NCBI GenBank assembly: GCA_016207605.1 | Contig: JACQPJ010000036.1 | Span: 1,486-65,485 of the forward strand | Origin: Elusimicrobiota bacterium | Lineage (GTDB): Bacteria > Elusimicrobiota > Elusimicrobia > UBA1565 > UBA9628 | Direction of reading: 5' to 3' | DNA length: 64,000 nucleotides | Shown: positions 1 through 64,000 of the stretch, in pieces | Layout: each line of letters begins with the position of its first letter | How positions within the stretch are numbered: position 1 is the first letter of the stretch | The notes under the pieces: generated by a model | Seen by the model: the letters and a program-made list of their open reading frames with translations, nothing else | Databases searched by the model: none | Told to the model about the DNA's origin: nothing | Made by a program: the position numbers and the translations under genes

Positions 1-485
1 TACCAGCGGCGCGCGTTGGCGGAGCCGATCTTGGGCAGGACCCAGCAGGAGATCACGGCGGGCATGATGCCGAGCTTCGTCTCGGAAAAGCAGAGCTTGG
101 CGTCGTCGGCAAGCAGGGCGACGTCGCAGGCCGCGAGCAGGCCCAACCCCCCGCCGAAGACGCTGCCCTGGGCCGCGACGATGACCGGGACCGGGCATTC
201 GTCCACGGCCTTGAGCATGTCGAAAAAGCGCCGCGCGTCCTTTTTGCCCTCCGCCGGCGTCATGCGCCCGCCGGCGCGCATCCACTCGATGTCGGCCCCG
301 GCGCAGAAGTCCTTGCCCTCGCCGGTCACCAGCACGGCGCGCAGGGCGGGGTCCTTGGCCAGGGCGGAAAACGCCGCGGCGAGCTCCTCCAGGGCGGGGG
401 CGCCCATCGCGTTGCGCGCCTGGGGGCGGTTCAAGATCACGCGCGACAGCGGCCCCGGCTCCACGCGCAGGAACGTGTCGGCCAC
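1..485 (-). CDS. enoyl-CoA hydratase/isomerase (crotonase) family protein, C-terminus cut by window edge; probably methylglutaconyl-CoA hydratase given its neighbour
   Basis: Not in the ORF track. My translation of the minus strand from GTG at 485 gives VADTFLRVEPGPLSRVILNRPQARNAMG..VLVTGEGKDFCAGADIEWM..VAAQGSVFGGGLGLLAACD..SETKLGIMPAV, with no stops down to position 1. This is the crotonase-fold pattern. It starts 1 nt after the stop of the upstream carboxylase gene. Confidence 0.8.
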   Translation of the reverse strand, partial: MADTFLRVEPGPLSRVILNRPQARNAMGAPALEELAAAFSALAKDPALRAVLVTGEGKDFCAGADIEWMRAGGRMTPAEGKKDARRFFDMLKAVDECPVPVIVAAQGSVFGGGLGLLAACDVALLADDAKLCFSETKLGIMPAVISCWVLPKIGSANARRW

Positions 486-486
486 G

Positions 487-2172
487 CTACATCCGGAAGA
501 CGGGGCGGTGGAGCGGCTCGAGCGGCGCGTGGGCGGCCGCGGCCAGCGCCAGGGCCACGACCTCGCGGGTGTCCTCCGGCGCGATGATGCCGTCGTCCCA
601 GAGACGCGCGGTGCCGAAATAGGGATGCCCCTCGGCCTCGTACTGGACGCGGATGGGCGCCGAGATCGCCGCGGCGTCCTCCTCGGAGAGCGACCGGCCC
701 TGGCGCTTGAGCTGCTCGCCCTTGATGAGTGTCATCACGGTGGCGGCCTGCTCGGCGCCCATCACGGAAACCCGCGCATTGGGCCAGGTGAAGAGGAAGC
801 GCGCGCCGTAGGCGCGGCCGCACATGGCGTAGTTGCCCGCGCCGTTGGAGGAGCCCACGATCACCGTCACCTTGGGCACGCGCGCCGTGGACACCGCCTG
901 GACCAGCTTGGCGCCGTGCTTGATGATGCCGGCCTGCTCGACCTCCCGGCCGACCATGAATCCGGTGATGTTCTGCAGAAAAAGGAGCGGGACGCGGCGC
1001 TGGTCGCAGAGCTCGATGAAGTGCGCCCCCTTGAGCGACGCCTCGGCCAGCAGGATGCCGCGGTTGGCGACAATGCCGACGGCGCGGCCGCGGATTTTGG
1101 CGAAGCCACAGACCAGCGTGGTCCCGTAGAGCGCCTTGAACTCATGGAAGCGGGAGCCGTCGACGAGGCGCGCGATCAGCTCGCGCGGGTCGCAGGGGCG
1201 GCGCAGGTCGCGGTGCACGACGCCGTAGAGTTCCTCGGCCGGATGGAGGGGCTCTTCTCCTTCTCCGAGCTCGAAGCGCGGAAGGTTGAGGCTGGCGGCG
1301 ATGGAGCGGGCGATGCGCAGGGCGTGCGCGTCGTCGTCGGCCAGGTGGTCGGTCACGCCCGAGACGCGCGAGTGCATGTCGCCCCCGCCCAGCTCCTCGG
1401 CGGAGGACTCCTCGCCGGTGGCGGCCTTGACCAGCGGCGGCCCCCCCAGGTAGATCGTGCCCTGGCCGCGCACGATCACGGACTCGTCGGACATGGCCGG
1501 GACGTAGGCCCCGCCCGCCGTGCACATGCCCATCACCACCGAGATCTGGGGGATGCCCTTGGCCGACATCACGGCCTGATTGAAGAAGATGCGCCCGAAG
1601 TGCTCCTTGTCCGGGAACACCTCCGCCTGGCGGGGCAGGAACACCCCGCCCGAGTCCACCAGATAGACGCAGGGCAGGCGGTTCTCGAGGGCGATCTCCT
1701 GGGCGCGCAGGTGCTTGCGGATCGTCTCGGCGTAGTAGGTGCCGCCCTTGACCGTGGCGTCGTTGGCGGCGATCACGCACAGCCGCCCCGAAACCACGCC
1801 CAGGGCCGTGATCAGTCCGGCCGCGGGGACCTCGTCGTCGTAGAGGCCCAAGGCGGCCAGGGGCGAAAGCTCCAAAAACGGAGCTCCCGGGTCCACCAGC
1901 CGCTCCACCCGCTCGCGCGCGGTGAGCTTGCCCCGCAAGCGGTGCAGGTCCGCCGCCTTCTTGCTCCCCCCCGCCCGCGCCTTCGCCAGCTTCTCTTTGA
2001 GATCGGCCAACAACTCGCGATGGTGCTCGACGTTGGCCGCGTACTCCGAAGATCCGCGGTCCGCGGCGGAGCTCAGCGGCGGCACGTCGTCGAACTCGAC
2101 CATGGCCGTCATGATACAAAATCGGCCCGGGACGAAAACCCGACCGCTGGCCGCCGTGTTGCCTGCGTTCAT
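487..2172 (-). CDS. mccB: methylcrotonyl-CoA carboxylase carboxyltransferase (beta) subunit; true start may be the internal Met at 2112
   Basis: 561-aa ORF. It is collinear with acyl-CoA carboxylase beta chains and closest in my memory to MCCC2/Mcc[80 protein letters not shown]. Confidence 0.85.
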
Positions 2173-2197
2173 ATAGGCCTTTCGACCCAGACGAGGC

Positions 2198-2241
2198 TAG
2201 GTCCAAAGACCATTATCAAAAGTTGATCTGGATCATATACT
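2198..2241 (+). promoter_or_regulatory. shared cis-module: TAGGTCCAAAGACC box (2198-2211), TTATCA -35-like (2213-2218), palindrome TTGATCTGGATCA (2223-2235), TATACT -10-like (2236-2241) 6 nt before the ATG
   Basis: Read directly. The same box-plus-palindrome arrangement recurs upstream of the genes starting at 9461, 13640 and about 25938. The spacer is AT-rich in a GC-rich genome. Confidence 0.5.
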
Positions 2242-2247
2242 ATCTTT

Positions 2248-3582
2248 ATGGCGCGCGAGCTGTTCGTCGACGTCGTCGTGGGAGCCTGGGCCGCGACGCT
2301 GCCCATGGCCGCGGCGGCCTCGATCGTGGGCGCTGCGGGCGTCTTCGGAAACGCGCCGATGAGGGCGCCGGTGATCGTGACCACCTTGGCCCTGGACATG
2401 ACCGGGGACGCGCTGGAGCTCAATGCCGTTGACGCTCTGAGAAACGCGCCCGACAACGCGCCCCTGCTCGTGGCCGCGGCGCTCCGAGAGCACGCGGCGG
2501 AACTTCCGGCCGGGCGGGCCGTCGTCGTTCACGACATGAGGGCCGTCGGCGTCTTTCCCAGCGGGCGCCGCGCCCTGTTCGTGCCGCTCGATCGCAACTC
2601 CGGCCCGGCCAATCTCAAAGCCGCGCGGATCGTCGAGAGCCTGCAGAGCGTCGCCGGCCACGCGGCAAGCTTGGTCGCCCGGCCCCATGCTGGCCCCGCG
2701 AACGCAGCCGCTCTGCACGCGCTCACGGACGCCTTCTACGACCTCCGCGCCAGCGCCGAGGCATCGGACGCCTCCGCCGAAGAACTCGTCCCGGACGATC
2801 TCGACGCGCAGATGCGGACCCGTTGGATCCGCGATCGGGAATACGACGCGCTTCTCCAGAACCACCGGCAGACGCGCGGCCCGCTTCTGGGCCGCCTTCC
2901 GGCGGAGCTGGCGGACGCTTTAGGCCCCTCCCGGCCGACCGACGCGGCCGTGCGCGCGATCGCCTCCGTCCTGCGCGCGGGAATTCGAACGAACTCGGAC
3001 GGGAACGTCCTGAGGGAGAGCGCCCAGACGGCCGCCGAAGCTGCGTCCCGCGTCGCGCCGGGCGTGCGCGTCTTCTACGCCGACAGCGGGAGCAAGGGAG
3101 ACGTCTACAGACTCGAGGCCGGCGGCCGCTCGTTCGCCCTCAAAATCTACCGCCAAGGCTCCGCCCAGGACGAATTCAGGGCGCTGACCTTCTTCGAGGC
3201 GATGGGCGCTCGCGACAGCATGCGCTCCCATGCCGCCGGAATCTTCGATCCGCAAGCCCCCCAAGCGGCGACCTGGCTGCTTTCCGAATGGATCGACCCG
3301 CGCCGTGCATTGACCCTGGAGGACTGGCTGGCGCGCGGGAGTCGTTGGATGCATGACATCGCCGAGGAGTACGGCGTCTACGTCAAGTTCTCGCATGACC
3401 GAATCCAAGGCATCCTGGTGGATCTCGGGGACGCCGTGCACAAAGACGACGCCTCCCTGGTTACGCCCTCTGAATTCAGGCTCAGCACGGCTTATCTGAA
3501 GGGCGGATTGGTTCGCTTTATCGCGCCGTGGAAGCACCTCCTCTTGCCGCCGTCCGGAGAGCAGCCGCGCCCGCCGCGATAG
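2248..3582 (+). CDS. hypothetical protein with hydrophobic N-terminus and a C-terminal region carrying protein-kinase-like motifs
   Basis: 444-aa ORF with a leaderless-type promoter. The C-terminal third shows a G-loop-like DSGSKGDVYRL, a FALKIY lysine, QDEFRALTFFE, and FSHDRIQGILVDLGD (HxD..DxG, atypically compressed). No family is confidently recognised. Confidence 0.55.
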   Translation: MARELFVDVVVGAWAATLPMAAAASIVGAAGVFGNAPMRAPVIVTTLALDMTGDALELNAVDALRNAPDNAPLLVAAALREHAAELPAGRAVVVHDMRAVGVFPSGRRALFVPLDRNSGPANLKAARIVESLQSVAGHAASLVARPHAGPANAAALHALTDAFYDLRASAEASDASAEELVPDDLDAQMRTRWIRDREYDALLQNHRQTRGPLLGRLPAELADALGPSRPTDAAVRAIASVLRAGIRTNSDGNVLRESAQTAAEAASRVAPGVRVFYADSGSKGDVYRLEAGGRSFALKIYRQGSAQDEFRALTFFEAMGARDSMRSHAAGIFDPQAPQAATWLLSEWIDPRRALTLEDWLARGSRWMHDIAEEYGVYVKFSHDRIQGILVDLGDAVHKDDASLVTPSEFRLSTAYLKGGLVRFIAPWKHLLLPPSGEQPRPPR

Positions 3583-3595
3583 GAAGCGGCGAGCC

Positions 3596-4861
3596 CTATT
3601 TGGCGGCGCCGGAGCGCTTGACGGAGGCGACGAGGCGCTCCAGGCGGTCGAGGCCGGCGTGCACGGACTTCTCCGAGGGGCCGAAGGAGAAGCGCACGTA
3701 GGAGCGGAAGCGCGAGCCGCGGCCCGAGCGCCTCTTGCCGGGGTTGACGTCGAAGAACTCCCCGGGGACGGTGATGACCTTGGCCTCCAGGCCCTTGCGA
3801 AAGAAGCCCATCCCGGTGTTGAGGGGCTTGGGCAGGCCCTCCACGTCGCCCCAGCAGTAGAAGGTGCCCTGCGGCGGGGCGTCGAGGCGCACGCCCATGG
3901 CCGTCAGGCGCTCCACCATCAAGTCGCGCTTGGGGCGGAAGGCGTCCGAGATGGCCTTGGCCTCGCCCTCGGCGCGCTTCAAGTCCACGAGCTCGACGGC
4001 CGCGCGCTGGAGCGGGCGCGAGCCGCCGCCGTCTAAAAAGGAGCCCGCCGAGGACACCGCCTGGATCACCGGCTTGGGCGCCAGGATCCAGCTCACGCGC
4101 AGGCCGGGATAGCGCCAGTTCTTGGTCAGTCCGTCCAGGATCACCACCGGATCGCGGTCCACGTCCTCGACGCAGGCGGCGGCGCTCAAGGGGCAGGCGC
4201 CGTCCCAGACGTAGTGGGAATAGAACTCGTCGAGGATCAGGGCGCAGTCGAGCTCGCGCGCCGCGGCCGTCCAGCCGGAGAGCTCCTCGCCGGAGACCAC
4301 CTGTCCGGTGGGGTTGCAGGGATTGGAAGCCAGCACCGCGCCCAGCCCCCGGCCCAGGACCTCGCGCCGGAACTCCGCGGCCGGGAAGGCGTAGCCGCGC
4401 TCCGGCTCGCGCAGGATGGGGATGGAGGCGAAGGAGCGGAAGACGTCGAGAAGCTCCTCGTAGGCCGTGTAGTCCGGCAGGAAATGGCCCAAGTTGACGT
4501 GGCCCAGCGCCGCGGCTACGCGCGTGAGCGCCGCGCGCCCCCCGCCCGCGATGGCCACGTTCTCGGCGCCGTAGCGGCTCCCCCGCCCGCGGCGGTAGCG
4601 CGCGTTGTAGAGGCCGGCCACGGCCTCGCGCAGCTCCCAGATGCCGGGGATGGGCGCGTACTCCAGGTCCCCGGGCAGCACCGGCACGGACTTCAGGCGC
4701 GGCGGGCCGCCCGGCAGAGGCCCCACCTCCGGCATGCCCTGGCCGAGGTTGGACCAGCCGGGGTCGTCCGGGGAGTAGCCGGCCGCGGCCGCCTCGGTCA
4801 TCACGTAGATGACCCCGGTCCGGGGCACGGCGCGAAACGACGGGATGAGGGGTTCGCTCAT
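3596..4861 (-). CDS. PLP-dependent aminotransferase, class I/II (aspartate/aromatic type)
   Basis: 421 aa. Motifs: SNPCNPTG, a LTKNWRYPGLRVSW lysine motif, and overall fold-type I layout. Confidence 0.85.
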   Translation of the reverse strand: MSEPLIPSFRAVPRTGVIYVMTEAAAAGYSPDDPGWSNLGQGMPEVGPLPGGPPRLKSVPVLPGDLEYAPIPGIWELREAVAGLYNARYRRGRGSRYGAENVAIAGGGRAALTRVAAALGHVNLGHFLPDYTAYEELLDVFRSFASIPILREPERGYAFPAAEFRREVLGRGLGAVLASNPCNPTGQVVSGEELSGWTAAARELDCALILDEFYSHYVWDGACPLSAAACVEDVDRDPVVILDGLTKNWRYPGLRVSWILAPKPVIQAVSSAGSFLDGGGSRPLQRAAVELVDLKRAEGEAKAISDAFRPKRDLMVERLTAMGVRLDAPPQGTFYCWGDVEGLPKPLNTGMGFFRKGLEAKVITVPGEFFDVNPGKRRSGRGSRFRSYVRFSFGPSEKSVHAGLDRLERLVASVKRSGAAK

Positions 4862-4870
4862 GGGATCCGC

Positions 4871-4899
4871 TTTACCCGGCTATCGCGGCGTGTTAGAAT
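4871..4899 (+). promoter_or_regulatory. sigma70-like promoter TTTACC-17 nt-TAGAAT, with the -10 ending 7 nt before the ATG at 4907 (leaderless-type)
   Basis: Hexamers and spacing read directly from the sequence. Confidence 0.45.
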
Positions 4900-4906
4900 A
4901 CAAATT

Positions 4907-5656
4907 ATGACGGACCGGACGAATTCCCCTGCAAAAAAGCGGCGCCGCCCCCTCATCGCGATCAATTGCGATTACGATCCCGGAAAACCGGGCGCCCGCA
5001 TACGTCGGCAAGCCACGCTCTACATGCCCTACATCGAGGCCGTCGTCGAGGCCGGAGGCCTTCCCCTGCTCGTGCCGCCCTCTCCGCCCGGGGTCCTGAA
5101 GGAATACCTGGCCCGAGCCGATGGAATCCTGTTCACGGGCGGCCTGGACTATCCGCCAAGCTTCTACAGCCAGACGGCCCGGCCCGAAGTCGTCGTCCAG
5201 CCCCTCCGGCGCGCCGAGAGCGACCGCAGCCTCATGCGCTTGGTTTTGGATTCCTCAAAGCCGGCCATGGGGATATGCGCCGGCCTCCAGCTCATGAACA
5301 TCACGAAAGGCGGGGCTCTCATCCAGCACCTGCCCAACGCGCCCGAGCACAAGGCGGTCCATGCGGAAAAGGACTCGGCCCACTCCGTATCCGTGCTCTC
5401 CGGCACCCGCCTGCGGCGCATCTTCGGCGCGGGCTCGATCACGGTCAACTCCTCGCACCACCAGGCCGCGGACCCGCGGCGCTTGGCGCCCGGGCTGAGG
5501 GTGGCCGCCAAGGCGCCGGACGGCACCATCGAGGCGCTCGAGCTTCAAGACGCCAAGGGCCGCTTCTTTTTGTTCGTCCAGTGGCACCCCGAGCGCATCC
5601 CCGACAGCGAGCACAGGCGCCGGCTCTTCAGGGCCTTCGTGGCGGCCTGCGGCTAG
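4907..5656 (+). CDS. gamma-glutamyl-gamma-aminobutyrate hydrolase family protein (peptidase C26, class I glutamine amidotransferase-like)
   Basis: The track ORF 4214..5656 is trimmed to the in-frame ATG at 4907, because its upstream part is antisense to the aminotransferase. Motifs: GICAGLQLMN nucleophile elbow, FVQWHPE His/Glu motif, PLIAINCDY N-terminus. Confidence 0.8.
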   Translation: MTDRTNSPAKKRRRPLIAINCDYDPGKPGARIRRQATLYMPYIEAVVEAGGLPLLVPPSPPGVLKEYLARADGILFTGGLDYPPSFYSQTARPEVVVQPLRRAESDRSLMRLVLDSSKPAMGICAGLQLMNITKGGALIQHLPNAPEHKAVHAEKDSAHSVSVLSGTRLRRIFGAGSITVNSSHHQAADPRRLAPGLRVAAKAPDGTIEALELQDAKGRFFLFVQWHPERIPDSEHRRRLFRAFVAACG

Positions 5657-7458
5657 GGCTTCCGATCCGTCCGGTAGATCGGATAGAGGTCCTTGCGCTC
5701 GTCCCAGGAAGAGTGGCGGCGATAGAAAAAGGCCAGCCGAGCCTTGGAATCCTTGGCAAAATCCGGGTCGCCGGCGAGCTTGGCTTCGAACGTCTCCTTC
5801 AGCTCGGGGTCCTTGGCCAGCATCTCGCGCGCCGCCGCCTCGACGACGTAGTCCTCCATGTATTCCTTCTGCTCGAAGGCCATGTTGAAAAACCCCCATG
5901 CCGCCAAGGAATCCGGGCCCCGGGGATCGAGAAGATGCGCCAGCAAACGCGCGCCCCTCTGCGCGGAGGGAACATATAAGGAACCGGCGGGCAACGAACG
6001 CGTCTCCGACGTCCAGGAGCCTTTCAAGTCGAGCCTCTGGCGGCCTTCCACGGATCCCGCAGCGAATTTTGTCTCGGTCGCGCGGAACACCTCGACCGGC
6101 AGGGAAACGGCCTCCGCGATCACGTCGCAAGAAAAGCCGTGCCGCTTGAGCTTTTCGGACACGAGCCCCGCCCAGGCGGCGGGCACCACGTAGCCCCCCT
6201 TGGGAAGCCGCGCGCGGACGGCCGGCCGCAACTCGTCGAACAAAGGGATATTCCAGATCCGCGGCGCGGAGTCGTCGTAGCGGATCCAGGGCTGGCCCGA
6301 AACCGTGGACGGCTCCCGGACGTAGGCATAGCCCCGAAAGCCGATCGGCCGGGATTTCCCGGTGCTCTCGAGCGCCAACGCCACCTCGGCGGGGCCCCCG
6401 CGGCGGTCCTCCGCATCCTGAGCCTCGGCGCCCCGGATCCATCCCGCGCCGTCTTGCGCCGCGAGCTCCAGGAAGTCCAGGACCACGTCCCGCGTCGCGC
6501 GCACCCGCGCGGCGTAGTCCTTCCAGGAATGGGTCTCCACCAGCACCGCCAGGCGGTTGCGCAGCGGCCAATACCCATCGCTGAACCGAGGCGGGGAGAC
6601 GTCCACGGAGAAGCCGGACGCGGGGTCGTCCTTCCTGTTGAGCGCGGGATAGAACTCGATGATGGGGAGATGTCCTTGAGCCTGGAGCTTCTTAAAAACG
6701 GCGTCGCGCGCGGCCGCCGCCGGGCCGCGCAGGCGCGCCGGCCCGTCCTGGGTCGGCGCGACCAGAACGGCCACGTCGTGCTCGAACTTCGATCCGTCCG
6801 TCGTGTGCAGGTCCATGTATAAGATGGGATCCCACGCCGCCAGCAAAGCGAGCATCGCGGCCATCTCCGGAGTGTCCGCCTTGGCGTAGTCGCGATTCAA
6901 GTTCAGGTTCTGAGCCGTCACGCGCCACCCCATCTCCTCGGGGCCGTTCTGGTTGGGGCGATTGTTGGGGCCGAAGCGCTCGTGGCCGTCCGGGTTGAAG
7001 ACCGGGACGAAGACGAGGGTCACGCGCTCCAGCACGCCCGGCAGGACCGTCCCGTCCAGGAGCTCGCGCAGGAGCCAGAACCCCGCGTCCTTGCCCTCGA
7101 TCTCTCCAGGGTGGATGCCGCCCTGGACCATGACGACGACGCGGCTGCCGGCGCGCGCCGACGCGGGATCGAGCGCGCCGTCGGCCGAAGCCGCCAAAAA
7201 GACCATCGGCCGGCCCTCCGCCGTCGTCCCGAACCGCCCGCAGCTCACCCGCCCCGGGTAGCGCGCCGCGAAGGCCCCGCAGAGGGCCTCTGCCTCCGCA
7301 TAGCGCCCCGTCCGCCTCCAGCCGCTCCTCTCGGCAACGGTGGTCAAGGACGCCTGCGCCGAGACAAGCGCGGGACAAAAAACCGCCAAAAACGCCCAAA
7401 GCGGCATGCCGCGCCGCGAGAGGGCCCGGAATAGCTTACGGAGAGGGGAATCGTTCAC
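5653..7458 (-). CDS. secreted M14-family zinc carboxypeptidase
   Basis: 601 aa. It has an N-terminal signal-like segment (PLWAFLAVFCPALVSAQA), GGIHPGEIEG (HxxE zinc motif) and YMDLHTTDG (second His). It starts 8 nt after the stop of the ATP-grasp gene at 7467, so it is probably co-transcribed. Confidence 0.75.
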   Translation of the reverse strand: MNDSPLRKLFRALSRRGMPLWAFLAVFCPALVSAQASLTTVAERSGWRRTGRYAEAEALCGAFAARYPGRVSCGRFGTTAEGRPMVFLAASADGALDPASARAGSRVVVMVQGGIHPGEIEGKDAGFWLLRELLDGTVLPGVLERVTLVFVPVFNPDGHERFGPNNRPNQNGPEEMGWRVTAQNLNLNRDYAKADTPEMAAMLALLAAWDPILYMDLHTTDGSKFEHDVAVLVAPTQDGPARLRGPAAAARDAVFKKLQAQGHLPIIEFYPALNRKDDPASGFSVDVSPPRFSDGYWPLRNRLAVLVETHSWKDYAARVRATRDVVLDFLELAAQDGAGWIRGAEAQDAEDRRGGPAEVALALESTGKSRPIGFRGYAYVREPSTVSGQPWIRYDDSAPRIWNIPLFDELRPAVRARLPKGGYVVPAAWAGLVSEKLKRHGFSCDVIAEAVSLPVEVFRATETKFAAGSVEGRQRLDLKGSWTSETRSLPAGSLYVPSAQRGARLLAHLLDPRGPDSLAAWGFFNMAFEQKEYMEDYVVEAAAREMLAKDPELKETFEAKLAGDPDFAKDSKARLAFFYRRHSSWDERKDLYPIYRTDRKP

Positions 7459-7466
7459 GGCAAACG

Positions 7467-9461
7467 CTAATGAGCCGCGCCCTTGCCGTTGGGTGAGGGG
7501 GCCGCCGGAGCCACCTCGACCCGGAGATCATGGCGCCGCCTCTGCTCGGCGTAGTTGCGGCGAGCCTCTCGCGGCGTGTTCCCCTCAACCGCATAGAGCG
7601 CAACAGGGGTCAATTTCAAGGGGTCCGCCTGCAGGGGCTCGCCCGGGGCCTTGGCGCCCACTCCGGACGCCCAAACGACATCGGCCTGCCGCGCGTCCTC
7701 CCAACCCCGGATGCCCAGCAAAGTTCCCGCCCGCGGCGGAAACAGGATGCGCCCGTAAATGTGCTTCATCGGCTTGGGGCTGGCCGCGGGTCGACCCCGA
7801 ATCCCGAGCGCGATCATGGCATGCTCCAGCACCAAGTTGACGCCGAAGACCTCCTGATGGAACGGAACAAACGGCCGCCCCGGCACGCGCGGGTTGGCGT
7901 CAACGACGTACATGTCCCCGTGCCCGTCAATGATTATCTCGAAATGAAAGATGCCGTCCTCAGCGCCGGCGGCCCGGGCCAGCGCGACGGCCTCCTTCAA
8001 GGCGCGCGCCTGGCGCTTGTTGCCCAGCGTGGACGGGAGGGTGAGCCCCGTCAGCGCCGCGGACCCCCTGCGGGGCCGATGATTGTCGGCGATGCGGCCG
8101 TACAAAAGCTCGCCGTCGCGCAGCGCGAAGTCAACGGAAATCTGGCGGCCCTCAAGCAGACGCGCAAACGTGATGCCGAGGTCCGGGTCAAAGGTCTCGT
8201 TATGGACCATGCCGTCGGAACGCGCGGCGGACTCCGCGTGGATCTTGCGCGCGAGCCTGCGGGCCTGCTCGCGGGCCTCGGCGACGGTGCGCACCTTGAC
8301 GACGCCGTCGGAAGAGCCCCCGGTCGCGGGCTTGAGGACGGCGGGCACGCCGACTTCCCGCAAAGCCCGCTCCAGATCGCCCTCGTCCACTTCCCCCTCC
8401 CGCAAACGGACCCTCAGGGACGCAAGCACGGGCAAGCCGGCCCTTGCGGCCAAGACCGGCAGGTTCGCCTTGTCGCGCAGGGCCTGGACCGCCTCGTAAG
8501 ACATATGACGCAAGCCCCAGCGCTGGGCCATCAGCGCCGAGACGTCCACGTCGTCTTCGACGAAGGAAAGGATGCCGTCGCCGCGGATGCCGGCGCGCTC
8601 GACCGCCTCCACGGACAAGCGCGCGAGCCGCCGGCGCCGTTCCTGGTGGGTTTCGCCGTCTTTCGCGGGAATGTCAACCCGCACGACTTTCTCCACGAAC
8701 GGTTCGGGAGGATATCTCGTGTAGATATCCTCAGCCTCGTCCGATTCACGGAGGTAAACCAGGATCACCTTGACTCCGGCGGACGTGAGCATCTCCAGGT
8801 TCTTCTGGTGCTGAGGACCGACGGCATAGCCCACGACGATGAGGACCTTGTCCTGCATGGCGGCCAGGCGCTCGCCTTGGGAAACGGGCTCGGTCTCGCG
8901 GCGCCGGTGCGCGCCGTCAAAGCCGTCGCCGATGAGGGCCGGCGGCTGTTCCGCGAAAGCTTCGAGCTGGACCTGCGCGCCCTGTTGTTCCTCGAGCGCG
9001 GGAGCGTCGGGAGCGGGAGCGGTCGCCCGAAGTGATTGGGAATCGGCGGACGCCGGACGCGCCGAACGCTGAGACCGAAGCCTCCGGCCGCTCCGCGCGA
9101 AGGCGCCGCGAGCCGTGCCCGAGGGCCGCGCCGCAACGCGGGATTCCTCCCGGCCGGTCGCCGTCAATGCCGGAGCCGGCGCGAGCTCCGCGATTTGACC
9201 CGCGGCGGCGGCCCCGGGCTGGGCGAGGACAAACGGCTCGGGCAACCCTTCGAATCCGGCGCCCAAGACAACCTCCAGCGGCGCCGCGTCCTCCAACGGC
9301 AGAGATTGAATCTCAATCGCCGGGCTTTCGGCGACGACGTTCAGCACTCGCGATTGCCCGAAAGACGCCGTCCGCGACCCCGCGAAGAGGACCGCGCCCG
9401 CGGCCCATCCCGCCGCCAGGAAACCGGAACCCCGCCGCCACGCGTTGTCTCGATGCATCAT
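7467..9461 (-). CDS. ATP-grasp domain protein with an N-terminal twin-Arg/hydrophobic export-like segment and a long Ala/Pro/Ser/Arg-rich linker
   Basis: 664 aa. Motifs: GVPAVLKPATGGSSDGVVKVRTVAEA (ATP-grasp Lys/Gly-rich loop), GIFHFEIIIDGHGDMYVVDANPRVPG (Mg/ATP-site E/D-x-N). The pre-domain is DKVLIVVGYAVG..GVKVILVY and the N-terminus is WRRGSGFLAAGWAAGAVLFAG. Confidence 0.75.
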   Translation of the reverse strand: MMHRDNAWRRGSGFLAAGWAAGAVLFAGSRTASFGQSRVLNVVAESPAIEIQSLPLEDAAPLEVVLGAGFEGLPEPFVLAQPGAAAAGQIAELAPAPALTATGREESRVAARPSGTARGAFARSGRRLRSQRSARPASADSQSLRATAPAPDAPALEEQQGAQVQLEAFAEQPPALIGDGFDGAHRRRETEPVSQGERLAAMQDKVLIVVGYAVGPQHQKNLEMLTSAGVKVILVYLRESDEAEDIYTRYPPEPFVEKVVRVDIPAKDGETHQERRRRLARLSVEAVERAGIRGDGILSFVEDDVDVSALMAQRWGLRHMSYEAVQALRDKANLPVLAARAGLPVLASLRVRLREGEVDEGDLERALREVGVPAVLKPATGGSSDGVVKVRTVAEAREQARRLARKIHAESAARSDGMVHNETFDPDLGITFARLLEGRQISVDFALRDGELLYGRIADNHRPRRGSAALTGLTLPSTLGNKRQARALKEAVALARAAGAEDGIFHFEIIIDGHGDMYVVDANPRVPGRPFVPFHQEVFGVNLVLEHAMIALGIRGRPAASPKPMKHIYGRILFPPRAGTLLGIRGWEDARQADVVWASGVGAKAPGEPLQADPLKLTPVALYAVEGNTPREARRNYAEQRRRHDLRVEVAPAAPSPNGKGAAH

Positions 9462-9468
9462 TCTTTTT

Positions 9469-9513
9469 ATTATAGCGAGAATTGACCTAGATCAACCAGG
9501 ACCTTTGGACCTA
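9469..9513 (-). promoter_or_regulatory. shared cis-module (gene orientation): TAGGTCCAAAGGTCC box (9499-9513), palindrome TTGATCTAGGTCAA (9482-9495), TATAAT (9469-9474) 7 nt before the ATG at 9461
   Basis: Read directly. The distance from box to -10 is 24 nt, identical to the module at 2198-2241. Confidence 0.5.
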
Positions 9514-9581
9514 CCTCCATCTAGGCCTAATGGCCCCGCGCTCAGCACGCGCCTGACGCGGCGCAACCGCCGCCGGCAAGC

Positions 9582-12500
9582 CTAAGGGCTCCGCGGCGCG
9601 GATTCCGCGTCGCCCAGCAGCCGCAAAAGTTGGCGCAGGGCTGCGGGCCTGTCCGTCTCCCCCACCCTCTCCACAAGCGTCTGCAGGCGCTGGCGCGATA
9701 TGCGGACCTGCCTACTGTCGCGCCCCATGGCGCGAGCCTCCATGCTCTTCGCGCGGGCCCGGAGCACCGGCGTCCCATCGCGCAGAAGCGCGCCGACCTC
9801 CCGCTCCCTCTGCGCCCTCAGATCGCCCTTCATCTCATCGATCTGGCGCGTTTCGCTGGGGTCCTCGGACCCTTGGACGCCCAGAAGAACGGGCCTGAGC
9901 CGAAGCGGCCGACTCTCTCCATCCTCCTCATCCGTGTACCCCGGCCAAAAGCCGATGCGCAAGACGAGATAATCCTGGCCCGGCATGGACCTAAAAACCG
10001 CGCTGATCAGGGCCTTGACATCCTCCTTCAAGCGCTCATAACGCGTCTTCTTTTCCTTTATGCCCGGCAGCTTATACAGCGTCGCGGCGTCATCCAAACC
10101 ATACAGCTTGAACCAGTAGTCCCAGTTCGAATCCTCCTCCGTCTGCTCTTTCATTTGGAGCGCATAGTCCTCATCGTCGCGATCGGACTTGTAGAGCCGT
10201 TTGTCGAAACCGAACTGCACGCCTTTCCCGGGAACGCGCACCGCCTCAAATTTCATGAACAACGGCTCCGCGCTGCTCTCCACGACGACTGCGCCCTTCT
10301 TTCCGAGCTTTCTTTGGAGCTCCAAGACATAATCGGCGATTTGCGCCCCCTGGTCGGGCGTGAAGATTCGCGGCTCGTCTTCTTCATTCTGGGGCTGGTC
10401 CTCGTCATCCCCTTCACGGCGTTGGTCCTCCGCTCCCGCCCGCGCTCCCTTAAATTGCTCGGCCACGAATTCCTGGGGCTTTTTGCCCAATGATGTGTGC
10501 ACCACGATGCGATTGCCGATATCCTCTCGATGATCCGTCAGCCACCGAGACAGCGTCCGCTGGACCTGGTCCCGGTTAAAGGGCGCGAGCCGGATTTTCC
10601 TTTGGACCCTCTTTTTGACCGCAGGAGCAAAGTTTTTTCTCAAGAGCGGATGTCGCTCGTTGAGGAAAGCCAGGGTGTCGGGCACCTTCACCTCATTCTC
10701 GTCCACGGCTCCGGCAAGCGCCAGCGTCCGCACCGTCAACTGGTCCACGGTCGGGCGGGTGACATCGAAGACATGGGCCACCGCCTGCGGCTTCCTCTTG
10801 TAAGTCGCCAAGACGTACTCCCCCGTCTTGGAGTTGTAGGACAGGCCTGCCGAAACGAATTGGTCCTTTTTCACGAAATCTCGCCTGTCAACCAGCAGGA
10901 AGTCGCCCGGGAAAAGCGTGCAGGCCTCGGCCAGGAGGGCCAAATTCCGCGGCGTCGGGGCGCCAAGGATGGCCACCTTCGGCTTGTCCGCGGCAGGCCG
11001 ATCGCGCAGTTTGAGGGGCGGATATCCCGATCGCCGCAGGGTCCGATCGAGCGCCCGGACCCAGGCCCTCTTGATCAAGCGACCCAAACCCTCCGTGGCC
11101 GCTTGGCGGGAGGCCACCGTGTGGGCCGTCGCGCCCATGTTCGCCTTCCATCCGAGGCCAAGGATGAGGTGCAGCTTCTGATACGGCCCCATGAACCGCA
11201 GGAATTCCTCCAATTCCTGCTCGTCGAGGCCGATCAGCCCCGCGATGATGGCATGATCCGTGGAGTGGGAGTAAACCGGCGTCCCATCCTCCAAGACGAG
11301 GCGTCCCTCGCCGTCGGGCCGCGCGCCCGTCATAACCATCACGGCGCGGGCGCTGTGGGTAAAACCGCCGGCGCGCGGATTCACCTCGACCTTGTACATA
11401 CGCCACCTATTCCCCGTTTTGCCGCGGCGCGCCGCGTTGTCCACGCCCATGAACCCGACGAGTCCATAATCCCGCCACAGCGTCTGGGCGATGACGCGAT
11501 CCCCCCTCATCATATCCGCCCGATAGGCGTCGTTGGCCGGCTGTCTCCCCCCTATGAAGACGCCGTGGTCCAAGTCCTGGTCATGGGTCGTGTGCACGAG
11601 GACCTTGCCGTTGACTTGGACCCGGAGTTGTGTGCTGGGGGCGGGGGAGACCGGGATCCAGTCCAAGAATTCCTCCACCACGGCTCCGAACTCCTTCATC
11701 TGCCGGAAATACGCTTTGCCCACCGGGCTCTTTTTCATGCGCTGCAGGGTCCGGAGGATCAATTCATAGCGCTCCTGTTCCGTGAGCGATTTGGACGCCT
11801 CCCCGCCCTGCAGGAACACGGCCACGTTGCCCAGCCCGGACACGCCGTTGTTGAGCTTCACCATCAGGCGCTTGAGTTTCGGATGCCGATGCCAGAGCGC
11901 GGCGCCCTTGCGCGCCAGGTCCGTGAGGTCGTAGATATGCTCGAACCCGTCGGCCATGTGCATGTTGAGCTCGGGATGCTGCGAGATGATCTCGCGGAAG
12001 ATCTCCCGCTGCACGCTCTTGTTGTCGAGGATGTCGACTTCCAGGGGGCCGTCCAGCGTGGTCCGCAGGCCGAAGCTGTCGCGCAGGTCGGCAATGAGCC
12101 CCCATTCGCTCTTTTGCGCTATGAAGGGAACGACCTTGACCGGATAGCCGCGGTCGGCGGCCCCGGGCTCGACCGCCGCCCGGGCTTGGGCCCGCACGGC
12201 CTGCGCCGCCTCCGCCGCTTTGGCGATCGCCTCCCGAACGGCTCGATTCTCAGGAAGCATCACCATATCGGCCAGGCTCAGATCCTTCTCGGGCAGACGG
12301 TCTCCCAACTCCTTGAACTTCGCATTGAGGCGGGCCGCCAGGGTCTCTTTCGTCGCGCGCCTCTCGCGTTGCGCGCTCTGCGCCGCCTTGGACTTCGCCT
12401 GGAGGCGGGCCTCCGGAGTCTCCGTTGCCCTGCGCTTCTCGTATTCCGCGCTCAGCGCCGCCTTGACCGGCTCCTCGAGACCGCCCGGCCACTCCGGCCG

Positions 12501-13640
12501 ATGCGCGGAGTCCTGCTCCCACAGCTCGAGCTGCTCGATCACGAGCTGGTTCCACCACTTGTAGTCGTTTCTGTTGTCGCTGAGCGCGGGCAGGCGGCCG
12601 GACTCCTCGACGCTGATGAACGTCACCTGGCTCAGGCACCTCTCGCGCTCGGCCGCGGACAGATGCCCGAACAGGTGATCCTTGACGGCCTGGCTCACCT
12701 TCATTTTCGTCACGTAGACGACATCCAAGCCGGGATCCCGCTCCACGGCATACATGAGCGCCCGGGCATCATAGGCCGGCTCGCCCTTGATGTTCTTGCG
12801 GGTCTGCTCGTCGAACGACAGGGACTGGAAATAGATGACCATCCGAGAGACCTTGTCCTTCGCCGCTTGGTCCCACGCCGAAAGGATCTCCCGCTGCTCC
12901 CAAAACTTCTCTATTTGGCTGCGAAGAATCTCCGGAAACTCCCGATATTTTCGCTGCATGTATTCAAGAAGCTTCCGCGGAAACGACCGCTCATCGGCCT
13001 TGGCCGCGCGGGCAAGCCGCGACGACTGGGCCGCGGGAGACGCGGAACGGGATGCTTCGTCTCCGAGAACCGGGTCTGCGGGAGCGCGGGTCTCGCCCTC
13101 GCCCCTTACCCCCTCCTCGCCAAACGGCCTTCTCGCGTCCTCAACGGCGTCGATCAGCGGCTGGGCATGGGCCTGCGGCTCATCCATCACCGGCTTCTCG
13201 TTGTCAACCGCACGACGCAGCTGTTCTGCCGCGCCCCGGACGAGGCGCCTCTCGCGACGTCCGCCATTGGGGGGCAATGGCTTGCCCGAACGTGCCGTGC
13301 GGGAAGCCTCATGGGCCGCAGGCCCGGCAGAGCCCGACGGCTGTGCGGCATGGAGGTAAGAATTCTGCATTTCTGCCGAGCGCGCAAAAAAATCCGTAAG
13401 CGTCCTCTCCATGGCTTCGAAATCCGTCCGAGATAGACTGTCGATGGGCACTGGAGCGGACACGGGAGGGCCGAACATGGTCCCTAAAAGCGGCATTTCA
13501 AGCCCGCCTCCCCCGAACCTGTAGACGCCGAGTTCCCCGCCCTCAACGGCAAAAGCGCGCGGACCCGCAAGCGTCAGGCCGAGGAGAACGAGCCAAGCCC
13601 AGACAGCGGGACTGCGCGTCAATGCCGCTCGACGTGCCAC
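9582..13640 (-). CDS. very large exported protein with a PGM1-like (pre-ATP-grasp plus ATP-grasp) peptide-ligase module and a second, weaker ATP-grasp-like C-terminal module
   Basis: 1352 aa with a GTG start. Signal-like N-terminus: RRAALTRSPAVWAWLVLLGLTLAGPRAFA. Module 1: VVYVTKMKVSQAVKDHLFGHL..TFISVEE, KLNNGVSGLGNVAVF, PSTQLRVQVNGKVLVHTTHDQ, GFMGVDNA..MYKVEVNPRAGGFTH. The C-terminal part (NRIVVHTSLGKKPQEF, AVVVESSAEP) parallels the C-terminus of the 13740..17081 protein. Confidence 0.7.
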   Translation of the reverse strand: MARRAALTRSPAVWAWLVLLGLTLAGPRAFAVEGGELGVYRFGGGGLEMPLLGTMFGPPVSAPVPIDSLSRTDFEAMERTLTDFFARSAEMQNSYLHAAQPSGSAGPAAHEASRTARSGKPLPPNGGRRERRLVRGAAEQLRRAVDNEKPVMDEPQAHAQPLIDAVEDARRPFGEEGVRGEGETRAPADPVLGDEASRSASPAAQSSRLARAAKADERSFPRKLLEYMQRKYREFPEILRSQIEKFWEQREILSAWDQAAKDKVSRMVIYFQSLSFDEQTRKNIKGEPAYDARALMYAVERDPGLDVVYVTKMKVSQAVKDHLFGHLSAAERERCLSQVTFISVEESGRLPALSDNRNDYKWWNQLVIEQLELWEQDSAHRPEWPGGLEEPVKAALSAEYEKRRATETPEARLQAKSKAAQSAQRERRATKETLAARLNAKFKELGDRLPEKDLSLADMVMLPENRAVREAIAKAAEAAQAVRAQARAAVEPGAADRGYPVKVVPFIAQKSEWGLIADLRDSFGLRTTLDGPLEVDILDNKSVQREIFREIISQHPELNMHMADGFEHIYDLTDLARKGAALWHRHPKLKRLMVKLNNGVSGLGNVAVFLQGGEASKSLTEQERYELILRTLQRMKKSPVGKAYFRQMKEFGAVVEEFLDWIPVSPAPSTQLRVQVNGKVLVHTTHDQDLDHGVFIGGRQPANDAYRADMMRGDRVIAQTLWRDYGLVGFMGVDNAARRGKTGNRWRMYKVEVNPRAGGFTHSARAVMVMTGARPDGEGRLVLEDGTPVYSHSTDHAIIAGLIGLDEQELEEFLRFMGPYQKLHLILGLGWKANMGATAHTVASRQAATEGLGRLIKRAWVRALDRTLRRSGYPPLKLRDRPAADKPKVAILGAPTPRNLALLAEACTLFPGDFLLVDRRDFVKKDQFVSAGLSYNSKTGEYVLATYKRKPQAVAHVFDVTRPTVDQLTVRTLALAGAVDENEVKVPDTLAFLNERHPLLRKNFAPAVKKRVQRKIRLAPFNRDQVQRTLSRWLTDHREDIGNRIVVHTSLGKKPQEFVAEQFKGARAGAEDQRREGDDEDQPQNEEDEPRIFTPDQGAQIADYVLELQRKLGKKGAVVVESSAEPLFMKFEAVRVPGKGVQFGFDKRLYKSDRDDEDYALQMKEQTEEDSNWDYWFKLYGLDDAATLYKLPGIKEKKTRYERLKEDVKALISAVFRSMPGQDYLVLRIGFWPGYTDEEDGESRPLRLRPVLLGVQGSEDPSETRQIDEMKGDLRAQREREVGALLRDGTPVLRARAKSMEARAMGRDSRQVRISRQRLQTLVERVGETDRPAALRQLLRLLGDAESAPRSP

Positions 13641-13650
13641 GCGTAAATCG

Positions 13651-13727
13651 TATCTAGATCCGCCCGCGGGCGACAGGGCCTTTGGTCCCAGGCCGGGCTG
13701 GAGAAAAGACCTAGATCCTCCTAGGTC
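13651..13727 (-). promoter_or_regulatory. degenerate copy of the shared cis-module: GATCTAGATA (13651-13660), GGGACCAAAGGCC (13677-13689), GACCTAGGAGGATCTAGGTC (13708-13727)
   Basis: Read directly in the 99-nt spacer between the genes at 13740..17081 and 9582..13640. It is less conserved than the other copies. Confidence 0.35.
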
Positions 13728-13739
13728 GAAAGTCCCATG

Positions 13740-16700
13740 TCACGGCCTCGTCCAGACCGCGCGCGAGCGCGCCGCCGGGCGGCCTCCGGCGTCGGCGCGG
13801 GCGGACATCGCGGCCACGCGCTGGACGGCCAGAGCCTCCGCCTCTTCGCGCTGCGGCGCCAGGTCCGCGCCCCAGCGCGCGCGCCGCACCTCCGGGCTAC
13901 GATCCCGATGGCCGAGAAGGTCCAGGAGCACCCAGCGCGGGGCTGCGCCATTGCGCATGAGGGCGACCCGGACGCGAAGGAAGTCCGTGCGCACGTTGGC
14001 CGGCAGGGTGCGCTCCTCGTAGGCGCGCACGGCCGCCGCGGCCTGCTCGATCGCGGATTGGAGCGCGGCCTCGGCCTTCCGCCAATAGGACTCGTTCTCA
14101 GGATGCCCGAACCCTCCGGGGTGGGGGTCAAAGCCGCGCAGGCCGCTCGCATCGGTCGGCTCGAGCAAGGGGCGACGCCGCCCCTCGCTGGAGCGCGCCC
14201 GGTAGAGCATCCGCACGGGACTTATGTCCACCCGTCCCGAAGGATGAATGGCCGCGGGAACGTCGAACACGTAGTCCCAGACCTTGCCGCTCTCCACCAT
14301 GACGGCGCCGGAACTGCCGAGTTCGTCGAGAAGGTCCAGGACGTACTCCACGATCTCCGCCAGGCGTCCGCGCGCGCCCTGGAAAACCCGTTCCTGGCCG
14401 CCCTGGGACGTGCGGATGACGATGGAATCCTCGACCCGCTCCCCGGAGCGCGCGATCCAATCCGCCAAAGCCCCGCGGATGCCGCGGCGGGAAGTCCGCG
14501 TCATGTCCGCGCCGATCCCGGCGGCTCCCGGGCGCAGGAGATCCTGGACGGCATGCCGGGAACCCGGGATGAACAGAGTCGTGGGAACGTCAACCCCCGC
14601 GGCGGCGGCCAGGCCTCGCGCCAGCAGGCGGTCCTCGACGGTTCTTCCCGCCACGGGGATGGCCAAGCCCGAGCCGAGCTCCGCGCCGGCCTGATCGGCT
14701 GCCACGTAATAGGAAGCGCGCAGCGGCCGCCGATAAGAGGCCAGCACGAAAGCATCCGCGGCGGGGTCATAGCGCAGGCTGCGGCGCACGCCCAGGCGCT
14801 CGCCGCCCTTCGACAGCCAGCCGTTCTCCAGGACCAGGTGAACGCGGCCTCCCGATGCCTTGGCGAGAGCCAGGTTCTGGAAGGTCAGGGCCCCTCGCAC
14901 GACCTCGACATCACCCTCGAAGGGGTCGGCGTCGCGCGGCTCCTCGAGGCGGTCGCCGGCCGCCCGGAGGACCAAGCCCAGCTCGTACTCCCTCAGCCAT
15001 TCCAGGAAGCGGCGTTTGAGATCGGCCACCCCTTGAGCGTCTCCAGCGATGGCTACGTAGCTGATCTTGCCGGCCGTCTGGGGAGAGAAAATGGCCCGGG
15101 GGTTGTCCATGACGACGCCCGCCTTGGGCCCGGGGTCGAAAGCCAGGCCGGAGCGATGGAATGCCGCGAGGAACTCCGAGCGGCTCGTCAAGGCCAGGCC
15201 GGGGAATCCATCCTCGCCCGTGTAGGCCTCATAAGCGACAAGTCCCCCCCCATCAAGACGCTCCAGAAGGCCCTCCTCGTTGACCCGGGCTCCGGTGAGG
15301 TGCATGGCGAGTCGGAACGGATAGGTGGTGCCCGTCTTGCGCAGGTTGGTCTCGACATAGACGAGCTTCCAACCGCTTTCCAGCTCCTCGGCGGAGACTT
15401 CCATCCCGTAGCGATCCCGAGCAATCTGGGCGGGTATGGCCATGAAATCAACCCCAAGGTTGCCCAAGACGCCCTGCTCAGCGAGAGCGCGCCCAACGCG
15501 CAGGCCGGCCTCGTGCAGGGCACGGCGGTAGCGGACATCGGCCGGGTAGCGCGCTCCCACCCAAGCGCCGTTCTTGAGGATCTGATCATGAGTGGATTCC
15601 ACAAAAACCTGCCGCCCCGGGCCGATGCGTAATTGGATGCTCGGAGAGGGGTAATGCGCGGCTCCCTCGATGAACTGCTCCAGGACGCCCCCCATGCCCT
15701 GGAACGTCTGGAAATAGGCCCTATGCCTATGGCTGGCCGCCTCTCGAGCCAGCTTTGTCGCGATCGTGCCGGGCTCATTGGGCCCGCGGAAAACGAGGAA
15801 ACGATTCCCCTCCCCGGAAGCGCCGTCCTCCGCCTTCAGCACGATCTTCTTATCTCCCGTCGCCCTCCGGAGACGAACAATGGCGTCAGTCAAGGCGTCG
15901 AACGTCCTGCCGCCGGGAATGCCGTTGATGCCCCTGACGACGGTCAAACCCACGCGCTCGGCCAGCGCCCGCCCGATGCTCTTGTGGCCCAAAACCCAAT
16001 GCTCCGCGAGCGCGCCGTAGACCGGAAGACCCAGAAATTCGGCGACGGCCTCCACTGCGGACGTGACGTTGTAGGGATCCACGAAAGCGCTGAAGCCGCG
16101 CTCCCGAAATTCCGCGACCGCGCGGGCAACCGCTCCTAGAACATCCGCGCGGCGGAGCAGTTTTTGCGTGAAGCTCTTCCGCGGATCGGCGTCGTCCCGC
16201 TCGCCGAAGCTGTAGAAGCGGATCCGGTCGCGAGTTCCCGAGGGATCCGGCAAGCCGTGGAGGAGATGCCCCTGGAGATCCTCCTCCATGGGCAGCGACG
16301 TCACCATGATCGCGGCTTCATCGGGATCGGCCGCCGCCAGAGCCAATGCCGCGGACCGCCCCTCGGAATGCCGGGAATAAGGAGTCTTGGTCATGACCGC
16401 GTTGAGCTCCTGGCCAGGGAGGATCACGCGCACCCTGCGGGGGCTGGATTGCACCTCCGCCAAGGCGGCTTCCCGTTCCAAGGCTTTGCGATGCAGCGCG
16501 AGCGCGGCGGCATCCGCCTCCACGACGGAAGCCTCCGACGGCCCCCTGGAATCGCCGCGCCCGTCAATGACCGCGTCCGCGACGGCCGCTCCTGCCTCCG
16601 AAGGCAAGCGCGCGGCGCCGCCGAGCGCCCCCAGGGCCTGGGCGGCCTCCTCGGGCGCCGCGCCTGCGGGAACACGCACAGCTTCGCCGCCCTGAGCGCC

Positions 16701-17081
16701 TTCGCGCCCGCCCCGCAGGACGCGCAGCCGCGGAGGGGCGGGGACGGGCTCCGCTACGTGGCGCGACGCCGCGCCGTGAAGATGCGGTCCCGCAAGGACC
16801 CCGGCCATGGCTGCGGCCGCGGGCAGGCCCGCCGCGCTGACGGACAGCGGCGGCACCGCCAGAAGCTGAAGAACCGTCGGCAAATAGGTGAAAGTCACCG
16901 GTTCTGAAAACGCGTCCGCGGACGCCGCAAGACCGACGGGCTGCTCCACGATCCCCTCGGGAACGGAACGGCCCTCCAGCGCCCCGGGGGCGGCGTCCGC
17001 CTGCGGCCGTCCCGTCAGCAGCAGCGCGCCGGCCAGCAGGACTCTCAACCCTCTGAAGGCTGATCTGGTTCGGCGGCCCAA
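13740..17081 (-). CDS. very large exported protein, paralogous in architecture to 9582..13640: a PGM1-like ATP-grasp module plus a second ATP-grasp-like module
   Basis: 1113 aa with a TTG start. N-terminus: GRRTRSAFRGLRVLLAGALLLTGRPQADA. Module 1: AIMVTSLPMEEDLQGHLLHGL..RIRFYSFGE, KIVLKAEDGASGEGNRFLVF, PSPSIQLRIGPGRQVFVESTHDQ, LGVDFMAI..KLVYVETNLRKTGTTYPF. Module 2: VPTTLFIP, DSIVIRTSQGGQERVF, GAVMVESGKV, DFLRVRVAL..RWVLLDL. Confidence 0.7.
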   Translation of the reverse strand: MGRRTRSAFRGLRVLLAGALLLTGRPQADAAPGALEGRSVPEGIVEQPVGLAASADAFSEPVTFTYLPTVLQLLAVPPLSVSAAGLPAAAAMAGVLAGPHLHGAASRHVAEPVPAPPRLRVLRGGREGAQGGEAVRVPAGAAPEEAAQALGALGGAARLPSEAGAAVADAVIDGRGDSRGPSEASVVEADAAALALHRKALEREAALAEVQSSPRRVRVILPGQELNAVMTKTPYSRHSEGRSAALALAAADPDEAAIMVTSLPMEEDLQGHLLHGLPDPSGTRDRIRFYSFGERDDADPRKSFTQKLLRRADVLGAVARAVAEFRERGFSAFVDPYNVTSAVEAVAEFLGLPVYGALAEHWVLGHKSIGRALAERVGLTVVRGINGIPGGRTFDALTDAIVRLRRATGDKKIVLKAEDGASGEGNRFLVFRGPNEPGTIATKLAREAASHRHRAYFQTFQGMGGVLEQFIEGAAHYPSPSIQLRIGPGRQVFVESTHDQILKNGAWVGARYPADVRYRRALHEAGLRVGRALAEQGVLGNLGVDFMAIPAQIARDRYGMEVSAEELESGWKLVYVETNLRKTGTTYPFRLAMHLTGARVNEEGLLERLDGGGLVAYEAYTGEDGFPGLALTSRSEFLAAFHRSGLAFDPGPKAGVVMDNPRAIFSPQTAGKISYVAIAGDAQGVADLKRRFLEWLREYELGLVLRAAGDRLEEPRDADPFEGDVEVVRGALTFQNLALAKASGGRVHLVLENGWLSKGGERLGVRRSLRYDPAADAFVLASYRRPLRASYYVAADQAGAELGSGLAIPVAGRTVEDRLLARGLAAAAGVDVPTTLFIPGSRHAVQDLLRPGAAGIGADMTRTSRRGIRGALADWIARSGERVEDSIVIRTSQGGQERVFQGARGRLAEIVEYVLDLLDELGSSGAVMVESGKVWDYVFDVPAAIHPSGRVDISPVRMLYRARSSEGRRRPLLEPTDASGLRGFDPHPGGFGHPENESYWRKAEAALQSAIEQAAAAVRAYEERTLPANVRTDFLRVRVALMRNGAAPRWVLLDLLGHRDRSPEVRRARWGADLAPQREEAEALAVQRVAAMSARADAGGRPAARSRAVWTRP

Positions 17082-17096
17082 GGTCTTGTCCCGCGC

Positions 17097-18629
17097 CTAC
17101 CTCGCCGCCATCCAGCCCAGAACGGCGTAGCCGGCGAGGGCAAATGCCGCCGCGGCCATGGCGTATGGAAGCTGGGTGCGGATGTGCTCCATGTGATCGG
17201 TATTGGCCGCCAGGGAGGAAAGCACGGAGGTGTCGGAAATGGGAGAGCAATGGTCGCCGAAGGCGCCACCGCTGAGCACCGCGCCGGCAGCCAGGAATGG
17301 ATTCATGCCCGCGCCCAGCGCCAGCGGGACGGCAATCGGCATCATGATGGCCCAGACGCCCCAAGACGTCCCCATGGCAAACGACAGAATCGCCGAAATA
17401 AGGAAAGTCAGAACCGGAATCCAGCCGGCGACGATGTAGGACCGGGTCGCCTCGACAATAAAGGCCGAAGCGCCCAAGCCCTCGGGGGCCGGCGCGCGCA
17501 TCAGGTCGCTGAGGGTCACCGCCAGGAGGATGATCACGGCGCCGATGATCGTGGACTTCCCCCCTTCGAAGGCAAAGTCCAGGAATTCCTTGGCCGTCAT
17601 CAAACCTTTGCGAACGTACAGGATCAACGCCGTCAAAAGCCCGAGCGCGAACGTCGTGGACATGCCGGTCAGGGAGTCCACGCCGGTCTTGGGCAAGCCG
17701 GGATGCCACCTCGTGATGAATCCATCCCAAACCCCCAAGGCCAGCAGGAAGAGGACGGAAACGGTCAACGGGATCATCATGTCGGAGACCCCGCCGCCTC
17801 GGACATGCGCGAGGGCCTTCTTTTCCGCCTCGGGGTCAAGCATGGGCGAGGACCCAGGCTTGTGCAGGAGCCCTTGGGTCTTGACCCGCCGCTCGGCCTC
17901 CTTCATCGGACCGAAGTCTGGAATCGCGCCGAGCGCAAGCAGGACGATGAACCCCAGGACGGCCCAGCAATAGAGATTGTAGGGCATGGTCCGCAGGAAG
18001 CCGACCAAGCCTTCGCCGGCGCGGATGGAAGGGATGTTTTCCTCCAGCAAGGTGATCATAAAGGCGATCCAGCCCGAGACCGGGATCAATGCCTTCGTCG
18101 GCGCCGCGGCCGAGTCGCAGCAGAAGGCAAGCTTTTCCCGAGAGATCCTCATGCGGTCGAAGACCGGCTTCATGGCCGTGCCGCTGACCAAGATGCCGAA
18201 ATAGGCGCTGGTGAAGATGGATATCCCGATCGCAAAACAAGTCAGCACGGCCTCCGCTTCGCTGCGGATGCGCCGAGCCGCGCGCTCGGCGAAGGCCCGG
18301 CTGCCCCCGGACTTCTCGATGACGGCGATGAACGCGCCCAACAGAACGACGCTAAGAAGGAGTTGGCCGCGGCTGGAGTCCTTGGCAAGACCCACTCCCT
18401 TGAGCGTCGCCGACGCCGCATGTCCCGCCAAAGTGGAAAGCGTCTGAGGCAGGAGATAGACCAAGGCATGAACGGCTCCATGGACGCGGTCGTCTATCAC
18501 GACGACGCTCAGCGCGACGCCGACCAGCAGGGACTCGATCACCCGCCGGGTTTTCACGGCCATGGCAACGGCCGCGGCCGCAGGCAGAAGCGAGAGCCAG
18601 CCATAATGCACGACGGCGGCGTCAGGCAT
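17097..18629 (-). CDS. NhaC-family Na+/H+ antiporter-type transporter (many members carry amino or organic acids)
   Basis: Polytopic membrane protein typical of the NhaC/C4 antiporter family. I prefer Met-8 (18629), which is preceded by GGAGG 6 nt upstream; the track start is 18650. Its stop lies only 15 nt before the start of gene 13740..17081. Confidence 0.75.
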   Translation of the reverse strand: MPDAAVVHYGWLSLLPAAAAVAMAVKTRRVIESLLVGVALSVVVIDDRVHGAVHALVYLLPQTLSTLAGHAASATLKGVGLAKDSSRGQLLLSVVLLGAFIAVIEKSGGSRAFAERAARRIRSEAEAVLTCFAIGISIFTSAYFGILVSGTAMKPVFDRMRISREKLAFCCDSAAAPTKALIPVSGWIAFMITLLEENIPSIRAGEGLVGFLRTMPYNLYCWAVLGFIVLLALGAIPDFGPMKEAERRVKTQGLLHKPGSSPMLDPEAEKKALAHVRGGGVSDMMIPLTVSVLFLLALGVWDGFITRWHPGLPKTGVDSLTGMSTTFALGLLTALILYVRKGLMTAKEFLDFAFEGGKSTIIGAVIILLAVTLSDLMRAPAPEGLGASAFIVEATRSYIVAGWIPVLTFLISAILSFAMGTSWGVWAIMMPIAVPLALGAGMNPFLAAGAVLSGGAFGDHCSPISDTSVLSSLAANTDHMEHIRTQLPYAMAAAAFALAGYAVLGWMAAR

Positions 18630-18709
18630 GAAGCCTCCTCGGAAATCCATTCACAAACAGCAGGTGCCGGATTTTATCAAGTTTCTGCGGTTGGCGACGC
18701 ATCGGCGTC

Positions 18710-21700
18710 TCATGAGCGCTGCCGGGAATCCAAAGGCACCCAAACGGGCGGCTCCGGCGGGCGTCCGTTGCCGGACGCTCGCGCTTGCCCGCGGCGAGCC
18801 TTCAATCCCATCCAGTAGGGCGCGACGTACCGCTCGAACGCGCCGATGATCAGCGCAACGGCGTAGACCCCGGCAAACCACGCCAGCACGGGCAGAAAAT
18901 TCTCCGGCGTAAGATGTCCCAGGAGCGTCTCCTGATCCTCCGGCGCCTGAAATGGCTTGCCGTAAAGAATCCCATAAAGGAGGAAGCTGACCAAGGGAAG
19001 CTGGAACATCAGCAGAGCGGAGTGAAAAATCGTGACGCTGGCGGAGGCGTCCCGGCCATTTTCGTCCGTGCTTTGCGTCCGCAGGGCCCGAAGCATGAGG
19101 TTGTTGAGGCCGAGGTCGGTGGCTGTGCCGTAGTAGAAGTACATGAAGCAGCCCGCGGCCGCGGCGAGCAGCCCCAGCACGGGATGGCCGAACGCGATGA
19201 GCCCGAGGGCGGCCGGCAGGAACCCCATCCAAGTCACGGCCTGAAATGCGAAGGAAAAGAACGGCTTATAGTAGTCGTCCCAGAGCCGTTCTTCAGGAAC
19301 GGCACCCGTGGGGCCCCGCCAGCCGACGATGGAGCTCGGCGCCAGCTTCTGACAGAATGCGCATAATTGATAAGCCCAAAATCGCCTGTCCCGCCAGCTC
19401 TGGCCGGGGGGCGGCAAAGGCTGAATCCCCAAACTCATGATCATGGCGCCAAGAAAACCGACGCCCCCAATGGCGCCCCCGAAGACGGAGCACCACAGCA
19501 TGGCGTGCCCGGGATGCAAGGAGGCCGCCGCCGCGTAGGCGATCGTCGGCACGAGCACGACGATGAGGGCGACCTGAACGTTTTTATAGGCAATGTTGGC
19601 AAAGACCCTGACTTTTAGAATCTTGCTTCTCCATGTGGCGACGGCGCCGTGCACCGCGGCGTTCAAGCGTCGTCCCAAAGGCTCCCGGTTGCCCATGTCG
19701 GGCTTGACGCGCAAATCCCGCGAGCGGACATACATCATCCACGTGGTGATGACGAACGCCGCGGCGATTCCCAGCGTGATCAGGGGCCCCAGAACGGCGT
19801 TCAGCTGAGGGTAGCCCTTCACGAGCAGGACGAGCGGAAGGCTGAGAAACCAGCGGCCAAAAACCTGCCCGATGGCCTGCGTGGCCTGGAGACGCACGTT
19901 GGGGGCGCTCTGGTCGGCCTCGTCCAGCGGCAGGTGGAACTGGATGGAGCTCTGCACCCAAAGCGCCTGGTTATAGGAAATCATGGCGCCCGGAGTGACG
20001 ATGAGCCCATCCAAAAAGGCCAAGACGAGGATCGGATTGTAGAGATATCCATACCAGGCGACGGGCGGCTCGATCAAGCCGGGCAGGCAGAAGGCCACGA
20101 CCGCCATCACGCTCCAGCAGGCGGCACGTCCCGCCGAACTCAGCCACAAAAGCGTCTGAATCCGCACCAGGGACAGAACAGGGCCGCTCAACAGCGCGCC
20201 GATGCTGCAGCCCAGAAAACTGTAGGCCCAATAGAAGTTCGTCTGCAGCGTCGGCCCGCCCAGAGCCAGCATGCCGTAAATCATCATCGCCTGAACGACG
20301 ACGAAGCCCAGGCTGCGCCACCACTCCATCTTTTCGAGGATCGGGTAGACCTCGCGGGCCAACTGCAGGCTCGCTTCATAGCGCAGCTTGAACGCGTCCA
20401 GATGGAAGATCGGAAGGAAGGGCCGCTCCTGCGTGACGACCGGCTCCTTGCCGCCCGGGGGTCTGATCGTCAAGGCAACGGGCCCCACCGCGTCCATCCG
20501 ACGCGACGCGGCCTCGACATCCGGGGCCTCCACGCGCAGGGTGGCGACGACGTCGGACGGCTGGACCGCGTCGCCGGCCCTCTTGAGCAGGCGCGCGGTC
20601 CCGTCTGCGACGAGACGCTCCAAGCCCGCGATGCTTTCCACGAACCCGGCGCTTGGGGCGACGAGGGACCATAGCCCGACCACGGAGTCCCGTTTGGACG
20701 CCTTGGCCGGGGCGACTCCGAAGAGAGAGAGTATCTCGTCGCTGACCGAAGGAACCTCGTCGCGCCGGCGGAAGCCGGGGTCCCGGCGGCCCTCGTCCAC
20801 GGCAAGACCGGACGGCTTGGGACCCAGGCCCGTGACCGAAATGTTCACCCGATACGTCCCGGACCAGATCCCGGCAGCCTCCAGCGCCGCCAGCCCGACG
20901 GCGACGAGCTTGTCAATGTGAGCTTTCTGCTCCAGGTTCTGCCGGGCGAACTCCTCCCGCTGCGCCTCGGTCTGTTCAGGAAAGGGCGGGAATTCCCTGG
21001 CCGCGGAGGACGGCATCTGCGACGGGGAAACCGCCGCGGAGCGGTCATCGCTCACGTCCCCGTGGGAGAGAGACGCCACCTGAAGCTTGCCCCCGATGGT
21101 CTGCACGCCGAGATAGAGATCCACCTGGGGCCCATCGTCGCGTCCCGACCTCACCAGATAGATTTCGCCCGCGGGCACCCCGCGGCCGCGAAGGGTCCGC
21201 CACGCCGCGACGGCCTCCAGGCCATCCCGCGCGTCTATGCCGGGCTCGGAGCCGCGGCGGGAATGCAGGGTGACCATCCCGTTGACCTCGTCATAGGCCC
21301 GCGCCACGTCCGCCTCACGAAGCAGGTGGTCGCGGAACGTCATGCTGAGTTCGCGCACCGGGGACAATGCCCTCAGCATCTGCAGCGGATCGGCGACGGC
21401 CTCAACGGCTCGGCTGGAGTTGCCGAGCACGCCGCGACCGCGGCTGAGTCCGCGAAGATGATCAACGACCGCTCCGCCAAGCTCCTGGAAGCCGGGCGCC
21501 GGCCACACCGCGACGGGGCCCGGCGCGCGCGCCGCGGCCCGGGAGACCGACTCAACGGCGTCGGCGACGCCCCGCGCTTCCCGCGCTTCGACCGGCGCCT
21601 CAATGAACTGTTCTGGGCCAAGCAAGTCCCGGTACCGCGCCCCTCGGACCGCGGTGTCCGCGAATTTGACCGTCAATCCGCGCTCGCGCGAAAGCGCCAA

Positions 21701-22408
21701 AATCTCCTGGACCTCATGCCGCCGCGCTCCCAGAACGATCAAAAGACTGCCCCGAAGAGGCTCCGACGTCCCCAGGGAATACGCCCCCGCCGGCATATCC
21801 CTGGGGAGGGACGCCTCCTGGACAGCCCCGGCGTCCGCGCCGACAAGGACGTCCCGCGATTCTAAAACCTGACCATCGAACGCGCCTCCCGTCCGACCCG
21901 GACTCGAACGAACTCCCGCATGGCCGCGGACGGCGCGAACGCCTTGCCGGACCGCGGCCGCCAACGCCGCGCCGGCCCGGCCGACGGCGCCGACCGCCAA
22001 CCCTGCCCAGGACGCTGAAGGTGCGGGCTTCGCGATCAGGCGGCGGGGAGGAGAAGAGTTTGACGCAGCAATCCGACTCCCCGCGTCCTGTCCCCACGCC
22101 GACGCGTGCGCCGCCAAGCCGGGCGCCGCCGGAGCGAGGGCGACCTCTTCGGGAGGGACGCTAGACGCGCCGGCCGACGCATCGCCTCCGCCGGGAAAGC
22201 CTGCCAGCCCGGACCACGGCTCCAACATTCCTCCCGCCGCCGCGAGCGGAGCAAGGGGCGGACGGACCTCGGTTGCCGCGATCGGCTGCATAGACGCCAT
22301 TGCGTGGTAGCAGGGCAGGCCCGGGGAAAATGCGACAAGGATGGCGGCCAGCATCGACGCGGTCAGACGCCTAAGGACCATCCAGGCCCGCCTCACGCAT
22401 TGTGTCAC
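18710..22408 (-). CDS. fusion protein: signal-like N-terminus, low-complexity linker, ATP-grasp-like (possibly degenerate) domain, and a C-terminal polytopic membrane domain of about 550 aa
   Basis: 1232 aa. The GTG start overlaps the upstream stop (GTGA). The N-terminus RRLTASMLAAILVAFSPGLPCYHAMA is paralogous to the 22405..25938 protein. The central layout (LLIVLGARRHE..GLTVKF.., ..NGMVTLHSRRGSEPG..) mirrors the pre-domain and central domain of the 664-aa ATP-grasp but lacks a clear KP..GGS..G motif. At least 10 hydrophobic helices follow from about aa 690 to the end. Confidence 0.6.
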   Translation of the reverse strand: MTQCVRRAWMVLRRLTASMLAAILVAFSPGLPCYHAMASMQPIAATEVRPPLAPLAAAGGMLEPWSGLAGFPGGGDASAGASSVPPEEVALAPAAPGLAAHASAWGQDAGSRIAASNSSPPRRLIAKPAPSASWAGLAVGAVGRAGAALAAAVRQGVRAVRGHAGVRSSPGRTGGAFDGQVLESRDVLVGADAGAVQEASLPRDMPAGAYSLGTSEPLRGSLLIVLGARRHEVQEILALSRERGLTVKFADTAVRGARYRDLLGPEQFIEAPVEAREARGVADAVESVSRAAARAPGPVAVWPAPGFQELGGAVVDHLRGLSRGRGVLGNSSRAVEAVADPLQMLRALSPVRELSMTFRDHLLREADVARAYDEVNGMVTLHSRRGSEPGIDARDGLEAVAAWRTLRGRGVPAGEIYLVRSGRDDGPQVDLYLGVQTIGGKLQVASLSHGDVSDDRSAAVSPSQMPSSAAREFPPFPEQTEAQREEFARQNLEQKAHIDKLVAVGLAALEAAGIWSGTYRVNISVTGLGPKPSGLAVDEGRRDPGFRRRDEVPSVSDEILSLFGVAPAKASKRDSVVGLWSLVAPSAGFVESIAGLERLVADGTARLLKRAGDAVQPSDVVATLRVEAPDVEAASRRMDAVGPVALTIRPPGGKEPVVTQERPFLPIFHLDAFKLRYEASLQLAREVYPILEKMEWWRSLGFVVVQAMMIYGMLALGGPTLQTNFYWAYSFLGCSIGALLSGPVLSLVRIQTLLWLSSAGRAACWSVMAVVAFCLPGLIEPPVAWYGYLYNPILVLAFLDGLIVTPGAMISYNQALWVQSSIQFHLPLDEADQSAPNVRLQATQAIGQVFGRWFLSLPLVLLVKGYPQLNAVLGPLITLGIAAAFVITTWMMYVRSRDLRVKPDMGNREPLGRRLNAAVHGAVATWRSKILKVRVFANIAYKNVQVALIVVLVPTIAYAAAASLHPGHAMLWCSVFGGAIGGVGFLGAMIMSLGIQPLPPPGQSWRDRRFWAYQLCAFCQKLAPSSIVGWRGPTGAVPEERLWDDYYKPFFSFAFQAVTWMGFLPAALGLIAFGHPVLGLLAAAAGCFMYFYYGTATDLGLNNLMLRALRTQSTDENGRDASASVTIFHSALLMFQLPLVSFLLYGILYGKPFQAPEDQETLLGHLTPENFLPVLAWFAGVYAVALIIGAFERYVAPYWMGLKARRGQARASGNGRPPEPPVWVPLDSRQRS

Positions 22409-25400
22409 GGGGCCTTAGGGGCCTTAAGGTCTTTTGCGGCCGCGAGCTCTTCGGGCGTGAAGAGCCAGCCCGGACCATAGATGACGACAACCGCCCCCAC
22501 GAGGACGCACCAGAGGGGAACCAAATTCATCGCGACCGGAACGGCCAGGGACAGGAAAACCGCCTGGGCCGCGCCCGTCACCAGCATCTCCACGGAACCC
22601 TGGATCGCGAACAGCCTTTCCCGGGCGTCCCTTCCCGCGGCGTCATATCCTTGCTGCTGAATCGTGGTCAGCGTCCAGGTGCTGAATCCCACCCGAGGTG
22701 CGATGAAATACATGTGGAACAGAAAGGACCCCAACGCGGCGAGAAGCACGCCGGGCCAAAAGGCATGGGAAACGACCGCCGCGCCAAGGGGAACCAGCAG
22801 CACGGGCAAGGTAGACCAGAACTGCACCTTAAAGAAAGGGCCATACTTGGCGTAACTTTCTTTTGCGTTTTTAGGCGGTTGCCAATCATGCAGGCTCGAG
22901 GGGGTCATGCGCCGCGCCCAGCCCAGCAGGACCGACAAAAAGCGCTCGATGGGGCGGCCGAGCCGCTTCGTGGCGGTCCAGCCGCGAAACGCGCTCAGCA
23001 TGGCTAAGGCGCCCAGCATGCCGACGCTCGTCAAAGCGACGGAGGAAAAGACGCCCCAGGCCTGGGATATCTTGTCGTCGCCGGACACGAGGTAGTGAAG
23101 GCCGAAATACAAAAGCACGACGCTGGGCACGCCCTCGTAGATGGTGCGGTCGCTGGAATTCATCCCGAAGCGCTTGTAAAAAAAAGCTTTTTCGAGCGCC
23201 AAGACGCCAGCCGCCCAGAATTCGGCAAGCACTGAGCCGATGCGGACCGGTTCCGGGTTGCCCATATCCTCGTTTTTAGGCATCGCACGAAGGTAGAAAG
23301 GTAGGCCGATCACGCCCAGCGCGAGACAGGCCGCGGCCATCGCCAAGGCTAAGGCGACGGCCGCCGACCCGGAAGCGCCCGTCGCCAGCAGAACGGCTCC
23401 AAAGGACAGGGCAAGAGGGCTGACGAGACGCAGTCCCGCGCTCCAAGTCTGACGGAACACGCCCCAATCCTTGAAATCGTCTTTATCCACGGGGAAATGG
23501 TGGCGCCGGGCAAGGGCGCCGATCCCGCCCTCGTCGCTGTCTAGGAGACACGCGAACGCGGTGACGACTCCCTGCAGGAACGTGAGGGCGAAATAGGCCG
23601 TGTCAAACGCCGGGCCGCCAAGCAGGAGAGCGGCGGCGGGAACGCCCAACGTCCAGATCAGCGTCGTCGCCGCCATCCCGCCGGGGATGACGGCCCTCAG
23701 GCGCAGGCGTGCGAGTATGGGCGCGGCGATCAGGACCACCAAGGCCACGGGCAGGATATAGCCCCACGTGGCGGTGGCCGCGGTCCAAGCGCCGCCCTTC
23801 ACCAAGCCGAGAGGAATCAAAAAAGAGGACCGGACGATCAACTGCGCGAGGCCGGCGATCTGGCCGCGCATGTAGCCTTGCAGGATATGTTTGCCCCGCA
23901 GAGCCGCCGTCTCGCGGACTTCCTGGTGCGCTTTTTCCACATCCACCCGCGCGCCCGCGCGGTCGTCGCCCGGCCGGCGGACCACCTCTCCCTGCGCGGT
24001 TCGAACGTCCACGAAGATACTCGACATAAACTCCCTGGCGCGCTGATCAACCTGCGCGGGACTGTCTCCGTCCCTGGCGCGGATGGCGATGCGGGCGATG
24101 ACGTCGGCGGGGCCGAGAGAATCCCCCGGTCGTTTGAGCGGCAGAAACCGGACGGTCGGATCAGCCGAAAACGGCGCCACAATGCCGACCAGCGTGCCGG
24201 CAACCTCCGCGACCAGCTCTCGGGATTGAGCCTCCTGCGGGCGGCCCAGCCCCGGCGCCACGGCCGCGCCCAAAAGGGAGAAAAGCTGCGCCTCGACCAG
24301 CGCGGCGCCTTCGGCGGCGTGCAGGACGGAACCCCAAACGCCGCGCGAGACGTCCTCGATCCGGGGGCCCTCCGAAGTCCATGCCAGAACCGCGCTCACC
24401 GCGCCGGATCGGACGCCGAGCTTTTTCGCCGCCCGAAGGAGCGCGCCAACGAACTCATCGTCGCCGGGCCGCGAGGCAAGGACCGCGCCGTTTCGCGTCA
24501 GGCGGTCTGAAACGGCCGCTCGAACCGCTCGCAATTCCAGTCCCTCTTCGCCAAGGACCTCCTCAACGATGAGGTCCACCTGGCGCCGGGGGCCTTCCCA
24601 CTCGCGGTCCATCATGACGCCCTCGGGGTCAACGCGGGCGACCTGCCGCCATGCCTCGGCCGCCTCCTGTTCGCTGGAGGCGCGACGCTCAATGCCCTTC
24701 ACGCGCCGCGACCAAACGCGCGCCGCGACCATGGGTCCGCCGCCCATGTCGCGGAACGCCTTGACGGCGGCCTCAGGACTCGGCAGGTCGCTGCGCACCG
24801 TCGTCGCCTGCTCCGGGTCGCGCTTGAGGCTCTCACGCATCCCCGCGCGCTGCAAGCGGCGCACAGTCTCCAGCGAGTCGCCGAGCACGCGGGGACCGCC
24901 GCCTTGGTTGAGACGGTCTACGATGCGCCCCGCAAGCTCCTCGAAACCCTCCGCCGGCTGTACGGCGGCGAAAGGACGGCGTGCATGGCGACGGGCGATC
25001 TCCTCAAGAACGGCATCCGCCTGTTCCGGGGTCAAGCTGTCCGCGGACGCCGGCATGGCAGGCAGGACGCGTACTTTCCCATCGAGATCGCCGAGTCGGG
25101 ACCATTCGCTCCCATCCTCCAGCACATGAACCTTAACGCCATGCGCTTGGGCGACCCTCGCCCAAGTCCTGGCATACTCAGACCCGTTGGACCCGACCAA
25201 GAGGACGGCCCTGCCGCGGAGGGACGCGGAATCGCGCTTCGCCGGCCGCGCGGCGGCAGGAACGGCCGCGTCCTGCGCGGCCGGCGCGAGCCCCAAGCTG
25301 ACGCGCCCATCGTTGGCGCGCCCGGGCTCGCGCTCCTCCTCCTCCCCGAGGACGTCAGGGCTGTCGGCGCCTGAACGTTTCGCATCTCCCGGCGCCGCCG

Positions 25401-25938
25401 CCTGTCCGTCAAAACGAAGTCTGCCGGGATCGCGGAACCGGGCGCCGCGTTTGTCCTGGGCGTTAGAGACCCCGGAGAGCTCCTGGACTTGGGCCAGCCC
25501 GCCCGTGATGGATGGCTGCTCGGCCCGAGATCGAGGAGACGCGGTCCAATGCGCCGCTTGCGGCGCGCGGGCATGAGCGAGAAAGGCCGGGCGCGCAACG
25601 GTATGAACGGCAGCGCGCCGCAGCAAGCCGGCCGCATCCGCCGTGCCGTTGGCGGACAACTCGAAGACGCCGAAGGAATAGGCGCCGAAAAGCCCCGAAA
25701 AGCCGGCTTCCCCGGCGAAGGCGTCCGCCGCTGCCGGCGGAGTCAAGGCGACGTCGAGCCGGGGAAGAGATAAAACGACCGGGGCGGACGCCTCCCCCTG
25801 GGCCATGGCCTGGTAGCAGGGCAGGCCCGGGGACAGGACGACCAGGGACGCGGCGACAAGCGCGGCCGTCAACCGCTTAAAAACGCCCCGCTGGAAATTG
25901 ACCTGGATCATTTGATTGTAGTCAATTTTATTCAGCAA
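22405..25938 (-). CDS. paralog of 18710..22408: signal-like N-terminus, linker, ATP-grasp-like domain and C-terminal polytopic membrane domain
   Basis: 1177 aa. N-terminus: FKRLTAALVAASLVVLSPGLPCYQAMA. Central region: AVLLVGSNGSEY..GVKVHVLED, GGGPMVAARVWSRRVKGIERRASSEQEA. Multiple TM helices follow from about aa 700. The start is uncertain: TTG at 25938 or ATG at about 25911, and the palindromic motif overlaps the latter. Confidence 0.6.
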   Translation of the reverse strand: MLNKIDYNQMIQVNFQRGVFKRLTAALVAASLVVLSPGLPCYQAMAQGEASAPVVLSLPRLDVALTPPAAADAFAGEAGFSGLFGAYSFGVFELSANGTADAAGLLRRAAVHTVARPAFLAHARAPQAAHWTASPRSRAEQPSITGGLAQVQELSGVSNAQDKRGARFRDPGRLRFDGQAAAPGDAKRSGADSPDVLGEEEEREPGRANDGRVSLGLAPAAQDAAVPAAARPAKRDSASLRGRAVLLVGSNGSEYARTWARVAQAHGVKVHVLEDGSEWSRLGDLDGKVRVLPAMPASADSLTPEQADAVLEEIARRHARRPFAAVQPAEGFEELAGRIVDRLNQGGGPRVLGDSLETVRRLQRAGMRESLKRDPEQATTVRSDLPSPEAAVKAFRDMGGGPMVAARVWSRRVKGIERRASSEQEAAEAWRQVARVDPEGVMMDREWEGPRRQVDLIVEEVLGEEGLELRAVRAAVSDRLTRNGAVLASRPGDDEFVGALLRAAKKLGVRSGAVSAVLAWTSEGPRIEDVSRGVWGSVLHAAEGAALVEAQLFSLLGAAVAPGLGRPQEAQSRELVAEVAGTLVGIVAPFSADPTVRFLPLKRPGDSLGPADVIARIAIRARDGDSPAQVDQRAREFMSSIFVDVRTAQGEVVRRPGDDRAGARVDVEKAHQEVRETAALRGKHILQGYMRGQIAGLAQLIVRSSFLIPLGLVKGGAWTAATATWGYILPVALVVLIAAPILARLRLRAVIPGGMAATTLIWTLGVPAAALLLGGPAFDTAYFALTFLQGVVTAFACLLDSDEGGIGALARRHHFPVDKDDFKDWGVFRQTWSAGLRLVSPLALSFGAVLLATGASGSAAVALALAMAAACLALGVIGLPFYLRAMPKNEDMGNPEPVRIGSVLAEFWAAGVLALEKAFFYKRFGMNSSDRTIYEGVPSVVLLYFGLHYLVSGDDKISQAWGVFSSVALTSVGMLGALAMLSAFRGWTATKRLGRPIERFLSVLLGWARRMTPSSLHDWQPPKNAKESYAKYGPFFKVQFWSTLPVLLVPLGAAVVSHAFWPGVLLAALGSFLFHMYFIAPRVGFSTWTLTTIQQQGYDAAGRDARERLFAIQGSVEMLVTGAAQAVFLSLAVPVAMNLVPLWCVLVGAVVVIYGPGWLFTPEELAAAKDLKAPKAP

Positions 25939-25993
25939 ACACGGAAAATCACAGGGTCTTAAGACCTATTCCTTACGGACCAATGGACCTAGG
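25898..25993 (-). promoter_or_regulatory. shared cis-module upstream of and overlapping the start of gene 22405..25938
   Basis: In gene orientation it holds CTAGGTCCATTGGTCC (about 25977-25993), the perfect palindrome GGTCTTAAGACC (about 25955-25966), TTGACTACAATCAA (25912-25925) and TGATCCAGGTCAA (25898-25910). All were read directly; coordinates are +/-1 nt. Confidence 0.45.
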
Positions 25994-26027
25994 TTTTTCT
26001 GGGCCCTGGGGACCTGCCGCTGTTGCC

Positions 26028-27482
26028 TCAGGCCTGGAGGTTTTCTTTACGGCAGAAGTCCAGGACTTCTTCGTTGGAACGGACTGGAAGCTCGCGATAG
26101 GCTCGGTAGAGTTTCTCCATCGTCGAAATCCAAAGAGTTCGCCGATCGCCTCGTGAGGAGTCGCGGCGGGAGACGGCGCGCAAGGCCTTGATATAGAGAT
26201 CCCGGGAGCGCGTCGTCACGATGATCCCCGAGAATCCCGCCGCCAGCAGATGGGCGTCGGTCATGAGCCGGGCGGCCCGGCCGTTGCCGTCCGTGAAGGG
26301 ATGGACCTCTGAGACCACGAGCCCCAGAAAGACGGCACGGTGAAAAGGTGAGGCGATCTTCCCGCTCAGCTCCCAGCCAGCGAGCAGCGTCGGGCCGACT
26401 TTCGCGGGATCGACGAAACGCGTGCCGCCGGCATGATTGGGCCGCGTCTTGAACTCCCCAGGGCGCAACGCCGGATTGCCGCCCGCCAGGGAAAGATGCA
26501 GGCGCTTCAAGTAGCTCTCGAACGCCGGATGAGAGGCGTTGACGGCCGGAGGAGTCATTGTCGTCAGCAGGGAGAGGTACGTCTGATGCGTCGCCGCGAG
26601 GGTGCGCTGATCCGGCGCGGGACCGTGATCTTCCCCGCGGTACACGATTCCGACGGCGTCCTCCGGCAAGAACTCGGTTCCCTCGATGTAGTTGGAAAAA
26701 TACGCCGCGATGAAGCAGAAGCGGTCGAATTGAACGGCGTCGTTGGACGACCACGCCCTTCCCTCGATCCTTTCGGAGGTGAGTTCGGACATGAACCCCG
26801 CGAGGTCGGCGAAAAGCTCCACCCGGCTCGGGTCGCCATCATTCTTGTTGAAGAGGGCGCGCAGCCTCGGAGAGCGCACCTTGGCGGGATCGCGTGAGCC
26901 GATCGCAGCGATGACCTCGAGGAGCCCCTCGACGTCGCGTTGATTGCGCTTCGCGACGGCCCGCAGAGCCTTCAAGTCGACTCGCGGGCCCGCCGCAAGG
27001 AGAAATTCTTCAAGTTCTTCGGGCGTAAGCGCGGCGCTCGCGTACTCACCGCGGCGTTTCTCCGTGACTTCTAAGAGAGCGTTCTCGAGCGTTGAGATTT
27101 GGCCGGGACTTCCCAGCATGGAAATCTGGCTCGTCTCGGGCTTCGGCATGCCGGCAAGGAGGCGTATCCGCTTGGGGCCTAAAGTGATGGTCCGGTAGCG
27201 CTTCATCGGCCAGGAGACGAACCACTCCGGAGAGTAGGGGTTGAAATGCAGCGCGGTGCGGTGCGAAACATGGCCCTTTGAGTCCGTCAAGCGCCGGACG
27301 ACGTTGGGCCAGTGATCGGCGAGCGCGGCAGCGGGGTCCTCGCCGCCGCGCACGTATATTCCGTGCCCGAGGGCAACCAGTTCGCCGCACGCCGCGGCGC
27401 GCTCAATGCGCTTGCGCTGTGCGGCGTCGGCGGACGTGGTGACGACTTTTGCCCAGAGAATAGGGCCTGGAATGCGGGGCAC
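26028..27482 (-). CDS. Fic/DOC family protein (AMPylase-type)
   Basis: 484 aa with a GTG start. It has the canonical Fic motif HPFTDGNGRAARL. The gene and its flanks are visibly lower in GC than their neighbours. Confidence 0.85.
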   Translation of the reverse strand: MPRIPGPILWAKVVTTSADAAQRKRIERAAACGELVALGHGIYVRGGEDPAAALADHWPNVVRRLTDSKGHVSHRTALHFNPYSPEWFVSWPMKRYRTITLGPKRIRLLAGMPKPETSQISMLGSPGQISTLENALLEVTEKRRGEYASAALTPEELEEFLLAAGPRVDLKALRAVAKRNQRDVEGLLEVIAAIGSRDPAKVRSPRLRALFNKNDGDPSRVELFADLAGFMSELTSERIEGRAWSSNDAVQFDRFCFIAAYFSNYIEGTEFLPEDAVGIVYRGEDHGPAPDQRTLAATHQTYLSLLTTMTPPAVNASHPAFESYLKRLHLSLAGGNPALRPGEFKTRPNHAGGTRFVDPAKVGPTLLAGWELSGKIASPFHRAVFLGLVVSEVHPFTDGNGRAARLMTDAHLLAAGFSGIIVTTRSRDLYIKALRAVSRRDSSRGDRRTLWISTMEKLYRAYRELPVRSNEEVLDFCRKENLQA

Positions 27483-27723
27483 GGTTACAGTGTGTCACAA
27501 TAATAGAAATAAGTCAATGTCTTTCCATTTATTGAGATATTAAATTATAAATTGTGACATTACGCCCGGAGCATTGACACCCCATCGAGGAGTCGCCCTT
27601 CGCAAGACAAATCTGCAACTTGCGACGACAAGTCGAAACTGCCACAATGTGTCTGCGCTGACGTTGCGGCCTCTAACAAGGCAGCTGTCAGTGGTTAATC
27701 AATCGGAACTTTCGGAAGAATTC

Positions 27724-27809
27724 GGTAGGGTGGCTGAGCGGTCAAAAGCACCGGTCTGTAAAACCGGCGGCAAACGCCTACGCAGGTTCGAATCCTGCCC
27801 CTACCACCA
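27724..27809 (+). tRNA. tRNA-Tyr (anticodon GTA) with long variable arm and encoded CCA
   Basis: 86 nt. Hand-folded cloverleaf: acceptor GGTAGGG/CCCTACC, anticodon stem CCGGT/ACCGG with loop CTGTAAA, variable arm GGC-AAAC-GCC, T-arm GCAGG-TTCGAAT-CCTGC, discriminator A plus CCA. Confidence 0.9.
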
Positions 27810-27815
27810 GCTCTT

Positions 27816-28616
27816 ATGCCCATTCATATCGTCGTCTGCGTCAAAAGCGTTCCCTCCAGCGCCGCCATCCCGGTGGACCCGGGCACCGGCCTGCCCAAGA
27901 CCGCCGGCGTCCCGGCGATCCTCAACCCGTTCGACGAGTACGCCGTGGAGGAGGCGGCGCGGCTTAAAGAACGCCTCCCCGGCTCGACGGCGACCGCGCT
28001 GACCGTCGGCGCCGACGTCGAGGTCCTGCGCGAGGCCGCGGCCCGCGGCTGCGACGCGGGCGTGCAGGTCGCCGGGCCGGAGTTCGAGGGCGGCGACTCG
28101 CTGTCTTCGAGCGCGGCCCTCGCGGCCGCGATCAAGAAGCTGCATGCCGACAAGCCCGTGCACCTGGTCCTTTTTGGCAAGAACGCCAGCGACGAGGCCT
28201 CCGGGACGGTGGGCTCCCAGACCGCGGCCTGGCTGGACTGGCCGGGCGCGGCAGGCGTCAAGAAGATCGAGGCGGCCGACGGCGCGTCCGTCACCGTGCA
28301 CCGCATGATGGAGGACGGGATCGACGCGCTGTCCCTGTCGTTGCCCGCCTGCCTGGCCACGGTCAAGGAGATCAACGAGCCGCGCCTGCCCTCGCTCAAG
28401 GGCAAGATGGCGGCCAAAAAGGCCGTCTTCCCCAAGTGGGGCGCGGCCGAGCTGGGCCTCGACCCCGCTCAAGTCGGCGCCGCCGGGGCCGGAACCCGGC
28501 TCGCCAAGGCCTCCCCTCCGCCGCCGCGCCCCGCGGGCGTCAAGGTCGAGGGCGCCACCGCCGCCGAGAAGGCGGCCAAGCTGGTGGACCTCCTTCTAGA
28601 AAGGAAGCTGATCTGA
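27816..28616 (+). CDS. etfB: electron transfer flavoprotein beta subunit
   Basis: 266 aa. The N-terminus MPIHIVVCVKSVPSS..NPFDEYAVEEAARLKE is typical of EtfB. It has an ATGA overlap with etfA. Confidence 0.9.
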   Translation: MPIHIVVCVKSVPSSAAIPVDPGTGLPKTAGVPAILNPFDEYAVEEAARLKERLPGSTATALTVGADVEVLREAAARGCDAGVQVAGPEFEGGDSLSSSAALAAAIKKLHADKPVHLVLFGKNASDEASGTVGSQTAAWLDWPGAAGVKKIEAADGASVTVHRMMEDGIDALSLSLPACLATVKEINEPRLPSLKGKMAAKKAVFPKWGAAELGLDPAQVGAAGAGTRLAKASPPPPRPAGVKVEGATAAEKAAKLVDLLLERKLI

Positions 28617-29584
28617 TGGCCAACCCCGGGATACTGATCGTCGTCGCTCCCCAACGCGGCGTCCTCCCCCCCGCGGCCTTCGAGCTGGTCACCGCGGGCC
28701 GCCGGCTGGCGGACGCCTTGAAGGAGCCGCTGTCGGCCGTCGTGCTGTCGGATAAAGCCCAAGGTCCGGCCGCGGAGCTGGCCGCCCGCGGCGTGGACAA
28801 GGTCTACGCCGTCGAGCACCCCCTCCTCGCCGACTTCGTCGAGGAGCTCCACGCCAAGGCCGCCGCCGAGGCGGCGCGCAAGTCCGGCACGGGCAAGATC
28901 CTGGTCTCCTCCAGCGTCGCCGGACGCGCGCTCGCCGCGCGCCTGGCCGTCCTGCTCAAGGCGGGGCTGGCCGCCGACGTCTTCGAGATCCGCCCGGACG
29001 GCCGCGTCCTGCGCCCCCTCTTCTCCGGCAACCTGATCGCCGAGGTCGAGTTCAAGACGCCGGTCGCCGTGATCAGCGTGGCGCCCATGACCTTCCCCCG
29101 CGCCGAGAAGGCCGCCAAGACGGGAGCCGTCGAGCCCCTGGCCTTCGACCCCGGCGCCCCCCGCTCGCGCTTCGTGTCCTTTAAGGCCGAGGAGTCCAAC
29201 GAAGTGGACCTGGGCGCGGCCGAGCGCGTGGTCTCCGGCGGGCGCGGCCTGGGCGGGCCCGAGGGCTTCAAGCTGGTCTTCGACCTGGCCCACGCCCTGG
29301 GCGCGGCCGTGGGCGCCAGCCGCGCGGCCGTGGACTCCGGCTGGATTCCCTACCGCCACCAGGTGGGCCTGACCGGGCGCAGCGTGCGCCCCAAGCTCTA
29401 CGTCGCGGTGGGAATCTCCGGCCAGATTCAGCACCTGGCCGGCATGTCCTCGTCCGGGACCGTCGTGGCGATCAATCCCGACAAGGACTGCCCGATGATG
29501 CAGACGGCCAACGTCGCCGTCCAGGGCGACTACAAGGAACTCATCCCGCTGATCATCGCCGACATTAAGAAACGCCGGGGCTAG
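28616..29584 (+). CDS. etfA: electron transfer flavoprotein alpha subunit
   Basis: The track ORF is trimmed to the ATG at 28616 (aa 61). Motifs: VVSGGRGLG, the FAD-binding GASRAAVDSGW..QVGLTGRSVRPKLYVAVGISGQIQH, and AINPDKDCPMMQTANV. Confidence 0.9.
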   Translation: MANPGILIVVAPQRGVLPPAAFELVTAGRRLADALKEPLSAVVLSDKAQGPAAELAARGVDKVYAVEHPLLADFVEELHAKAAAEAARKSGTGKILVSSSVAGRALAARLAVLLKAGLAADVFEIRPDGRVLRPLFSGNLIAEVEFKTPVAVISVAPMTFPRAEKAAKTGAVEPLAFDPGAPRSRFVSFKAEESNEVDLGAAERVVSGGRGLGGPEGFKLVFDLAHALGAAVGASRAAVDSGWIPYRHQVGLTGRSVRPKLYVAVGISGQIQHLAGMSSSGTVVAINPDKDCPMMQTANVAVQGDYKELIPLIIADIKKRRG

Positions 29585-29647
29585 ACGCTACAAGGCCTTC
29601 CTCAGCCGCGTCTGTGCCGCGTCCGAAGGATCGCGGCCTAGACGCTC
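29585..29647 (+). repeat. 56-bp structured repeat family, copy A (single unit plus partial), filling the spacer between convergent etfA and the DHH gene
   Basis: Sequence: GACGCTACAAGGCCTTCCTCAGCCGCGTC TGTGCC GCGTCCGAAGGATCGCGGC CTAG. Stem 1 is GACGC/GCGTC and hairpin 2 is GCCGCG-TCC-GAA-GGA-T-CGCGGC. Confidence 0.7.
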
Positions 29648-30688
29648 CTAGACGCCGTCCCGGAAGGCCCAGCGGCGCTGGGCCGGGTCCAGTCCCTGTC
29701 CGGCCAGAAAGCCGGAGGCCGTCTTGTCCTCGGCCTCGCGCCAGGCAGCCTCCGGGGCGCCCTCGCCGACCTCAACCGAGCCCCCCGCGATCATGGCGTG
29801 CCCCCCGCCGCGGTTGCCGCCGCCGAGCAGGCGCTTGAGCAGGCGCCCGGCCCCGGCGCCGGGGTCGCTGGAGCGCAGGGAAACGTGGAGGCGGCCGGCG
29901 TAGCGGGCGGTGACCAGGGACCAACGCAGGCCGTTGAGCGTCAGCAGGAAGTCCGCCATCTGGGCCGCGCGGTCCGGCGTGTCCACCTCGCCCAGGTGCG
30001 CGCCGAGCGCGCGCCCGACGACGAACGCCTCCTGGATGCCGCGGGCCAGCGTCGTGAAGAAGCGTTCCGAGCGACGCGGGTAGGAGATGCGCCAGAGGGT
30101 CTTCATGTGCGCCTTGGGCCAGAGGGCCTGGTAGGCCTCCATGTCGCGGGGCGCGGCCTCGCGGCCGAGGTTCTGGGTCTCGGAGCCGATGCCGTAGATG
30201 ACGGCGGTGGCCAGGCGCCGGGGAACGCGCACGCCGGACAGGCGCAGAGCCTCGACGAGAATGGTGGTGGTGGCGCCGACGCCCTCGTCGACGAGGGCGA
30301 GGTCGGCCGGGGTGTCGGGGTGGCGCGGGTGGTGGTCGATGATCAAGTCGGGGATGCGGCGCGGCGGGCAGCGGTTGTTCTTGAAGGGCGGCTGGGTGTC
30401 CACCAGCGCGAGATGGGGCACTCCCGCCAGTTCGCCCTTGCGCAGGGGGCGCGCCGGCATCAGGAGCCGCTCGGCCATCATGCGGTTCTCGGCGCGGCCG
30501 ATGGCGCCGCCGTAGACGATGCGGGAGCGGATGCGCCCCAGGGCTTGGGCCAAATGGGCCAGCGCCCAGGCGCTGGCCAGGGCGTCGGGATCGGGATGGT
30601 CGTGGGTGAGGATGGTCAGAGGAGAGAGGGACCGGCCTTTCTCCGTGAACAGCTTGATGAGGCGGCCCGCGTGAAAGCCCGGCCTCAC
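29648..30688 (-). CDS. DHH/DHHA1-family phosphoesterase (NrnA/DhhP-like; candidate c-di-AMP or pApA phosphodiesterase)
   Basis: 346 aa. Motifs: THDHPDPDALAS (DHH motif I/II region), IIDHHP (DHH), and GGGHAMIAGG (DHHA1 GGGH motif). It overlaps cdaA by 4 nt. Confidence 0.8.
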   Translation of the reverse strand: MRPGFHAGRLIKLFTEKGRSLSPLTILTHDHPDPDALASAWALAHLAQALGRIRSRIVYGGAIGRAENRMMAERLLMPARPLRKGELAGVPHLALVDTQPPFKNNRCPPRRIPDLIIDHHPRHPDTPADLALVDEGVGATTTILVEALRLSGVRVPRRLATAVIYGIGSETQNLGREAAPRDMEAYQALWPKAHMKTLWRISYPRRSERFFTTLARGIQEAFVVGRALGAHLGEVDTPDRAAQMADFLLTLNGLRWSLVTARYAGRLHVSLRSSDPGAGAGRLLKRLLGGGNRGGGHAMIAGGSVEVGEGAPEAAWREAEDKTASGFLAGQGLDPAQRRWAFRDGV

Positions 30689-31566
30689 CTCCCCCTCCCG
30701 ATCCCCACGAAGAAGATCCAGAGCAGGACCGCGGCCGCCGCCGCGATCAGCTTCTCGCGCCAGTTCTGCGAGAGAAAGCGCAGCAGCACGTTCTCGGACT
30801 GAAGCGGCAGGCGCTCGCGGAAGAAAAGCTCGATCTCGTCCTGCAGGTCCTCCAGGCCGTCCACGGCCTTGAGCCCCCCGCGACGCGCCGTCGAGATGGT
30901 GCCGTGCTCCTCGCTGACGGCCAGGCAGAGCGCGTCGGCGCGCTCCGAGAGTCCCAGCGCCGCGGAGTGCCGCGTGCCCAGGTGCGTGACCTTGGCGAAG
31001 TCCTTGGAGAGCGGGAGCTGGACGCCGAAGCGGGAGACGCGCCCTTCCTCAATAAGCAGGGCCCCGTCGTGGCCCAGCGAGTGCGAGTCGAAGATGCTCT
31101 TGATCAGGGCCTCGGAGAGGTCGCCGTTCAAGTCCCAGCCGCCCGAGAGATGCCGGTCGAGGGGATCGAGGCCGCGCAGGACCACCAGCGCGCCGATGCG
31201 GTCGCGCGCCAGGTCGCCGAGCGAGCGCACCAGGATCTCGACTTGGCGGTGCGTGGGCGCGGACTTGAGCACGCCGCCCGTCAGGCTCCATACCGCCAGG
31301 CGCTCGAAGGCGGAGCGGATTTCCTCCTGGAAGATGACGATCACCGCGACGATGAAGACCGCGAAAAACCCCTGGAACAGCCCCACCGTCATGTGCATCC
31401 CGGAGAGGTAGGCGAGCGCGTACACCAACGCGAGCAAAAACAGGCCTATCGCCACGAACGCCGCGCGCGTGCGCTTGAACCAAAGCAGGAGCGCGTAGAT
31501 CAGCGCCCCGACCAGCGCCATATCCAGCACGTCGGCAGCCACGGCGTGCCTGAGGTTGGAGAGCAT
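30685..31566 (-). CDS. cdaA: diadenylate cyclase (c-di-AMP synthase), membrane-anchored CdaA type
   Basis: The track ORF 30685..32106 is trimmed to Met-181 (31566). It has three N-terminal TM helices followed by DisA_N motifs: HDGALLIEEGRV, LGTRHSAALGLSE, LAVSEEHGTIS. Confidence 0.85.
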   Translation of the reverse strand: MLSNLRHAVAADVLDMALVGALIYALLLWFKRTRAAFVAIGLFLLALVYALAYLSGMHMTVGLFQGFFAVFIVAVIVIFQEEIRSAFERLAVWSLTGGVLKSAPTHRQVEILVRSLGDLARDRIGALVVLRGLDPLDRHLSGGWDLNGDLSEALIKSIFDSHSLGHDGALLIEEGRVSRFGVQLPLSKDFAKVTHLGTRHSAALGLSERADALCLAVSEEHGTISTARRGGLKAVDGLEDLQDEIELFFRERLPLQSENVLLRFLSQNWREKLIAAAAAVLLWIFFVGIGRGR

Positions 31567-31666
31567 CGCGCCTTTAGTATAGCGCAAGAAGCGCGAGCCC
31601 GCCAGGAAGCCGCGGCGCGCGATCTCCCGTGTAATCGGAGCCGCGGTATGGCTATAATCCTCAGAT

Positions 31667-33817
31667 ATGACCATGAACTTAGGGCTGGAAGAAGAAGCGG
31701 GCCGTTTGGCTTCGGCCGTGCGCGAGGACGGCCTGGATGGAGCGGCCAACAGGCCCTTGAGCCCCGCGGCGAACGAGAAACTGCAGGCCAGCCTGCGAAC
31801 GATGCGCGCGGCCGCTCTTGACGGACGCCCCGCCAACGCCCGCATGAACGCCGCCGAGGCGCTGGAGGTCCTGCGCGCGGACACCGAGGAGGCCGGCTGG
31901 GATTTCAATCGGCTGGACGCCGTCGTGACGCGGACCCTCGACGAAACCGCCGCGCGCCGGGTCCGCCAGGGCGAGGAGCCCGCTCGGTTCGCGCGGACTC
32001 TGCTCGAAAGCCCCTCCACGCAGAATGCGGCTCTGCAAGGCGCTTCCTCCACGTGGGCCGCCCGCCGGCTCGCGGACTTGTCGATGCCGCGGACGTTCAC
32101 GTCCAAGACCCTGGTCCTGATGCTCCTCGGAGCCTCGATCCAAGTCCTGACCTACCCCTACCTGGTCCTCAAGGCCGGCATCGCCTCCGGCATCAGCATC
32201 TCGTCGGCGTTTCTGGCTTTTGCGCTGCAGAAGCTGACGTCCCGCTCGGGGCGCGTGGACGTGCGGGAGACCAACCAAATCCAGACCTTCATCGCCGCCT
32301 CGGGCTACGTCAGCTTCATGGTGGTGGTCCTGGCCGCCATGGACATGCTGGGCATTCTTCCCCCCAATCCCTGGCTCGTAGGCCTGTGGCTGGCGACCCT
32401 CGCCGTCCTGGGAACCTGGATGGTCGTTCCTTTCCGGCATCAAATGCTGGAAGTGGAGAAGCTGCCGTTCCCGGACGGCGCCGCCGTCGGCGAGCTGCTG
32501 CTGACGCTGGAGGATCCCACGGGCGCGAGCGCGGCGCAGACCAAATCGCTGGGTCTGGCCGCGGGGATCGCCGTCTTTTTCGTCGTGATCAAGGACTGGC
32601 TGCGCTGGATTCCCGCGCTTTTCGCCAACGAATTCCGCGTCGGCTTCGAGCCGTCCACGCTGCTGATGGGCGCCGGCGCGATCATCGGGCAGGAATCCTC
32701 CGGCAGAAAGACGCTGTTCTGGGCCTGCGCGACCGCCCTGGTCACCTGGGTCCTCGCGGCCCCGTGGATGGTAAGCTCGGGCTTGGCGCAGGAAGTCGCT
32801 GGGATCTTCGGGACGACCAAGGCGCTGGCCAACCGCAACTATTACCCCGTCCTCATGAGCTGGACGATGTGGCCGGCGACGATGCTGATGGTCGCCCACG
32901 GCCTGACGGCCCTGGCGCTGAATTGGAGACAGTTCAGGGACTCGTTCATGTCCCTGCAGGCGGCGGCGAAGGGCTTCCAGGCCCCGCAGAAGGACGTGCC
33001 CTTGAAGCCGCTGCTCGCGGGCATTCTGGCGCTCACGGCGCTGCTGGGCTGGCTGCAGCACGTTCTGTTCGGCATCAGCCCCCTGATCTCGGCCCTGGGC
33101 GTCCTGGTCTCCATTCCGCTGATGATGATGGGCATGCGCGTCAAAGGGCTCTCGGGCATCGGCCCCGTCTCCATCATCGGGTCCGTGGTGCAGCTGGTCT
33201 TCGGCTTCATCGCGCCGGGCAACCTGCCCGTGAACATGGCCACCTCCGCCAGCGGAGCCACGATCGCCGGGACGTCGGAAGCCGAGGGCGACGAGTTCCG
33301 AGCGGGCGCCATCGTCGGCAACCATCCCCGGACCTTGGTGATCATCCAATCCTGGGCCATGCCGTTTGCGACCATGCTCCTGGGGGTGGTCAGCTATCCC
33401 GTCGTCAAGACAATCTGGGGGTTCGGAGAAAACGGCCTGCCGGCCCCCACCGCCCACAAATGGCAGGGGCTCGCCCAGATCCTGAACAAGGGCGCAGCCG
33501 CGCTGCCCCACAGCAGCATCCCGGCGATGGAGATCGCCATCGCCGCGGGGATTCTCCTGGCCCTCTTGGAGACCCGGACGCAAAAGACGCGCTGGGCGTT
33601 CTGGACGCCCTCCTGCACGGGAATCGGCCTGGCCATGCTTCTGCCGGCGTCCATCATGTTCTCGATGGCGGCGGGCGCCTTGATCGCGTGGCTGCTGGGC
33701 CGCTCCTGGAGCCGGAGCAGGTCCTTCGTGGTCCCTACGGCCGCCGGCCTCATCGTCGGCGACGCGATGACGAGCCTGGCCGGCGGCGTGCTCCGGGTCG
33801 CCGGCCTGCTGCGCTGA
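31667..33817 (+). CDS. OPT-superfamily oligopeptide transporter with an N-terminal soluble extension of about 130 aa
   Basis: 716 aa. Polytopic and OPT-like from about aa 140 (KTLVLMLLGASIQVLTYPYLVLKAGIASGISISSAF ...). TATAAT at 31653-31658 lies 8 nt before the ATG, supporting this start. Confidence 0.75.
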   Translation: MTMNLGLEEEAGRLASAVREDGLDGAANRPLSPAANEKLQASLRTMRAAALDGRPANARMNAAEALEVLRADTEEAGWDFNRLDAVVTRTLDETAARRVRQGEEPARFARTLLESPSTQNAALQGASSTWAARRLADLSMPRTFTSKTLVLMLLGASIQVLTYPYLVLKAGIASGISISSAFLAFALQKLTSRSGRVDVRETNQIQTFIAASGYVSFMVVVLAAMDMLGILPPNPWLVGLWLATLAVLGTWMVVPFRHQMLEVEKLPFPDGAAVGELLLTLEDPTGASAAQTKSLGLAAGIAVFFVVIKDWLRWIPALFANEFRVGFEPSTLLMGAGAIIGQESSGRKTLFWACATALVTWVLAAPWMVSSGLAQEVAGIFGTTKALANRNYYPVLMSWTMWPATMLMVAHGLTALALNWRQFRDSFMSLQAAAKGFQAPQKDVPLKPLLAGILALTALLGWLQHVLFGISPLISALGVLVSIPLMMMGMRVKGLSGIGPVSIIGSVVQLVFGFIAPGNLPVNMATSASGATIAGTSEAEGDEFRAGAIVGNHPRTLVIIQSWAMPFATMLLGVVSYPVVKTIWGFGENGLPAPTAHKWQGLAQILNKGAAALPHSSIPAMEIAIAAGILLALLETRTQKTRWAFWTPSCTGIGLAMLLPASIMFSMAAGALIAWLLGRSWSRSRSFVVPTAAGLIVGDAMTSLAGGVLRVAGLLR

Positions 33818-33827
33818 GCGCCGCCGG

Positions 33828-33890
33828 GGCCGCGACCCTTCGGGCTCGGCACAGACGCGTCTGAGGAAAGCCTCTTAGCGTCTAGCGTCC
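33828..33890 (-). repeat. 56-bp structured repeat family, copy B (inverted orientation), between convergent OPT and M28 genes; overlaps the last ~5 codons and stop of the M28 gene
   Basis: The reverse complement reads GACGCTAAGAGGCTTTCCTCAGACGCGTC TGTGCC GAGCCCGAAGGGTCGCGGC. Confidence 0.7.
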
Positions 33891-35452
33891 TTGAACTCGG
33901 CCCCGGGCTTCCAGCGCGGCCAGCGGTCGCTGTCGGCCAGCCGCCGGCCCGTCTCATAAAAGAAGCGCAGGTCCTCGACCATGCCGGAGAGGTCCCAGTC
34001 GGGTTTGATCGTGTCGCTGGTCCGGTGGTAGTGGTTGGCGGAGTACTCCTCCCGCTTGCGTCGGACGTGGTCCGGGTCGGGGCCCAGGCCCTCCACCCCG
34101 GCGCCGTAGTCCACCGCGGGCACGCCGTGCTTGGCGAACTCGAAATGGTCGGCGCGGAAGAAGTTGCCTTTCTCGGGCGTGGCGGTGTCCCGGACCACGC
34201 GGCCGCGCTCGCGGGCGAGGGCCTCCAGCTCCTCGCCGAGCGTGGAGAGGCCGTGCCCGATCGCGACGAAATCGCGCGTGCGGCCCCAAGCGTTGAGGAT
34301 GTCCATGTTGAAGTCGGCCACGGTCTTGGACAGGGGGTAGAAGGGGTTCTCGGCGTAGTACTTGGCGCCCAACAAGCCCTTCTCCTCGGCCGTCGTGGCC
34401 AGGAACAGGATCGAGCGCTTGGTCCGCGGCGTGAGGGAGGCGAAGGCCCGCGCCAGGTTGAAGAGGGCGGAGACGCCGGACGCGTCGTCGAGCGCGCCGC
34501 TGTAGATCCCGCCGTCGGCGTCGCGCCCCAGGTGATCCCAGTGCGCGCTGTAGATCACGTGCTCATCCTTGAGCTTGGGATCGGAGCCCTCCAGCCGGGC
34601 GACCACGTTGGCCGAGCGCACCGAGCGCAACTCGCTGCGCAGGGAGAAGTCCGCCTTCACCGGCAGCTCCACGGGCCTGAAGTCGGGGCGCAGCGCCGCC
34701 GTCTTGAGCGCGTCGAAGTCCTGGCCTCCCAGCGCCAGGAGCCGGCGCGCCGTCTCGGCGTCGATCCAGGCCCGAGCCGCCACGCTGGAGGCGTTGCCGT
34801 CCGGGCGCTGAAGGTCGCAGGTCTCGATCCCCGCCATCGAGTTCTGGACCACGCTCCACGGGTAGCCCGCCGGCCCGGTCTCGTGCACGATGATGCAGGC
34901 CGCGGCCTTCTTCTCGGCGGCGATCTCGTACTTGTAGGTCCAGCGCCCATAGTACGTCATCGCCTTGCCCTTGAAGCCTGGGTCGTTGACGAGCACCAGC
35001 AGCGTCTTGCCCGTCATGTCCATGCCCTTGAAGTCGTCCCAGCCGTACTCCGGCGCGACGACGCCGTAGCCCGCGAAGACGACCGGAGACCCGGCGACCT
35101 CGACGGAGGGTCTGGCGCGAAGGGTGGCCGCGACCAACTCCTCGGGAATCCGCGGAGCGAAAGCTCCCCTCGCGCCGCGGAAGGCCGCCGTCGCGGCGGT
35201 CTTGAGCCCCAGCAGCGGGACCATCTGCGTGAAGGAGCCGTCCGGATTGCCCGGCGCCAGCCCCAGCGCCTGGAACTGCTCGGTCAGGTACCTGACCGTG
35301 AGATCCTCGCCCCGCGAGGCCGGCGCCCGCCCCTCGAACTCGTCGGCGCTCAGGACCCGGATGTGCCTCATCAACTCGTCGGCCGTGATGAGGTCCTCTC
35401 CCGCGGGCATCATGACGGCGTCATTATATCCCATCTCGTCGCCTCCAGGCAT
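33875..35452 (-). CDS. M28-family aminopeptidase with PA domain
   Basis: 525 aa. Motifs: VIYSAHWDHLG, GALDDASGVSALFNLARAF, FLATTAEEKGLLGAKYY, FFRADHFEFAKHGVP. These are the M28 zinc-ligand motifs. Confidence 0.8.
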   Translation of the reverse strand: MPGGDEMGYNDAVMMPAGEDLITADELMRHIRVLSADEFEGRAPASRGEDLTVRYLTEQFQALGLAPGNPDGSFTQMVPLLGLKTAATAAFRGARGAFAPRIPEELVAATLRARPSVEVAGSPVVFAGYGVVAPEYGWDDFKGMDMTGKTLLVLVNDPGFKGKAMTYYGRWTYKYEIAAEKKAAACIIVHETGPAGYPWSVVQNSMAGIETCDLQRPDGNASSVAARAWIDAETARRLLALGGQDFDALKTAALRPDFRPVELPVKADFSLRSELRSVRSANVVARLEGSDPKLKDEHVIYSAHWDHLGRDADGGIYSGALDDASGVSALFNLARAFASLTPRTKRSILFLATTAEEKGLLGAKYYAENPFYPLSKTVADFNMDILNAWGRTRDFVAIGHGLSTLGEELEALARERGRVVRDTATPEKGNFFRADHFEFAKHGVPAVDYGAGVEGLGPDPDHVRRKREEYSANHYHRTSDTIKPDWDLSGMVEDLRFFYETGRRLADSDRWPRWKPGAEFKDARR

Positions 35453-35480
35453 TGACAGACAGGCTCGCTGCCTATATAAT
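35452..35480 (+). promoter_or_regulatory. perfect sigma70 consensus promoter TTGACA-17 nt-TATAAT upstream of the AAA ATPase gene
   Basis: TTGACA at 35452-35457 and TATAAT at 35475-35480, counted directly. A perfect consensus is unusual in a GC-rich genome. Confidence 0.55.
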
Positions 35481-35510
35481 GGAGATGCTAACTCCTAAAA
35501 AGAAGAGTTT

Positions 35511-36680
35511 ATGGAAACTATAGGGAGATTTTTCAAACCGCCCAAGGACAGCTTTTTTCTCTTTGGCCCGCGCGGAACGGGAAAATCCACGTGGCTTAAG
35601 ACGAACGCTCCCGATGCGCTGTGGGCGGATCTCCTGGATCCGGACTCCTACCGCGCCTACGTGAGCCGTCCGGAACAATTGCGCGCGCTGGTGGACGGGC
35701 GTCCGGGGGTCTCCCAGGTCGTCATCGATGAAATCCAGAAGGTCCCGGCTCTCCTGGACGTGGTGCACCAACTGATCGAGGAGAAATCCCGCCGCCCCCT
35801 GCAGTTCATCCTCACGGGCTCCAGCAGCCGCAAGCTGCGGCGCGCCGGCGTGGACTTGCTTGCGGGCCGCGTGCTGCTCAAGACTCTGCACCCGTTTCTA
35901 GCCGCCGAACTCGGGAGCCGCTTCAACCTCGATCAAAGCCTGCGCTTGGGAACTTTGCCCCTCGTGCTGGCGGCCGCGGGACCGGAGGAAACGCTCAAGT
36001 CCTACATCGCCCTGTATCTCCGCGAGGAAGTTCAGGCGGAAGGCTTGGTTCGCAACGTCGGGAGCTTCTCCCGGTTTCTGGAAGCCATGAGCTTCTCGCA
36101 CGCCTCGCTCCTGAACACGGCGGAAGTCGCGCGCGAATGCCAAGTGGGGCGAAAAACCGTGGAAGGATTCGTGGAAGTCCTTGAAGACCTGCTCTTGGGA
36201 TTCCGGCTCCAAGTCTTCACTCGGAAAGCAAAAAGACACCTGGTTCAGCATCCGAAGTTCTACTACATGGACGCCGGCATCTTCCAAACGCTGCGGCCCA
36301 AGGGCCCGCTGGACGCTTCCGCCGAAACCGCGGGCGCAGCCCTGGAAGGCCTGGTCGCCCAGCAACTTCGCGCCTGGATCGCCTACGGCCAAAAAGACCG
36401 CCGGCTCAATTTCTGGCGCACGAAATCCGGCGTCGAGGTGGATTTTGTCGTCTATGGACAGGACACATTCCTGGCGGTGGAAGTGAAATCCTCCCGCCGC
36501 GTCTCCTCCAAGGACGTGCGCCCCTTGAAGGCGTTCCTGGAAGACTATCCCCAAGCTCGCGCCTGCCTTCTCTACGGCGGCCGCGAGCGCCTGCGCCTGG
36601 ACGGCATCCCCTGCCTGCCCTGCGGCGAATTCCTCGCGCGCCTCATCCCCGACGCCCCCGTCTCAGACCTCCTGAAGTAG
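35511..36680 (+). CDS. AAA-family ATPase (AAA_14 plus DUF4143 type, frequently island-borne)
   Basis: 389 aa. Motifs: Walker A FGPRGTGKST and Walker B VVIDEIQ. The C-terminal restriction-endonuclease-like region (EVDFVV..AVEVKSS) is typical of DUF4143 ATPases. Confidence 0.8.
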   Translation: METIGRFFKPPKDSFFLFGPRGTGKSTWLKTNAPDALWADLLDPDSYRAYVSRPEQLRALVDGRPGVSQVVIDEIQKVPALLDVVHQLIEEKSRRPLQFILTGSSSRKLRRAGVDLLAGRVLLKTLHPFLAAELGSRFNLDQSLRLGTLPLVLAAAGPEETLKSYIALYLREEVQAEGLVRNVGSFSRFLEAMSFSHASLLNTAEVARECQVGRKTVEGFVEVLEDLLLGFRLQVFTRKAKRHLVQHPKFYYMDAGIFQTLRPKGPLDASAETAGAALEGLVAQQLRAWIAYGQKDRRLNFWRTKSGVEVDFVVYGQDTFLAVEVKSSRRVSSKDVRPLKAFLEDYPQARACLLYGGRERLRLDGIPCLPCGEFLARLIPDAPVSDLLK

Positions 36681-36951
36681 AGAACTGCTCTTCCGCGGCC
36701 TCATCGCGGGAGCGATCTTTCGACGCCTGCCTTTCTGGACGGCCAACCTGCTTCAGGCCGCCGCGTTCCTGCTCCCCCATCTTCTGATTCTGCTCATCGC
36801 CCCCCGCCTATGGCCGCTCATGTTCCTTCCGCTGGCGCATGGGCTGGCCGCGGGCTGGCTGCGCCAAACCTCCGGAAGCATCGGGCCGGCAATCCTCCTG
36901 CACGCGATCCCCAACGTCGTCGGCGCGCTTTGGGTCATCCGCTGGCATTGA
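36676..36951 (+). pseudogene. 5'-truncated CPBP-family (CAAX/Abi) intramembrane protease remnant
   Basis: Not in the track. My translation of this frame gives (S)RELLFRGLIAGAIFRRLPFWTANLLQAAAFLLPHLL...GPAILLHAIPNVVGALWVIRWH*. It contains CPBP motifs 1-3 (E-LLFRG, F..PH, HxxxN). However, the frame opens right after a stop at 36673-36675, with no start codon and no N-terminal helices. Confidence 0.5.
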
Positions 36952-36967
36952 CGTCGCCATGGAGCAC

Positions 36968-36996
36968 TTATAAGTAGCACTTTTTAGGCTTATACT
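36968..36996 (+). promoter_or_regulatory. promoter-like TTATAA-17 nt-TATACT ending 5 nt before the GTG start of the Fic gene (leaderless-type)
   Basis: Hexamers and spacing read directly. The same -10 (TATACT) and geometry occur at 2213-2241. Confidence 0.4.
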
Positions 36997-37001
36997 GAGC
37001 C

Positions 37002-38159
37002 GTGCTCTCGGCCCTGCCGTCAAGAACGACGCCCGAACTGGACGAGCTCGCCGCCCGGGTTCTCGCGTCCTCGGCCGCGCTCGGCCGAGGCCTCCATCCC
37101 CTGATCTTGGAAGAGATCGCCCGCCTCATGGTCAAGGTCAACAGCTACTACACCAATGCCATGGAGGGCAATCCCTCCAAGCTCAAGGACATCGAGGCGG
37201 CCCTGAACAAGAAGTTCGCGAAGGACGAGACGAAACGGAATTTCCAGCGGGAGCACGTCGCTCATATCCAGGTCGAGGAGGCGATGCTCCAACGTCTAAA
37301 AGAGAACCCCTCCCCGCGCGTCTGCTCCGCGGATTTTCTTTGCTGGCTGCATAAAGAATTCTTTTTGAAACTTCCGCCGGAGCCGCGGCACGCCAAGACC
37401 GAAAGCGGCAAGCTGGTCGCCGTGGAGCCGGGCCGCCTGCGCGATCGCGGCATCACGGTCGGCCGGCATCACGGCCCGGAAACGAAAGCGGAAATCGAAG
37501 GCCACATGACCCGGTTCGAGGAGCTGCTGAGCCCCGAACGGCTGACGGGATCGCAAAAACTCCTCGGCATGGCGGCCTCCCATCACCGCTTTCTTTGGAT
37601 ACATCCCTTCCCCGAAGGCAACGGTCGCGTCGCGCGCCTGTTGACCACCGCCTACGGAATCCGGATCGGAGTCGGCGAAAACGGGCTTTGGACCGTCGCC
37701 CGCGCCTTCGCGCGCGAACGCGCGGAATACGATGGGCATCTGGCCCAAGCGGACCTGCCCCGGCGCAACGACCTCGACGGCCGAGGCCCTCTCTCCGAGG
37801 AAGGACTGATCGCGTTCTGCGCCTTCTTCCTGCGCGGATGCGCCGATCAAATCCAGTTCATGGACCGGATGCTCCGGCTTCAGGAACTCGATCGCCGCTA
37901 CAAGCGCTTTGTCGCCGGACTCGCCGCCGAAAAGCAGGTCTCAAAAGCCGGCGCGAAGGTCATGGACCGCCTTCTGCTCCAAGGCGAAGTCCCCCGCGCG
38001 CAGATTCAGGAAATCTGCGGCGTCAAGAAGCGCCGCATGACCCAGATCGCCCAGGAGCTTCTCGCCGCGCGCCTGACGCGCAGCGAATCGGCCTACGGCC
38101 CGCTGCGCCTCAATGTCTCGGCCGACATGGCCGCCGTGCTCTTCCCGGAACTGGCCTAA
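37002..38159 (+). CDS. Fic family protein (second Fic protein in the window)
   Basis: 385 aa with a GTG start. It has the Fic motif HPFPEGNGRVARLL. Confidence 0.8.
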   Translation: MLSALPSRTTPELDELAARVLASSAALGRGLHPLILEEIARLMVKVNSYYTNAMEGNPSKLKDIEAALNKKFAKDETKRNFQREHVAHIQVEEAMLQRLKENPSPRVCSADFLCWLHKEFFLKLPPEPRHAKTESGKLVAVEPGRLRDRGITVGRHHGPETKAEIEGHMTRFEELLSPERLTGSQKLLGMAASHHRFLWIHPFPEGNGRVARLLTTAYGIRIGVGENGLWTVARAFARERAEYDGHLAQADLPRRNDLDGRGPLSEEGLIAFCAFFLRGCADQIQFMDRMLRLQELDRRYKRFVAGLAAEKQVSKAGAKVMDRLLLQGEVPRAQIQEICGVKKRRMTQIAQELLAARLTRSESAYGPLRLNVSADMAAVLFPELA

Positions 38160-38692
38160 ACGCGCGGCAGCTTGGGGACGTCGCCGAGGAGCTCGGGCAT
38201 GTTCCAGATCATGTCCCGGCGGGTGTAGGCGCTCAACTCGACGTCCTGGGCGTCCATGCGGATGGCGTCGACGGGGCAGGCCTCGACGCAGTAGCCGCAG
38301 AAGACGCACAGGCCCAGGTCGATGTCGAAGGTCTTGGCGCGCTTCTCGATGCGCGGGTCGGGGGCGTCCTCGGCGGTGATGCGGATGCATTTGGCGGGGC
38401 AGATGGTCTCGCAGAGGAGGCAGGCGGTGCAGCGCGGCGCGCCGTCGCCGCGCTTGAGCAGGCGGTGGCGCGTGCGCGCGCGGCGGCCGAGGACGGCGGG
38501 GTCCTCGGGGTACTGGATGGTGACGGCCCCGGGCGCGGCGGTCTTGACGCCCAGGGCGCGCAGGGCGTGGCGGCCGAGGTTGACGAAGAGGTGGCGGAAG
38601 GTGATCGCTAAGCCGCGCCAGACCTCGAGAAGATAGATTTGGGTGCCGAACGTGCGCCGAGGACGCTCCACCGGCCGGACGGTCATCGCCAC
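38156..38692 (-). CDS. nuoI: NADH-quinone oxidoreductase subunit I
   Basis: 178 aa with two 4Fe-4S ferredoxin motifs: CTACLLCETICP and CVFCGYCVEACP. Confidence 0.9.
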   Translation of the reverse strand: MAMTVRPVERPRRTFGTQIYLLEVWRGLAITFRHLFVNLGRHALRALGVKTAAPGAVTIQYPEDPAVLGRRARTRHRLLKRGDGAPRCTACLLCETICPAKCIRITAEDAPDPRIEKRAKTFDIDLGLCVFCGYCVEACPVDAIRMDAQDVELSAYTRRDMIWNMPELLGDVPKLPRV

Positions 38693-39729
38693 AAGTAAAT
38701 CCCCCAGATGGTCGCCAGGAAGTTGAGCAAAGACAGCGGCAGAAGATTTTTCCAGCCCAAATCGAGGAGCTGATCAAAACGAAAACGCGGCAAGGTCCAA
38801 CGAATCTGCATTAAAAGAAACAACAGCAATAGGACCTTGACCGAGAATGATGCTGCCATCAGCAGGCCGCCCAGAGCGCCCATGCCCGGCAAGTTGAGAC
38901 CGGGGACGGACCAGCCGCCCAAAAATAACGCCGTGACGAGGCCGCAGATCACGATGGACTCGACGAAGTCGGTCATCAGGAACATGCCGAACTTCATGCC
39001 GGAGTATTCGACGTGGTAGCCGACGATCTCGGACTCGCCCTCGGGCAGGTCGAAGGGCGCGCGTTTGGTGGCCGCGGCGCCGGCGGTCAAAAAGAGCAGA
39101 AAAGCCAAGGGCTGGACGAAAATTCCCCACAAACCATGACGGACCTGCCAGAGAACCGCCTCTTGCAGGTCCAAGGTGCCGTACAAAAAGAGCACGCCGG
39201 CCAAGGAAGCGGCCAGGCACACCTCGTAGGCGACCATCTGCGCCGCGCCGCGCAGGGCCCCGAGCAGGCCGTAGCCGGAGCCCGAGGCGTAGCCCGCCAT
39301 CACGATTCCATGCGCGCCCAAGGCCAGGACGGCCAGGACCAGCGGCACGCCGACCGGGGAAGCGATGGGCTGGAGGTCCCACGCGCGGCCGAGCGCCGTC
39401 ACCGTCCCGCCGAAAGGCAGGGCCGCCAGGCAGAAGAGGCCTGCGCCCAGCGAGATCATGGGAGCCAGGGCGTGGAGGGTCTTGTCCGCGCCGCGGGGGA
39501 CGAAGTCCTCCTTGGTCAGCATCTTGATCGCGTCGGCGATCGGGTGGAAAAGCCCCAGGGCTCGGAAGCCGAAAATGGAGGCCCGGTTGGCGCCGATGCG
39601 GTCCTGCATCACCGCGCTCTGCTTGCGTTCCACCCAGCCGAGAAAGCCGGCGATGCCGAGGCCGAAGCCGAAGATCGCGAAGACGACCTTGGCGGCGGTC
39701 CAGGCGGCCTGGTCGAGGGCGAGGCTCAT
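38683..39729 (-). CDS. nuoH: NADH-quinone oxidoreductase subunit H
   Basis: 348 aa, polytopic. Its position and sequence pattern (..VMQDRIGANR.., EGESEIVGYHVEYSGMKF) match NuoH/ND1. Confidence 0.9.
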   Translation of the reverse strand: MSLALDQAAWTAAKVVFAIFGFGLGIAGFLGWVERKQSAVMQDRIGANRASIFGFRALGLFHPIADAIKMLTKEDFVPRGADKTLHALAPMISLGAGLFCLAALPFGGTVTALGRAWDLQPIASPVGVPLVLAVLALGAHGIVMAGYASGSGYGLLGALRGAAQMVAYEVCLAASLAGVLFLYGTLDLQEAVLWQVRHGLWGIFVQPLAFLLFLTAGAAATKRAPFDLPEGESEIVGYHVEYSGMKFGMFLMTDFVESIVICGLVTALFLGGWSVPGLNLPGMGALGGLLMAASFSVKVLLLLFLLMQIRWTLPRFRFDQLLDLGWKNLLPLSLLNFLATIWGIYLWR

Positions 39730-41246
39730 GCCGCGGCCCCTTCCCGCGAGCGAATCCCCTCCAGGGCCGCGGCCACCAAGCCGAAGATGGCCGCGTCCGG
39801 CCGCGCCGCGCCGATGGGGTCAAGGGCCCGGCGGTAGGCCTGGACCCGGCCCTCGAAGTTCGTGAAGTGACCCTCCTCCTCGACGTAGGCGGTGGCGGGC
39901 AGGCGGTAGGCATACGCATCTCCCAAAGCGCCCTTGAAGGGGCTCTGATAGACGGTCAATTCGGGCTTGGCCAAAAGCTCGGCCGCCCTGCGGCCCCAGA
40001 CGCGGTCGAGATCCCGCTCGATCACCCACAGGCCCCAGATTTTGCCGGCGGCCAGGTCCGCGGCCAGAGCGTCGAAGGAGCCGCCGCGCAGGCCCAGGGC
40101 CTCGGCGGCCTTGAGGTTGGGGACCTTCTCGCGCCGGCGCAGGAGTTCGTCCTGCTCGCCGACCTGGTCCGGGTCCGCCGCAAAGTAGAGGCGCGGGAGC
40201 TTGAGCGCGTCGACGAACAGCGCCTTGAACGCGGCCCAGTCCTCGTTGGAAAGGGCGCCGGAGGCGGCCACGGCCAGGCCCTCGGGGCCCCCGGCCGCCA
40301 GGCCCCCGCGCAGGCGGCCGGCGAGCTCCGCGGCCAGCACCTCCCAGGACAGCTCCTCGCGCGACGGCCGCAGGCGCAGGACCTTGCCCAGCCGGTTCTC
40401 ATCAAGAGACTTGTAGGAATAGCGCCCCTCGTCGCAGATCCAGTGGCCGTTGACCGCGGCGTTGTAGCGCGGCTTGAGCCGCGCCACGCGCCGCCCGCCG
40501 TTGTGCCAGGGGCGCTTGGTGCTGGTGTGCACGGAGATGCTGCAGCCGCGCGCGCAGCCGGGGCAGATCGAGTCGGTCTTGTCCAGGTACCAGACGCGGA
40601 CTTTGTAGCGGAAGTCGCGGTCGGTGAGGGCCCCGACCGGGCAGAGATCCACCACGTTGCCGGAGTAGGCGTTGTCGAGGACCTTGTCGGGCGCCAGGTC
40701 GAGGCGCTCCTCGTGCCCCCGCCCGAAGATGCCCAGCTCGTGGGTCTTGGTCACGTCATCGACGAAGCGCGTGCAGCGGGTGCAGAGGATGCAGCGCTCC
40801 TGGTCGAGCATCACGTGGGGGCCGGCCTCGACGCGCTTGCTCTTGTGCTCCTTGTCTTCGCGCGCCTGGCTCTGGTAGCGGCCGACCGTCATGTAGTAGT
40901 CCTGGAGCCCGCACTCGCCGGACTGGTCGCAGACCGGACAGTCGAGCGGGTGGTTGACCAGGTGCAGCTCCAGGGCGGAGGCCTGCGCGCGCTTGGCCGC
41001 GGGCGAGTCGGAGCGGACGTCGAGCCCCTCGCGCACGGCCAGGCGGCAGGAGACCTGGGGCTTGGGCGCGCCCGCGACCTCGACGACGCACATGCGGCAG
41101 TTGCCGGGGTTGCCCAGGGCCGGGTGGTAGCAGTAGTGCGGGATCTCGACGCCGGCGTCCTTGGCCGCGTCGATGACGAGCCGGCCCTCCTCGGCCTCGA
41201 CCGTGCGCCCGTTGAGCTGGAAGGTGACGTGCCTAGGAGTTGCCAC
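39726..41246 (-). CDS. nuoG: NADH-quinone oxidoreductase subunit G (short form, 506 aa)
   Basis: The N-terminus has the 2Fe-2S and 4Fe-4S cluster motifs: CYHPALGNPGNCRMCVVEV, HPLDCPVCDQSGECGLQD, CILCTRCTRF. The C-terminal molybdopterin-like region is much shorter than in E. coli NuoG. Confidence 0.85.
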   Translation of the reverse strand: MATPRHVTFQLNGRTVEAEEGRLVIDAAKDAGVEIPHYCYHPALGNPGNCRMCVVEVAGAPKPQVSCRLAVREGLDVRSDSPAAKRAQASALELHLVNHPLDCPVCDQSGECGLQDYYMTVGRYQSQAREDKEHKSKRVEAGPHVMLDQERCILCTRCTRFVDDVTKTHELGIFGRGHEERLDLAPDKVLDNAYSGNVVDLCPVGALTDRDFRYKVRVWYLDKTDSICPGCARGCSISVHTSTKRPWHNGGRRVARLKPRYNAAVNGHWICDEGRYSYKSLDENRLGKVLRLRPSREELSWEVLAAELAGRLRGGLAAGGPEGLAVAASGALSNEDWAAFKALFVDALKLPRLYFAADPDQVGEQDELLRRREKVPNLKAAEALGLRGGSFDALAADLAAGKIWGLWVIERDLDRVWGRRAAELLAKPELTVYQSPFKGALGDAYAYRLPATAYVEEEGHFTNFEGRVQAYRRALDPIGAARPDAAIFGLVAAALEGIRSREGAAA

Positions 41247-42462
41247 GAGGGATTTTCGCCTTGAAGTCGTCGGGGAACTTGCCCAGCCAGGCGCGCGCGA
41301 CCACGCCCACGGTGTCGCCCAGCGCGCAGATGACCTTGCCCGTGATGTTCTCGCCCACGCGCTTGAGGTTGTCCAGGTCCTCCGGGACGCCCCCGCCGCG
41401 GAGCAGGCGCTCCAGAATGCGCTCCAGCCAGGCCGCGCCCTCGCGGCAGGGCGTGCACTGGCCGCAGGACTCGTGGGAGAGGAAGCGCTCGATGTTGTGG
41501 GCGACCGCGACCGCGTCGGCGCTCTCGTCGAGCACGATCATGCCGCCCGCCCCCAGGAAAGTGCCGGCCGCGCGCACCGCGTCGAAATCAAGCGCGACGT
41601 CGAGGTCCTTCTCCACCAGCGGCGGCATCGAGGTGCCCCCCGGGATCACGGCCTTGAGCCGCCTGCCCCCGCGCACGCCGCCCGCCAGGGCGAGCACGTC
41701 GCGCAGCTTGGAGCCCATCGGCACTTCATACACGCCCGGCTTCTCGACGTGCCCCGAAACGGAGAAGAGGACCGTGCCGCCGTTGCGGGCCGAACCGATC
41801 TTGGCGAAAACCTCGCCGCCCTCGCGCAGGATGAACGGAAGCATGGATAATGTCTCGACGTTGTTGACCACCGTGGGTTTGCCCATGAGGCCGGCGACCG
41901 TGGGAAAGGGCGGCGGCTGACGGGGCCAGGCCTTCTTGCCTTCCATCGTCTCCAGCAGGGCGGTGTCGAGCCCGGAGATGTAGGCCCCCGCGCCGCGCAT
42001 CAGCGAGATCGAGGCGGCCTTCGTCCAGCCGGCGGCGTCGGCCTCTTGGACGGCCTTTTCCAGAATGTCGTATTGGTTCTGATACTCGCCGCGCAGGAAA
42101 ATGAAGGTCTCCTTGGCGCCGACGGCGTGCGCCGCGATCAGCAGGCCCTCGAGGAGCTGGTGCGGCGCGCGCGTCAGCAGGACGCGGTCCTTGAAGCACC
42201 CGGGCTCCGACTCGTCGGCGTTGACGACCACGTAGCGCGGCCCGGGGACCTTGTCCTCCGGCGGCACCGTCTCCCACTTCATGCCCACGGGGAATCCCGC
42301 GCCGCCCAGGCCCCGCAGGTTGGACTTCTTGACCTCGGCCGTGACCGCGGCGGGCGCCATGGCGCGCGCCTTCTGAAGAGCCTCGTAGCCGCCCAGCCGG
42401 CGGTAGGTCTCCAGCTCGTGGAGGCGAGGCTCGTCGAAGTGTTTGGTGAGAATTTTAGTCAT
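41233..42462 (-). CDS. nuoF: NADH-quinone oxidoreductase subunit F
   Basis: 409 aa. Motifs: GLGGAGFPVGMKW, the NADH/FMN site motifs, and ESCGQCTPCREG for the 4Fe-4S cluster. Confidence 0.9.
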   Translation of the reverse strand: MTKILTKHFDEPRLHELETYRRLGGYEALQKARAMAPAAVTAEVKKSNLRGLGGAGFPVGMKWETVPPEDKVPGPRYVVVNADESEPGCFKDRVLLTRAPHQLLEGLLIAAHAVGAKETFIFLRGEYQNQYDILEKAVQEADAAGWTKAASISLMRGAGAYISGLDTALLETMEGKKAWPRQPPPFPTVAGLMGKPTVVNNVETLSMLPFILREGGEVFAKIGSARNGGTVLFSVSGHVEKPGVYEVPMGSKLRDVLALAGGVRGGRRLKAVIPGGTSMPPLVEKDLDVALDFDAVRAAGTFLGAGGMIVLDESADAVAVAHNIERFLSHESCGQCTPCREGAAWLERILERLLRGGGVPEDLDNLKRVGENITGKVICALGDTVGVVARAWLGKFPDDFKAKIPRGNS

Positions 42463-42949
42463 GCCGCTCCTCCGCCAGCGTGGCGATCATTTTTTCCGTC
42501 GCCGCGCCTTTCAAGCGGTCATTGACCTGGAGGGCGGGGGCCTGCTCGCAGGCGCCCAGGCATTCCATCGGCTCCCAAGAGAACTTTCCGTCGGGGGTGA
42601 CCGCGCGGGCCTTGACCCCGAGCGTCTTCTCCAGGCAAGCCTCCATCGCGTCGGAGCCGGCCAGCCAGCAGGACAGGCCGCGGCACGAACCAATGCGATA
42701 TTTTCCGACCGGCTTCATCGTAAATGCCGGGAAAAACGTCGCCACGCCCCAGACATGGCTGAAGGGCATGTGAAATATTTCGGCGACGCGGGATGCCGTC
42801 TCGGGAGAGATCATGCGGTGCCAGTCCTGAACCGAGCGCAGCGCCTCGACCAGGCCCATGTTCGGGTAGGGATAGCGCGTCGTCCACTCCGTCAAGATTT
42901 TCTCCTGCTCGGGCGAAAACGGCGATTTCACGGGAGCCTGGGCGCTCAT
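42455..42949 (-). CDS. nuoE: NADH-quinone oxidoreductase subunit E
   Basis: The track ORF 42455..44083 is trimmed to Met-379. The product is 164 aa with thioredoxin-like 2Fe-2S motifs CRGLSC and CLGACEQAP. Confidence 0.9.
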   Translation of the reverse strand: MSAQAPVKSPFSPEQEKILTEWTTRYPYPNMGLVEALRSVQDWHRMISPETASRVAEIFHMPFSHVWGVATFFPAFTMKPVGKYRIGSCRGLSCWLAGSDAMEACLEKTLGVKARAVTPDGKFSWEPMECLGACEQAPALQVNDRLKGAATEKMIATLAEERHD

Positions 42950-44289
42950 CGGTCCAGCTCCCCCGCGATCATGTTGACCGAGCCGAAGGTCGGAACGATG
43001 TCGGCGATCAGGGCGCCCCGAAGCAGCTCGGGCAGGGCGGCCATGATGAAGAGGCAGGGCGGACGGCAGCGCAGGCGGTAGGGACCGTCGCCGCCGGCGC
43101 TGACGGCGTGGAAGCCGAGCTCTCCGTTGCCTCCCTCCACGGCGGAGTAGGTCTCGCCCGCCGGGATCTTGATGCCCCAGGACCACATCACCAGCTCGAA
43201 ATGGTTCATCAAGCCTTCGATGTTGGTATAGGTTTGTTCCTTGGTCGGCAAAGTGACCGCGCGATCGCCGGCGCGCGTGGCGGCGGCCGCGGCCGGACCC
43301 ATGCCCTCCAAGGTCTGGTCCACCCTGGCCGCGTACTTGCGCAGCAGCGCGGTGTCGCCGAACTTGCCCAGGTCCTGAATCTCGTAGGCGTCCTTCATCT
43401 CCTTGGGATCGAGGGAGTGCGGGCCCGCGGGGATCTTCTCCAGGCACTGCTCGACCAGGCGCAAGGACTGCTCGATCTCGGCCATGCGGCAGAGGTAGCG
43501 GTCGTAGTTGTCGCCGGCCCTGCCCACGGGAATGTCGAAGTCGAGCCGGTCGTAGACCAGGTGGGGATGGGCGCGGCGCACGTCGTAGGGAACGCCGCTG
43601 GCGCGCAGGAAGGGGCCGGTGATCCCGTAGGCCAGCGCCCGCTCCTTGGAACAGACGCCCGTGCCCTCCATCCGATCCATGAAGATGCGGTTCTTGGTCA
43701 GGAGTTGGTCGCTCTCGGAGACGGCCTCCCGCACTTTGGCGGCTGCGCCGCGAAATCCCGCCGCGAAGTCGGCCGGCAGGTCGGCCTTGACCCCCCCCAC
43801 GCGCGTGAAGGCGGTGGTGATGCGCGCGCCCGTGAGCTGGTCGATGAGCTGGTAGAGGTATTCGCGCGCCTTGATCATGTAGAGGAAGACGGTGAAGGCG
43901 CCCAGCTCCATCGCGGAAGCGCCCACGCAGGTGAGATGGTCGGTCACGCGCGAGATCTCGCAGGCGATGGTCCGGATGTGCTGGCCGCGCTCGGGGACAA
44001 CGATGCCGCCGAGCTTCTCGACCGCCAGCGCGTAGCCGACGTTGTTGATCAGCGGCGAAACGTAATTGAGCCGGTCCGTCCAAGGCACGACGTTGTTCCA
44101 GGTCTCCGCCTCGGCGTGCTTCTCGAAGGCGCGGTGCAGGTAGCCGATCTCGCAGTCGGCCGAGGCGACGCGCTCCCCCTCCAGCTCCAGGATCAGGCGC
44201 ACGACCCCGTGCATGGCCGGGTGGGCCGGGCCCATGTTGAGCATGTACGTCTTTTGGCTGCGTTCAGTCGCGTGAGTGCCGTTTTCCAT
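42946..44289 (-). CDS. nuoD: NADH-quinone oxidoreductase subunit D
   Basis: 447 aa. Motifs: MLNMGPAHPAMHGVVRL, LGYLHRAFEK-like, and a C-terminus IADIVPTFGSVNMIAGELDR typical of NuoD. Confidence 0.9.
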   Translation of the reverse strand: MENGTHATERSQKTYMLNMGPAHPAMHGVVRLILELEGERVASADCEIGYLHRAFEKHAEAETWNNVVPWTDRLNYVSPLINNVGYALAVEKLGGIVVPERGQHIRTIACEISRVTDHLTCVGASAMELGAFTVFLYMIKAREYLYQLIDQLTGARITTAFTRVGGVKADLPADFAAGFRGAAAKVREAVSESDQLLTKNRIFMDRMEGTGVCSKERALAYGITGPFLRASGVPYDVRRAHPHLVYDRLDFDIPVGRAGDNYDRYLCRMAEIEQSLRLVEQCLEKIPAGPHSLDPKEMKDAYEIQDLGKFGDTALLRKYAARVDQTLEGMGPAAAAATRAGDRAVTLPTKEQTYTNIEGLMNHFELVMWSWGIKIPAGETYSAVEGGNGELGFHAVSAGGDGPYRLRCRPPCLFIMAALPELLRGALIADIVPTFGSVNMIAGELDR

Positions 44290-44430
44290 GAATGGCTTAC
44301 ATCAAAAATGAACCACAAAGACACGAAGACGCGAAGCGCGTTGGATCGAGAAAAAACTCGAATCTGTTTTTGTGAACTTTGTGTCTTTGTGGTTTTATTT
44401 TCATGCTTACTCTGGAGCAAGCCGCTGTTT
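44290..44430. other. AT-rich 141-nt structured spacer between nuoC and nuoD containing a perfect 14-bp inverted repeat
   Basis: AACCACAAAGACAC (44311-44324) pairs with GTGTCTTTGTGGTT (44381-44394). Inner mini-hairpins are CGCG-AAG-CGCG and CGAG-AAAAAA-CTCG. All other nuo junctions overlap or are at most 23 nt. Confidence 0.6.
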
Positions 44431-44919
44431 TCACTCGCCTACAATGGTCGGCTTGAGGATGTTGAACGACGGGCTGCCCGGCAAATCGCCGTCCTGAGGC
44501 CCGATCAGGGGCTGGCGCTTGGCGATGGGATAGTCCTTGCGCAGGGGGTGGCCGACGAACTCCTCGTACATCAGCAGGCGCTTGATGTCCGGGCGGTCGG
44601 CGAACCTCACGCCGAACATGTCCCAGACCTCGCGCTCGAGCCAGTCGGCGACGGGCCACAGGGACCGGACCGAGCGCAGGATCGGCGCGTCATCCACGGC
44701 GCAGTGAATTTCGACGCGGCCCAGGTCGCGGCCGTCAACCGGGTCGAGCTTCATCAGGCGGTAGATCACGTCAAAACGAGGCGACTTCTTCTGCGCCGAA
44801 TAGTCCACGCACGTCAGATCAACCAACACATTGAAGCCCTCGTCCTTGAGCCTGGACAGCGACTCCAAGTGATCCGATGGAGAGATGTCGCGGCGCTCGC
44901 CGCGCGGGAGATCGCTCAC
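44431..44919 (-). CDS. nuoC: NADH-quinone oxidoreductase subunit C
   Basis: The track ORF is trimmed to the GTG at 44919, which overlaps the nuoB stop (GTGA). The product is 162 aa with WPVADWLEREVWDMFGVRFADRPDIKRLL, typical of NuoC. Confidence 0.85.
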   Translation of the reverse strand: MSDLPRGERRDISPSDHLESLSRLKDEGFNVLVDLTCVDYSAQKKSPRFDVIYRLMKLDPVDGRDLGRVEIHCAVDDAPILRSVRSLWPVADWLEREVWDMFGVRFADRPDIKRLLMYEEFVGHPLRKDYPIAKRQPLIGPQDGDLPGSPSFNILKPTIVGE

Positions 44920-45359
44920 GCGCCGCCCCTCCCCTGAGCCTCGATCTTCTTCTGGAGCAGCGTCAGGCCCTGAATCACGGTCTCCGGGCGCGGCGGGCAG
45001 CCCGGGATGTAGAGGTCCACCGGCAGGATGGTGTCGATGCCCTGCACCACGGCGTAGTCGTTGTAGAAGCCGCCCGTGCAGGTGCACACGCCGAAGGCCA
45101 CGACCCACTTGGGCCGCGGCATCTGGTCGTAGATGCGGCGCAGGACCGGGGCGATCTTGTGGTTGATCGTGCCCACGACCATGAGCACGTCGGCCTGACG
45201 CGGCGAGAACCGCGGGAAGCCCGCCCCGAAGCGGTCCATGTCGTAGTGGCTGGCCGCGGTGGACATGAACTCCATGCCGCAACAGGCGGTCACGAACGGA
45301 TACTGGAAGATGGAGTACTCGCGCGCCCAGCCCAGCGCCGCGTCGAGCTTGGTCGTCAT
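44916..45359 (-). CDS. nuoB: NADH-quinone oxidoreductase subunit B
   Basis: The track ORF is trimmed to Met-49. The product is 147 aa with CCGMEFM, GVCTCTGG and GCPPRPE, the N2 cluster cysteines. Confidence 0.9.
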   Translation of the reverse strand: MTTKLDAALGWAREYSIFQYPFVTACCGMEFMSTAASHYDMDRFGAGFPRFSPRQADVLMVVGTINHKIAPVLRRIYDQMPRPKWVVAFGVCTCTGGFYNDYAVVQGIDTILPVDLYIPGCPPRPETVIQGLTLLQKKIEAQGRGGA

Positions 45360-45382
45360 CGTGCCGGCCGGCGCGGCGTCCT

Positions 45383-45751
45383 CTAGCTGCACTCGAGAAC
45401 TCCCTTGCGCCAGAAGTAGGCGAGCATGAACAGGACCAAGACGGTGAAGACCGTCGCCGCGGCCAGGCCGGCGGCGTCGAAGGCCGGACGGTTGAGCGCC
45501 CAAGGCAGCAGGAAGGCCAGGTCCACGTCGAAGACCACGAAGAGCACGGCGAAGCGGTGATACAGGGCCGTCATCGGCTCGTGCGCGGGCGCCAGCGGCG
45601 GCAGGCCCGTCTCGTAGGGCATGTCCGCGTCGCCCTCGCGGCGGCCGGCCGGCCCGAAGAGGCGGCCGGCCGCCGCGAAGAAGCCGGTGAGCGCCAGCAC
45701 CGCCAGCAGGTTGACGCCTAAGCCCAGCAGGGCGAGCGCGCTCACGGCCAA
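45383..45751 (-). CDS. nuoA: NADH-quinone oxidoreductase subunit A
   Basis: 122 aa with three TM helices and YETGLPP..FDVDLAFLLPWA, typical of NuoA/ND3. Its start overlaps the 3' end of nuoN by 10 nt. Confidence 0.85.
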   Translation of the reverse strand: MAVSALALLGLGVNLLAVLALTGFFAAAGRLFGPAGRREGDADMPYETGLPPLAPAHEPMTALYHRFAVLFVVFDVDLAFLLPWALNRPAFDAAGLAAATVFTVLVLFMLAYFWRKGVLECS

Positions 45752-47139
45752 AGCCCCCCGATGAAGAGCGGCGCCGCGCCCAGCAGAACCGCGCCCAGCG
45801 CGCCCACCGCGAGCACGGCCGCCGCCTGGACGCTGTCAGGATTTCCGTCGCCGCGTCCGTGCCGCGTCCGCAGGATCGCGGCCTCGGGCGAGGCGGCGCG
45901 GCCCGCCGGCTCCGGGACGGGCTCCTCGAAATACAGGTCGCGCATGAGGCCCAGGTAGTAGCCCAGCGAGATCAGGGCCGCCAGCGCGCCGAAGAGGACG
46001 GGCGCGGCCAGCTCCGCGCGCACGGCCTGCCAAAAGACCAGGAGCTTGGCCAGGAAGCCGCCCGTGGGCGGCACGCCCGCCAAGGCGAAGAGGAGCACGG
46101 TCATGGCCAGGGCCTCCCGCGGCCGCCGCGCCGCCAGGCCGCGCAGGTCCGCGCGCGAGCGCGCGCCGGTCGCGCCCAGGAAGGCGAAGGCGCCGTTGCT
46201 CATGAAAACGTAGGCGACGAGGTAGAAGAGCAGCGCGGCCGCGGCCCCGGGGTCGCGGCCCAGGCGCTCCCAGGCGCCCACGCCCAGCACCAGGAAGCCC
46301 GCGTGCGCCAAGGACGAGCAGGCGAGCAGGCGCTGGAGCTTCTCCTGGCGCAGGGCCAGGACCGCGCCGACCAGGGCGGTGAGCGCGCCCGCAGCCGGCA
46401 GCCAGGCCGCGAAGGCGGGGGCGGGAGAAAGCTCGACGACGCGCATCAAAAAGAGGACGGCCGCGGCCTTGACGGCGGTGGACAGGAAACCCGCCACCTC
46501 CGGGGCGCAGGCCTCGTAGACGTCGGGCAGCCACCAGTGCAGGGGCACGGCGCCGATCTTGAACAGGGCGGCCGCGGCCATGAGCGCCAAGCCCCCCTGG
46601 CCCAGCGCTCCCGGCGCGGACGCCGCGGGGCCCAGCGTCCCCGCGTCGGCGTAATAGAGCGCCAGGCCGAACAGGAACAGCGCCCCGGCGAGGGCTCCCG
46701 AAAAGAAGTACTTGACCGCGGCCTCCAGCCGCCGCCCGGCCGCGCCCGGCTCGCCCACGCGCGCCACGAGCAGGTAGGCGGGGAGGGACATGAACTCCAG
46801 GCCCAGAAAGAGCATGGGCAGGTTCGCCGCGGCGCAGAGCAGGCCGATGCCCAGCGTCGTCCCGAGGAACAGCGCCGTCTCCACGTCGTCGCCCGAGGAG
46901 CGCAGGGCCAGGGGCAGGGCGGCGAGGTAGGCCGCGAACTGCCAGCCCAGGCCCTTGAGGTCCGCGGCGAAGAGCGGCGGCCGCGCGGCCGGAGACGCCA
47001 GGGTCAGCAAGAGGAGGGCGGCCAGCGGCGCGGCCAGGGCGAGGGCGCGCGCGAGCGCGGGGGACGGGCGGCGCAGGAGGCCCAAGCCCAGGGCGCCCAA
47101 GGTCCCCGCCGCCAGCGCGGCCTGCGGCAGGAGGCTCAT
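45742..47139 (-). CDS. nuoN: NADH-quinone oxidoreductase subunit N
   Basis: The track ORF 45742..48573 is trimmed to MSLLPQAALAAG. The product is 465 aa and antiporter-like (LEFMSLPAYLLV, KYFFSGALAGALFLFG, LFKIGAVPLHWWLPDVYE). Confidence 0.85.
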   Translation of the reverse strand: MSLLPQAALAAGTLGALGLGLLRRPSPALARALALAAPLAALLLLTLASPAARPPLFAADLKGLGWQFAAYLAALPLALRSSGDDVETALFLGTTLGIGLLCAAANLPMLFLGLEFMSLPAYLLVARVGEPGAAGRRLEAAVKYFFSGALAGALFLFGLALYYADAGTLGPAASAPGALGQGGLALMAAAALFKIGAVPLHWWLPDVYEACAPEVAGFLSTAVKAAAVLFLMRVVELSPAPAFAAWLPAAGALTALVGAVLALRQEKLQRLLACSSLAHAGFLVLGVGAWERLGRDPGAAAALLFYLVAYVFMSNGAFAFLGATGARSRADLRGLAARRPREALAMTVLLFALAGVPPTGGFLAKLLVFWQAVRAELAAPVLFGALAALISLGYYLGLMRDLYFEEPVPEPAGRAASPEAAILRTRHGRGDGNPDSVQAAAVLAVGALGAVLLGAAPLFIGGLWP

Positions 47140-48593
47140 CGCACCAGCCCCCGGAGCGACGGCTCCAGAAACGCGACCCAGCCCGCCGGGGCCAGGCCGA
47201 TCCAGAGCATCAGGCCGCAGAGCAGCCAGAGAATCGCCTTTTCGCGGGCGTCGAGATCGGCCACGAACGCGCTGGCCGAGCCCGGCCCCGCCGGAGCCCA
47301 GAACACGGCCTGGTAGGCGGGCAGGGCGTAGGCCGCGGACAGCGTCACGCCCAGCACGCCGGCCGCCGCGAAGACGGGCGGGGCGGAGCGCGCGATGCCG
47401 GCCAGGCACAAGAACTCGCCGACGAAGCCGTTCAAGCCCGGCAGGCCGATCGAGGCCAGCGTCGCGAAGCCGAAGAAGAAGGACAGCCAGGGCGCGCGAA
47501 CGGCCAACTCGCCGAAATCGGAGAGCCCGCGCCGGTGCGCGCGCTGGTAGAGGAAGCCGACGAGCAGGAACAGCGCGCCGGTGGTCAGGCCGTGGTTGAT
47601 CATCTGCAGGGCGCTTCCAGCCAGGCCCTGGCTCGTGCCGGAGGCCGCGCCGAAAAGGCAGAAGCCCATATGCGCGATCGAGGAATAGGCGATGAGGCGC
47701 TTGAGGTCGGCCTGGGCCATCGCGCAGAGCGCCCCGTAGATCGCGTTGACCGCGGCCAGGGCCGCCAGGGTGGGCGCCCACGCCGCCGTCAGGCCCGGCA
47801 TCAGCGGGAAAGAGACGCGCAGGAGCCCGTAGAGGCCCATTTTGAGCATCACGCCGGCCAGCATCACCGAGCCCGCGGCCGGGGCCTCGGTGTGCGCGTC
47901 CGCAAGCCATGAGTGCAGGGGCACGATGGGAATCTTGACGCCAAAGCCAAGCAGAAGCCCCAGAAAGACCCAGGGCGCGGCCGGGCCCAGCGGCGTCCCC
48001 TTCAAGGACTCCAGGTCCCAGGTCCACTCCCCCGAGGCCGCGTGGCGCGCCGTGACCAGGGCGAGCAGGGCCAGCAGCATGAGCAGCGAGCCCGCGAACG
48101 TGAACAGGAAGAACTTCACGGCCGCGCGGCGGCGGTTCTCCGAACCCCAGAGGCCGATGAGGAAGAACATCGGGACCAACGTCGCTTCCCAGAAGACGTA
48201 GAAAAGGAACAAGTCGCGGGCCAGGAAGACGCCCGTCGCCGCCGAGGCCAGCGCCAGGAAGCAGGCCCAATAGCCGGCCGAGACGTCGAGCGTCCAGGAC
48301 GCGGCGACGCAGACCAGCGTCAGGAAGGCGGTCAGCGCGATCAGGGACAGCGAGAGGCCGTCGGCCGCCAGCCGATAGGAGATTCCGAACGCCCAGGTCC
48401 GCCCTCCCTCGGCGAAGACGGCCGCTCCCCCCGCCGCCAGGCAGGGCAGAAGGGCGAGCAGGGCGGCGGCCAGGAAGCTCGCCGCGGCCGCGAGCGCGCA
48501 GAGGCGGGCGGCCCCGCGGCCCAGGCGGCCCGCCAGCAGGCAGGCCCCGGCGCCGGCCAGCGGCAGGACCCACAAGGTCGTCAAGGGGCTCAT
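47136..48593 (-). CDS. nuoM: NADH-quinone oxidoreductase subunit M
   Basis: The track ORF is trimmed to MSPLTTLWVLPL. The product is 485 aa with FYVFWEATLVPMFFLIGLWG, KIPIVPLHSWLADAHTEAPAAGSVMLAG and SIAHMGF. Confidence 0.85.
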   Translation of the reverse strand: MSPLTTLWVLPLAGAGACLLAGRLGRGAARLCALAAAASFLAAALLALLPCLAAGGAAVFAEGGRTWAFGISYRLAADGLSLSLIALTAFLTLVCVAASWTLDVSAGYWACFLALASAATGVFLARDLFLFYVFWEATLVPMFFLIGLWGSENRRRAAVKFFLFTFAGSLLMLLALLALVTARHAASGEWTWDLESLKGTPLGPAAPWVFLGLLLGFGVKIPIVPLHSWLADAHTEAPAAGSVMLAGVMLKMGLYGLLRVSFPLMPGLTAAWAPTLAALAAVNAIYGALCAMAQADLKRLIAYSSIAHMGFCLFGAASGTSQGLAGSALQMINHGLTTGALFLLVGFLYQRAHRRGLSDFGELAVRAPWLSFFFGFATLASIGLPGLNGFVGEFLCLAGIARSAPPVFAAAGVLGVTLSAAYALPAYQAVFWAPAGPGSASAFVADLDAREKAILWLLCGLMLWIGLAPAGWVAFLEPSLRGLVR

Positions 48594-50491
48594 CGCAGGG
48601 CCCCCGCCAAGAGAACCGCCGCGCCCGCGGTCATCCACCAGAGGTAGTCGTTGAGGCGCCCGTCGGCGGCGCGGGCGGCCAGGCCGCCGGCGCCGCGCGC
48701 GGCCGCGGCGCCGGACTCGAGCAGGCCGTCCCACCAGGCCCGGTCCAGGACGCGTCCGACGAAGCCCGCCAACGCGGCGACGGCGGCGGCCAGCCGGGCC
48801 ATCAGCGTCGTCCAGCCGAAGTCGGACGCCAGGACGGCCTCGGCGCGTCCGCCGCGCCAGCGCCAGTCCCAGCCCGGGTCGGCCATGGTCAGACGGTAGG
48901 CCGCGGCGGCGCCCGCCGCCGCGAAGGCCGCGCTGAGCAGGGCGGTCGTCCACGAGAAGGCGGGCAGGGCGGGGTCTCCGGGAAGGTTGAGGACCAAGTC
49001 GCCGCCGAGGCGGCCCACGGGGAGGCCGCGCAGGCCGGAGAACACGAGACGGGAACCGGTCGGGCCCAAGGCGCCCGCCGCCGCCGCGCCCAGCGCCAGG
49101 AACAGCGGCGGCGCCGCCAGGCCGGGCCCGGCCTCGTGGGGATGGGCGGCCAGGCCCTTCTGCTCCGGGCGCGCCCCATGGAAGGTGAGCAGGAGCATGC
49201 GAAAGATGTAGAAGGCCGAGCCGGCGCAAACGAGCAGGGCCGCCGCCGCCAGGAGGCCGCCGCGCTCCCAGGCCGCGTCCACGATCGCGTCCTTGCTGAA
49301 GAACCCGGCCAGAGGCCAAACGCCGGCCAGGGACAGCGCCGCGACGACGAAGGACGCGTAGGTCAGAGGCATCGCGCGGCCCCAGCCGCCGACCTCGTCC
49401 ACGCTCGCGGTGGGCTGGCGGAGCGCGTGGGCCACGTTGCCCGCGCACAGGAACAGCGCCGCCTTGAAGAAGCCGTGCACGACCAGGTGGAAGATCGCCG
49501 CGCCCACGCGGCCCAGGCCCAGGGCCAGCATCATCAAGCCGAGGTGGCTGACCGTGGAGTAGGCGAGGATGCGCTTCAGATCCTTCCTCGTCCCCGCGAT
49601 CAGCGCCGCAGCCAGCGCGGTGAAGGCGCCGATCCAGGCGACGACGACGGGCAGGCCCGGCACCGCCGCGATCAGGGGCCAGGAGCGCACGAGGAGGAAC
49701 ACGCCCGCCGTGACCATCGTGGCGGCGTGCATGAGGGCCGAGGTCGGCGTGGGGCCCTCCATGGCGTCGGGAAGCCAAAAGTAGAGCGGCCACTGCGCGG
49801 ACTTGGCGCAGGCGGCCCAAATCAGCAGGCCCGCGATCACGGGCAGCATCTCGTGCCGGCCGGCGGCGACGAGCAGGTAGAGCAAGTGGAAGCGCGCGAC
49901 CTTGTAGCGCGCCAGCAGCAGCAGCAGGGCGAGCAGGAAGCCGAAGTCGCCGACGCGGTTGACCAGGAAGGCCTGCAGGGCGGCCCGGCGCGCCGACGCC
50001 TTGTGGAACCAGTGGCCCACCAGCAGGTAGGAGGCCAGGCCCACGAGCTCCCAGAACAAGTAGAGCTGGACGTAGTTGTTGGCCGTAAGCAGGCCGATCA
50101 TCGCGAGGAAAAAGAGATGGAAGACGAGAAAAAAGCGCGAGAAACCCGGATCGCCCTTCATGTAGCCGGCCGCGTAGAGATGGATGAGCGAGCCCACCAC
50201 CGCCACCATCGCGAGCACGGCCGCGCCCGGGCCGTCCACGCGCAGGCCGAAGTCCACGCCCCAGCCCTCGACCGCCGCCCAGCGCCAAACGTTGACGTCG
50301 AAGCTGCGGCCCGCCAGGACCTGGCCGGCCAGGGACAGGCTGGCCGCGGTCACGACCGCGCACGAGAGCAGGATGGGCCAATGCGTCTTCTCGGGCGCCA
50401 GGGGACGCATGAGGAAGAAGCCGATCAGCAGCGCGGCGACGGGGGCGGCGAAGAGGAGCCAGGCCTCGAGCGGGACGGCGACATGGCTCAT
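48590..50491 (-). CDS. nuoL: NADH-quinone oxidoreductase subunit L
   Basis: The track ORF is trimmed to MSHVAVPLEAW. The product is 633 aa with IHLYAAGYMKGDPGFSRFF, FWELVGLASYLLVGHW, KSAQWPLYFWLPDAMEGPTPTSALMHAATMVTAGV. Confidence 0.85.
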   Translation of the reverse strand: MSHVAVPLEAWLLFAAPVAALLIGFFLMRPLAPEKTHWPILLSCAVVTAASLSLAGQVLAGRSFDVNVWRWAAVEGWGVDFGLRVDGPGAAVLAMVAVVGSLIHLYAAGYMKGDPGFSRFFLVFHLFFLAMIGLLTANNYVQLYLFWELVGLASYLLVGHWFHKASARRAALQAFLVNRVGDFGFLLALLLLLARYKVARFHLLYLLVAAGRHEMLPVIAGLLIWAACAKSAQWPLYFWLPDAMEGPTPTSALMHAATMVTAGVFLLVRSWPLIAAVPGLPVVVAWIGAFTALAAALIAGTRKDLKRILAYSTVSHLGLMMLALGLGRVGAAIFHLVVHGFFKAALFLCAGNVAHALRQPTASVDEVGGWGRAMPLTYASFVVAALSLAGVWPLAGFFSKDAIVDAAWERGGLLAAAALLVCAGSAFYIFRMLLLTFHGARPEQKGLAAHPHEAGPGLAAPPLFLALGAAAAGALGPTGSRLVFSGLRGLPVGRLGGDLVLNLPGDPALPAFSWTTALLSAAFAAAGAAAAYRLTMADPGWDWRWRGGRAEAVLASDFGWTTLMARLAAAVAALAGFVGRVLDRAWWDGLLESGAAAARGAGGLAARAADGRLNDYLWWMTAGAAVLLAGALR

Positions 50492-50790
50492 CCGCGCAGC
50501 TCCGACATGGCCCCGGCGTCCAAGCCGCGGCCGGCGCGAAAAGCCCTGAGGATCAGCGAGAGGCCCACGACCGCCTCGGCCGCCGCGACCGCCAGGATCA
50601 GCGCGACCGCGGCCTGGGCCTGCGCGTCGGCGCGCAGTCCCGCCTGCCGCACGACGGCGAGGTTGGCCGCGGCCAGCATGAGCTCGACGCCGAGGAACAT
50701 CGCCAGCAGGCCGCGGCGCAGAACGAGCATGGCCAGGCCCAGGGCAAAGAGCGTCCCCGCGATCGTCCACACCGCCGAACTGATGGTCAA
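50488..50790 (-). CDS. nuoK: NADH-quinone oxidoreductase subunit K
   Basis: Tail of the track ORF 50488..52467. A TTG start overlaps the nuoJ stop (TTGA). The product is 100 aa with RRGLLAMFLGVELMLAAANL, typical of NuoK. Confidence 0.8.
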   Translation of the reverse strand: MTISSAVWTIAGTLFALGLAMLVLRRGLLAMFLGVELMLAAANLAVVRQAGLRADAQAQAAVALILAVAAAEAVVGLSLILRAFRAGRGLDAGAMSELRG

Positions 50791-51269
50791 GTCCCCTCCC
50801 GATCGGGAAGGACCGCCAGCGCGGCCAGGAACATGAGCAGGGCGGCCGCCTCGACGGCCGGCGCGTAGGAGCCGAAGAGGACCGAGGCGAAGGCGGCCGG
50901 AGCGGCGGCCGCGAGGGCGGGCTCGGGGCGCGCCGGCGCCGCGCGCAGGATCAGGGCGGCCTCCGCCGCGGCCCCGGCCAGGCCCAGGAAGGCCACCCAG
51001 CGCGGAAACCCGAAGCGGGCGAAGCGCTCCTCCGGAGCGCCGCCCGCGGCCATGATCGTCACCACGGCCAGGACCATGACCGCCCCGGCGCAGATCATGA
51101 CCTGCAGGAGTCCCAGCAGGGGCGCGCCGCAAAGAAGGAAGAGGACGCCCGTCTGCAGGAGCGCGCCCAGCAGGCACACGGCGCTGACGTAGAGGGAGCG
51201 GTGCAGGAGCATCACGGCGGCGCAGAGCACGGCGGCGGCGCCGGCCAGAAGAACGGCCCAAAGCGTCAT
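50787..51269 (-). CDS. nuoJ: NADH-quinone oxidoreductase subunit J
   Basis: 160 aa and hydrophobic. Position and pattern (SLYVSAVCLLGALLQTGVLFLLCGAPLLGLLQVMICAGAVMVL) match NuoJ/ND6. Confidence 0.8.
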   Translation of the reverse strand: MTLWAVLLAGAAAVLCAAVMLLHRSLYVSAVCLLGALLQTGVLFLLCGAPLLGLLQVMICAGAVMVLAVVTIMAAGGAPEERFARFGFPRWVAFLGLAGAAAEAALILRAAPARPEPALAAAAPAAFASVLFGSYAPAVEAAALLMFLAALAVLPDREGT

Positions 51270-51278
51270 TTGGGGATT

Positions 51279-52343
51279 TTACTTTTTTAGCGCGGCGTCG
51301 ACAAAATCCGCGGCCTCCTGCAGAACCGCGGGCTCCGACACCTTGAGCCCCCAAAGCACGAGCACGCTCAACAAGGAGGGAGCCACGTAATAACAGAGCC
51401 GGAACAGCATCGCCGCCACCAGCGCCGCGCCGGGCTCCACGCCCAGGCCGCTCATCAAGGCCGTGATCGAGCCCTCGGCCGCGCCCAGCCCGCCGGGAAG
51501 CAGGGGGATCAAAGTCGCCGCCTGGCCGGTCGTGAAGGCGGCGCTCAAATGGCCGACCGGGAGCAGGACCCCGGCGGCGCGGAAGCAGAGCCACAGGGAG
51601 GTCATGGCCAGCCCCCAGTCCAGGCAGGTGTAGAGCACCGTCGCCGTCACTCGGCCCCGGCCAGCCCGGATGCGGGCCAGACCCTGCGTGAGTTGGACCT
51701 CGAAAGCGGCGAAGTCCTCGGGCGGGATCTCGCGCTGGGACAGGGAATAGGCGGCGAGGTTGGTCAGGCGGAAAAGCCGGTGCGCGAGGCGGCCGCGCAC
51801 GCGGCGGCTGAAAAAGGCCGCCAGGAGCACGCCGGAGGCGGCCAGCAGAAAGAGCAGGCCCAAGCCGCTCTCCAGGACGGCCCAATGCGCCCCGTTGCGG
51901 AACAGAAGCAGCGTCACGAAGCCCTGGGCCAGGATCATGGCCAGGACGGCGTAGAGGATCGCGGAGGTCACGGCCGAGGCCGTGACGGTCGTGGCGATGG
52001 GCACGCGCCTTTTGTGCAGAAGATGCGCCTTGAGCGCGAAGCCGGTCACGCCGCCCGCGGAAACGAGATAGTTGGCCGTGTTGGAGACGAGCGCGATGCC
52101 CAGCACCGCGGGCCCCTCCACCGAATGGCCGAGCAGGGCCAGCGTCTCGGAGAGAGCCAGGCCCGCCATGGCGTGGCTGGCCAGAGCGCAGGCCAGCGAG
52201 ACCAAAACCCAGGACCAGGTCACGGCCTCGCCCGCGCGGCGCACCTCGTCGAGCCGCGCGCCGACCAGGACGGCGAGGAGGGCCAGCGCCCCCAAGGCGC
52301 CCAGGCTCAAGAACGCGCCGCGCCGCCCCTTGAACCGTCCCAT
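51279..52343 (-). CDS. flippase-like / lysylphosphatidylglycerol-synthase TM-domain family (UPF0104) membrane protein, first gene of the nuo transcription unit
   Basis: 354 aa with about 8 TM helices and the motif LLPGGLGAAEGS, typical of this family. It ends 9 nt before nuoJ. Confidence 0.65.
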   Translation of the reverse strand: MGRFKGRRGAFLSLGALGALALLAVLVGARLDEVRRAGEAVTWSWVLVSLACALASHAMAGLALSETLALLGHSVEGPAVLGIALVSNTANYLVSAGGVTGFALKAHLLHKRRVPIATTVTASAVTSAILYAVLAMILAQGFVTLLLFRNGAHWAVLESGLGLLFLLAASGVLLAAFFSRRVRGRLAHRLFRLTNLAAYSLSQREIPPEDFAAFEVQLTQGLARIRAGRGRVTATVLYTCLDWGLAMTSLWLCFRAAGVLLPVGHLSAAFTTGQAATLIPLLPGGLGAAEGSITALMSGLGVEPGAALVAAMLFRLCYYVAPSLLSVLVLWGLKVSEPAVLQEAADFVDAALKK

Positions 52344-52361
52344 GGCTAGGGCCTGTCAAAC

Positions 52362-52604
52362 AATAATATGACCATTTTGGACGGACGATTTTGGAGCGAG
52401 CCAAGGAGCGAGGAGCGAGCATACCCTCTGCGGTATGTGAGCGACGAGCGACGCGGGCGCAGCCCAAAATCGTCCGTCCCCTTCGGGGCGACCCGATTCC
52501 GGCCGCTTTCTTCGTTGCTCCTCGGTCACATAGCCTTCGGCTATGCTCCCTCGTCGCGCCTCGAAATCGCCACAGACTCGGGTCGCCAAAACGGTCATAT
52601 TATT
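52362..52604. repeat. 243-bp nested-palindrome element (MITE-like or structured RNA)
   Basis: The outer inverted repeat is AATAATATGACCATTTTGG (52362-52380) with CCAAAACGGTCATATTATT (52586-52604), matching 18 of 19. The left inner stem is GGACGGACGATTTTGG (52379-52394) with CCAAAATCGTCCGTCC (52464-52479). The right inner stem is GGCGACCCGA (52487-52496) with TCGGGTCGCC (52577-52586). Apical hairpins are CATACC..GGTATG and CATAGCC-TTC-GGCTATG, and the centre is CCCC-TTCG-GGGG. Confidence 0.65.
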
Positions 52605-52617
52605 TGATTGCAACCCC

Positions 52618-54855
52618 TTACTTATCGTCGGCGACGTGGATGCCGTCCCAGTCCGCCGGGGGCGGCGAGGCGCGAAAGCCCGCGACGCGGGCGGCATAAA
52701 GATCGTAAAGCCGCTCCAGACGGAACGGTCCACCGAGGGCGCGAGCTTCTTTCATAAAGCGTTCGGCCGCGTCCCAATCGCGGACGCGGTAGGCGGCCAG
52801 CATCGCGCCGTGCGCCGTCGCCAGCCGGCGGAAGGGCTCCGAGGCGGCCGTCTCCGCGCCGCCCAGCAGGGTGAAGATGCGCGCGGGGCGCGTCTTGCCC
52901 TTGACTTTGAGGAGGTCCAGCTCCAAGGTCGCAAAGCGCGGGGCCTCCGCGCGCGTGACCGGGCCGATGACGATGCCCGCGCCGTAGGTCTTGGACTGGC
53001 TCTCCAGGCGCGAGGCGAGGTTGACGTCGTCGCCCAGCACCGTGTACTCGAGGCGCAGCGCCGAGCCCATGTTTCCCACCACGCCCGTCCCCGTGTTGAG
53101 CCCCGTGCCCATCTCGATGCGGGGCAGGGAGCGGCCGGCGGCCGCGGCCTCGGCCTGCCACTGTACGTTGAGCTCGGCCAGCCGCGCGTGCATGGCCAGG
53201 GCCGCGGCGCAGGCCTTGGCGGCGTGGTCGGGCACGTCGTGGGGCGCGTTCCAGAAGGCCATGAGGCTGTCGCCCATGTACTTGTCCACGGTGCCGTCGT
53301 GGTCCAGCACGATCTGCGTCATCGGGGTCAGGAAGCGGTTGATCAATTCAGTCAGTCTGTGGGGGTCTAAGCCCTCCGAGATGGCCGTGAATCCCCGGAT
53401 GTCGCAGAAGTGGAAGGTCATCTCGCGGGTCTCGCCCCCCAGCTCGACGTCCTTGTCGTCCTCGGCCAGGCGCGCCACGACCTTCGGGGAGAGATACCGG
53501 CCGAACTGGCCGGTCAGCCGGCGGCGGTCCCGTTCGCTGCGCACGAAGCCGGTCGCGGCGAAGGCCAGATAGACCGCGGCGGGGGCGAACGCGGGAAAGA
53601 CCGGGTCGAGCAGGAGGTGCCAGGCCGTGAAGGCGCGCCAGGACAGCCACAGGGCGCCGGCCGCGGCCCCCAGGCCCAGCGGAGCCGACCAGGCCGGGCC
53701 CAGCCGGGTCAGGGCGGCGAGCAGGAGCAGGCCGAGGAGGGCGGTCAGGAGCATCTCGGCGCCGTCGGCCCAGTCCGGCCGCTCGAGGTAATCGCCGGTC
53801 AGAATCTGCTCGACGATGCCGGCGTGCACCGCGACGCCGGAGGCCGCGGGGTCGAGCGGCGTGGCGCGCAGGTCGCGCAGGCCCGCCGCGCTGGTCCCGA
53901 TGAAGCAGATCGCGCCCTGGAGCTCCTCCAGCCGCTCCGTGGGGTCGAGGACCTTCCAGGCTGGGATCGAGCGTCCCGGCGCGTCCTTGGCGTAGTGAAC
54001 CCACAGGCGGCCGTGGGCGTCGGTCGGGACGCGCCAGCGCCCGACCTTGATCGCCACGAGGCCGGTGCGCTGGCCGAAGCCGGACTCTCCGCTGGCGCCG
54101 GAGGCCTTGACCTGGATCGCGCCGGCGCCTTGGGCGACGCGCAGGGCCTCGACGGCGAGCGCGGGATACGGCGCGTCGCCTATGCGGACCACCAGCGGCG
54201 CGCGGCGCAGGATCCCGTCGTGCTCGGGAGTGAAGCCGATGCTGCCGACCCCGGCCGCCTGCGCGTCCAGCAGAGGCAGGTTGGCGATGGCTCCGGGAAA
54301 GGCGTCCATCCAGCGCAGCGGCTCGTCTCCGCTGAAGGCGAAGCCGGCCTTGCGCGGCGGCCGCCCTGCGCTCGCTTCGGCGACGGGCGCGAAGCCCGCG
54401 ACGACGCGCGAACGCTGGAACTCCCGGGCCAGGAGGTCGTCGTGATCGGGCAGGCGCCGGACCCGCGCCTTCAGGGCCTCCAGGGAGGGGTCGTCGGGCC
54501 AGAGTTCGACGGCGCGCGACGGCGCGGTCCGGTCCGGCTCCGGGAAGATCGCGTCGAAGGCGATCGCCGCGGCGCCGCGCTCGCGCAGCCGCCGCGTCAG
54601 TTTCGCGACGAGCGTGCGCGGCCAAGGCCACTGCCCGAGGCGGGCCAAGGACGCGTCGTCGATGTCCACGATGCGCACGCCCGCGTCCGCGTAGGGGCGC
54701 GGGGCCAGGTTCTGCAGGGCGTCGAAAGCCCGGTGCTGGAGGCCCTCCACCCAGGGCCAGCCCGAGGCGCGCAGGGCCATCAGGCCCGCCAGCACGCCAA
54801 GCGGGACGAGACGGTCGGCGCCCCAGCGCCGTAGGTGCCGCATCGCGGGGAGCAT
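52618..54855 (-). CDS. CHASE2 sensor domain-containing class III adenylate/guanylate cyclase
   Basis: 745 aa. It has an N-terminal periplasmic CHASE2-type region with flanking TM helices, then a cyclase catalytic core: MTFHFCDIRGFTAISE, KYMGDSLMAFWNAP, IGLNTGTGVVGNMGS..EYTVLGDDVNLASRLE. Confidence 0.85.
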   Translation of the reverse strand: MLPAMRHLRRWGADRLVPLGVLAGLMALRASGWPWVEGLQHRAFDALQNLAPRPYADAGVRIVDIDDASLARLGQWPWPRTLVAKLTRRLRERGAAAIAFDAIFPEPDRTAPSRAVELWPDDPSLEALKARVRRLPDHDDLLAREFQRSRVVAGFAPVAEASAGRPPRKAGFAFSGDEPLRWMDAFPGAIANLPLLDAQAAGVGSIGFTPEHDGILRRAPLVVRIGDAPYPALAVEALRVAQGAGAIQVKASGASGESGFGQRTGLVAIKVGRWRVPTDAHGRLWVHYAKDAPGRSIPAWKVLDPTERLEELQGAICFIGTSAAGLRDLRATPLDPAASGVAVHAGIVEQILTGDYLERPDWADGAEMLLTALLGLLLLAALTRLGPAWSAPLGLGAAAGALWLSWRAFTAWHLLLDPVFPAFAPAAVYLAFAATGFVRSERDRRRLTGQFGRYLSPKVVARLAEDDKDVELGGETREMTFHFCDIRGFTAISEGLDPHRLTELINRFLTPMTQIVLDHDGTVDKYMGDSLMAFWNAPHDVPDHAAKACAAALAMHARLAELNVQWQAEAAAAGRSLPRIEMGTGLNTGTGVVGNMGSALRLEYTVLGDDVNLASRLESQSKTYGAGIVIGPVTRAEAPRFATLELDLLKVKGKTRPARIFTLLGGAETAASEPFRRLATAHGAMLAAYRVRDWDAAERFMKEARALGGPFRLERLYDLYAARVAGFRASPPPADWDGIHVADDK

Positions 54856-54998
54856 CCCATTTCCGGAGCGCGGCTTTCAACTCAAAGGGCGCGGCGCAAC
54901 ATTTTTGTTATCACGTCCGCCCCGCTTTCATTTATAATGCGCCCCATGACCGAGCATAGGCGAGGAAATGGTTGCATCCATCGCCGTAGGAGGCAACC

Positions 54999-56402
54999 AT
55001 GAACATGAACCAGATTGGCCGCGCCGCCGCGATTGCCGTCCTGCTCGCCGCCGCGCGGGCTTGGGCCCAGCAGCCGCCTCCCAATATCGACCAGGAGAGC
55101 CAGGACCAGAGGCGGCGCGGCGGCCTGGAGCAGAAAGCCGCCGCCGCCGCCCAGGAAGCGGAGGCCGGATCCTTGGCGGGCGAGCCCACCTTCGAGGACA
55201 TCCTGCGCTCCCCCGATGACGTGAATCTCAACATGCGCTTCGCGCGGGCCCAAATCCGCAAGGGCGACCTGCGCGGTGCCGCGACCACGCTCGAGCGTCT
55301 GGTCATGCTGCGGCCCGAGGACGCGCGCGTTCGGCTGCTTTACGCGGTCGTGCTTTACCGTCTCGACGATGCGGTGGAGGCCCAGCGCGAGATCGAGACC
55401 GTCCTCCGGGCACCCGGCCTTCCCCCGGACGTCCGCGGCGAGGCGTCCCGCTATCTGGCCTTGGCCCGCGCGCGCCAGCGCGACACGCACTACGACGCGC
55501 GCCTTTCCTTCGGCTTTGGCTGGGACGACAACCGCAACGCCGCTCCCGGCGGGGGAGGCGCGCTCTTCCAGGGCGTCGTGGTGCCTCTCGACGCCGGCTC
55601 CCAGCGCAAGAAGGACACCAACCTCCAGTTCGTGGGCTCCTTGGGCGCCAGCCACGACTTCGGAGGCCCGCGAGGCCACTCCATGTTCGGCCGCCTCACC
55701 TACTACCGCGGGGAGCAGACGGTCTACCGCATCCTCAACCTGCAGGCCTACTCGGCGAAGCTGGGCAGCGTCCTGCGCACCCGCTGGGCGGAACTGACGC
55801 CGTCCGTCTCCTACGACCACGTTCTCCTGCACCAAAGCATTTATCTGCGCAGCCGCAATGCGGGCCTGCGCGTCGAGCGGCGCCTGTCGCGCGCCATGAC
55901 GGGCTGGTTGGAATTCGGCCACTCCTACCAGGACTTCGCCAACACCCCCCAGCTCGCCACCGCCGAGGATCGCACGGGCGAGCAGCTCGACTCCACGCTC
56001 GGGGCGGCCTGGACGCCCGCGCCGGCGGACCGCCTCTCCCTGAGCGTCCTGCACCGCCGCAAGTTCGCCCGGCAGGCTTTCGACGCCTACCGCCGGGAGT
56101 CCGGCACCCTCGAATGGCTGCATCTCCTCGGGCGCGGGGCCTTCTTTCAAGGGGCCTTCACCGGCCAGCTCGACCGCTACGAGATCCCGGATGCCACGGT
56201 CGTCTCCGGCGTGGTGCGCCACGACGACGGCTGGCGCGCCCAGGCCCTTCTCGGCGCGCCGTTGAGCCTGTTCTGGTCCCCTCTGCGCGACTTCACGGGC
56301 ACGATCGGCTACGAGTACTTCCGGCAGACCTCGAACGTGGTCAACTACGACTATTTCAACCACAACGCCACCGTGCTCCTCACGTACAAGTGGGGGATGT
56401 AG
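54999..56402 (+). CDS. outer-membrane protein: signal peptide, TPR region and C-terminal beta-barrel (DUF560/Slam-like architecture)
   Basis: 467 aa with signal AVLLAAARAWAQQ. TPR-like helices are RFARAQIRKGDLRGAATTLERLV..LLYAVVLYRLDD. The rest, from YDARLSFGFGWDDNRNAAP to the C-terminus, has alternating beta-strand patterns. Family assignment is from memory of the architecture only. Confidence 0.5.
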   Translation: MNMNQIGRAAAIAVLLAAARAWAQQPPPNIDQESQDQRRRGGLEQKAAAAAQEAEAGSLAGEPTFEDILRSPDDVNLNMRFARAQIRKGDLRGAATTLERLVMLRPEDARVRLLYAVVLYRLDDAVEAQREIETVLRAPGLPPDVRGEASRYLALARARQRDTHYDARLSFGFGWDDNRNAAPGGGGALFQGVVVPLDAGSQRKKDTNLQFVGSLGASHDFGGPRGHSMFGRLTYYRGEQTVYRILNLQAYSAKLGSVLRTRWAELTPSVSYDHVLLHQSIYLRSRNAGLRVERRLSRAMTGWLEFGHSYQDFANTPQLATAEDRTGEQLDSTLGAAWTPAPADRLSLSVLHRRKFARQAFDAYRRESGTLEWLHLLGRGAFFQGAFTGQLDRYEIPDATVVSGVVRHDDGWRAQALLGAPLSLFWSPLRDFTGTIGYEYFRQTSNVVNYDYFNHNATVLLTYKWGM

Positions 56403-56490
56403 CCCCCCTTGACAGGTCAATGGGATCCCCTTATACTCCCGTCATGCGTCGGTTGACGCGCCGAGCGTCCGCCTTGGAGGAAGTCCGCCC

Positions 56491-58110
56491 ATGAAAAGGA
56501 TGCTCGCCGCGAGCCTTGCCGCGTTCCTGGCCGTTACTCCCTCCGCCGCCCAGCCCGCGCTCGTCCCCGCCGCCGGCCTGGCGCGCATCGGCGTGGCCGC
56601 GGCCGTGCGCGGGCCCGTGAAGGCCCTCGCCCCGGGCCAGGCCGTCGGCCGCGTCATCGAGAGCGGACGCGCGCTCTACGTCAACGACCACGTTGTCACC
56701 GGCCCCGACAGCCGCCTCCAGATCCTCCTTCTCGACCAGACCACCTTCACGATCGGCCCGAACAGCGACCTGGTCCTCGACGAGTTCGTCTACGATCCCA
56801 AGACGAACGCGGGCAAGCTGTCGGCCCGCATGGTCAAGGGCGTCTTTCGCTTCGTCACGGGCAAGATCGCCAAGAAGCACCCCGACGACGTGCGCGTGAA
56901 GGTGCCGACCGGGACCATCGGCATCCGCGGCACCATGGTCGCCGGGATGATCGAGGGCGGGAGGGCCGACGTCGCTCTTCTCGGCCCCGGCCCCGCCAAC
57001 GACGCCCGCGAGCCCGTGGGCGGCATCACCATCTCCAACGACCACGGCCAAGTGGACATCGACCGGGGCGGCTTCTACACCTCCATGCGCGCCGACGCCC
57101 CGCCGACTCCTCCAGCGCCGGTCTCGGCGCAGGAGATGCAGGGCTGGATGGCCCGGATTGATTCCCACGAGCCCGGACGTCCCGGCGGGCCCGAGAACGA
57201 GCGGGGTGAGCGCGGCGCCGGGGACCGCCAAGGTCCCAGGGACGGCGAACGCATGAACGGCGAGCAGGGCCGCCGGGACGGCCAGGGCCGCGATGAGCGC
57301 GGTCCACGGGAGGGAGACCGCCGAGGCGGCGAGCAGGGCCAGTGGGACGGCGAGCATCAGGACGGCGAACAAGGGCGCTGGAGCGGAGACCGCCGCGACG
57401 GCGACCAGCACGAGGGCGATCGTCCCCGCGACGGCCATCGCCAGCCCGAGGGCGACCGTCCGGGCGGCGAGAGGGGCGGCCAGTATCGGAATGGTCATGA
57501 CGGGCGGGGTCCGGGTTCCGGCCCCGCGTTTTCGGCGGGCGACTTCTCCGGGGAGAACATGGCATCGGGAGACGCCCGTTCCGCGCTGATTTCAAGCCAG
57601 ATCGAGTACGCCCAGCACCAGGCCGCGGCCTTCGCGGCCCAGGATCAAGTCAGCGCGACCGCCGGGCTCCCCGACAGCCTCTCCTCATGGGATCAGGTCC
57701 GCGCCATCACGGCCGGTACGGGCAAGTACGTGGGGGCCGGAAGCTACGTCTGTTCGGGCGGGCCGTGCGGTTCTTCCGGGACGGGAGGATTCCAGACCGA
57801 GATCGCCATTGATTTCGGTCAAAGGACCATCGGGGGCGGCAGCTCCAACATCTCCCTGACGGCCGGCTCCCTCGGCACCTCCATCACCACCGGCATCAAC
57901 GCCGTCAGCTACGCGGGGCTGCCCGACTTGGCGGCCCTCGACTTGAGCCATAAGGTGACGAACGCGAAGTTCGTCTTCGCCGGCATCGCGCTCAGCAACA
58001 GCGACGACGGGATCGCGAGCGACGGGCTCGTGGGCTTCTCCTACAGTGACACGAGCGCGAGCGTCATCGCGGAGGGCCGGGCCGCGACCGACCTGGTGGT
58101 CGGCCACTAG
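56491..58110 (+). CDS. secreted FecR-domain protein with a ~110-aa Asp/Glu/Arg/Gly-rich low-complexity region and a Gly/Ser-rich beta C-terminal domain
   Basis: 539 aa with signal LAAFLAVTPSAAQP. The FecR-type region is GRALYVNDHVVTGPDSRLQILLLDQTTFTIGPNSDLVLDEF..GTIGIRGT. The repeat-like tract is GERGAGDRQGPRDGERMNGEQGRRDGQGRDERGPREGDRRGGEQGQWDGEHQDGEQGRW... Confidence 0.7.
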   Translation: MKRMLAASLAAFLAVTPSAAQPALVPAAGLARIGVAAAVRGPVKALAPGQAVGRVIESGRALYVNDHVVTGPDSRLQILLLDQTTFTIGPNSDLVLDEFVYDPKTNAGKLSARMVKGVFRFVTGKIAKKHPDDVRVKVPTGTIGIRGTMVAGMIEGGRADVALLGPGPANDAREPVGGITISNDHGQVDIDRGGFYTSMRADAPPTPPAPVSAQEMQGWMARIDSHEPGRPGGPENERGERGAGDRQGPRDGERMNGEQGRRDGQGRDERGPREGDRRGGEQGQWDGEHQDGEQGRWSGDRRDGDQHEGDRPRDGHRQPEGDRPGGERGGQYRNGHDGRGPGSGPAFSAGDFSGENMASGDARSALISSQIEYAQHQAAAFAAQDQVSATAGLPDSLSSWDQVRAITAGTGKYVGAGSYVCSGGPCGSSGTGGFQTEIAIDFGQRTIGGGSSNISLTAGSLGTSITTGINAVSYAGLPDLAALDLSHKVTNAKFVFAGIALSNSDDGIASDGLVGFSYSDTSASVIAEGRAATDLVVGH

Positions 58111-58778
58111 AACAGCGCCAGGAAGCGGTCCTCGTACTCCTCGAAGAGGCCGTACTCCCGCAGGCGGGCGCCCAGGTGCGCGCGCTTTTCGGGATTCCGC
58201 GCGGCGTCGGCGAAGAGCGCTTCCACCTGCCGACGCCGACGGTCACCCTCCCCGCGGTCGGGCGCGAACATCCCGCGCCGCTCCAGGTCGCGCACGTGCC
58301 CGGGGAAGGAGCGCGCGGCCTCGTCCAGCGTCAGCTTCATGAGAGCCAGCGCCCAGCCGGCGTCGGGGCAGCGCACGACGGCTCGGTCCGAGGCGCCGCG
58401 AGCGTCCAGGTCGGCGAGCAGGCGGTCGGAGACCTGGCGGGCGTCCTCGGCGAGCACGCGCGCGGACAGGTCTTGGTTGCGAAAGCCGTATTCGAGCGCG
58501 CGCAGCAGGTCGGCGTAGGACGCCGAGAGCCAGCGGCCGAACTCGGCGGGGCCCTCCCCGAAGCCTTGGAAACGCTCGCGCAGGGCGTCGGGCGTCAGAA
58601 TCCGCGGGCGCGCGGAGACCACCGCGCCCTCGCGCAGGCGCGTGCGGCGAGCCGCCGCCCCGAGGGGGGAGATCAGGTGGTAGCTGATGCGCGTCGCCCC
58701 GAACGTCGCCAGGGGCCGCCGCGGCACGCGCAGGACCTCAGTGTCCGCCAGAAGGCGCCGGATCGAGGCGTTCTCCAT
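58107..58778 (-). CDS. hypothetical protein (no family recognised)
   Basis: 223-aa ORF filling the gap between convergent and divergent neighbours. Its codon usage is GC3-rich like the real genes, and no alternative real gene covers this region. Confidence 0.45.
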   Translation of the reverse strand: MENASIRRLLADTEVLRVPRRPLATFGATRISYHLISPLGAAARRTRLREGAVVSARPRILTPDALRERFQGFGEGPAEFGRWLSASYADLLRALEYGFRNQDLSARVLAEDARQVSDRLLADLDARGASDRAVVRCPDAGWALALMKLTLDEAARSFPGHVRDLERRGMFAPDRGEGDRRRRQVEALFADAARNPEKRAHLGARLREYGLFEEYEDRFLALF

Positions 58779-58836
58779 GCGGTCTTTGTACCAAAAACCG
58801 GGACGGACCGGGGAGCCGTGCTAGAATAGACGCCCA

Positions 58837-61500
58837 GTGAAGCCGCTCCCGACCCGCGCCTTCCGCCTGCCCAACGGCCTGCGCGTCGTGGTGCAGACCG
58901 ACCGTTCCGTTCCTCTGGTCGCGCTCTCCATCACCTACCGCGTGGGCTCTCTGGACGAGGAGCCCGGCCGGGCCGGCTTCGCCCATCTCTTTGAGCACCT
59001 GATGTTCCAAGGCACGGAGCTTCTGCCTCCCAACGGACTCTCCAAGCTGGTCGAAAGCCACGGCGGCTCCGACAATGCCTACACCATGAAGACCAACACG
59101 ACCTACCACGAGGTGGTTCCCTCCTGGGCCCTGGAGGCGGCGCTGTGGGGGGAGGCCGACCGCATGCGCGGCCTGCGTCTGTCGCCGCGCGAGCTGGAGA
59201 TCGAGAAGCGCGTCGTCCTTGAGGAGATGAGCCAGAGCTACTTCAACCAGCCCTACCGCCGCGCCGCCGACGCGGAGATGGGAACCCTCGCCTTCGCGCG
59301 CTGGGAGTCCGCGCACCCCACCATCGGCGAGGAGGCCGACCTGCGCGCGGCTTCGCTCGAGGACGTCCGCCGCTTCTACGACCTCCACTACGCCCCCGAC
59401 AACGCGGCGCTGGCGCTCGTGGGCGACGTGTCCCCGGCTCAGGCGCGGCGCCTGGCCCTGCGCTACTTTGGGGCCGTGCCGCGCCGTCCGCGCCGGCGGC
59501 GTCCCGCGCCGGCCGAGCGCCGTCCCGCCGCGCCGCGCCGCCGCCGGGTGGAGGATCCGCTGGCGTCCGCCCCGCTTCTCGTGCGGGGCTGGCACGCGCC
59601 GCCGCGCGGGAGCGCCGACTACTGGGCGCTGACCGCGCTGGCCGCCGTCCTGGCCGGCGGCGAGGACGGTCCTCTGCATCAGGAGCTGGTCAAGTCGCGC
59701 CGCCTGGCGCTCTCGGTCTCGGCCCACATGCCCTACTGGTCGAGCCATCACAACGCCCGCGGCGCCGACCTTTTCGGCTTGTTCGCCACCCTGCGGGCCG
59801 AGGCCGACCCCGAGGAGGCGCTGGCGGCCGTCGAGGGAGTGCTCGCCCGCCTGCGCCGCGAGGGGCCCAGCGTTGAAGAGCTCGCCCGGGCCCGCGTCCA
59901 GCTCGAGCGGGCCTGGTTCGAGAGCCAGCAGTCCCTGGTCGAGCGCGCCCAGACGCTGAGCTCCTATGCCGCCCTGGTCGGCGATCCGGCCGGCCTGCGT
60001 CGGGACCTGCGCCGCCTGTTGGCCGCGTCCCCGCGCGGCATCGCCGCCGCCGCGCGCCGCTGGCTGCCCGCCCGTCGGAGCCTGACCTTGGAGATCGTTC
60101 CCGGCCCGCCGCGGCCGGCGATCCCGCCCTCGCTGCCGTCCGCGCCGCCGCCCGAGGAGTCCCGCGGCCCCGCCGCGCCGCCCCCGCCGCCTGGTCCGCC
60201 GCGCGCGCCGTCCCTGCCGGTCCTCGCGCGCGGCGCGCTGGCCTGCGGCCTGGATGTCCTGGTCCTGCGCGACCCGCGGCTGCCCCTGGTCGAGGCGCGG
60301 CTCGGCCTGCGCGCGGGCCGCGTCCACGAGGAGCCGGGGGAGGACGCGCTCTCGCCCGCCTGCGAGGAGATGCTCTTCAAGGGCTGCGAGGGGCAGGACG
60401 CGGCGTCCGTGGCCCGGGCCTTCGCCGGGCTCGGCTGGGCCGCCTCCGCCGCCAGCGAGCCCGAGTGGCTCAAGATCGCGGCCTCGGGGCTGTCCAGGCG
60501 CTTCGCGGAGTTCTGCGCCCAGCTTGGCCGCGTCCTGGCCTCGGCGGCCTACCCGGACGACGAGACGGCGCTCTGGCGCGAGAACGCCGTCCAGGAGCTC
60601 GCGGTGCGCCGCTCCCAGCCGTCCTTCCTCGCCGACGAGCGCCTGCGCGCCGAGCTCTTCGGCGCCCATCCCTACGGCCGCGGAGCGCCCGACGAGGCGG
60701 CGATCGAGGCCGTTAACTCCGCGCGCCTGCGCGCCTTCCACGCGGCCCGCCTGCGCCCCGCCGGCGGCTACCTGGTCCTGGCCGGAGACGTCGACCCGGA
60801 CGCCGCCGTTCGAATCTTGGAGGACGTCTTCGCTTTCTGGCCGTCGGGTCCCGTCCCGGCGGCGGCGGCTCCCCTGCCCGAGCGGGGGCCGGGGCGCGCG
60901 GCCGTCGTCGCGCGTCCGGGGTCGTCGCAGGCCAGCCTGCTGGCCGCGCAGACTCTCGCGCTGGCGCCGAAGGACCCCGACTACGCCGATTTCGCCGCGG
61001 CCAACCACGTGCTGGGCGGGACGGCGAACTCGCGCCTGTTCGAGAACCTGCGCACGCGGCGCGGCTACACCTACGGGGCCTATTCGTCCTTCGACCTCTA
61101 CGCCCGCGGCGCGGTTTGGTCGGCTGCGGCGGACGTGCGCCCGGACGCGGCCAAGGCCGCGCTGGCCGAGATCCGCGTCGAGCTCGGGCGCCTGATCGCG
61201 GAGCCGATCCCGGAGGAGGCGCTGTCCGCAGCCAAGCGCCACATGGCCGGGCTTTTCCTCATGCGCCTGTCGTCCTTGGACCGCGCCGCGAGCTACCTGT
61301 CGGCGGTCGTGGAGGGCGGGCGCGACCCGGCCGCGGCGATGGCTTCCTATCAATCCCGGCTCGACGCGGTCACCCCGGAGTCCGCGCGCCGGGCCGCGGC
61401 CGCGCGCCTGGACCCGGAGCGTTTGATTGCGGTCGCCGTCGGCGACCCCGCCGTCCTCGACTTCGGCCTCGACCCTTCGGGCTCGGCACAGGTGTGCTGA
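58837..61500 (+). CDS. M16-family (pitrilysin/insulinase) zinc peptidase, fused double-unit form
   Basis: 887 aa with a GTG start. It has the inverted zinc motif HLFEHLMFQGT (HxxEH) near the N-terminus and a second, inactive M16-like half. A TAGAAT -10 lies 9 nt upstream. The last ~11 codons are encoded by repeat copy C. Confidence 0.85.
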   Translation: MKPLPTRAFRLPNGLRVVVQTDRSVPLVALSITYRVGSLDEEPGRAGFAHLFEHLMFQGTELLPPNGLSKLVESHGGSDNAYTMKTNTTYHEVVPSWALEAALWGEADRMRGLRLSPRELEIEKRVVLEEMSQSYFNQPYRRAADAEMGTLAFARWESAHPTIGEEADLRAASLEDVRRFYDLHYAPDNAALALVGDVSPAQARRLALRYFGAVPRRPRRRRPAPAERRPAAPRRRRVEDPLASAPLLVRGWHAPPRGSADYWALTALAAVLAGGEDGPLHQELVKSRRLALSVSAHMPYWSSHHNARGADLFGLFATLRAEADPEEALAAVEGVLARLRREGPSVEELARARVQLERAWFESQQSLVERAQTLSSYAALVGDPAGLRRDLRRLLAASPRGIAAAARRWLPARRSLTLEIVPGPPRPAIPPSLPSAPPPEESRGPAAPPPPPGPPRAPSLPVLARGALACGLDVLVLRDPRLPLVEARLGLRAGRVHEEPGEDALSPACEEMLFKGCEGQDAASVARAFAGLGWAASAASEPEWLKIAASGLSRRFAEFCAQLGRVLASAAYPDDETALWRENAVQELAVRRSQPSFLADERLRAELFGAHPYGRGAPDEAAIEAVNSARLRAFHAARLRPAGGYLVLAGDVDPDAAVRILEDVFAFWPSGPVPAAAAPLPERGPGRAAVVARPGSSQASLLAAQTLALAPKDPDYADFAAANHVLGGTANSRLFENLRTRRGYTYGAYSSFDLYARGAVWSAAADVRPDAAKAALAEIRVELGRLIAEPIPEEALSAAKRHMAGLFLMRLSSLDRAASYLSAVVEGGRDPAAAMASYQSRLDAVTPESARRAAAARLDPERLIAVAVGDPAVLDFGLDPSGSAQVC

Positions 61501-61522
61501 GGAATGGTTCATAACACCTAGC
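61465..61522 (-). repeat. 56-bp structured repeat family, copy C (inverted orientation), overlapping the 3' end of the M16 peptidase gene
   Basis: The reverse complement reads CTAGGTGTTATGAACCATTCCTCAGCACACC TGTGCC GAGCCCGAAGGGTCGAGGCC. Its first half is identical to unit 3 of the array at 62484-62660. Confidence 0.7.
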
Positions 61523-61548
61523 GCCCGGAATTAACTAGGATTGCCGGC

Positions 61549-62487
61549 ATGAACCCACGACCCCGTCCGTTCGCCGCCCTTGCTTTCGCCGTCCTCGCCG
61601 CGCCCGCCGCCGCTCTCGTCAGCGGGGGCGTCGACCAGACGTTCGGCTCCCATGGCTACCGGGGGACGAGCGCCCACGCCTCCCTGGACCTGGGCGACGC
61701 GTGGTACGCGGTTCCTTCCTACTCGAACGCGCAGTCGGACGCGGTCGCGGGCGTCTACCACCGCTACGGTCTCCGGGTCGGCTACGAGAGGGGCCCCCTC
61801 AGCCTGGGCGTGCAAGGGGATGTCCTGCCCAAGGTTGACGGCTACCAGCGGGCCTCCGCCGGCGCCGACCTTACGGTCTCGCTGCTCTCCGGCGGCTCGG
61901 CGCACCAGCACAAGATGGCCGGCCCCGGCGCGGCGGGGGGCAACCGCTCCATGGGCTCGGGTTTGACCGGGGTCGACGCCGGCGTCTCCGGCGTCTACGT
62001 CCGCCACCAGGACGACGCGCTCGGCGTCGCGGGAGCCTCCGGCTCCGGCTTGAACCGGACGGGCGCCCGCCGCGCGGCGCCGTTCAAGGCGGACGAGGGG
62101 GACTTTTCGGTCTTCGCGGGCGCGCGCCTGCTGCTGGCTGAGGTCAGCGCCCAGGCGACCAAGAGCGTCTACTCCAAGACCCTCGACGGCAACCAGCTCC
62201 GCCAGGCGCCCTATCTGGCCCTCGCCGGCTTCGGCCCGGCCGCGCAGGGCTACCCGGACGCCGCCTTCAGCGCGCGGGTCAAATGGACGCTGCTCCCGCT
62301 CATCCATCCGTACGCGTCCTACGCGCACACGACGTTCAAGCTCGGCCAGCGTCCCTCCGACGGCTACGAGGCCGGCGTTGCCGTGGGCCTTCGCTTGGCG
62401 GACGTCAAGGCCGGCTGGCAGCGCTACGTCCAGAGCGGATTTCCGACCCGCGACACCGCGTCCGTGGGCGCGAGCTTGAACTTCTAG
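61549..62487 (+). CDS. hypothetical outer-membrane beta-barrel-like protein
   Basis: 312 aa with signal FAALAFAVLAAPAAALVSG. It shows alternating hydrophobic patterns and a C-terminal ..VGASLNF (terminal Phe), typical of OMPs. The gene is bracketed by inverted copies of the 56-bp repeat. Confidence 0.5.
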   Translation: MNPRPRPFAALAFAVLAAPAAALVSGGVDQTFGSHGYRGTSAHASLDLGDAWYAVPSYSNAQSDAVAGVYHRYGLRVGYERGPLSLGVQGDVLPKVDGYQRASAGADLTVSLLSGGSAHQHKMAGPGAAGGNRSMGSGLTGVDAGVSGVYVRHQDDALGVAGASGSGLNRTGARRAAPFKADEGDFSVFAGARLLLAEVSAQATKSVYSKTLDGNQLRQAPYLALAGFGPAAQGYPDAAFSARVKWTLLPLIHPYASYAHTTFKLGQRPSDGYEAGVAVGLRLADVKAGWQRYVQSGFPTRDTASVGASLNF

Positions 62488-62660
62488 ATGCTATGAGCCT
62501 TTCCTCGCCGCATCTGTGCCGAGCCCGAAGGGTCGAGGCCTGGATGCTATGAGCCTTTCCTCGCCGCATCTGTGCCGAGCCCGAAGGGTCGAGGCCTAGG
62601 TGTTATGAACCATTCCTCAGCACACCTGTGCCGCGTCCGAAGGATCGCGGCCTGGATGCT
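62484..62660 (+). repeat. tandem array of the 56-bp structured repeat: 3 full units plus a 6-nt start of a fourth
   Basis: Units start at 62487, 62543 and 62599, giving an exact period of 56 nt. Units 1 and 2 are identical (GATGCTATGAGCCTTTCCTCGCCGCATCTGTGCCGAGCCCGAAGGGTCGAGGCCT). Unit 3 is a variant (GGTGTTATGAACCATTCCTCAGCACACCTGTGCCGCGTCCGAAGGATCGCGGCCT). Confidence 0.85.
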
Positions 62661-62666
62661 GCCAGG

Positions 62667-63122
62667 CTAGCGCAGCTTCTCCCAGGCCGTGATGTACCAG
62701 CGCCCGCCGCGCTGGATCAGTTTGTCGCGCTCGGTCCCGCCGAAGGAGACCGCTCCGTCCCGCGTCGTGACCGAGTAGGTCAGCGTCACGACCGCCGATG
62801 CGGGACCCACGCGCTCGAATTCCATCGCGTGAATCCGGAAGGACGCCGCGCCGTGCTTGCCGAACAGCTCCCGCCCCTTGGCCCGGATTTCCTCCTTGGT
62901 CATGGGCTTGGCGATGGCGGAGTCGAAGAGTTCCGCGATCGCGTCGGCGTTGCCCGCCGCGAAGCCCGCGGCAATCTGGTCGTAATACGAGCCGATCTCG
63001 GCGCGCAGGTGGAGCTCCTCGCCGCTCACCTTGCGGCCGAACCCGACCTCCAGGCAGCCCGCCGCCAAAAGGGCCAGGCCCGCCAGCGACGCCGCGACGA
63101 CGCGCCGGCCGTCGGATTTCAA
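62667..63122 (-). CDS. lipoprotein with NTF2-like/SnoaL-like (DUF4440-type) fold
   Basis: 151 aa. It has a lipobox LLAAGC and a C-terminal pattern (..FERVGPASAVVTLTYSVTT..RGGRWYITAWE) typical of NTF2-like small proteins. Confidence 0.55.
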   Translation of the reverse strand: MKSDGRRVVAASLAGLALLAAGCLEVGFGRKVSGEELHLRAEIGSYYDQIAAGFAAGNADAIAELFDSAIAKPMTKEEIRAKGRELFGKHGAASFRIHAMEFERVGPASAVVTLTYSVTTRDGAVSFGGTERDKLIQRGGRWYITAWEKLR

Positions 63123-63126
63123 TCTT

Positions 63127-63534
63127 TCAGGCCCGCGGCGTCTCGATGCGCGTCAGACGCTGGTCGTGGCTGTCGAGCAGGTTGTGGTGGCGCAGGAGGA
63201 CATCGCTCTGGACGGCCCAGCGCGTGCGCGAGTCCTCGAGCAGCGCGGTGAAGCCATCCATCCGCTTGAGGATTTCATCCTTGAACGCGACCAGTTCTTT
63301 TCTCGTGGCTAGGCCAGCCTGCTTTTCCTGAAGATCGAGGATAGCTCCTGCCATCCCTCTATTGACTGAACGGACGTCTTTTAGATCCGCCTTTAAGTTG
63401 GAGACGTCGCTCTTCAGGATGGATACGTCGGTCTTGAGGACAGACACATCCGTCTTTATGGACGAGACATCGGTCTTAAGGACGGACACGTCGTTTTTCA
63501 GGCGCTTCACGTCGCCGCGCAATTCATTGGTCAT
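63127..63534 (-). CDS. coiled-coil protein with seven tandem 7-residue repeats (xDVSxLK)
   Basis: The track ORF is trimmed to Met-25 (63534), preceded by GGGGAGGG 7 nt upstream. Repeats: GDVKRLK NDVSVLK TDVSSIK TDVSVLK TDVSILK SDVSNLK ADLKDVR. A helical C-terminal half follows. Confidence 0.6.
   Translation of the reverse strand: MTNELRGDVKRLKNDVSVLKTDVSSIKTDVSVLKTDVSILKSDVSNLKADLKDVRSVNRGMAGAILDLQEKQAGLATRKELVAFKDEILKRMDGFTALLEDSRTRWAVQSDVLLRHHNLLDSHDQRLTRIETPRA
63373..63512. repeat. 21-bp tandem DNA repeats (about 6-7 units) encoding the heptad repeats of the 63127..63534 protein
   Basis: Plus-strand units: GACGTCGCTCTTCAGGATGGA / TACGTCGGTCTTGAGGACAGA / CACATCCGTCTTTATGGACGA / GACATCGGTCTTAAGGACGGA / CACGTCGTTTTTCAGGCGCTT. 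The tract is locally AT-richer. Confidence 0.7.
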
Positions 63535-63612
63535 GTTCGTTCCCTCCCCGGCGGCCTCATGGGCCTCCAGGTATACGCATGAGGGGCCGAAAAAGTTCCA
63601 TGACAACGACGG

Positions 63613-64000
<388 letters not shown>

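What the first reader, a model, noticed from the sequence alone, without database searches (positions are those of the whole stretch)
18710..25938. Tandem paralogs fusing an ATP-grasp-like soluble domain to a ~500-aa polytopic membrane domain, with a conserved SPGLPCY[HQ]AMA N-terminal motif
- The two adjacent genes are translationally coupled by a GTGA overlap.
- They share the N-terminal segments RRLTASMLAAILVAFSPGLPCYHAMA and KRLTAALVAASLVVLSPGLPCYQAMA, then low-complexity linkers.
- Next comes a Rossmann-like pre-domain (LLIVLGARRHE / AVLLVGSNGSEY) and a central region collinear with the 664-aa ATP-grasp protein.
- After that there are at least 10 hydrophobic helices.
- The canonical nucleotide-binding stretch (VLKPxxGGSxxGV in the 664-aa protein) is replaced by PMVAARVWSRRVKG or MVTLHSRRGSEPG. 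The domain may therefore be catalytically degenerate or use different chemistry.
- I am not aware of a described ligase-like domain fused to a transporter-like domain. Such a fusion would suit synthesis-coupled export or substrate channelling.
Basis: partly seen in the sequence, partly recalled or inferred. Interest (0 to 1): 0.75.

Follow-up and report, generated by a model that had tools for sequence, protein, structure and literature searches.

The report
Dead ATP-grasp ligase fused to MFS transporter
Two neighbouring genes of an Elusimicrobia genome each encode a signal-peptide-like start, a floppy linker, an amino-acid-ligase (ATP-grasp) domain that has lost its catalytic residues, and a 12-helix MFS-type transporter; this is a divergent branch of a rare, undescribed ligase-transporter fusion that looks typical of this phylum.

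Summary
ORFs 22405-25938 and 18710-22408 (minus strand) are full-length paralogs, 25% identical. Each has four parts:
- a Sec-type signal-peptide-like N-terminus ending in SPGLPCY[QH]AMA;
- a disordered linker of about 180 aa, rich in Ala, Pro and Gly;
- a domain with the L-amino-acid-ligase type of ATP-grasp fold (Foldseek: RizA and BL00235, TM 0.73-0.74);
- a 12-TM domain with the MFS fold (MdfA, G6PT, ferroportin; model pLDDT 91.5) that no Pfam model detects.

The ligase domain has lost the ATP-binding Lys, the Gly-rich loop, the first Mg-binding Glu and the Asn of E-x-N, so it is almost certainly a pseudoenzyme.

Relatives are few, and those that carry an organism name are Elusimicrobiota. 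Some, such as P0004, keep an intact ligase on the same transporter. In Pseudomonas-type clusters the two halves are adjacent, overlapping genes. This makes ligase plus exporter the ancestral logic.

In this window the dead fusions sit in an operon with three intact ATP-grasp ligases, an M14 carboxypeptidase and an NhaC-type carrier.

One problem is unsolved. The charge bias of the transporter loops (32 versus 2 Lys+Arg) puts the ligase domain in the cytoplasm, which the signal-peptide-like N-terminus contradicts.

Verdict: a new variant of known kinds, of moderate to good interest.

The parts
22405..25938 (-). Upstream paralog 'g1177'. The ORF from TTG is 1177 aa; the likely start is the ATG at 25911, giving 1168 aa (= P0002).
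25801..25911 (-). g1177 signal-peptide-like N-terminus (MIQVNFQRGVFKR / LTAALVAASLVVL / SPGLPCYQAMA). The motif itself spans 25801-25833.
25234..25800 (-). g1177 disordered Ala/Gly/Arg/Pro-rich linker (residues 47-235), with an RLRFDGQ motif at 25402-25422.
   Evidence: (pLDDT below 50)
23953..25233 (-). g1177 LAL-type ATP-grasp fold domain, catalytically degenerate. PMVAARVWSRRVKG (24694-24735) replaces V(L/I)KPxxGGGSxGV. AVSAVLAW (24379-24402) replaces the HVE strand. PRIEDVSRGVWG (24331-24366) replaces PRxLEVNARMGG.
22408..23940 (-). g1177 12-TM MFS-fold domain (residues 667-1177). It keeps 22 of 39 family-conserved positions.
18710..22408 (-). Downstream paralog 'g1232'. The ORF from GTG is 1232 aa; the likely start is the ATG at 22381. 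The NCBI model P0001 is 1010 aa and leaves out the first 222 codons of this ORF.
22295..22381 (-). g1232 signal-peptide-like N-terminus (MVLRR / LTASMLAAILVAF / SPGLPCYHAMA). The motif spans 22295-22327.
21773..22294 (-). g1232 disordered linker (residues 39-212), with a GAFDGQ motif at 21869-21886.
20369..21772 (-). g1232 degenerate ATP-grasp domain. MVTLHSRRGSEPG at 21239-21277, TYRVNISV at 20834-20857, LAVDEGRRDPG at 20774-20806.
18713..20362 (-). g1232 12-TM MFS-fold domain. It keeps only 18 of 39 family-conserved positions and has lost the VDxDxGG loop.
17097..18650 (-). Operon neighbour: NhaC / Na_H_antiporter-family carrier (517 aa).
13740..17081 (-). Operon neighbour: 1113-aa ATP-grasp ligase of the BesA/PGM1-like type. 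It has a signal-peptide-like N-terminus plus linker, and its catalytic K, G-loop and ExNxR are intact.
9582..13640 (-). Operon neighbour: 1352-aa paralog of the 1113-aa ligase, with the same features.
7467..9461 (-). Operon neighbour: 664-aa LAL-type ATP-grasp protein (ATP-grasp_4, LAL_C2). It has a signal-peptide-like N-terminus, a linker and a GFDG motif, and its catalytic motifs are intact.
5653..7458 (-). Operon neighbour: M14 zinc carboxypeptidase with a signal peptide.
26028..27482 (-). Upstream gene on the same strand: Fic-domain protein (484 aa, no signal peptide).

Best explanation
**What it is (shown).** The two genes are tandem, fast-evolving paralogs of a rare fusion architecture that looks typical of Elusimicrobiota. 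The order of parts is: signal-peptide-like N-terminus, disordered Ala/Pro-rich tether (usually ending in an (F/L)DG motif), L-amino-acid-ligase-type ATP-grasp domain, 12-TM MFS-fold transporter domain.

**Ancestral logic (inferred from relatives).** An ATP-grasp ligase makes a small peptide-like product in the cytoplasm, and the attached MFS domain carries it across the inner membrane. The closest known precedent for such a pairing, as separate genes, is BacD with BacE.

**What differs here (shown).** In both window proteins, and in P0003, the ligase domain keeps its fold but has lost every ATP- and Mg-binding residue.

**Most likely function (inferred).** The dead ligase domain is a cytoplasmic, non-catalytic module on the mouth of the transporter. 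It would either bind the peptide or amino-acid product, or dock one of the three intact ATP-grasp ligases encoded downstream in the same operon. In that way it would couple their output to export through the MFS domains. The NhaC-type carrier and the secreted M14 carboxypeptidase would serve substrate supply or product trimming.

**N-terminal module (inferred, unresolved).** The N-terminal helix plus tether, shared with the soluble ligases of the operon, most likely brings all components to the same membrane. Its exact topology is unresolved.
For: **Paralogy and anatomy:**

**ATP-grasp (LAL) identity**
- A profile of the two paralogs hits proteins that Pfam calls ATP-grasp_4 + LAL_C2: P0007 at E 8e-20 and P0009 at E 1e-17, in a library of 1.84 billion proteins.
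- Foldseek top hits are RizA 4wd3 (E 2.4e-11, TM 0.73) and BL00235 3vot (TM 0.74).

**Loss of catalytic residues**
- Lost in g1177, g1232 and P0003; conserved in 13 of 13 canonical relatives.

**MFS fold**
- The model of the membrane domain has pLDDT 91.5 and pTM 0.90, with 6+6 helices.
- Foldseek hits are MdfA, G6PT, ferroportin and PepT, at E 6e-6 and weaker, TM 0.6-0.67.

**Cytoplasmic side**
- Lys+Arg count is 32 versus 2 (g1177) and 31 versus 2 (g1232). Over the family it is 475 versus 46.

**Link between ligase and transporter**
- Intact ligase fused to the same MFS clade: P0004, L007, and P0061-P0063 by full-length similarity to P0004. P0017 shows it too, with two extra helices between the domains.
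- Fusions to two other kinds of membrane domain: P0072-P0075 (Pfam MFS_1) and P0064-P0069 (a further polytopic membrane domain that carries no Pfam hit and was not fold-tested here).
- Split form: ligase and membrane genes are adjacent with a 4-nt overlap in Pseudomonas tructae and in a second cluster.

**Operon partners are intact ligases:**

**A similar gene set next to P0003:** a large PGM1/LAL-type ATP-grasp protein, peptidases and a peptide transporter.
Against: - No transport or binding activity has been tested.
- The two window proteins have also lost many residues conserved in the MFS clade: they keep 22 and 18 of 39, against 33 for P0003. g1232 has lost the VDxDxGG loop. Their transport function may therefore be altered or lost.
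- The Sec-type signal-peptide-like N-terminus predicts that the ligase domain is exported, which contradicts the charge bias. No second membrane-crossing segment is conserved in the linker.
- Docking to the other ligases is pure inference; no complex was modelled.
- Other fused relatives are stand-alone genes, so an operon partnership is not a general feature.
Confidence: 0.55

Rival explanations
1. The signal peptide is functional. The linker and ATP-grasp-like domain then lie outside the cytoplasm, as would the operon's three ligases and the carboxypeptidase, forming an extracytoplasmic peptide-ligation or envelope-modifying system. In this reading the MFS domains would supply substrates, or even nucleotide, to the periplasm.
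For: - Every complete fused family member, and all soluble ligases of this operon, begin with a textbook n/h/c signal peptide ending in AxA. Its h-region hydrophobicity equals that of bona fide secreted proteins in the window.
- The adjacent M14 peptidase is clearly secreted.
- An Ala/Pro-rich spacer after an N-terminal anchor is typical of proteins that span the periplasm (established knowledge, for example TonB).
Against: - The Lys+Arg bias of 32 versus 2 places the ligase side in the cytoplasm.
- Stand-alone members of the MFS clade have a signal-less N-terminal tail, and their ligase partner has no signal peptide.
- ATP-grasp enzymes need ATP, which is not known to be available in the periplasm.
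- P0017 has an even number (two) of extra helices between the ligase and MFS domains, which keeps the same parity.
Confidence: 0.12
2. The domain is still an enzyme, using different chemistry or a different nucleotide-binding mode in the same fold.
For: - The fold is retained with high model confidence, pLDDT 85-95.
- The domain is conserved between the paralogs and P0003.
Against: - The phosphate-binding Lys, the Gly-rich loop, the first Mg-binding Glu and the Asn of E-x-N are all replaced, and by different residues in the three proteins (A/H/R, V/N/Q, S/G/K).
- That pattern indicates relaxed constraint at the site, not a new conserved catalytic set.
Confidence: 0.08
3. The proteins are importers or transceptor-like sensors. 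The MFS domain would take up or sense an external peptide or amino acid, for example one released by the M14 carboxypeptidase. The dead ligase domain would act as a cytoplasmic ligand-binding or signalling module.
For: - The direction of transport cannot be read from the sequence.
- A secreted carboxypeptidase and an NhaC/ArcD-like carrier sit in the operon.
- P0003's locus has a PTR2 peptide transporter and peptidases.
- Loss of residues conserved in the MFS clade would fit a shift from transport to sensing.
Against: - Split homologs sit inside biosynthetic clusters next to a ligase, where exporters are the norm.
- No signalling output domain is present.
Confidence: 0.15
4. The two genes are decaying relics of a duplicated ligase-exporter and have no remaining function.
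For: - Both domains have lost family-conserved residues.
- The two proteins are only 25% identical.
Against: - Both ORFs are intact over more than 3.5 kb.
- The full-length model is confident in both folded domains. The membrane half was also modelled on its own for g1177.
- The N-terminal motif is identical in both paralogs and in P0003.
- Insertions shared by the three proteins (PSS..W..P, D..GRDA, DMGNxEP) indicate a constrained subfamily.
Confidence: 0.08

Closest known systems
L-amino acid ligases of the ATP-grasp superfamily (RizA 4wd3, BL00235 3vot, BacD/YwfE; Pfam ATP-grasp_4 + LAL_C2)
   Same: - Same three-part fold, including a Rossmann-like N-domain (Foldseek TM 0.73-0.74).
- Significant sequence link through intermediate proteins that carry these Pfam domains.
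   Different: - All ATP- and Mg-binding residues are lost.
- No Pfam model detects the domain.
- It is preceded by a signal-peptide-like segment and a disordered linker of about 180 aa, and fused to a membrane domain.
Ligase plus MFS exporter gene pairs in dipeptide-antibiotic clusters: bacilysin BacD/BacE (from general knowledge), the Pbo cluster of P. syringae (PMC8473136), and the P. tructae locus L006
   Same: - The same two functions are linked.
- In P. tructae and in L011 the ligase and a member of this very MFS clade are adjacent, overlapping genes.
   Different: - Here the two are one polypeptide.
- Here the ligase half is dead.
- BacE and PboE/PboI are ordinary MFS_1 proteins, not this clade.
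Major facilitator superfamily transporters (MdfA 4zp0, G6PT, ferroportin, PepT)
   Same: - 12 TM helices in a 6+6 arrangement, with N and C termini inside and a long central loop.
- The fold matches.
- The clade has a motif-A-like SPxAGxLxERxxxRxxL after TM2.
   Different: - No Pfam or NCBIfam MFS model detects any of the 15 members of the clade that were scanned, including the Toxoplasma and Pseudomonas proteins.
- The clade has its own motifs (YxxGQ, VDxDxGG, IRWR, GFRNLMQ..ASGRxFG).
- These motifs are partly lost in the window proteins.
Elusimicrobiota LAL-transporter fusions already in databases (P0004 and P0061-P0063; P0064-P0067; P0069; P0072-P0075, e.g. M0D55_03955)
   Same: - Same overall architecture, including the signal-peptide-like start with (A/S)PGxx[YF]xAxA in the sequences read (P0004, P0064, P0067, P0069). 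P0072, P0073 and P0075 instead carry APWPAxAQ.
- An Ala/Pro-rich linker, usually ending in FDG.
   Different: - P0004, L007, P0064, P0067 and P0069 keep the canonical catalytic motifs. P0072, P0073 and P0075 keep the Lys and the E-x-N but have Asp in place of the first Glu and a variant loop (RGENS), so their activity is less certain.
- Several carry other kinds of membrane domain (Pfam MFS_1, or a third type).
- The ones examined are single genes rather than tandem pairs inside a ligase operon.
MprF (aminoacyl-phosphatidylglycerol synthase fused to a flippase); comparison from general knowledge only
   Same: Concept only: a cytoplasmic amide- or ester-forming enzyme fused to a polytopic membrane domain that moves the product across the membrane.
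   Different: - Unrelated folds and chemistry: a GNAT-like synthase that depends on tRNA.
- No similarity was detected here.

Membership tests
ATP-grasp superfamily, L-amino-acid-ligase branch | Three-domain ATP-grasp fold | tested here: met
   AlphaFold model of residues 240-660 has pLDDT 85-95. Foldseek top hits are RizA, BL00235, biotin carboxylases and PurK/PurT at E about 1e-10.
ATP-grasp superfamily, L-amino-acid-ligase branch | Sequence homology to recognised members | tested here: met
   The profile of the two paralogs hits P0007, P0009, P0011 and P0021 at E 8e-20 to 2e-7; P0007, P0009 and P0011 carry ATP-grasp_4 + LAL_C2 in my scan and P0021 on record. Direct Pfam, NCBIfam and PDB-sequence searches are negative, as is hhalign against the 664-aa protein (E 0.098).
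ATP-grasp superfamily, L-amino-acid-ligase branch | Catalytic set: phosphate-binding Lys, Gly-rich loop, Mg ligands (E ... E-x-N), catalytic Arg | tested here: not met
   From the alignment. Lys becomes A / H / R. The loop GGGSQG becomes SRRVKG / GSEP / TGEGRL. The Glu of HVE becomes V / N / Q. The Asn of E-x-N becomes S / G / K. Arg is kept only in g1232. All 13 canonical relatives keep these residues.
ATP-grasp superfamily, L-amino-acid-ligase branch | LAL_C2 C-terminal beta domain | tested here: inconclusive
   g1177 and g1232 align through this region and are modelled as beta strands at 569-656, but Pfam LAL_C2 does not hit them. P0003 lacks most of the region.
Major facilitator superfamily | 12 TM helices as two six-helix bundles, with a fold match to solved MFS structures | tested here: met
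   Model pLDDT 91.5, pTM 0.90. Foldseek hits are MdfA, G6PT1, ferroportin, STP6, PepT and NTT1, with 147 hits at E <= 1e-3.
Major facilitator superfamily | Detection by MFS sequence models (Pfam MFS_1 and related) | tested here: not met
   No MFS model hits the window proteins or the 13 other members of the clade that were scanned. The best is LacY_symp at E 0.012 in the Toxoplasma homolog. UniRef names P0008 'MFS transporter'.
Major facilitator superfamily | Motif A (GxxxD/ERxGRR/K) in the TM2-TM3 loop | tested here: inconclusive
   The clade consensus SPxAGxLxERxxxRxxL resembles motif A. g1177 has APILARLRLRAV and g1232 has GPVLSLVRIQTL, so the acidic residue is lost.
Major facilitator superfamily | Transport activity | not testable with these tools
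   Needs liposome or whole-cell assays.
Sec-type (signal peptidase I) signal peptide | Basic n-region, h-region of 7-15 aa, c-region with a helix breaker and AxA | tested here: met
   By inspection and alignment of 16 N-termini. h-region hydrophobicity equals that of other secreted proteins in the window. No dedicated predictor was available.
Sec-type (signal peptidase I) signal peptide | Export of the following domain | tested here: inconclusive
   Contradicted by the positive-inside count of 32 versus 2. Cleavage and localisation are not testable here.
Ligase-exporter pair of small-peptide biosynthetic clusters | Conserved linkage of the ligase with the transporter across genomes | tested here: met
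   Fusion in at least four lineages of this clade, and adjacency with a 4-nt overlap in two Pseudomonas-type clusters.

The most novel reading that the evidence does not exclude
Elusimicrobiota may possess a previously unrecognised class of membrane-integrated 'ligase-porters'.
- Amide-bond-forming enzymes would be fused to MFS domains: ATP-grasp ligases, and in P0006/P0018 a different domain of about 750 aa.
- One of those MFS clades is an orphan clade shared with Apicomplexa.
- Every enzyme of the pathway carries a common module: signal-peptide-like helix, disordered tether, FDG motif.
- That module would do one of two things. It could assemble a multi-enzyme peptide assembly line on the membrane, with dead ligase domains as docking hubs. 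More radically, it could deliver ATP-grasp ligases to the outside of the cytoplasmic membrane, implying ATP-dependent ligation in the periplasm.
Probability: 0.15. Interest if true: 0.8.

Novelty: new variant of a known kind. Interest (0 to 1): 0.55.

Why it matters
- **Biosynthesis and export.** If the reading is right, a peptide-forming enzyme is physically wired to its exporter. This bears on how toxic or labile small peptides are channelled out of cells, and on engineering dipeptide production.
- **Pseudoenzyme evolution.** The window shows the next evolutionary step: the ligase domain has become a pseudoenzyme while three intact ligases sit in the same operon. That makes it a clean natural case for studying what a dead ATP-grasp domain does on a transporter.
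- **An orphan transporter clade.** The membrane domain defines an MFS clade that no family model recognises. Its other members include uncharacterised membrane proteins of Toxoplasma, Babesia and gregarines, so a bacterial functional handle (association with an amino-acid ligase) could guide work on those parasite proteins.
- **A testable puzzle in membrane-protein biogenesis.** The family has a signal-peptide-like start but a cytoplasmic charge signature.

Tried and rejected
**Searches that gave nothing**
- Pfam, NCBIfam and PDB-sequence searches with the whole proteins and with each half gave nothing usable.
- A megablast of the region against plasmids found nothing.
- The word-indexed homolog search with g1232 returned only itself. 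With the membrane-domain alignment it returned nothing, probably because hydrophobic and Ala-rich words filled the candidate list. The exhaustive HMMER search was what opened up the family.
- Exact look-up of P0001 on contigs failed.
- Literature searches for secreted or periplasmic ATP-grasp ligases, ATP-grasp/MFS fusions, Elusimicrobia with ATP-grasp, and TGME49_310210 found no description of this architecture.

**Scans of sequence collections**
- The first genome-collection scan failed for lack of a conserved block. The repeat found a single Elusimicrobia locus.
- A metagenome scan for the exact [VAL][LF]SPGLPCY pattern found no relative, so the exact motif is very rare.

**Ideas rejected**
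- Lipoprotein signal: the Cys is preceded by Pro and is not conserved.
- Tat signal: RR occurs in many members, but KK or KR in others, in a GC-rich genome.
- A hidden second transmembrane segment in the linker: hydrophobic stretches are Ala/Pro-rich and not conserved between the paralogs.
- A GNAT fold for the extra domain of P0006/P0018: only Acetyltransf_8 at E 0.094.

Full report
**1. The observation**

On the minus strand there are two long ORFs. One runs 22405-25938 (1177 codons from a TTG) and the other 18710-22408 (1232 codons from a GTG). I call them g1177 and g1232.

They are paralogs over their whole length: BLASTP gives 25% identity over about 1190 columns, E 2e-30. Both begin with a basic stretch, a 13-residue hydrophobic stretch and then SPGLPCY[QH]AMA. 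This motif occurs nowhere else in the six frames of the window.

The GTGA overlap is real at the ORF level. However, an in-frame ATG 27 nt downstream (22381), with GAGG 9 nt upstream, is at least as good a start for g1232. The database model of g1177 starts at the ATG at 25911 (P0002, 1168 aa). The NCBI model of g1232 (P0001, 1010 aa) leaves out the first 222 codons of this ORF, including the whole conserved N-terminus. It names the source as an Elusimicrobia MAG.

**2. Surroundings**

The two genes lie in a run of genes on the same strand:
- a Fic protein (26028-27482);
- g1177 and g1232;
- an NhaC/Na_H_antiporter-family carrier (17097-18650);
- two large paralogous ATP-grasp proteins of the BesA/PGM1-like type (13740-17081 and 9582-13640);
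- a 664-aa ATP-grasp_4/LAL_C2 protein (7467-9461);
- an M14 carboxypeptidase (5653-7458);
- further down, an aminotransferase (3596-4861).

The three other ATP-grasp proteins keep the catalytic Lys, the Gly-rich loop and the E/D-x-N-x-R motif.

All of them, and the peptidase, begin with a signal-peptide-like sequence. The ligases follow it with an Ala/Pro/Gly-rich stretch of 170-200 aa. Within the window this combination is confined to this operon.

**3. Relatives**

No Pfam, NCBIfam or PDB-sequence match exists for either protein or either half.

An exhaustive HMMER search of 1.84 billion representative proteins, using a profile of the two paralogs, found only 40 proteins at E <= 1e-3. They fall into five groups.
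- P0003 (1035 aa) has the same architecture and the same N-terminal motif (…LSPGLPCYQALA).
- P0004 (1082 aa) and P0017 have the same architecture, and their soluble part carries Pfam ATP-grasp_4 and LAL_C2.
- Soluble proteins of 440-670 aa carry those same two Pfam domains (P0007, P0009, P0011, P0021 and others).
- Membrane proteins of 460-560 aa match only the C-terminal half (P0005, P0008, P0010, P0012, P0016 and others).
- P0006 and P0018 (about 1390 aa) carry the same membrane domain behind a different, unidentified domain of about 750 aa.

A last word-indexed search with P0004 added more fusions. These were P0004 orthologs (P0061-P0063), and proteins with nearly the same ligase on a different membrane domain (P0064-P0067, P0069, P0070). 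It also found P0072-P0075, for which Pfam records LAL_C2 plus MFS_1.

Wherever a fused protein has an organism name, it is Elusimicrobia or Elusimicrobiota: the window itself, P0017, P0069, P0075 and L001.

**4. The soluble domain**

An alignment of the three SPGLPCY proteins with 13 canonical relatives is collinear from the Rossmann-like first strand (LLVVG) to the C-terminal beta domain.

The AlphaFold model of full-length g1177 is confident there (pLDDT 85-95). Its best structural matches are the L-amino-acid ligases RizA (E 2.4e-11, TM 0.73) and BL00235 (TM 0.74), followed by biotin carboxylases and PurK/PurT.

The direct comparison with the 664-aa protein of the window is not significant on its own (hhalign E 0.098). 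That protein is also a more distant relative (18-20% identity) than the P0004 group (22-32%).

The catalytic set is gone in g1177, g1232 and P0003:

| Canonical feature | g1177 | g1232 | P0003 |
|---|---|---|---|
| Lys of V(L/I)KP | A | H | R |
| Gly-rich loop GGGSQG | SRRVKG | GSEP | TGEGRL |
| Glu of HVE | V | N | Q |
| Asn of E-x-N | S | G | K |
| Following Arg | lost | kept | lost |

All 13 canonical sequences keep these residues. Because the replacements differ among the three proteins, the site looks abandoned rather than re-tooled.

**5. The membrane domain**

Modelled alone with 19 family sequences, it gives pLDDT 91.5 and pTM 0.90, with twelve long helices in a 6+6 arrangement and a central loop.

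Foldseek returns only MFS transporters: MdfA, G6PT1, ferroportin, STP6, PepT, NTT1, MFSD2A and SPNS2. There are 147 hits at E <= 1e-3, with TM 0.55-0.67.

No MFS sequence model sees any of the clade members that were scanned. The clade has its own motifs:
- YxxGQ before TM1;
- SPxAGxLxERxxxRxxL after TM2, which resembles motif A;
- DGxxV in TM4, followed by VDxDxGG..L..Q..F.xDD..RNxfN;
- IRWR, GKxG, and GFRNLMQ....ASGRxFG.

Of 39 positions conserved in at least 80% of the other members, P0003 keeps 33, g1177 keeps 22 and g1232 keeps 18. g1232 has lost the VDxDxGG loop altogether. The window pair is thus divergent in both halves. It also shares with P0003 two insertions, at PSS..W..P and at D..GRDA.

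**6. Which side is which**

I counted Lys+Arg in the loops, using the modelled helices.
- g1177: 32 on the side continuous with the ligase domain, 2 on the other side.
- g1232: 31 and 2.
- The 19 family members together: 475 and 46.

Stand-alone members such as the Pseudomonas protein P0008 have a 55-residue N-terminal tail with no signal sequence. Their ligase partner also has no signal peptide.

By the positive-inside rule, and by homology, the ligase domain faces the cytoplasm, where ATP is.

**7. Why ligase and transporter belong together**

- The same MFS clade is fused to an intact ligase in P0004, in L007 and, by full-length similarity to P0004, in P0061-P0063.
- Nearly the same ligase is fused to two other kinds of membrane domain in other Elusimicrobiota.
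- In Pseudomonas tructae a 485-aa LAL gene overlaps by 4 nt the start of P0008. The cluster order is PS-decarboxylase-like, HalD, LAL, P0008, PALP, followed by radical SAM, ATP-grasp, 2OG oxygenase and MFS_1.
- Those last four genes mirror part of the phaseolotoxin-linked Pbo cluster (PMC8473136).
- The same PSDC-HalD-LAL-membrane-PALP order recurs on an independent contig. There the membrane protein is 63% identical to P0008.
- P0004's ligase domain is 52% identical to that LAL type.

This is a classical fusion-versus-adjacency (Rosetta-stone) argument for functional coupling. In biosynthetic clusters such a membrane partner is normally the exporter; BacD/BacE is the textbook pair (general knowledge). 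P0007, a soluble member, sits next to an ABC exporter.

**8. Best explanation**

Shown:
- the architecture;
- the ATP-grasp and MFS folds;
- the loss of the catalytic residues;
- the rarity and taxonomic focus of the family;
- the linkage between ligase and transporter;
- the intact ligases in the operon.

Inferred:
- The ancestral protein made a small peptide and exported it.
- In the SPGLPCY branch the ligase domain became a non-catalytic cytoplasmic module. It either still binds the ligand or docks one of the operon's active ligases, so that their product is passed to the MFS domains.
- The locus of P0003 has a similar gene set: a 1231-aa ATP-grasp protein with PGM1_C and LAL_C2, another LAL-like protein, M20/M28 and C26 peptidases, and a PTR2 transporter. 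This supports a conserved system rather than an accident of this genome.

I put 0.55 on this overall. The anatomy is near certain; the docking and export role is much less so.

**9. What does not fit**

All eleven complete N-termini of fused members that I read begin with a basic n-region and a 12-14 aa h-region. These are g1177, g1232, P0003, P0004, P0006, P0018, P0064, P0067, P0069, P0072 and P0075. Eight of them follow it with a c-region of the form (A/S)PGxx(P/A/S)[YF]xAxA; P0069 has APDFASYAAA and P0072/P0075 have APWPAxAQ. By all rules this is a Sec signal peptide with N-in orientation.

It is followed by 100-200 disordered residues and, in most, an (F/L)DG motif shortly before the enzyme domain. 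The same module sits on the soluble ligases of this operon and of P0003's locus.

A single N-in/C-out helix would place the ligase domain outside the cytoplasm, which contradicts section 6. I found no conserved second hydrophobic segment in the linker. The Cys is not a lipobox Cys, and twin arginines are not conserved.

Two readings remain. Either the helix is a membrane-targeting or tethering element that does not drive export of what follows, or the ligase domains really are extracytoplasmic. I cannot decide this by computation, and I keep the second reading as a rival at about 0.12.

**10. Comparison with what is known, and novelty**

The parts belong to known superfamilies: the LAL branch of ATP-grasp by fold and by transitive homology, and MFS by fold. 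The proteins fail the catalytic definition of an ATP-grasp enzyme, and they fail every MFS sequence model.

Ligase-plus-exporter as neighbouring genes is well known. As a single polypeptide I found no description in four literature searches. Unannotated examples do sit in the databases, labelled 'biotin carboxylase' or 'hypothetical protein'.

The window pair adds a tandem duplication, a dead ligase domain and an operon of intact ligases. I rate it a new variant of known kinds, with interest 0.55:
- A specialist in ATP-grasp enzymes or in MFS transporters would find the fusion, the pseudoenzyme and the topology paradox worth an experiment.
- The general logic of coupling synthesis to export is not new.
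- No function has been demonstrated.

Noticed in passing
window 5653-17081 (genes at 5653-7458, 7467-9461, 9582-13640, 13740-17081); also L005:1414-5109: Three predicted active ATP-grasp ligases of the operon begin with a signal-peptide-like sequence followed by an Ala/Pro/Gly-rich linker of 170-200 aa. The 664-aa and 1113-aa proteins also have an (F/L/I)DG motif before the enzyme domain. The M14 peptidase has the signal peptide only. The same module sits on a 1231-aa ATP-grasp protein next to P0003. ATP-dependent ligases with export signals are odd.
   Followed up: partly
P0015 (Toxoplasma gondii TGME49_310210), P0025 (Babesia microti), P0014 (Lankesteria), P0022 (Rhodelphis), and others: The orphan MFS clade has eukaryotic members that share all of the clade's motifs. 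Four have a source name: the apicomplexans Toxoplasma, Babesia and Lankesteria, and the alga-related Rhodelphis. They are annotated only as 'putative transmembrane protein' or 'conserved Plasmodium membrane protein'. No Pfam family covers them, and no paper in the library mentions the Toxoplasma gene.
   Followed up: partly
L001:1085-5272 (= P0006) and P0018: In these Elusimicrobia proteins the same MFS clade and the same signal-peptide-like start are fused to a different, unidentified domain of about 750 aa instead of an ATP-grasp domain. The only hint is a non-significant GNAT match (Acetyltransf_8, E 0.094).
   Followed up: partly
L006:5004-17385 (Pseudomonas tructae CP035952) and L011: A conserved Pseudomonas-type gene cluster has the order PS-decarboxylase-like, HalD, LAL ligase, orphan-MFS protein, PALP enzyme. 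In P. tructae it is preceded by a glutamine-synthetase-like gene and followed by a block resembling pboF-I of the phaseolotoxin-linked Pbo cluster. It is probably an uncharacterised small-peptide antimetabolite pathway.
   Followed up: partly
window 18710-22408: The public gene model for this ORF (P0001, HY552_04225, 1010 aa) is 222 codons shorter than the ORF. It therefore omits the conserved N-terminal signal-like sequence and the linker.
   Followed up: yes
P0017 (Elusimicrobiota HVE14824.1), residues about 640-700: This fused relative has two extra hydrophobic helices and a repeated LAL_C2-like piece between the ligase and the MFS domain. The even number keeps the ligase on the same side of the membrane.
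   Followed up: no
window 26028-27482: A 484-aa Fic-domain protein without a signal peptide lies directly upstream on the same strand. Whether it belongs to the operon is unknown.
   Followed up: no
window 29648-32106: A CdaA/DisA_N-type diadenylate cyclase (30685-32106) is followed by a DHH/DHHA1 phosphoesterase (29648-30688). This looks like a c-di-AMP synthesis and degradation pair and seems unrelated to the finding.
   Followed up: no
window 46001-52000: This stretch has an unusually high AT skew (about 0.40) at 71-74% GC, far above the rest of the window.
   Followed up: no

What the first reader, a model, noticed from the sequence alone, without database searches (positions are those of the whole stretch)
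29585..62660. Novel 56-bp two-hairpin repeat family with compensatory stem changes, always at gene 3' ends
Copies and structure:
- Six units are found at four loci: 29585-29647, 33828-33890, 61465-61522 and the array at 62484-62660.
- They share the plan CTAG, a 5-bp stem, a TAYRAG..TTCCTC loop, the complementary stem, TGTGCC, then a GC-rich hairpin with a GAA/UUC loop.
- Stem 1 covaries perfectly between copies: GATGC/GCATC, GGTGT/ACACC, GACGC/GCGTC.
- Hairpin 2 occurs in two forms. One is GCCGCG-TCC-GAA-GGA-T-CGCGGC. The other is GCCGAG-CCC-GAA-GGG-T-CGAGGC, which has tandem G-A mismatches.

Placement:
- At all four loci the orientation that yields a C(UUCG)G-type loop in RNA lies in the 3' end or 3' UTR of a gene. 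These are the DHH gene, OPT, the M16 peptidase and the lipoprotein at 62667.
- Three loci are convergent-gene junctions.

This pattern fits REP/BIME-like elements acting as mRNA 3' stabilisers or terminators, or targets of a RAYT-type transposase. No such transposase gene is in this window.
Basis: seen in the sequence. Interest (0 to 1): 0.65.

Follow-up and report, generated by a model that had tools for sequence, protein, structure and literature searches.

The report
Stop-codon-hugging mobile repeat of Elusimicrobiota
The repeats are real copies of an undescribed 56/57-base, two-hairpin insertion element found across Elusimicrobiota, which usually sits exactly between one gene's stop codon and the next gene's start or stop; it is a new family of a known kind (MIRU/REP-like), not a new kind of system.

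Summary
The window (an Elusimicrobiota contig, 68.5% GC) holds seven units at five loci, not six at four, plus trailing unit fragments. The plan is CTAG, stem-loop 1 with a TTCC loop, TGTGCC, a GC-rich hairpin 2, then CT-R-R. About 95 more copies occur in Elusimicrobiota genomes and in high-GC metagenome contigs. Both helices covary: 93% of cells are paired and 8 of 15 pairs show compensatory changes. There is no Rfam match and I found no published description. The unit is inserted DNA. Copy c3 is an in-frame 57-nt insertion inside nuoN that 13 of 13 homologs lack, and the array replaces a 6-nt spacer in a relative. Copy c4 rewrites the last codons of an M16 peptidase. Family-wide, the unit's TAG is the upstream gene's stop codon in 50 of 72 loci. 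Its 3' end abuts the next start codon or a convergent gene's stop. It is not an intrinsic terminator. Many units carry a mini-ORF and a GAGG that may keep operon translation intact, as proposed for mycobacterial MIRUs. That point has only modest support, and the mobilising enzyme is unknown.

The parts
29581..29637 (+). Unit c1 (57 nt, stem AGACGC/GCGTCT, hairpin 2 GCG form). Its TAG (29582-29584) is the stop codon of etfA. It lies at the convergent etfA/DHH junction.
   Evidence: 81.3 bits. Relatives have no unit here and carry an extra gene of about 706 aa.
29638..29656 (+). Two trailing 5' unit fragments, CTAGACGCTC and CTAGACGCC. The CTA of the second (29648-29650) is the DHH stop codon on the - strand, and the fragment supplies the last DHH codons (..DGV*).
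   Evidence: The window DHH ends ..RWAFRDGV*, while relatives end ..RWPFR[S/G]*.
33829..33885 (-). Unit c2 (57 nt, hybrid hairpin 2) at the convergent OPT/M28 junction. The M28 frame reads through CTAG and stops at a TAA in loop 1 (33875-33877).
   Evidence: 81.8 bits.
45826..45882 (+). It is antisense and in frame inside the nuoN coding sequence (45742-47139, - strand). Its ends are CTGG and CTCG rather than CTAG, which would be in-frame stops.
   Evidence: 71.2 bits; 465 aa against 442-455 aa; a roughly 20-aa insert absent from 13 of 13 homologs.
61466..61521 (-). Unit c4 (56 nt, stem AGGTGT/ACACCT), antisense to both flanking + strand genes. The M16 peptidase frame runs 35 nt into it and stops at 61498-61500. 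The last roughly 10 residues are unit-encoded.
   Evidence: 77.2 bits; homologs end ..LGL*, the window ends ..FGLDPSGSAQVC*.
62484..62651 (+). Tandem array c5-c6-c7 (3 x 56 nt). The TAG at 62485-62487 is the stop codon of the 312-aa gene. c5 and c6 are 98% identical. c7 has the stem-loop 1 of c4 and the hairpin 2 of c1.
   Evidence: The orthologous junction in L125 is a 6-nt spacer.
62652..62670 (+). Truncated fourth unit (CTGGATGCTGCCAGG) followed by CTAG. The CTA at 62667-62669 is the stop codon of the convergent 151-aa gene.

Best explanation
The repeats are copies of a non-autonomous, inserted DNA element of 56 or 57 nt that is widespread in Elusimicrobiota. It is a MIRU/REP-like intergenic repeat.

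Anatomy on the defined 'forward' strand:
- C-TAG.
- Stem-loop 1: a 6-bp stem that covaries, with a purine run and TTCC(TC) in the loop.
- An invariant TGTGCC linker.
- Hairpin 2: 21-22 nt, GC-rich, read GCCG....CGGC, with variable sequence but conserved pairing.
- C-T-R-R.

Shown:
- It is inserted DNA. There are three filled-versus-empty or remodelled comparisons: nuoN, the array junction, and the M16 tail.
- Both hairpins are kept by compensatory change, even at orthologous sites.
- It usually fills the entire space between genes. Its own TAG serves as the upstream gene's stop codon. Its 3' T-R-R is almost always a stop codon.
- The next gene starts 3-25 nt after the unit's 3' end, in 21 of 27 cases within 5 nt of that 3' stop codon. 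Alternatively, a convergent gene uses the 3' CTA as its TAG.
- Between co-directional genes it is nearly always sense.

Inferred:
- Copies survive mainly where they do no harm. That means exactly at a stop codon preceded by C, in very compact genomes where CTAG is otherwise avoided.
- The element is built to be translationally transparent. It supplies a stop codon and often a GAGG Shine-Dalgarno-like motif in the 3' arm of hairpin 2. It also often carries an ATG-started mini-ORF running from just after the upstream stop to the stop next to the downstream start. This would relay ribosomes as proposed for MIRUs.
- The hairpins, the strand specificity, the TGTG-plus-palindrome module, the CT steps at both junctions and the lack of terminal inverted repeats suggest mobilisation in trans as single-stranded DNA by an HUH/Y1 (RAYT or IS200-like) enzyme. 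That enzyme has not been found.

In this window the copies are the 'passenger' type. Three sit at convergent junctions, one is in frame inside nuoN, and one rewrites the M16 tail. Two (c1 and c4) lie where genes present in relatives are missing.
For: - Real and non-random.
- Family membership and taxonomy: 14 full units in Elusimicrobia/ota (or unclassified) MAGs from a hairpin-2 pattern. About 68 more come from a stem-1 pattern in high-GC metagenome contigs. The window's proteins have only Elusimicrobiota relatives.
- Structure.
- In-situ compensated changes at orthologous sites. L021 versus L061 differ in hairpin 2; L003, L010 and L029 differ in stem 1.
- Insertion: c3 is absent from 13 of 13 NuoN homologs. 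The array corresponds to the 6-nt spacer TGA-cggggc-TCA in L125, with both proteins keeping the same final residues. The M16 tail is unit-encoded.
- Placement: the upstream ORF ends at the unit TAG in 14 of 14 MAG loci and in 50 of 72 non-redundant loci.
- The 3' CT-R-R is present in 55 of 76 loci, and 52 of those are stop codons, with TGG avoided (Fisher p = 0.008).
- Downstream starts lie 3-25 nt after the unit, 21 of 27 within 5 nt of the 3' stop. The convergent stop is at offset 0 in 8 of 15.
- Orientation: sense versus antisense between co-directional genes is at least 20:4.
- Downstream genes are unrelated: TrmD-, RlmN-, GalE-, AtpH- and NuoN-like, judged from their N-terminal sequences, not by a family search.
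- CTAG is avoided in the window, observed/expected 0.41.
- Mini-ORF: 59 of 83 units have an ATG frame that spans the unit. The ATG position tracks unit length. Relay-frame stops occur in 1 of 39 tandem-sense units against 5 of 23 units without an upstream sense gene.
- The MIRU precedent is in PMC12548453 and PMC3184786.
Against: - No transposase was found.
- The head before hairpin 2 is GTGC, not GT(A/G)G, and arrays are direct rather than alternating, unlike REP/BIME.
- The mini-ORF is not universal. The common AGACGC stem has ACG instead of ATG, and L123:6526 lies between co-directional genes without any ATG.
- One of the other two frames is nearly as open as the relay frame (3 of 39). The length/ATG correlation could simply reflect two subfamilies.
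- Perfect-hairpin variants lack GAGG yet still precede start codons.
- The only empty sites come from relatives at 47-82% protein identity, so the exact target and any target duplication are not resolved.
- Conservation at orthologous sites with compensated changes could reflect a host-level RNA function or gene conversion, rather than element-level selection.
Confidence: 0.7

Rival explanations
1. It is a host-serving structured RNA module. The two hairpins, transcribed at the end of the upstream cistron, would protect mRNA segments from 3' exonucleases or set processing sites. This would tune relative expression within operons and at convergent gene ends, as REPs do in the E. coli malEFG operon. 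Dispersal would then be secondary.
For: - Strong sense-orientation bias between co-directional genes.
- The same unit is kept at orthologous junctions across species. The loop drifts as fast as third codon positions, but the stems are kept by compensated changes.
- Mismatches in hairpin 2 on the forward strand are almost all purine-purine, which are tolerated in RNA, rather than the pyrimidine-pyrimidine pairs the other strand would give.
- Stable two-hairpin folds, with z-scores of -2 to -3.3.
Against: - Copies also occur antisense (c3, c4, and 4 of about 24 tandem loci) and inside a coding sequence.
- The flanking genes are unrelated.
- There is no terminator signature.
- Both strands fold equally well.
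- Nothing here measures RNA ends or stability.
- It does not explain why the unit begins exactly at the stop codon.
Confidence: 0.3
2. It is a true REP/BIME family, mobilised and maintained by a RAYT, with hairpin 2 plus TGTG as the REP proper.
For: - Hairpin 2 with its invariant TGTGCC lead resembles published REPs such as TGTAGAGCCGAGCCCATGCTCGGCT and TGTGGGAGCGGGC...GCCCGC.
- Hairpin-2 variants are similar among contigs of one metagenome assembly, though bin identity is unknown, and they differ between assemblies.
- Palindromy is preserved by compensation.
- Copies are mostly extragenic and sometimes clustered.
Against: - The head is GTGC, not GT(A/G)G.
- Units are never seen as inverted doublets or alternating BIME arrays. 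The array is head-to-tail with an extra, different hairpin.
- No RAYT-like ORF was seen in 890 kb, and genes between inverted unit pairs are not transposases.
- Copy number per genome is unknown.
Confidence: 0.25
3. It is a classical MITE derived from an IS (for example IS5-like, with target YTAR) that duplicates a CTAG-type tetranucleotide on insertion.
For: - A 5' CTAG and a 3' CTAG or CTAA in 43 of 76 loci look like a 4-bp direct repeat.
- Reviews report tetranucleotide direct repeats at filled MIRU sites.
Against: - There are no terminal inverted repeats beyond the palindromic CTAG itself (by inspection of alignments A1 and A2).
- The 5' copy is almost invariably CTAG, while the 3' copy varies among all three stop codons. 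Simple decay of a duplication would not give that pattern.
- c2, c3 and c4 lack a matching 3' repeat.
- The strong strand and orientation asymmetry is not expected for a TIR element with a palindromic target.
Confidence: 0.15
4. It is a ligand- or temperature-sensing leader (riboswitch or RNA thermometer) that controls the downstream gene by sequestering GAGG in hairpin 2.
For: - In type-A units GAGG lies in the weakened 3' arm of hairpin 2, 4-9 nt before the start codon.
- An alternative fold pairs loop-1 CCUC with GAGG.
Against: - Downstream genes are functionally unrelated.
- Many units have no downstream sense gene, including every unit in the window.
- Many variants lack GAGG altogether.
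- There is no conserved ligand-pocket-like core beyond short linkers.
- There is no Rfam match.
Confidence: 0.05

Closest known systems
MIRU (mycobacterial interspersed repetitive units; Supply et al. 1997, as summarised in PMC12548453 and PMC3184786)
   Same: - Short units (40-100 bp there, 56/57 bp here), sometimes in head-to-tail arrays.
- GC-rich internal inverted repeats.
- Located in intergenic spacers of operons, in the same direction as the flanking genes.
- Filled versus empty sites between species.
- Tetranucleotide direct repeats at the ends.
- A small ORF whose ends abut or overlap the neighbouring genes' stop and start codons. This is thought to let the element insert with minimal effect on expression through translational coupling.
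   Different: - A different phylum, and I did not compare the sequences directly.
- Here the element's own TAG becomes the upstream stop codon, and the 3' end carries a second stop. MIRUs are described as inserting at start codons with -4 spacing.
- The mini-ORF is absent from a common subfamily (ACG in place of ATG).
- Many copies sit at convergent gene ends.
- Two defined hairpins with demonstrated covariation.
REP/BIME elements and their RAYT transposases (Nunvar et al. 2010, PMC2817692)
   Same: - A short GC-rich imperfect palindrome preceded by a conserved TGT(G/A)-type head.
- Palindromy maintained by compensatory mutation.
- Mostly extragenic.
- Lineage-specific sequence variants.
- Clustering.
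- A possible role at mRNA 3' ends.
   Different: - The head is GTGC rather than GT(A/G)G.
- The unit contains a second, unrelated hairpin.
- Arrays are direct rather than alternating.
- Strict register with stop and start codons.
- No RAYT identified.
RPE (Rickettsia palindromic elements) and other repeats fused in frame to genes (PMC3184786)
   Same: c3 is an in-frame insertion of a palindromic repeat inside a conserved protein (NuoN), in a loop that tolerates it. c4, c2 and the c1 fragments extend or replace gene 3' ends, as described for several repeat families.
   Different: RPEs are 105-146 bp and are typically intragenic. Here intragenic copies are the exception, and the usual place is the intergenic spacer.
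PATE-type minimal derivatives of IS200/IS605 (from my own knowledge, not tested against a paper here)
   Same: - No terminal inverted repeats.
- Two different subterminal hairpins.
- Strand-specific.
- Apparent insertion immediately 3' of a fixed tetranucleotide (CTAG). c4 looks like insertion right after CTAG without duplication.
   Different: The hairpins abut the ends much more closely than in IS608-type ends. No TnpA or TnpB was found. A 3' CT-R-R is usually present.

Membership tests
REP/BIME (RAYT-associated) | GT(A/G)G head immediately 5' of the palindrome | tested here: not met
   The invariant lead is CTGTGCC, so the tetranucleotide is GTGC in all 84 aligned members. The feature definition is taken from PMC2817692.
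REP/BIME (RAYT-associated) | Short GC-rich imperfect palindrome kept by compensatory changes | tested here: met
   Hairpin 2 is 21-22 nt, with many sequence variants that all pair. Four of its 9 pairs show changes on both sides.
REP/BIME (RAYT-associated) | Arranged as inverted doublets or arrays of alternating orientation | tested here: not met
   The window array is head-to-tail, and L076 also has a direct tandem. Inverted pairs occur only at kilobase distances around ordinary genes.
REP/BIME (RAYT-associated) | A cognate RAYT gene flanked by two inverted REPs in the same genome | not testable with these tools
   Only 64 kb of this genome is available. No Y1/HUH-like ORF was found in 890 kb of held DNA using from-memory probes, which is not decisive.
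REP/BIME (RAYT-associated) | High copy number (more than 100 per genome) | not testable with these tools
   There are 5 loci in 64 kb here. Elsewhere there was only about one extra copy per 85-100 kb of flanking DNA. No complete genome is available.
MIRU-like intercistronic repeats | Located in intergenic spacers of operons, co-oriented with the flanking genes | tested here: met
   Sense versus antisense is at least 20:4 between co-directional genes. All 14 MAG loci follow this pattern. In the window itself, none of the five loci is of this type.
MIRU-like intercistronic repeats | Filled versus empty orthologous sites (evidence of insertion) | tested here: met
   The nuoN insert is absent from 13 of 13 homologs. 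The array corresponds to a 6-nt spacer in L125.
MIRU-like intercistronic repeats | Internal small ORF whose ends abut or overlap the neighbouring genes' stop and start codons | tested here: inconclusive
   It is present in 59 of 83 units, with the ATG position matching the length class, and some stops overlap the next start (ATGA, GTGA, TGATG). It is absent from the AGACGC subfamily and at L123:6526. The frame-specific stop-avoidance signal is weak.
MIRU-like intercistronic repeats | Tetranucleotide direct repeats at both ends | tested here: inconclusive
   The 5' end is CTAG in 17 of 20 unbiased units. The 3' end is CTAG 30, CTAA 13, CTGA 9, CTGG 3, and other 21, out of 76. The repeat is similar at the two ends but is not an exact duplication.
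MIRU-like intercistronic repeats | Sequence homology to mycobacterial MIRUs | not tested
The phylum is different, so homology is not expected.
Classical MITE | Terminal inverted repeats matching an IS, plus a target-site duplication | tested here: not met
   The ends share only the palindromic CTAG. The 5' CTAGATGC and the reverse complement of the 3' end, CTAGGCCT, do not match further (alignments A1 and A2).
Intrinsic (Rho-independent) terminator | GC-rich hairpin followed by a T-run | tested here: not met
   No terminator-like site overlaps any unit. The sequence after hairpin 2 is CCTAG or CCTGG, and on the other strand it is CACAG.
Any curated RNA family (Rfam 15) | Covariance-model match | tested here: not met
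   Only a tRNA reaches the gathering score in the window. There are no matches at E <= 10 on the array.
Riboswitch or cis-regulatory leader | Association with a coherent set of downstream genes | tested here: not met
   The downstream genes are unrelated. Many units have no downstream sense gene.

The most novel reading that the evidence does not exclude
The element is a stop-codon-seeking mobile repeat. It would integrate specifically at C|T-R-R stop codons, possibly guided by homology between its own ends and typical gene ends such as ..GGCCTAG. It would be built so that ribosomes finishing the upstream gene re-start on its mini-ORF, melt both hairpins and are delivered to the next gene. That would make it an insertion that is translationally invisible in compact operons. 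In some lineages it would have been co-opted as the standard intercistronic spacer supplying the stop codon, the Shine-Dalgarno sequence and the coupling.
Probability: 0.3. Interest if true: 0.65.

Novelty: new member of a known kind. Interest (0 to 1): 0.45.

Why it matters
Elusimicrobiota are known almost only from metagenome-assembled genomes, and I found no repeat family described for them in the searches run here. This one matters for four reasons:
- It is a compact, easily searched marker of the phylum.
- It changes gene ends. It supplies stop codons, adds or replaces C-terminal residues, and has inserted 19 codons into NuoN. Gene callers and annotators should know about it.
- In this window it coincides with two places where genes present in relatives are missing, so it may drive rearrangements.
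- If the mini-ORF and GAGG features are functional, it would be a second, independent example, besides mycobacterial MIRUs, of a mobile element built to preserve translational coupling. It would give a natural design for 'insulated' intercistronic spacers.

Tried and rejected
- Rfam, at gathering scores and at E <= 10: nothing apart from a tRNA.
- Literature: searching for Elusimicrobia plus REP, and for the literal core sequences, gave nothing relevant.
- Chance matches: L005, L006 and L013 from the genome scan, and about 35 low-GC metagenome hits, lack the rest of the unit and were discarded.
- A 9-bp target duplication, suggested by CTAGACGCT occurring three times at c1: not general, because 3' flanks beyond CT-R-R show no similarity to the 5' end.
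- The tandem G.A pair as a conserved, K-turn-like motif: rejected, because perfect-hairpin variants are common.
- Transposase between inverted unit pairs (L048, L024, window c4/c7): these are ordinary genes.
- HUH/Y1 screens by regex and by tblastn with from-memory consensus probes: no hit better than E = 0.36.
- The window's own contig beyond the 64 kb could not be fetched.
- Integron attC and programmed readthrough or bypass were considered and dropped. The flanking genes are housekeeping genes with native N-termini, and the downstream frames are not consistent.
- An association of the GAGG variant with downstream genes (27:2 against 18:11) was not pursued, because hairpin variants are lineage-specific and therefore confounded.

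Full report
**1. What is in the window**

The window has 68.5% G+C. Reading the four reported places shows the same unit each time. On the strand I call forward, the plan is:
- CTAG.
- A 6-bp stem (AGAYGC or AGGTGT), a loop of 18-19 nt with a purine run followed by TTCC(TC), then the complementary arm.
- TGTGCC.
- A GC-rich hairpin with a GAA loop and one bulged T.
- GGC, usually followed by CT-R-R.

A covariance model built from 21 units and run without filters confirms it. The model finds exactly seven units at 49-82 bits, and the next-best hit scores 15 bits. A simple core pattern gives 4 matches against 0.16 expected.

The units fall into two length classes:
- 57 nt: c1 at 29581-29637 (+), c2 at 33829-33885 (-), c3 at 45826-45882 (+).
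- 56 nt: c4 at 61466-61521 (-) and c5-c7 at 62484-62651 (+).

Short 5' fragments of further units trail c1 (29638-29656) and c7 (62652-62666).

**2. Gene context in the window**

Pfam and third-position GC were used to identify the real genes.
- c1 lies between etfA (+) and a DHH/NrnA phosphoesterase (-). The etfA stop is the TAG of the unit's CTAG. The DHH stop is the CTA of the second trailing fragment.
- c2 lies between an OPT transporter (+) and an M28 peptidase (-). The peptidase frame reads through CTAG and stops at a TAA in loop 1.
- c5-c7 lie between a 312-aa gene (+), whose stop is the CTAG of c5, and a 151-aa gene (-), whose stop is the CTAG after the truncated fourth unit.
- c4 is antisense, between the M16 peptidase and the 312-aa gene, both on the + strand. 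The peptidase frame ends 35 nt inside it.
- c3 is antisense inside nuoN (section 5).

'Always at 3' ends' is too simple.

**3. The family outside the window**

Fourteen carry the whole unit. All 14 come from MAGs labelled Elusimicrobia or Elusimicrobiota, or just 'bacterium'. The other three have the hairpin pattern only and are chance matches.

The single metagenome scan used a pattern anchored on stem 1, leaving hairpin 2 free. It gave 106 loci, of which about 68 (58-73% G+C) are real members.

The window's own proteins have only Elusimicrobiota relatives: 71% identity for M16, 73% for NuoN and 82% for DHH at best.

Scanning 603 kb of the fetched DNA with the model found 95 units. Only six of these had not been selected by a pattern.

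There is no match in Rfam 15 and none in the searchable literature.

**4. Structure**

The two samples were selected on different halves of the unit, so each gives an unbiased test of the other half.
- Stem 1, in the hairpin-2-selected sample, is 96% paired. Four of 6 pairs are changed on both sides, and 0 of 500 shuffles reach the observed score.
- Hairpin 2, in the stem-1-selected sample, takes many forms. Examples are GAGCCCGAAGGGTCGAGG, GAGCCCGAAGGGTCTCGG, GGGCCCGAAGGGTCCCGG, GGGCCTTCCCAGGCCCGG, GGGCCCCTCGGGCCCGG, GCGTCCCTCGGGACGCGG and GGATCCCTCCGGATCCGG. All of them fold.
- On 84 aligned members, 93.4% of cells pair, against 26-45% when partners are slid. Eight of 15 pairs have compensatory changes.

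Mismatches in hairpin 2 are nearly all purine-purine on the forward strand, which hints that this is the strand that matters.

Single units fold into the two hairpins on either strand, with z-scores of -2 to -3.3. In the GAGG variant an alternative fold pairs the loop-1 CCUC with GAGG.

At orthologous junctions in different species the loop drifts about as fast as neighbouring third codon positions. The stems stay paired through compensated changes at the same locus.

**5. It is inserted DNA**

(a) nuoN. The reading frame runs straight through c3, and the protein is 465 aa against 442-455 aa for homologs. In an alignment, 13 of 13 homologs lack a segment of about 20 residues in the loop before the last transmembrane helix. 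That segment is c3 read antisense. Fifty-seven nt is 19 codons. The ends of c3 are CTGG and CTCG, and CTAG at either end would be an in-frame stop.

(b) The array. In MAG GcC5-9 (locus L125) the orthologs of the 312-aa and 151-aa genes are 47% and 52% identical. They are convergent, with the spacer TGA-cggggc-TCA. In the window the same junction reads TAG-[three and a bit units]-CTA. Both proteins keep the same last residues.

(c) The M16 tail. Homologs end ..LGL*, while the window protein ends ..FGL followed by DPSGSAQVC* read from c4. Removing 48 nt restores ..TTC GGC CTC TAG.

(d) Synteny. Relatives have no unit next to DHH or ETF-alpha, and they carry a gene of about 706-750 aa there that the window lacks. 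Likewise, two genes lie between M16 and the 311-aa gene in L125. So c1 and c4 sit at synteny breakpoints.

**6. The placement rule across the family**

- In all 14 MAG loci the upstream ORF ends at the unit's TAG. A downstream gene starts 3-8 nt after the unit. From their N-terminal sequences these genes look TrmD-, RlmN-, GalE-, AtpH- and NuoN-like, among others; no family search was run on them.
- On 76 de-duplicated loci, the upstream sense ORF ends at the TAG in 50 of 72 with enough flank.
- The 5' tetranucleotide is CTAG in 17 of 20 units not selected on it.
- The 3' flank is CT-R-R in 55 of 76. T-R-R is a stop codon in 52 of those 55, and TGG is avoided (Fisher p = 0.008).
- Downstream sense starts lie 3-25 nt after the unit, 21 of 27 within 5 nt of that stop.
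- At convergent junctions the other gene's stop is the CTA directly after GGC in 8 of 15.
- Between co-directional genes the unit is sense at least 20 times and antisense 4 times.
- CTAG is avoided in the window (28 observed, 68 expected). Eight of the 28 belong to the repeats.
- No terminator-like site coincides with a unit.

**7. A possible relay mini-ORF**

In 57-nt units with the AGATGC stem, the sequence reads TAG|ATG. That frame stays open for 18 codons, down to the 3' T-R-R. Since 57 is a multiple of three, this is also the upstream gene's own frame.

In 56-nt units, ATG CTA TGA is followed by an overlapping ATG in CTATGAG. That second ATG is in frame with the same 3' stop.

The loop ATG is present in 17 of 24 56-nt units and in 5 of 52 57-nt units. 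Overall, 59 of 83 distinct units have such a spanning frame. Where CT-R-R is not in frame or is not a stop, the frame often ends at a stop that overlaps the next start (ATGA, GTGA, TGATG).

Stops in this frame occur in 1 of 39 units between co-directional genes. They occur in 5 of 23 units that have no translated gene upstream.

This is what has been proposed for MIRUs, whose ORF is coupled to the neighbouring gene so that insertion has little effect on expression (PMC12548453; PMC3184786).

The caveats are serious:
- One other frame is almost as open.
- The two length classes may simply be two subfamilies.
- The widespread AGACGC stem has ACG instead of ATG.
- One such unit, L123:6526, sits between co-directional genes.

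I regard this part as plausible but not shown.

**8. How it might move**

There are no terminal inverted repeats. There are two different hairpins on a defined strand and a TGTG-plus-palindrome module like published REPs. Both junctions have CT steps. One copy (c4) looks like an insertion immediately after CTAG without duplication.

These features point to a single-strand, HUH/Y1-type mechanism acting in trans. This is inference only. The head is GTGC rather than GT(A/G)G, arrays are direct rather than alternating, and no such enzyme was found in 890 kb. Those probes were written from memory, and the genomes are sampled very thinly.

An odd observation remains. The inferred ancestral targets resemble the unit's ends. 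The ETF-alpha of relatives ends ..GTCGCGGCCTAG, identical over 11 nt to the 3' end of c1. The c4 target reads CTAG|AGGCC. The empty spacer in L125 is CGGGGC. This could mean homology-assisted integration, remnants of older units, or chance in GC-rich DNA.

**9. Verdict**

It is an undescribed, phylum-wide, structured insertion element. Its closest functional analogues are MIRUs, and its closest structural analogues are REPs. It is a new member of a known kind.

The terminator idea and the emphasis on the UUCG strand are not. What is not yet known is the enzyme, the exact target rule, and whether the hairpins or the mini-ORF serve the host.

Noticed in passing
window 58107-58110: Two genes on opposite strands (56413-58110 + and 58107-58820 -) share one CTAG as their overlapping stop codons. 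This is a natural, unit-free example of the kind of site the repeat occupies elsewhere. L130 shows the same arrangement (CTAG shared by a 709-aa gene and ETF-alpha).
   Followed up: partly
L128 5812-5830, L130 5732-5750, versus window 29627-29641: ETF-alpha of relatives ends ..GTC GCG GCC TAG, identical over 11 nt to the 3' end of unit c1 (TCGCGGCCTAG). The window's etfA is about 5 codons shorter and stops at the unit's TAG. Either integration uses homology to gene ends, or the relatives retain a remnant of an older unit.
   Followed up: partly
window 22155-22167: The 13-nt string GGACGCTAGACGC, identical to the 5' junction of unit c2, occurs inside a long - strand ORF (18710-22414). It could be a solo 5' fragment or a potential target.
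   Followed up: no
L086 3587-3714: One metagenome unit carries a 67-nt palindromic insertion nested inside hairpin 2 (..GGGTCCGTCCCGAACATCC...GGGACGAAGGATCCC..), possibly another small element that targets this hairpin.
   Followed up: no
window 29585-29660 and 61466-61548 compared with L128-L131 and L125: c1 and c4 both lie where genes present in relatives are missing from the window. Relatives have a membrane protein of about 706-750 aa between DHH and ETF-alpha. They also have a C14 peptidase plus a 493-aa gene between M16 and the 311-aa gene. This suggests repeat-associated deletions or rearrangements.
   Followed up: partly
window 61466-61521 and 62596-62651: c4 and c7 are 93% complementary inverted copies that bracket the 312-aa gene, which is possibly an outer-membrane protein (it ends ..SLNF). 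Stem-loop 1 is identical in the two, but hairpin 2 of c7 matches c1. This indicates recombination or gene conversion between copies.
   Followed up: partly
window 27724-27806: A tRNA gene on the + strand (Rfam RF00005, 65.8 bits, 83 nt, so probably a long-variable-arm type).
   Followed up: no
window 12311-12460: Two tandem copies of a 75-nt unit, 77% identical. The nature of the region is not determined.
   Followed up: no
window 57232-57419: Several copies of a degenerate repeat with a period of about 69-72 nt (65-77% identical), lying within the span of the 56413-58110 (+) gene. It probably encodes a repetitive protein segment.
   Followed up: no
window 22296-22374 and 25802-25880: A 79-nt direct repeat, 75% identical, 3.5 kb apart. 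It could be the homologous ends of two paralogous - strand genes.
   Followed up: no
window 24831-24863 and 25550-25582: A 33-nt inverted repeat, 88% complementary, with arms 686 nt apart. It is unrelated to the 56-nt family.
   Followed up: no
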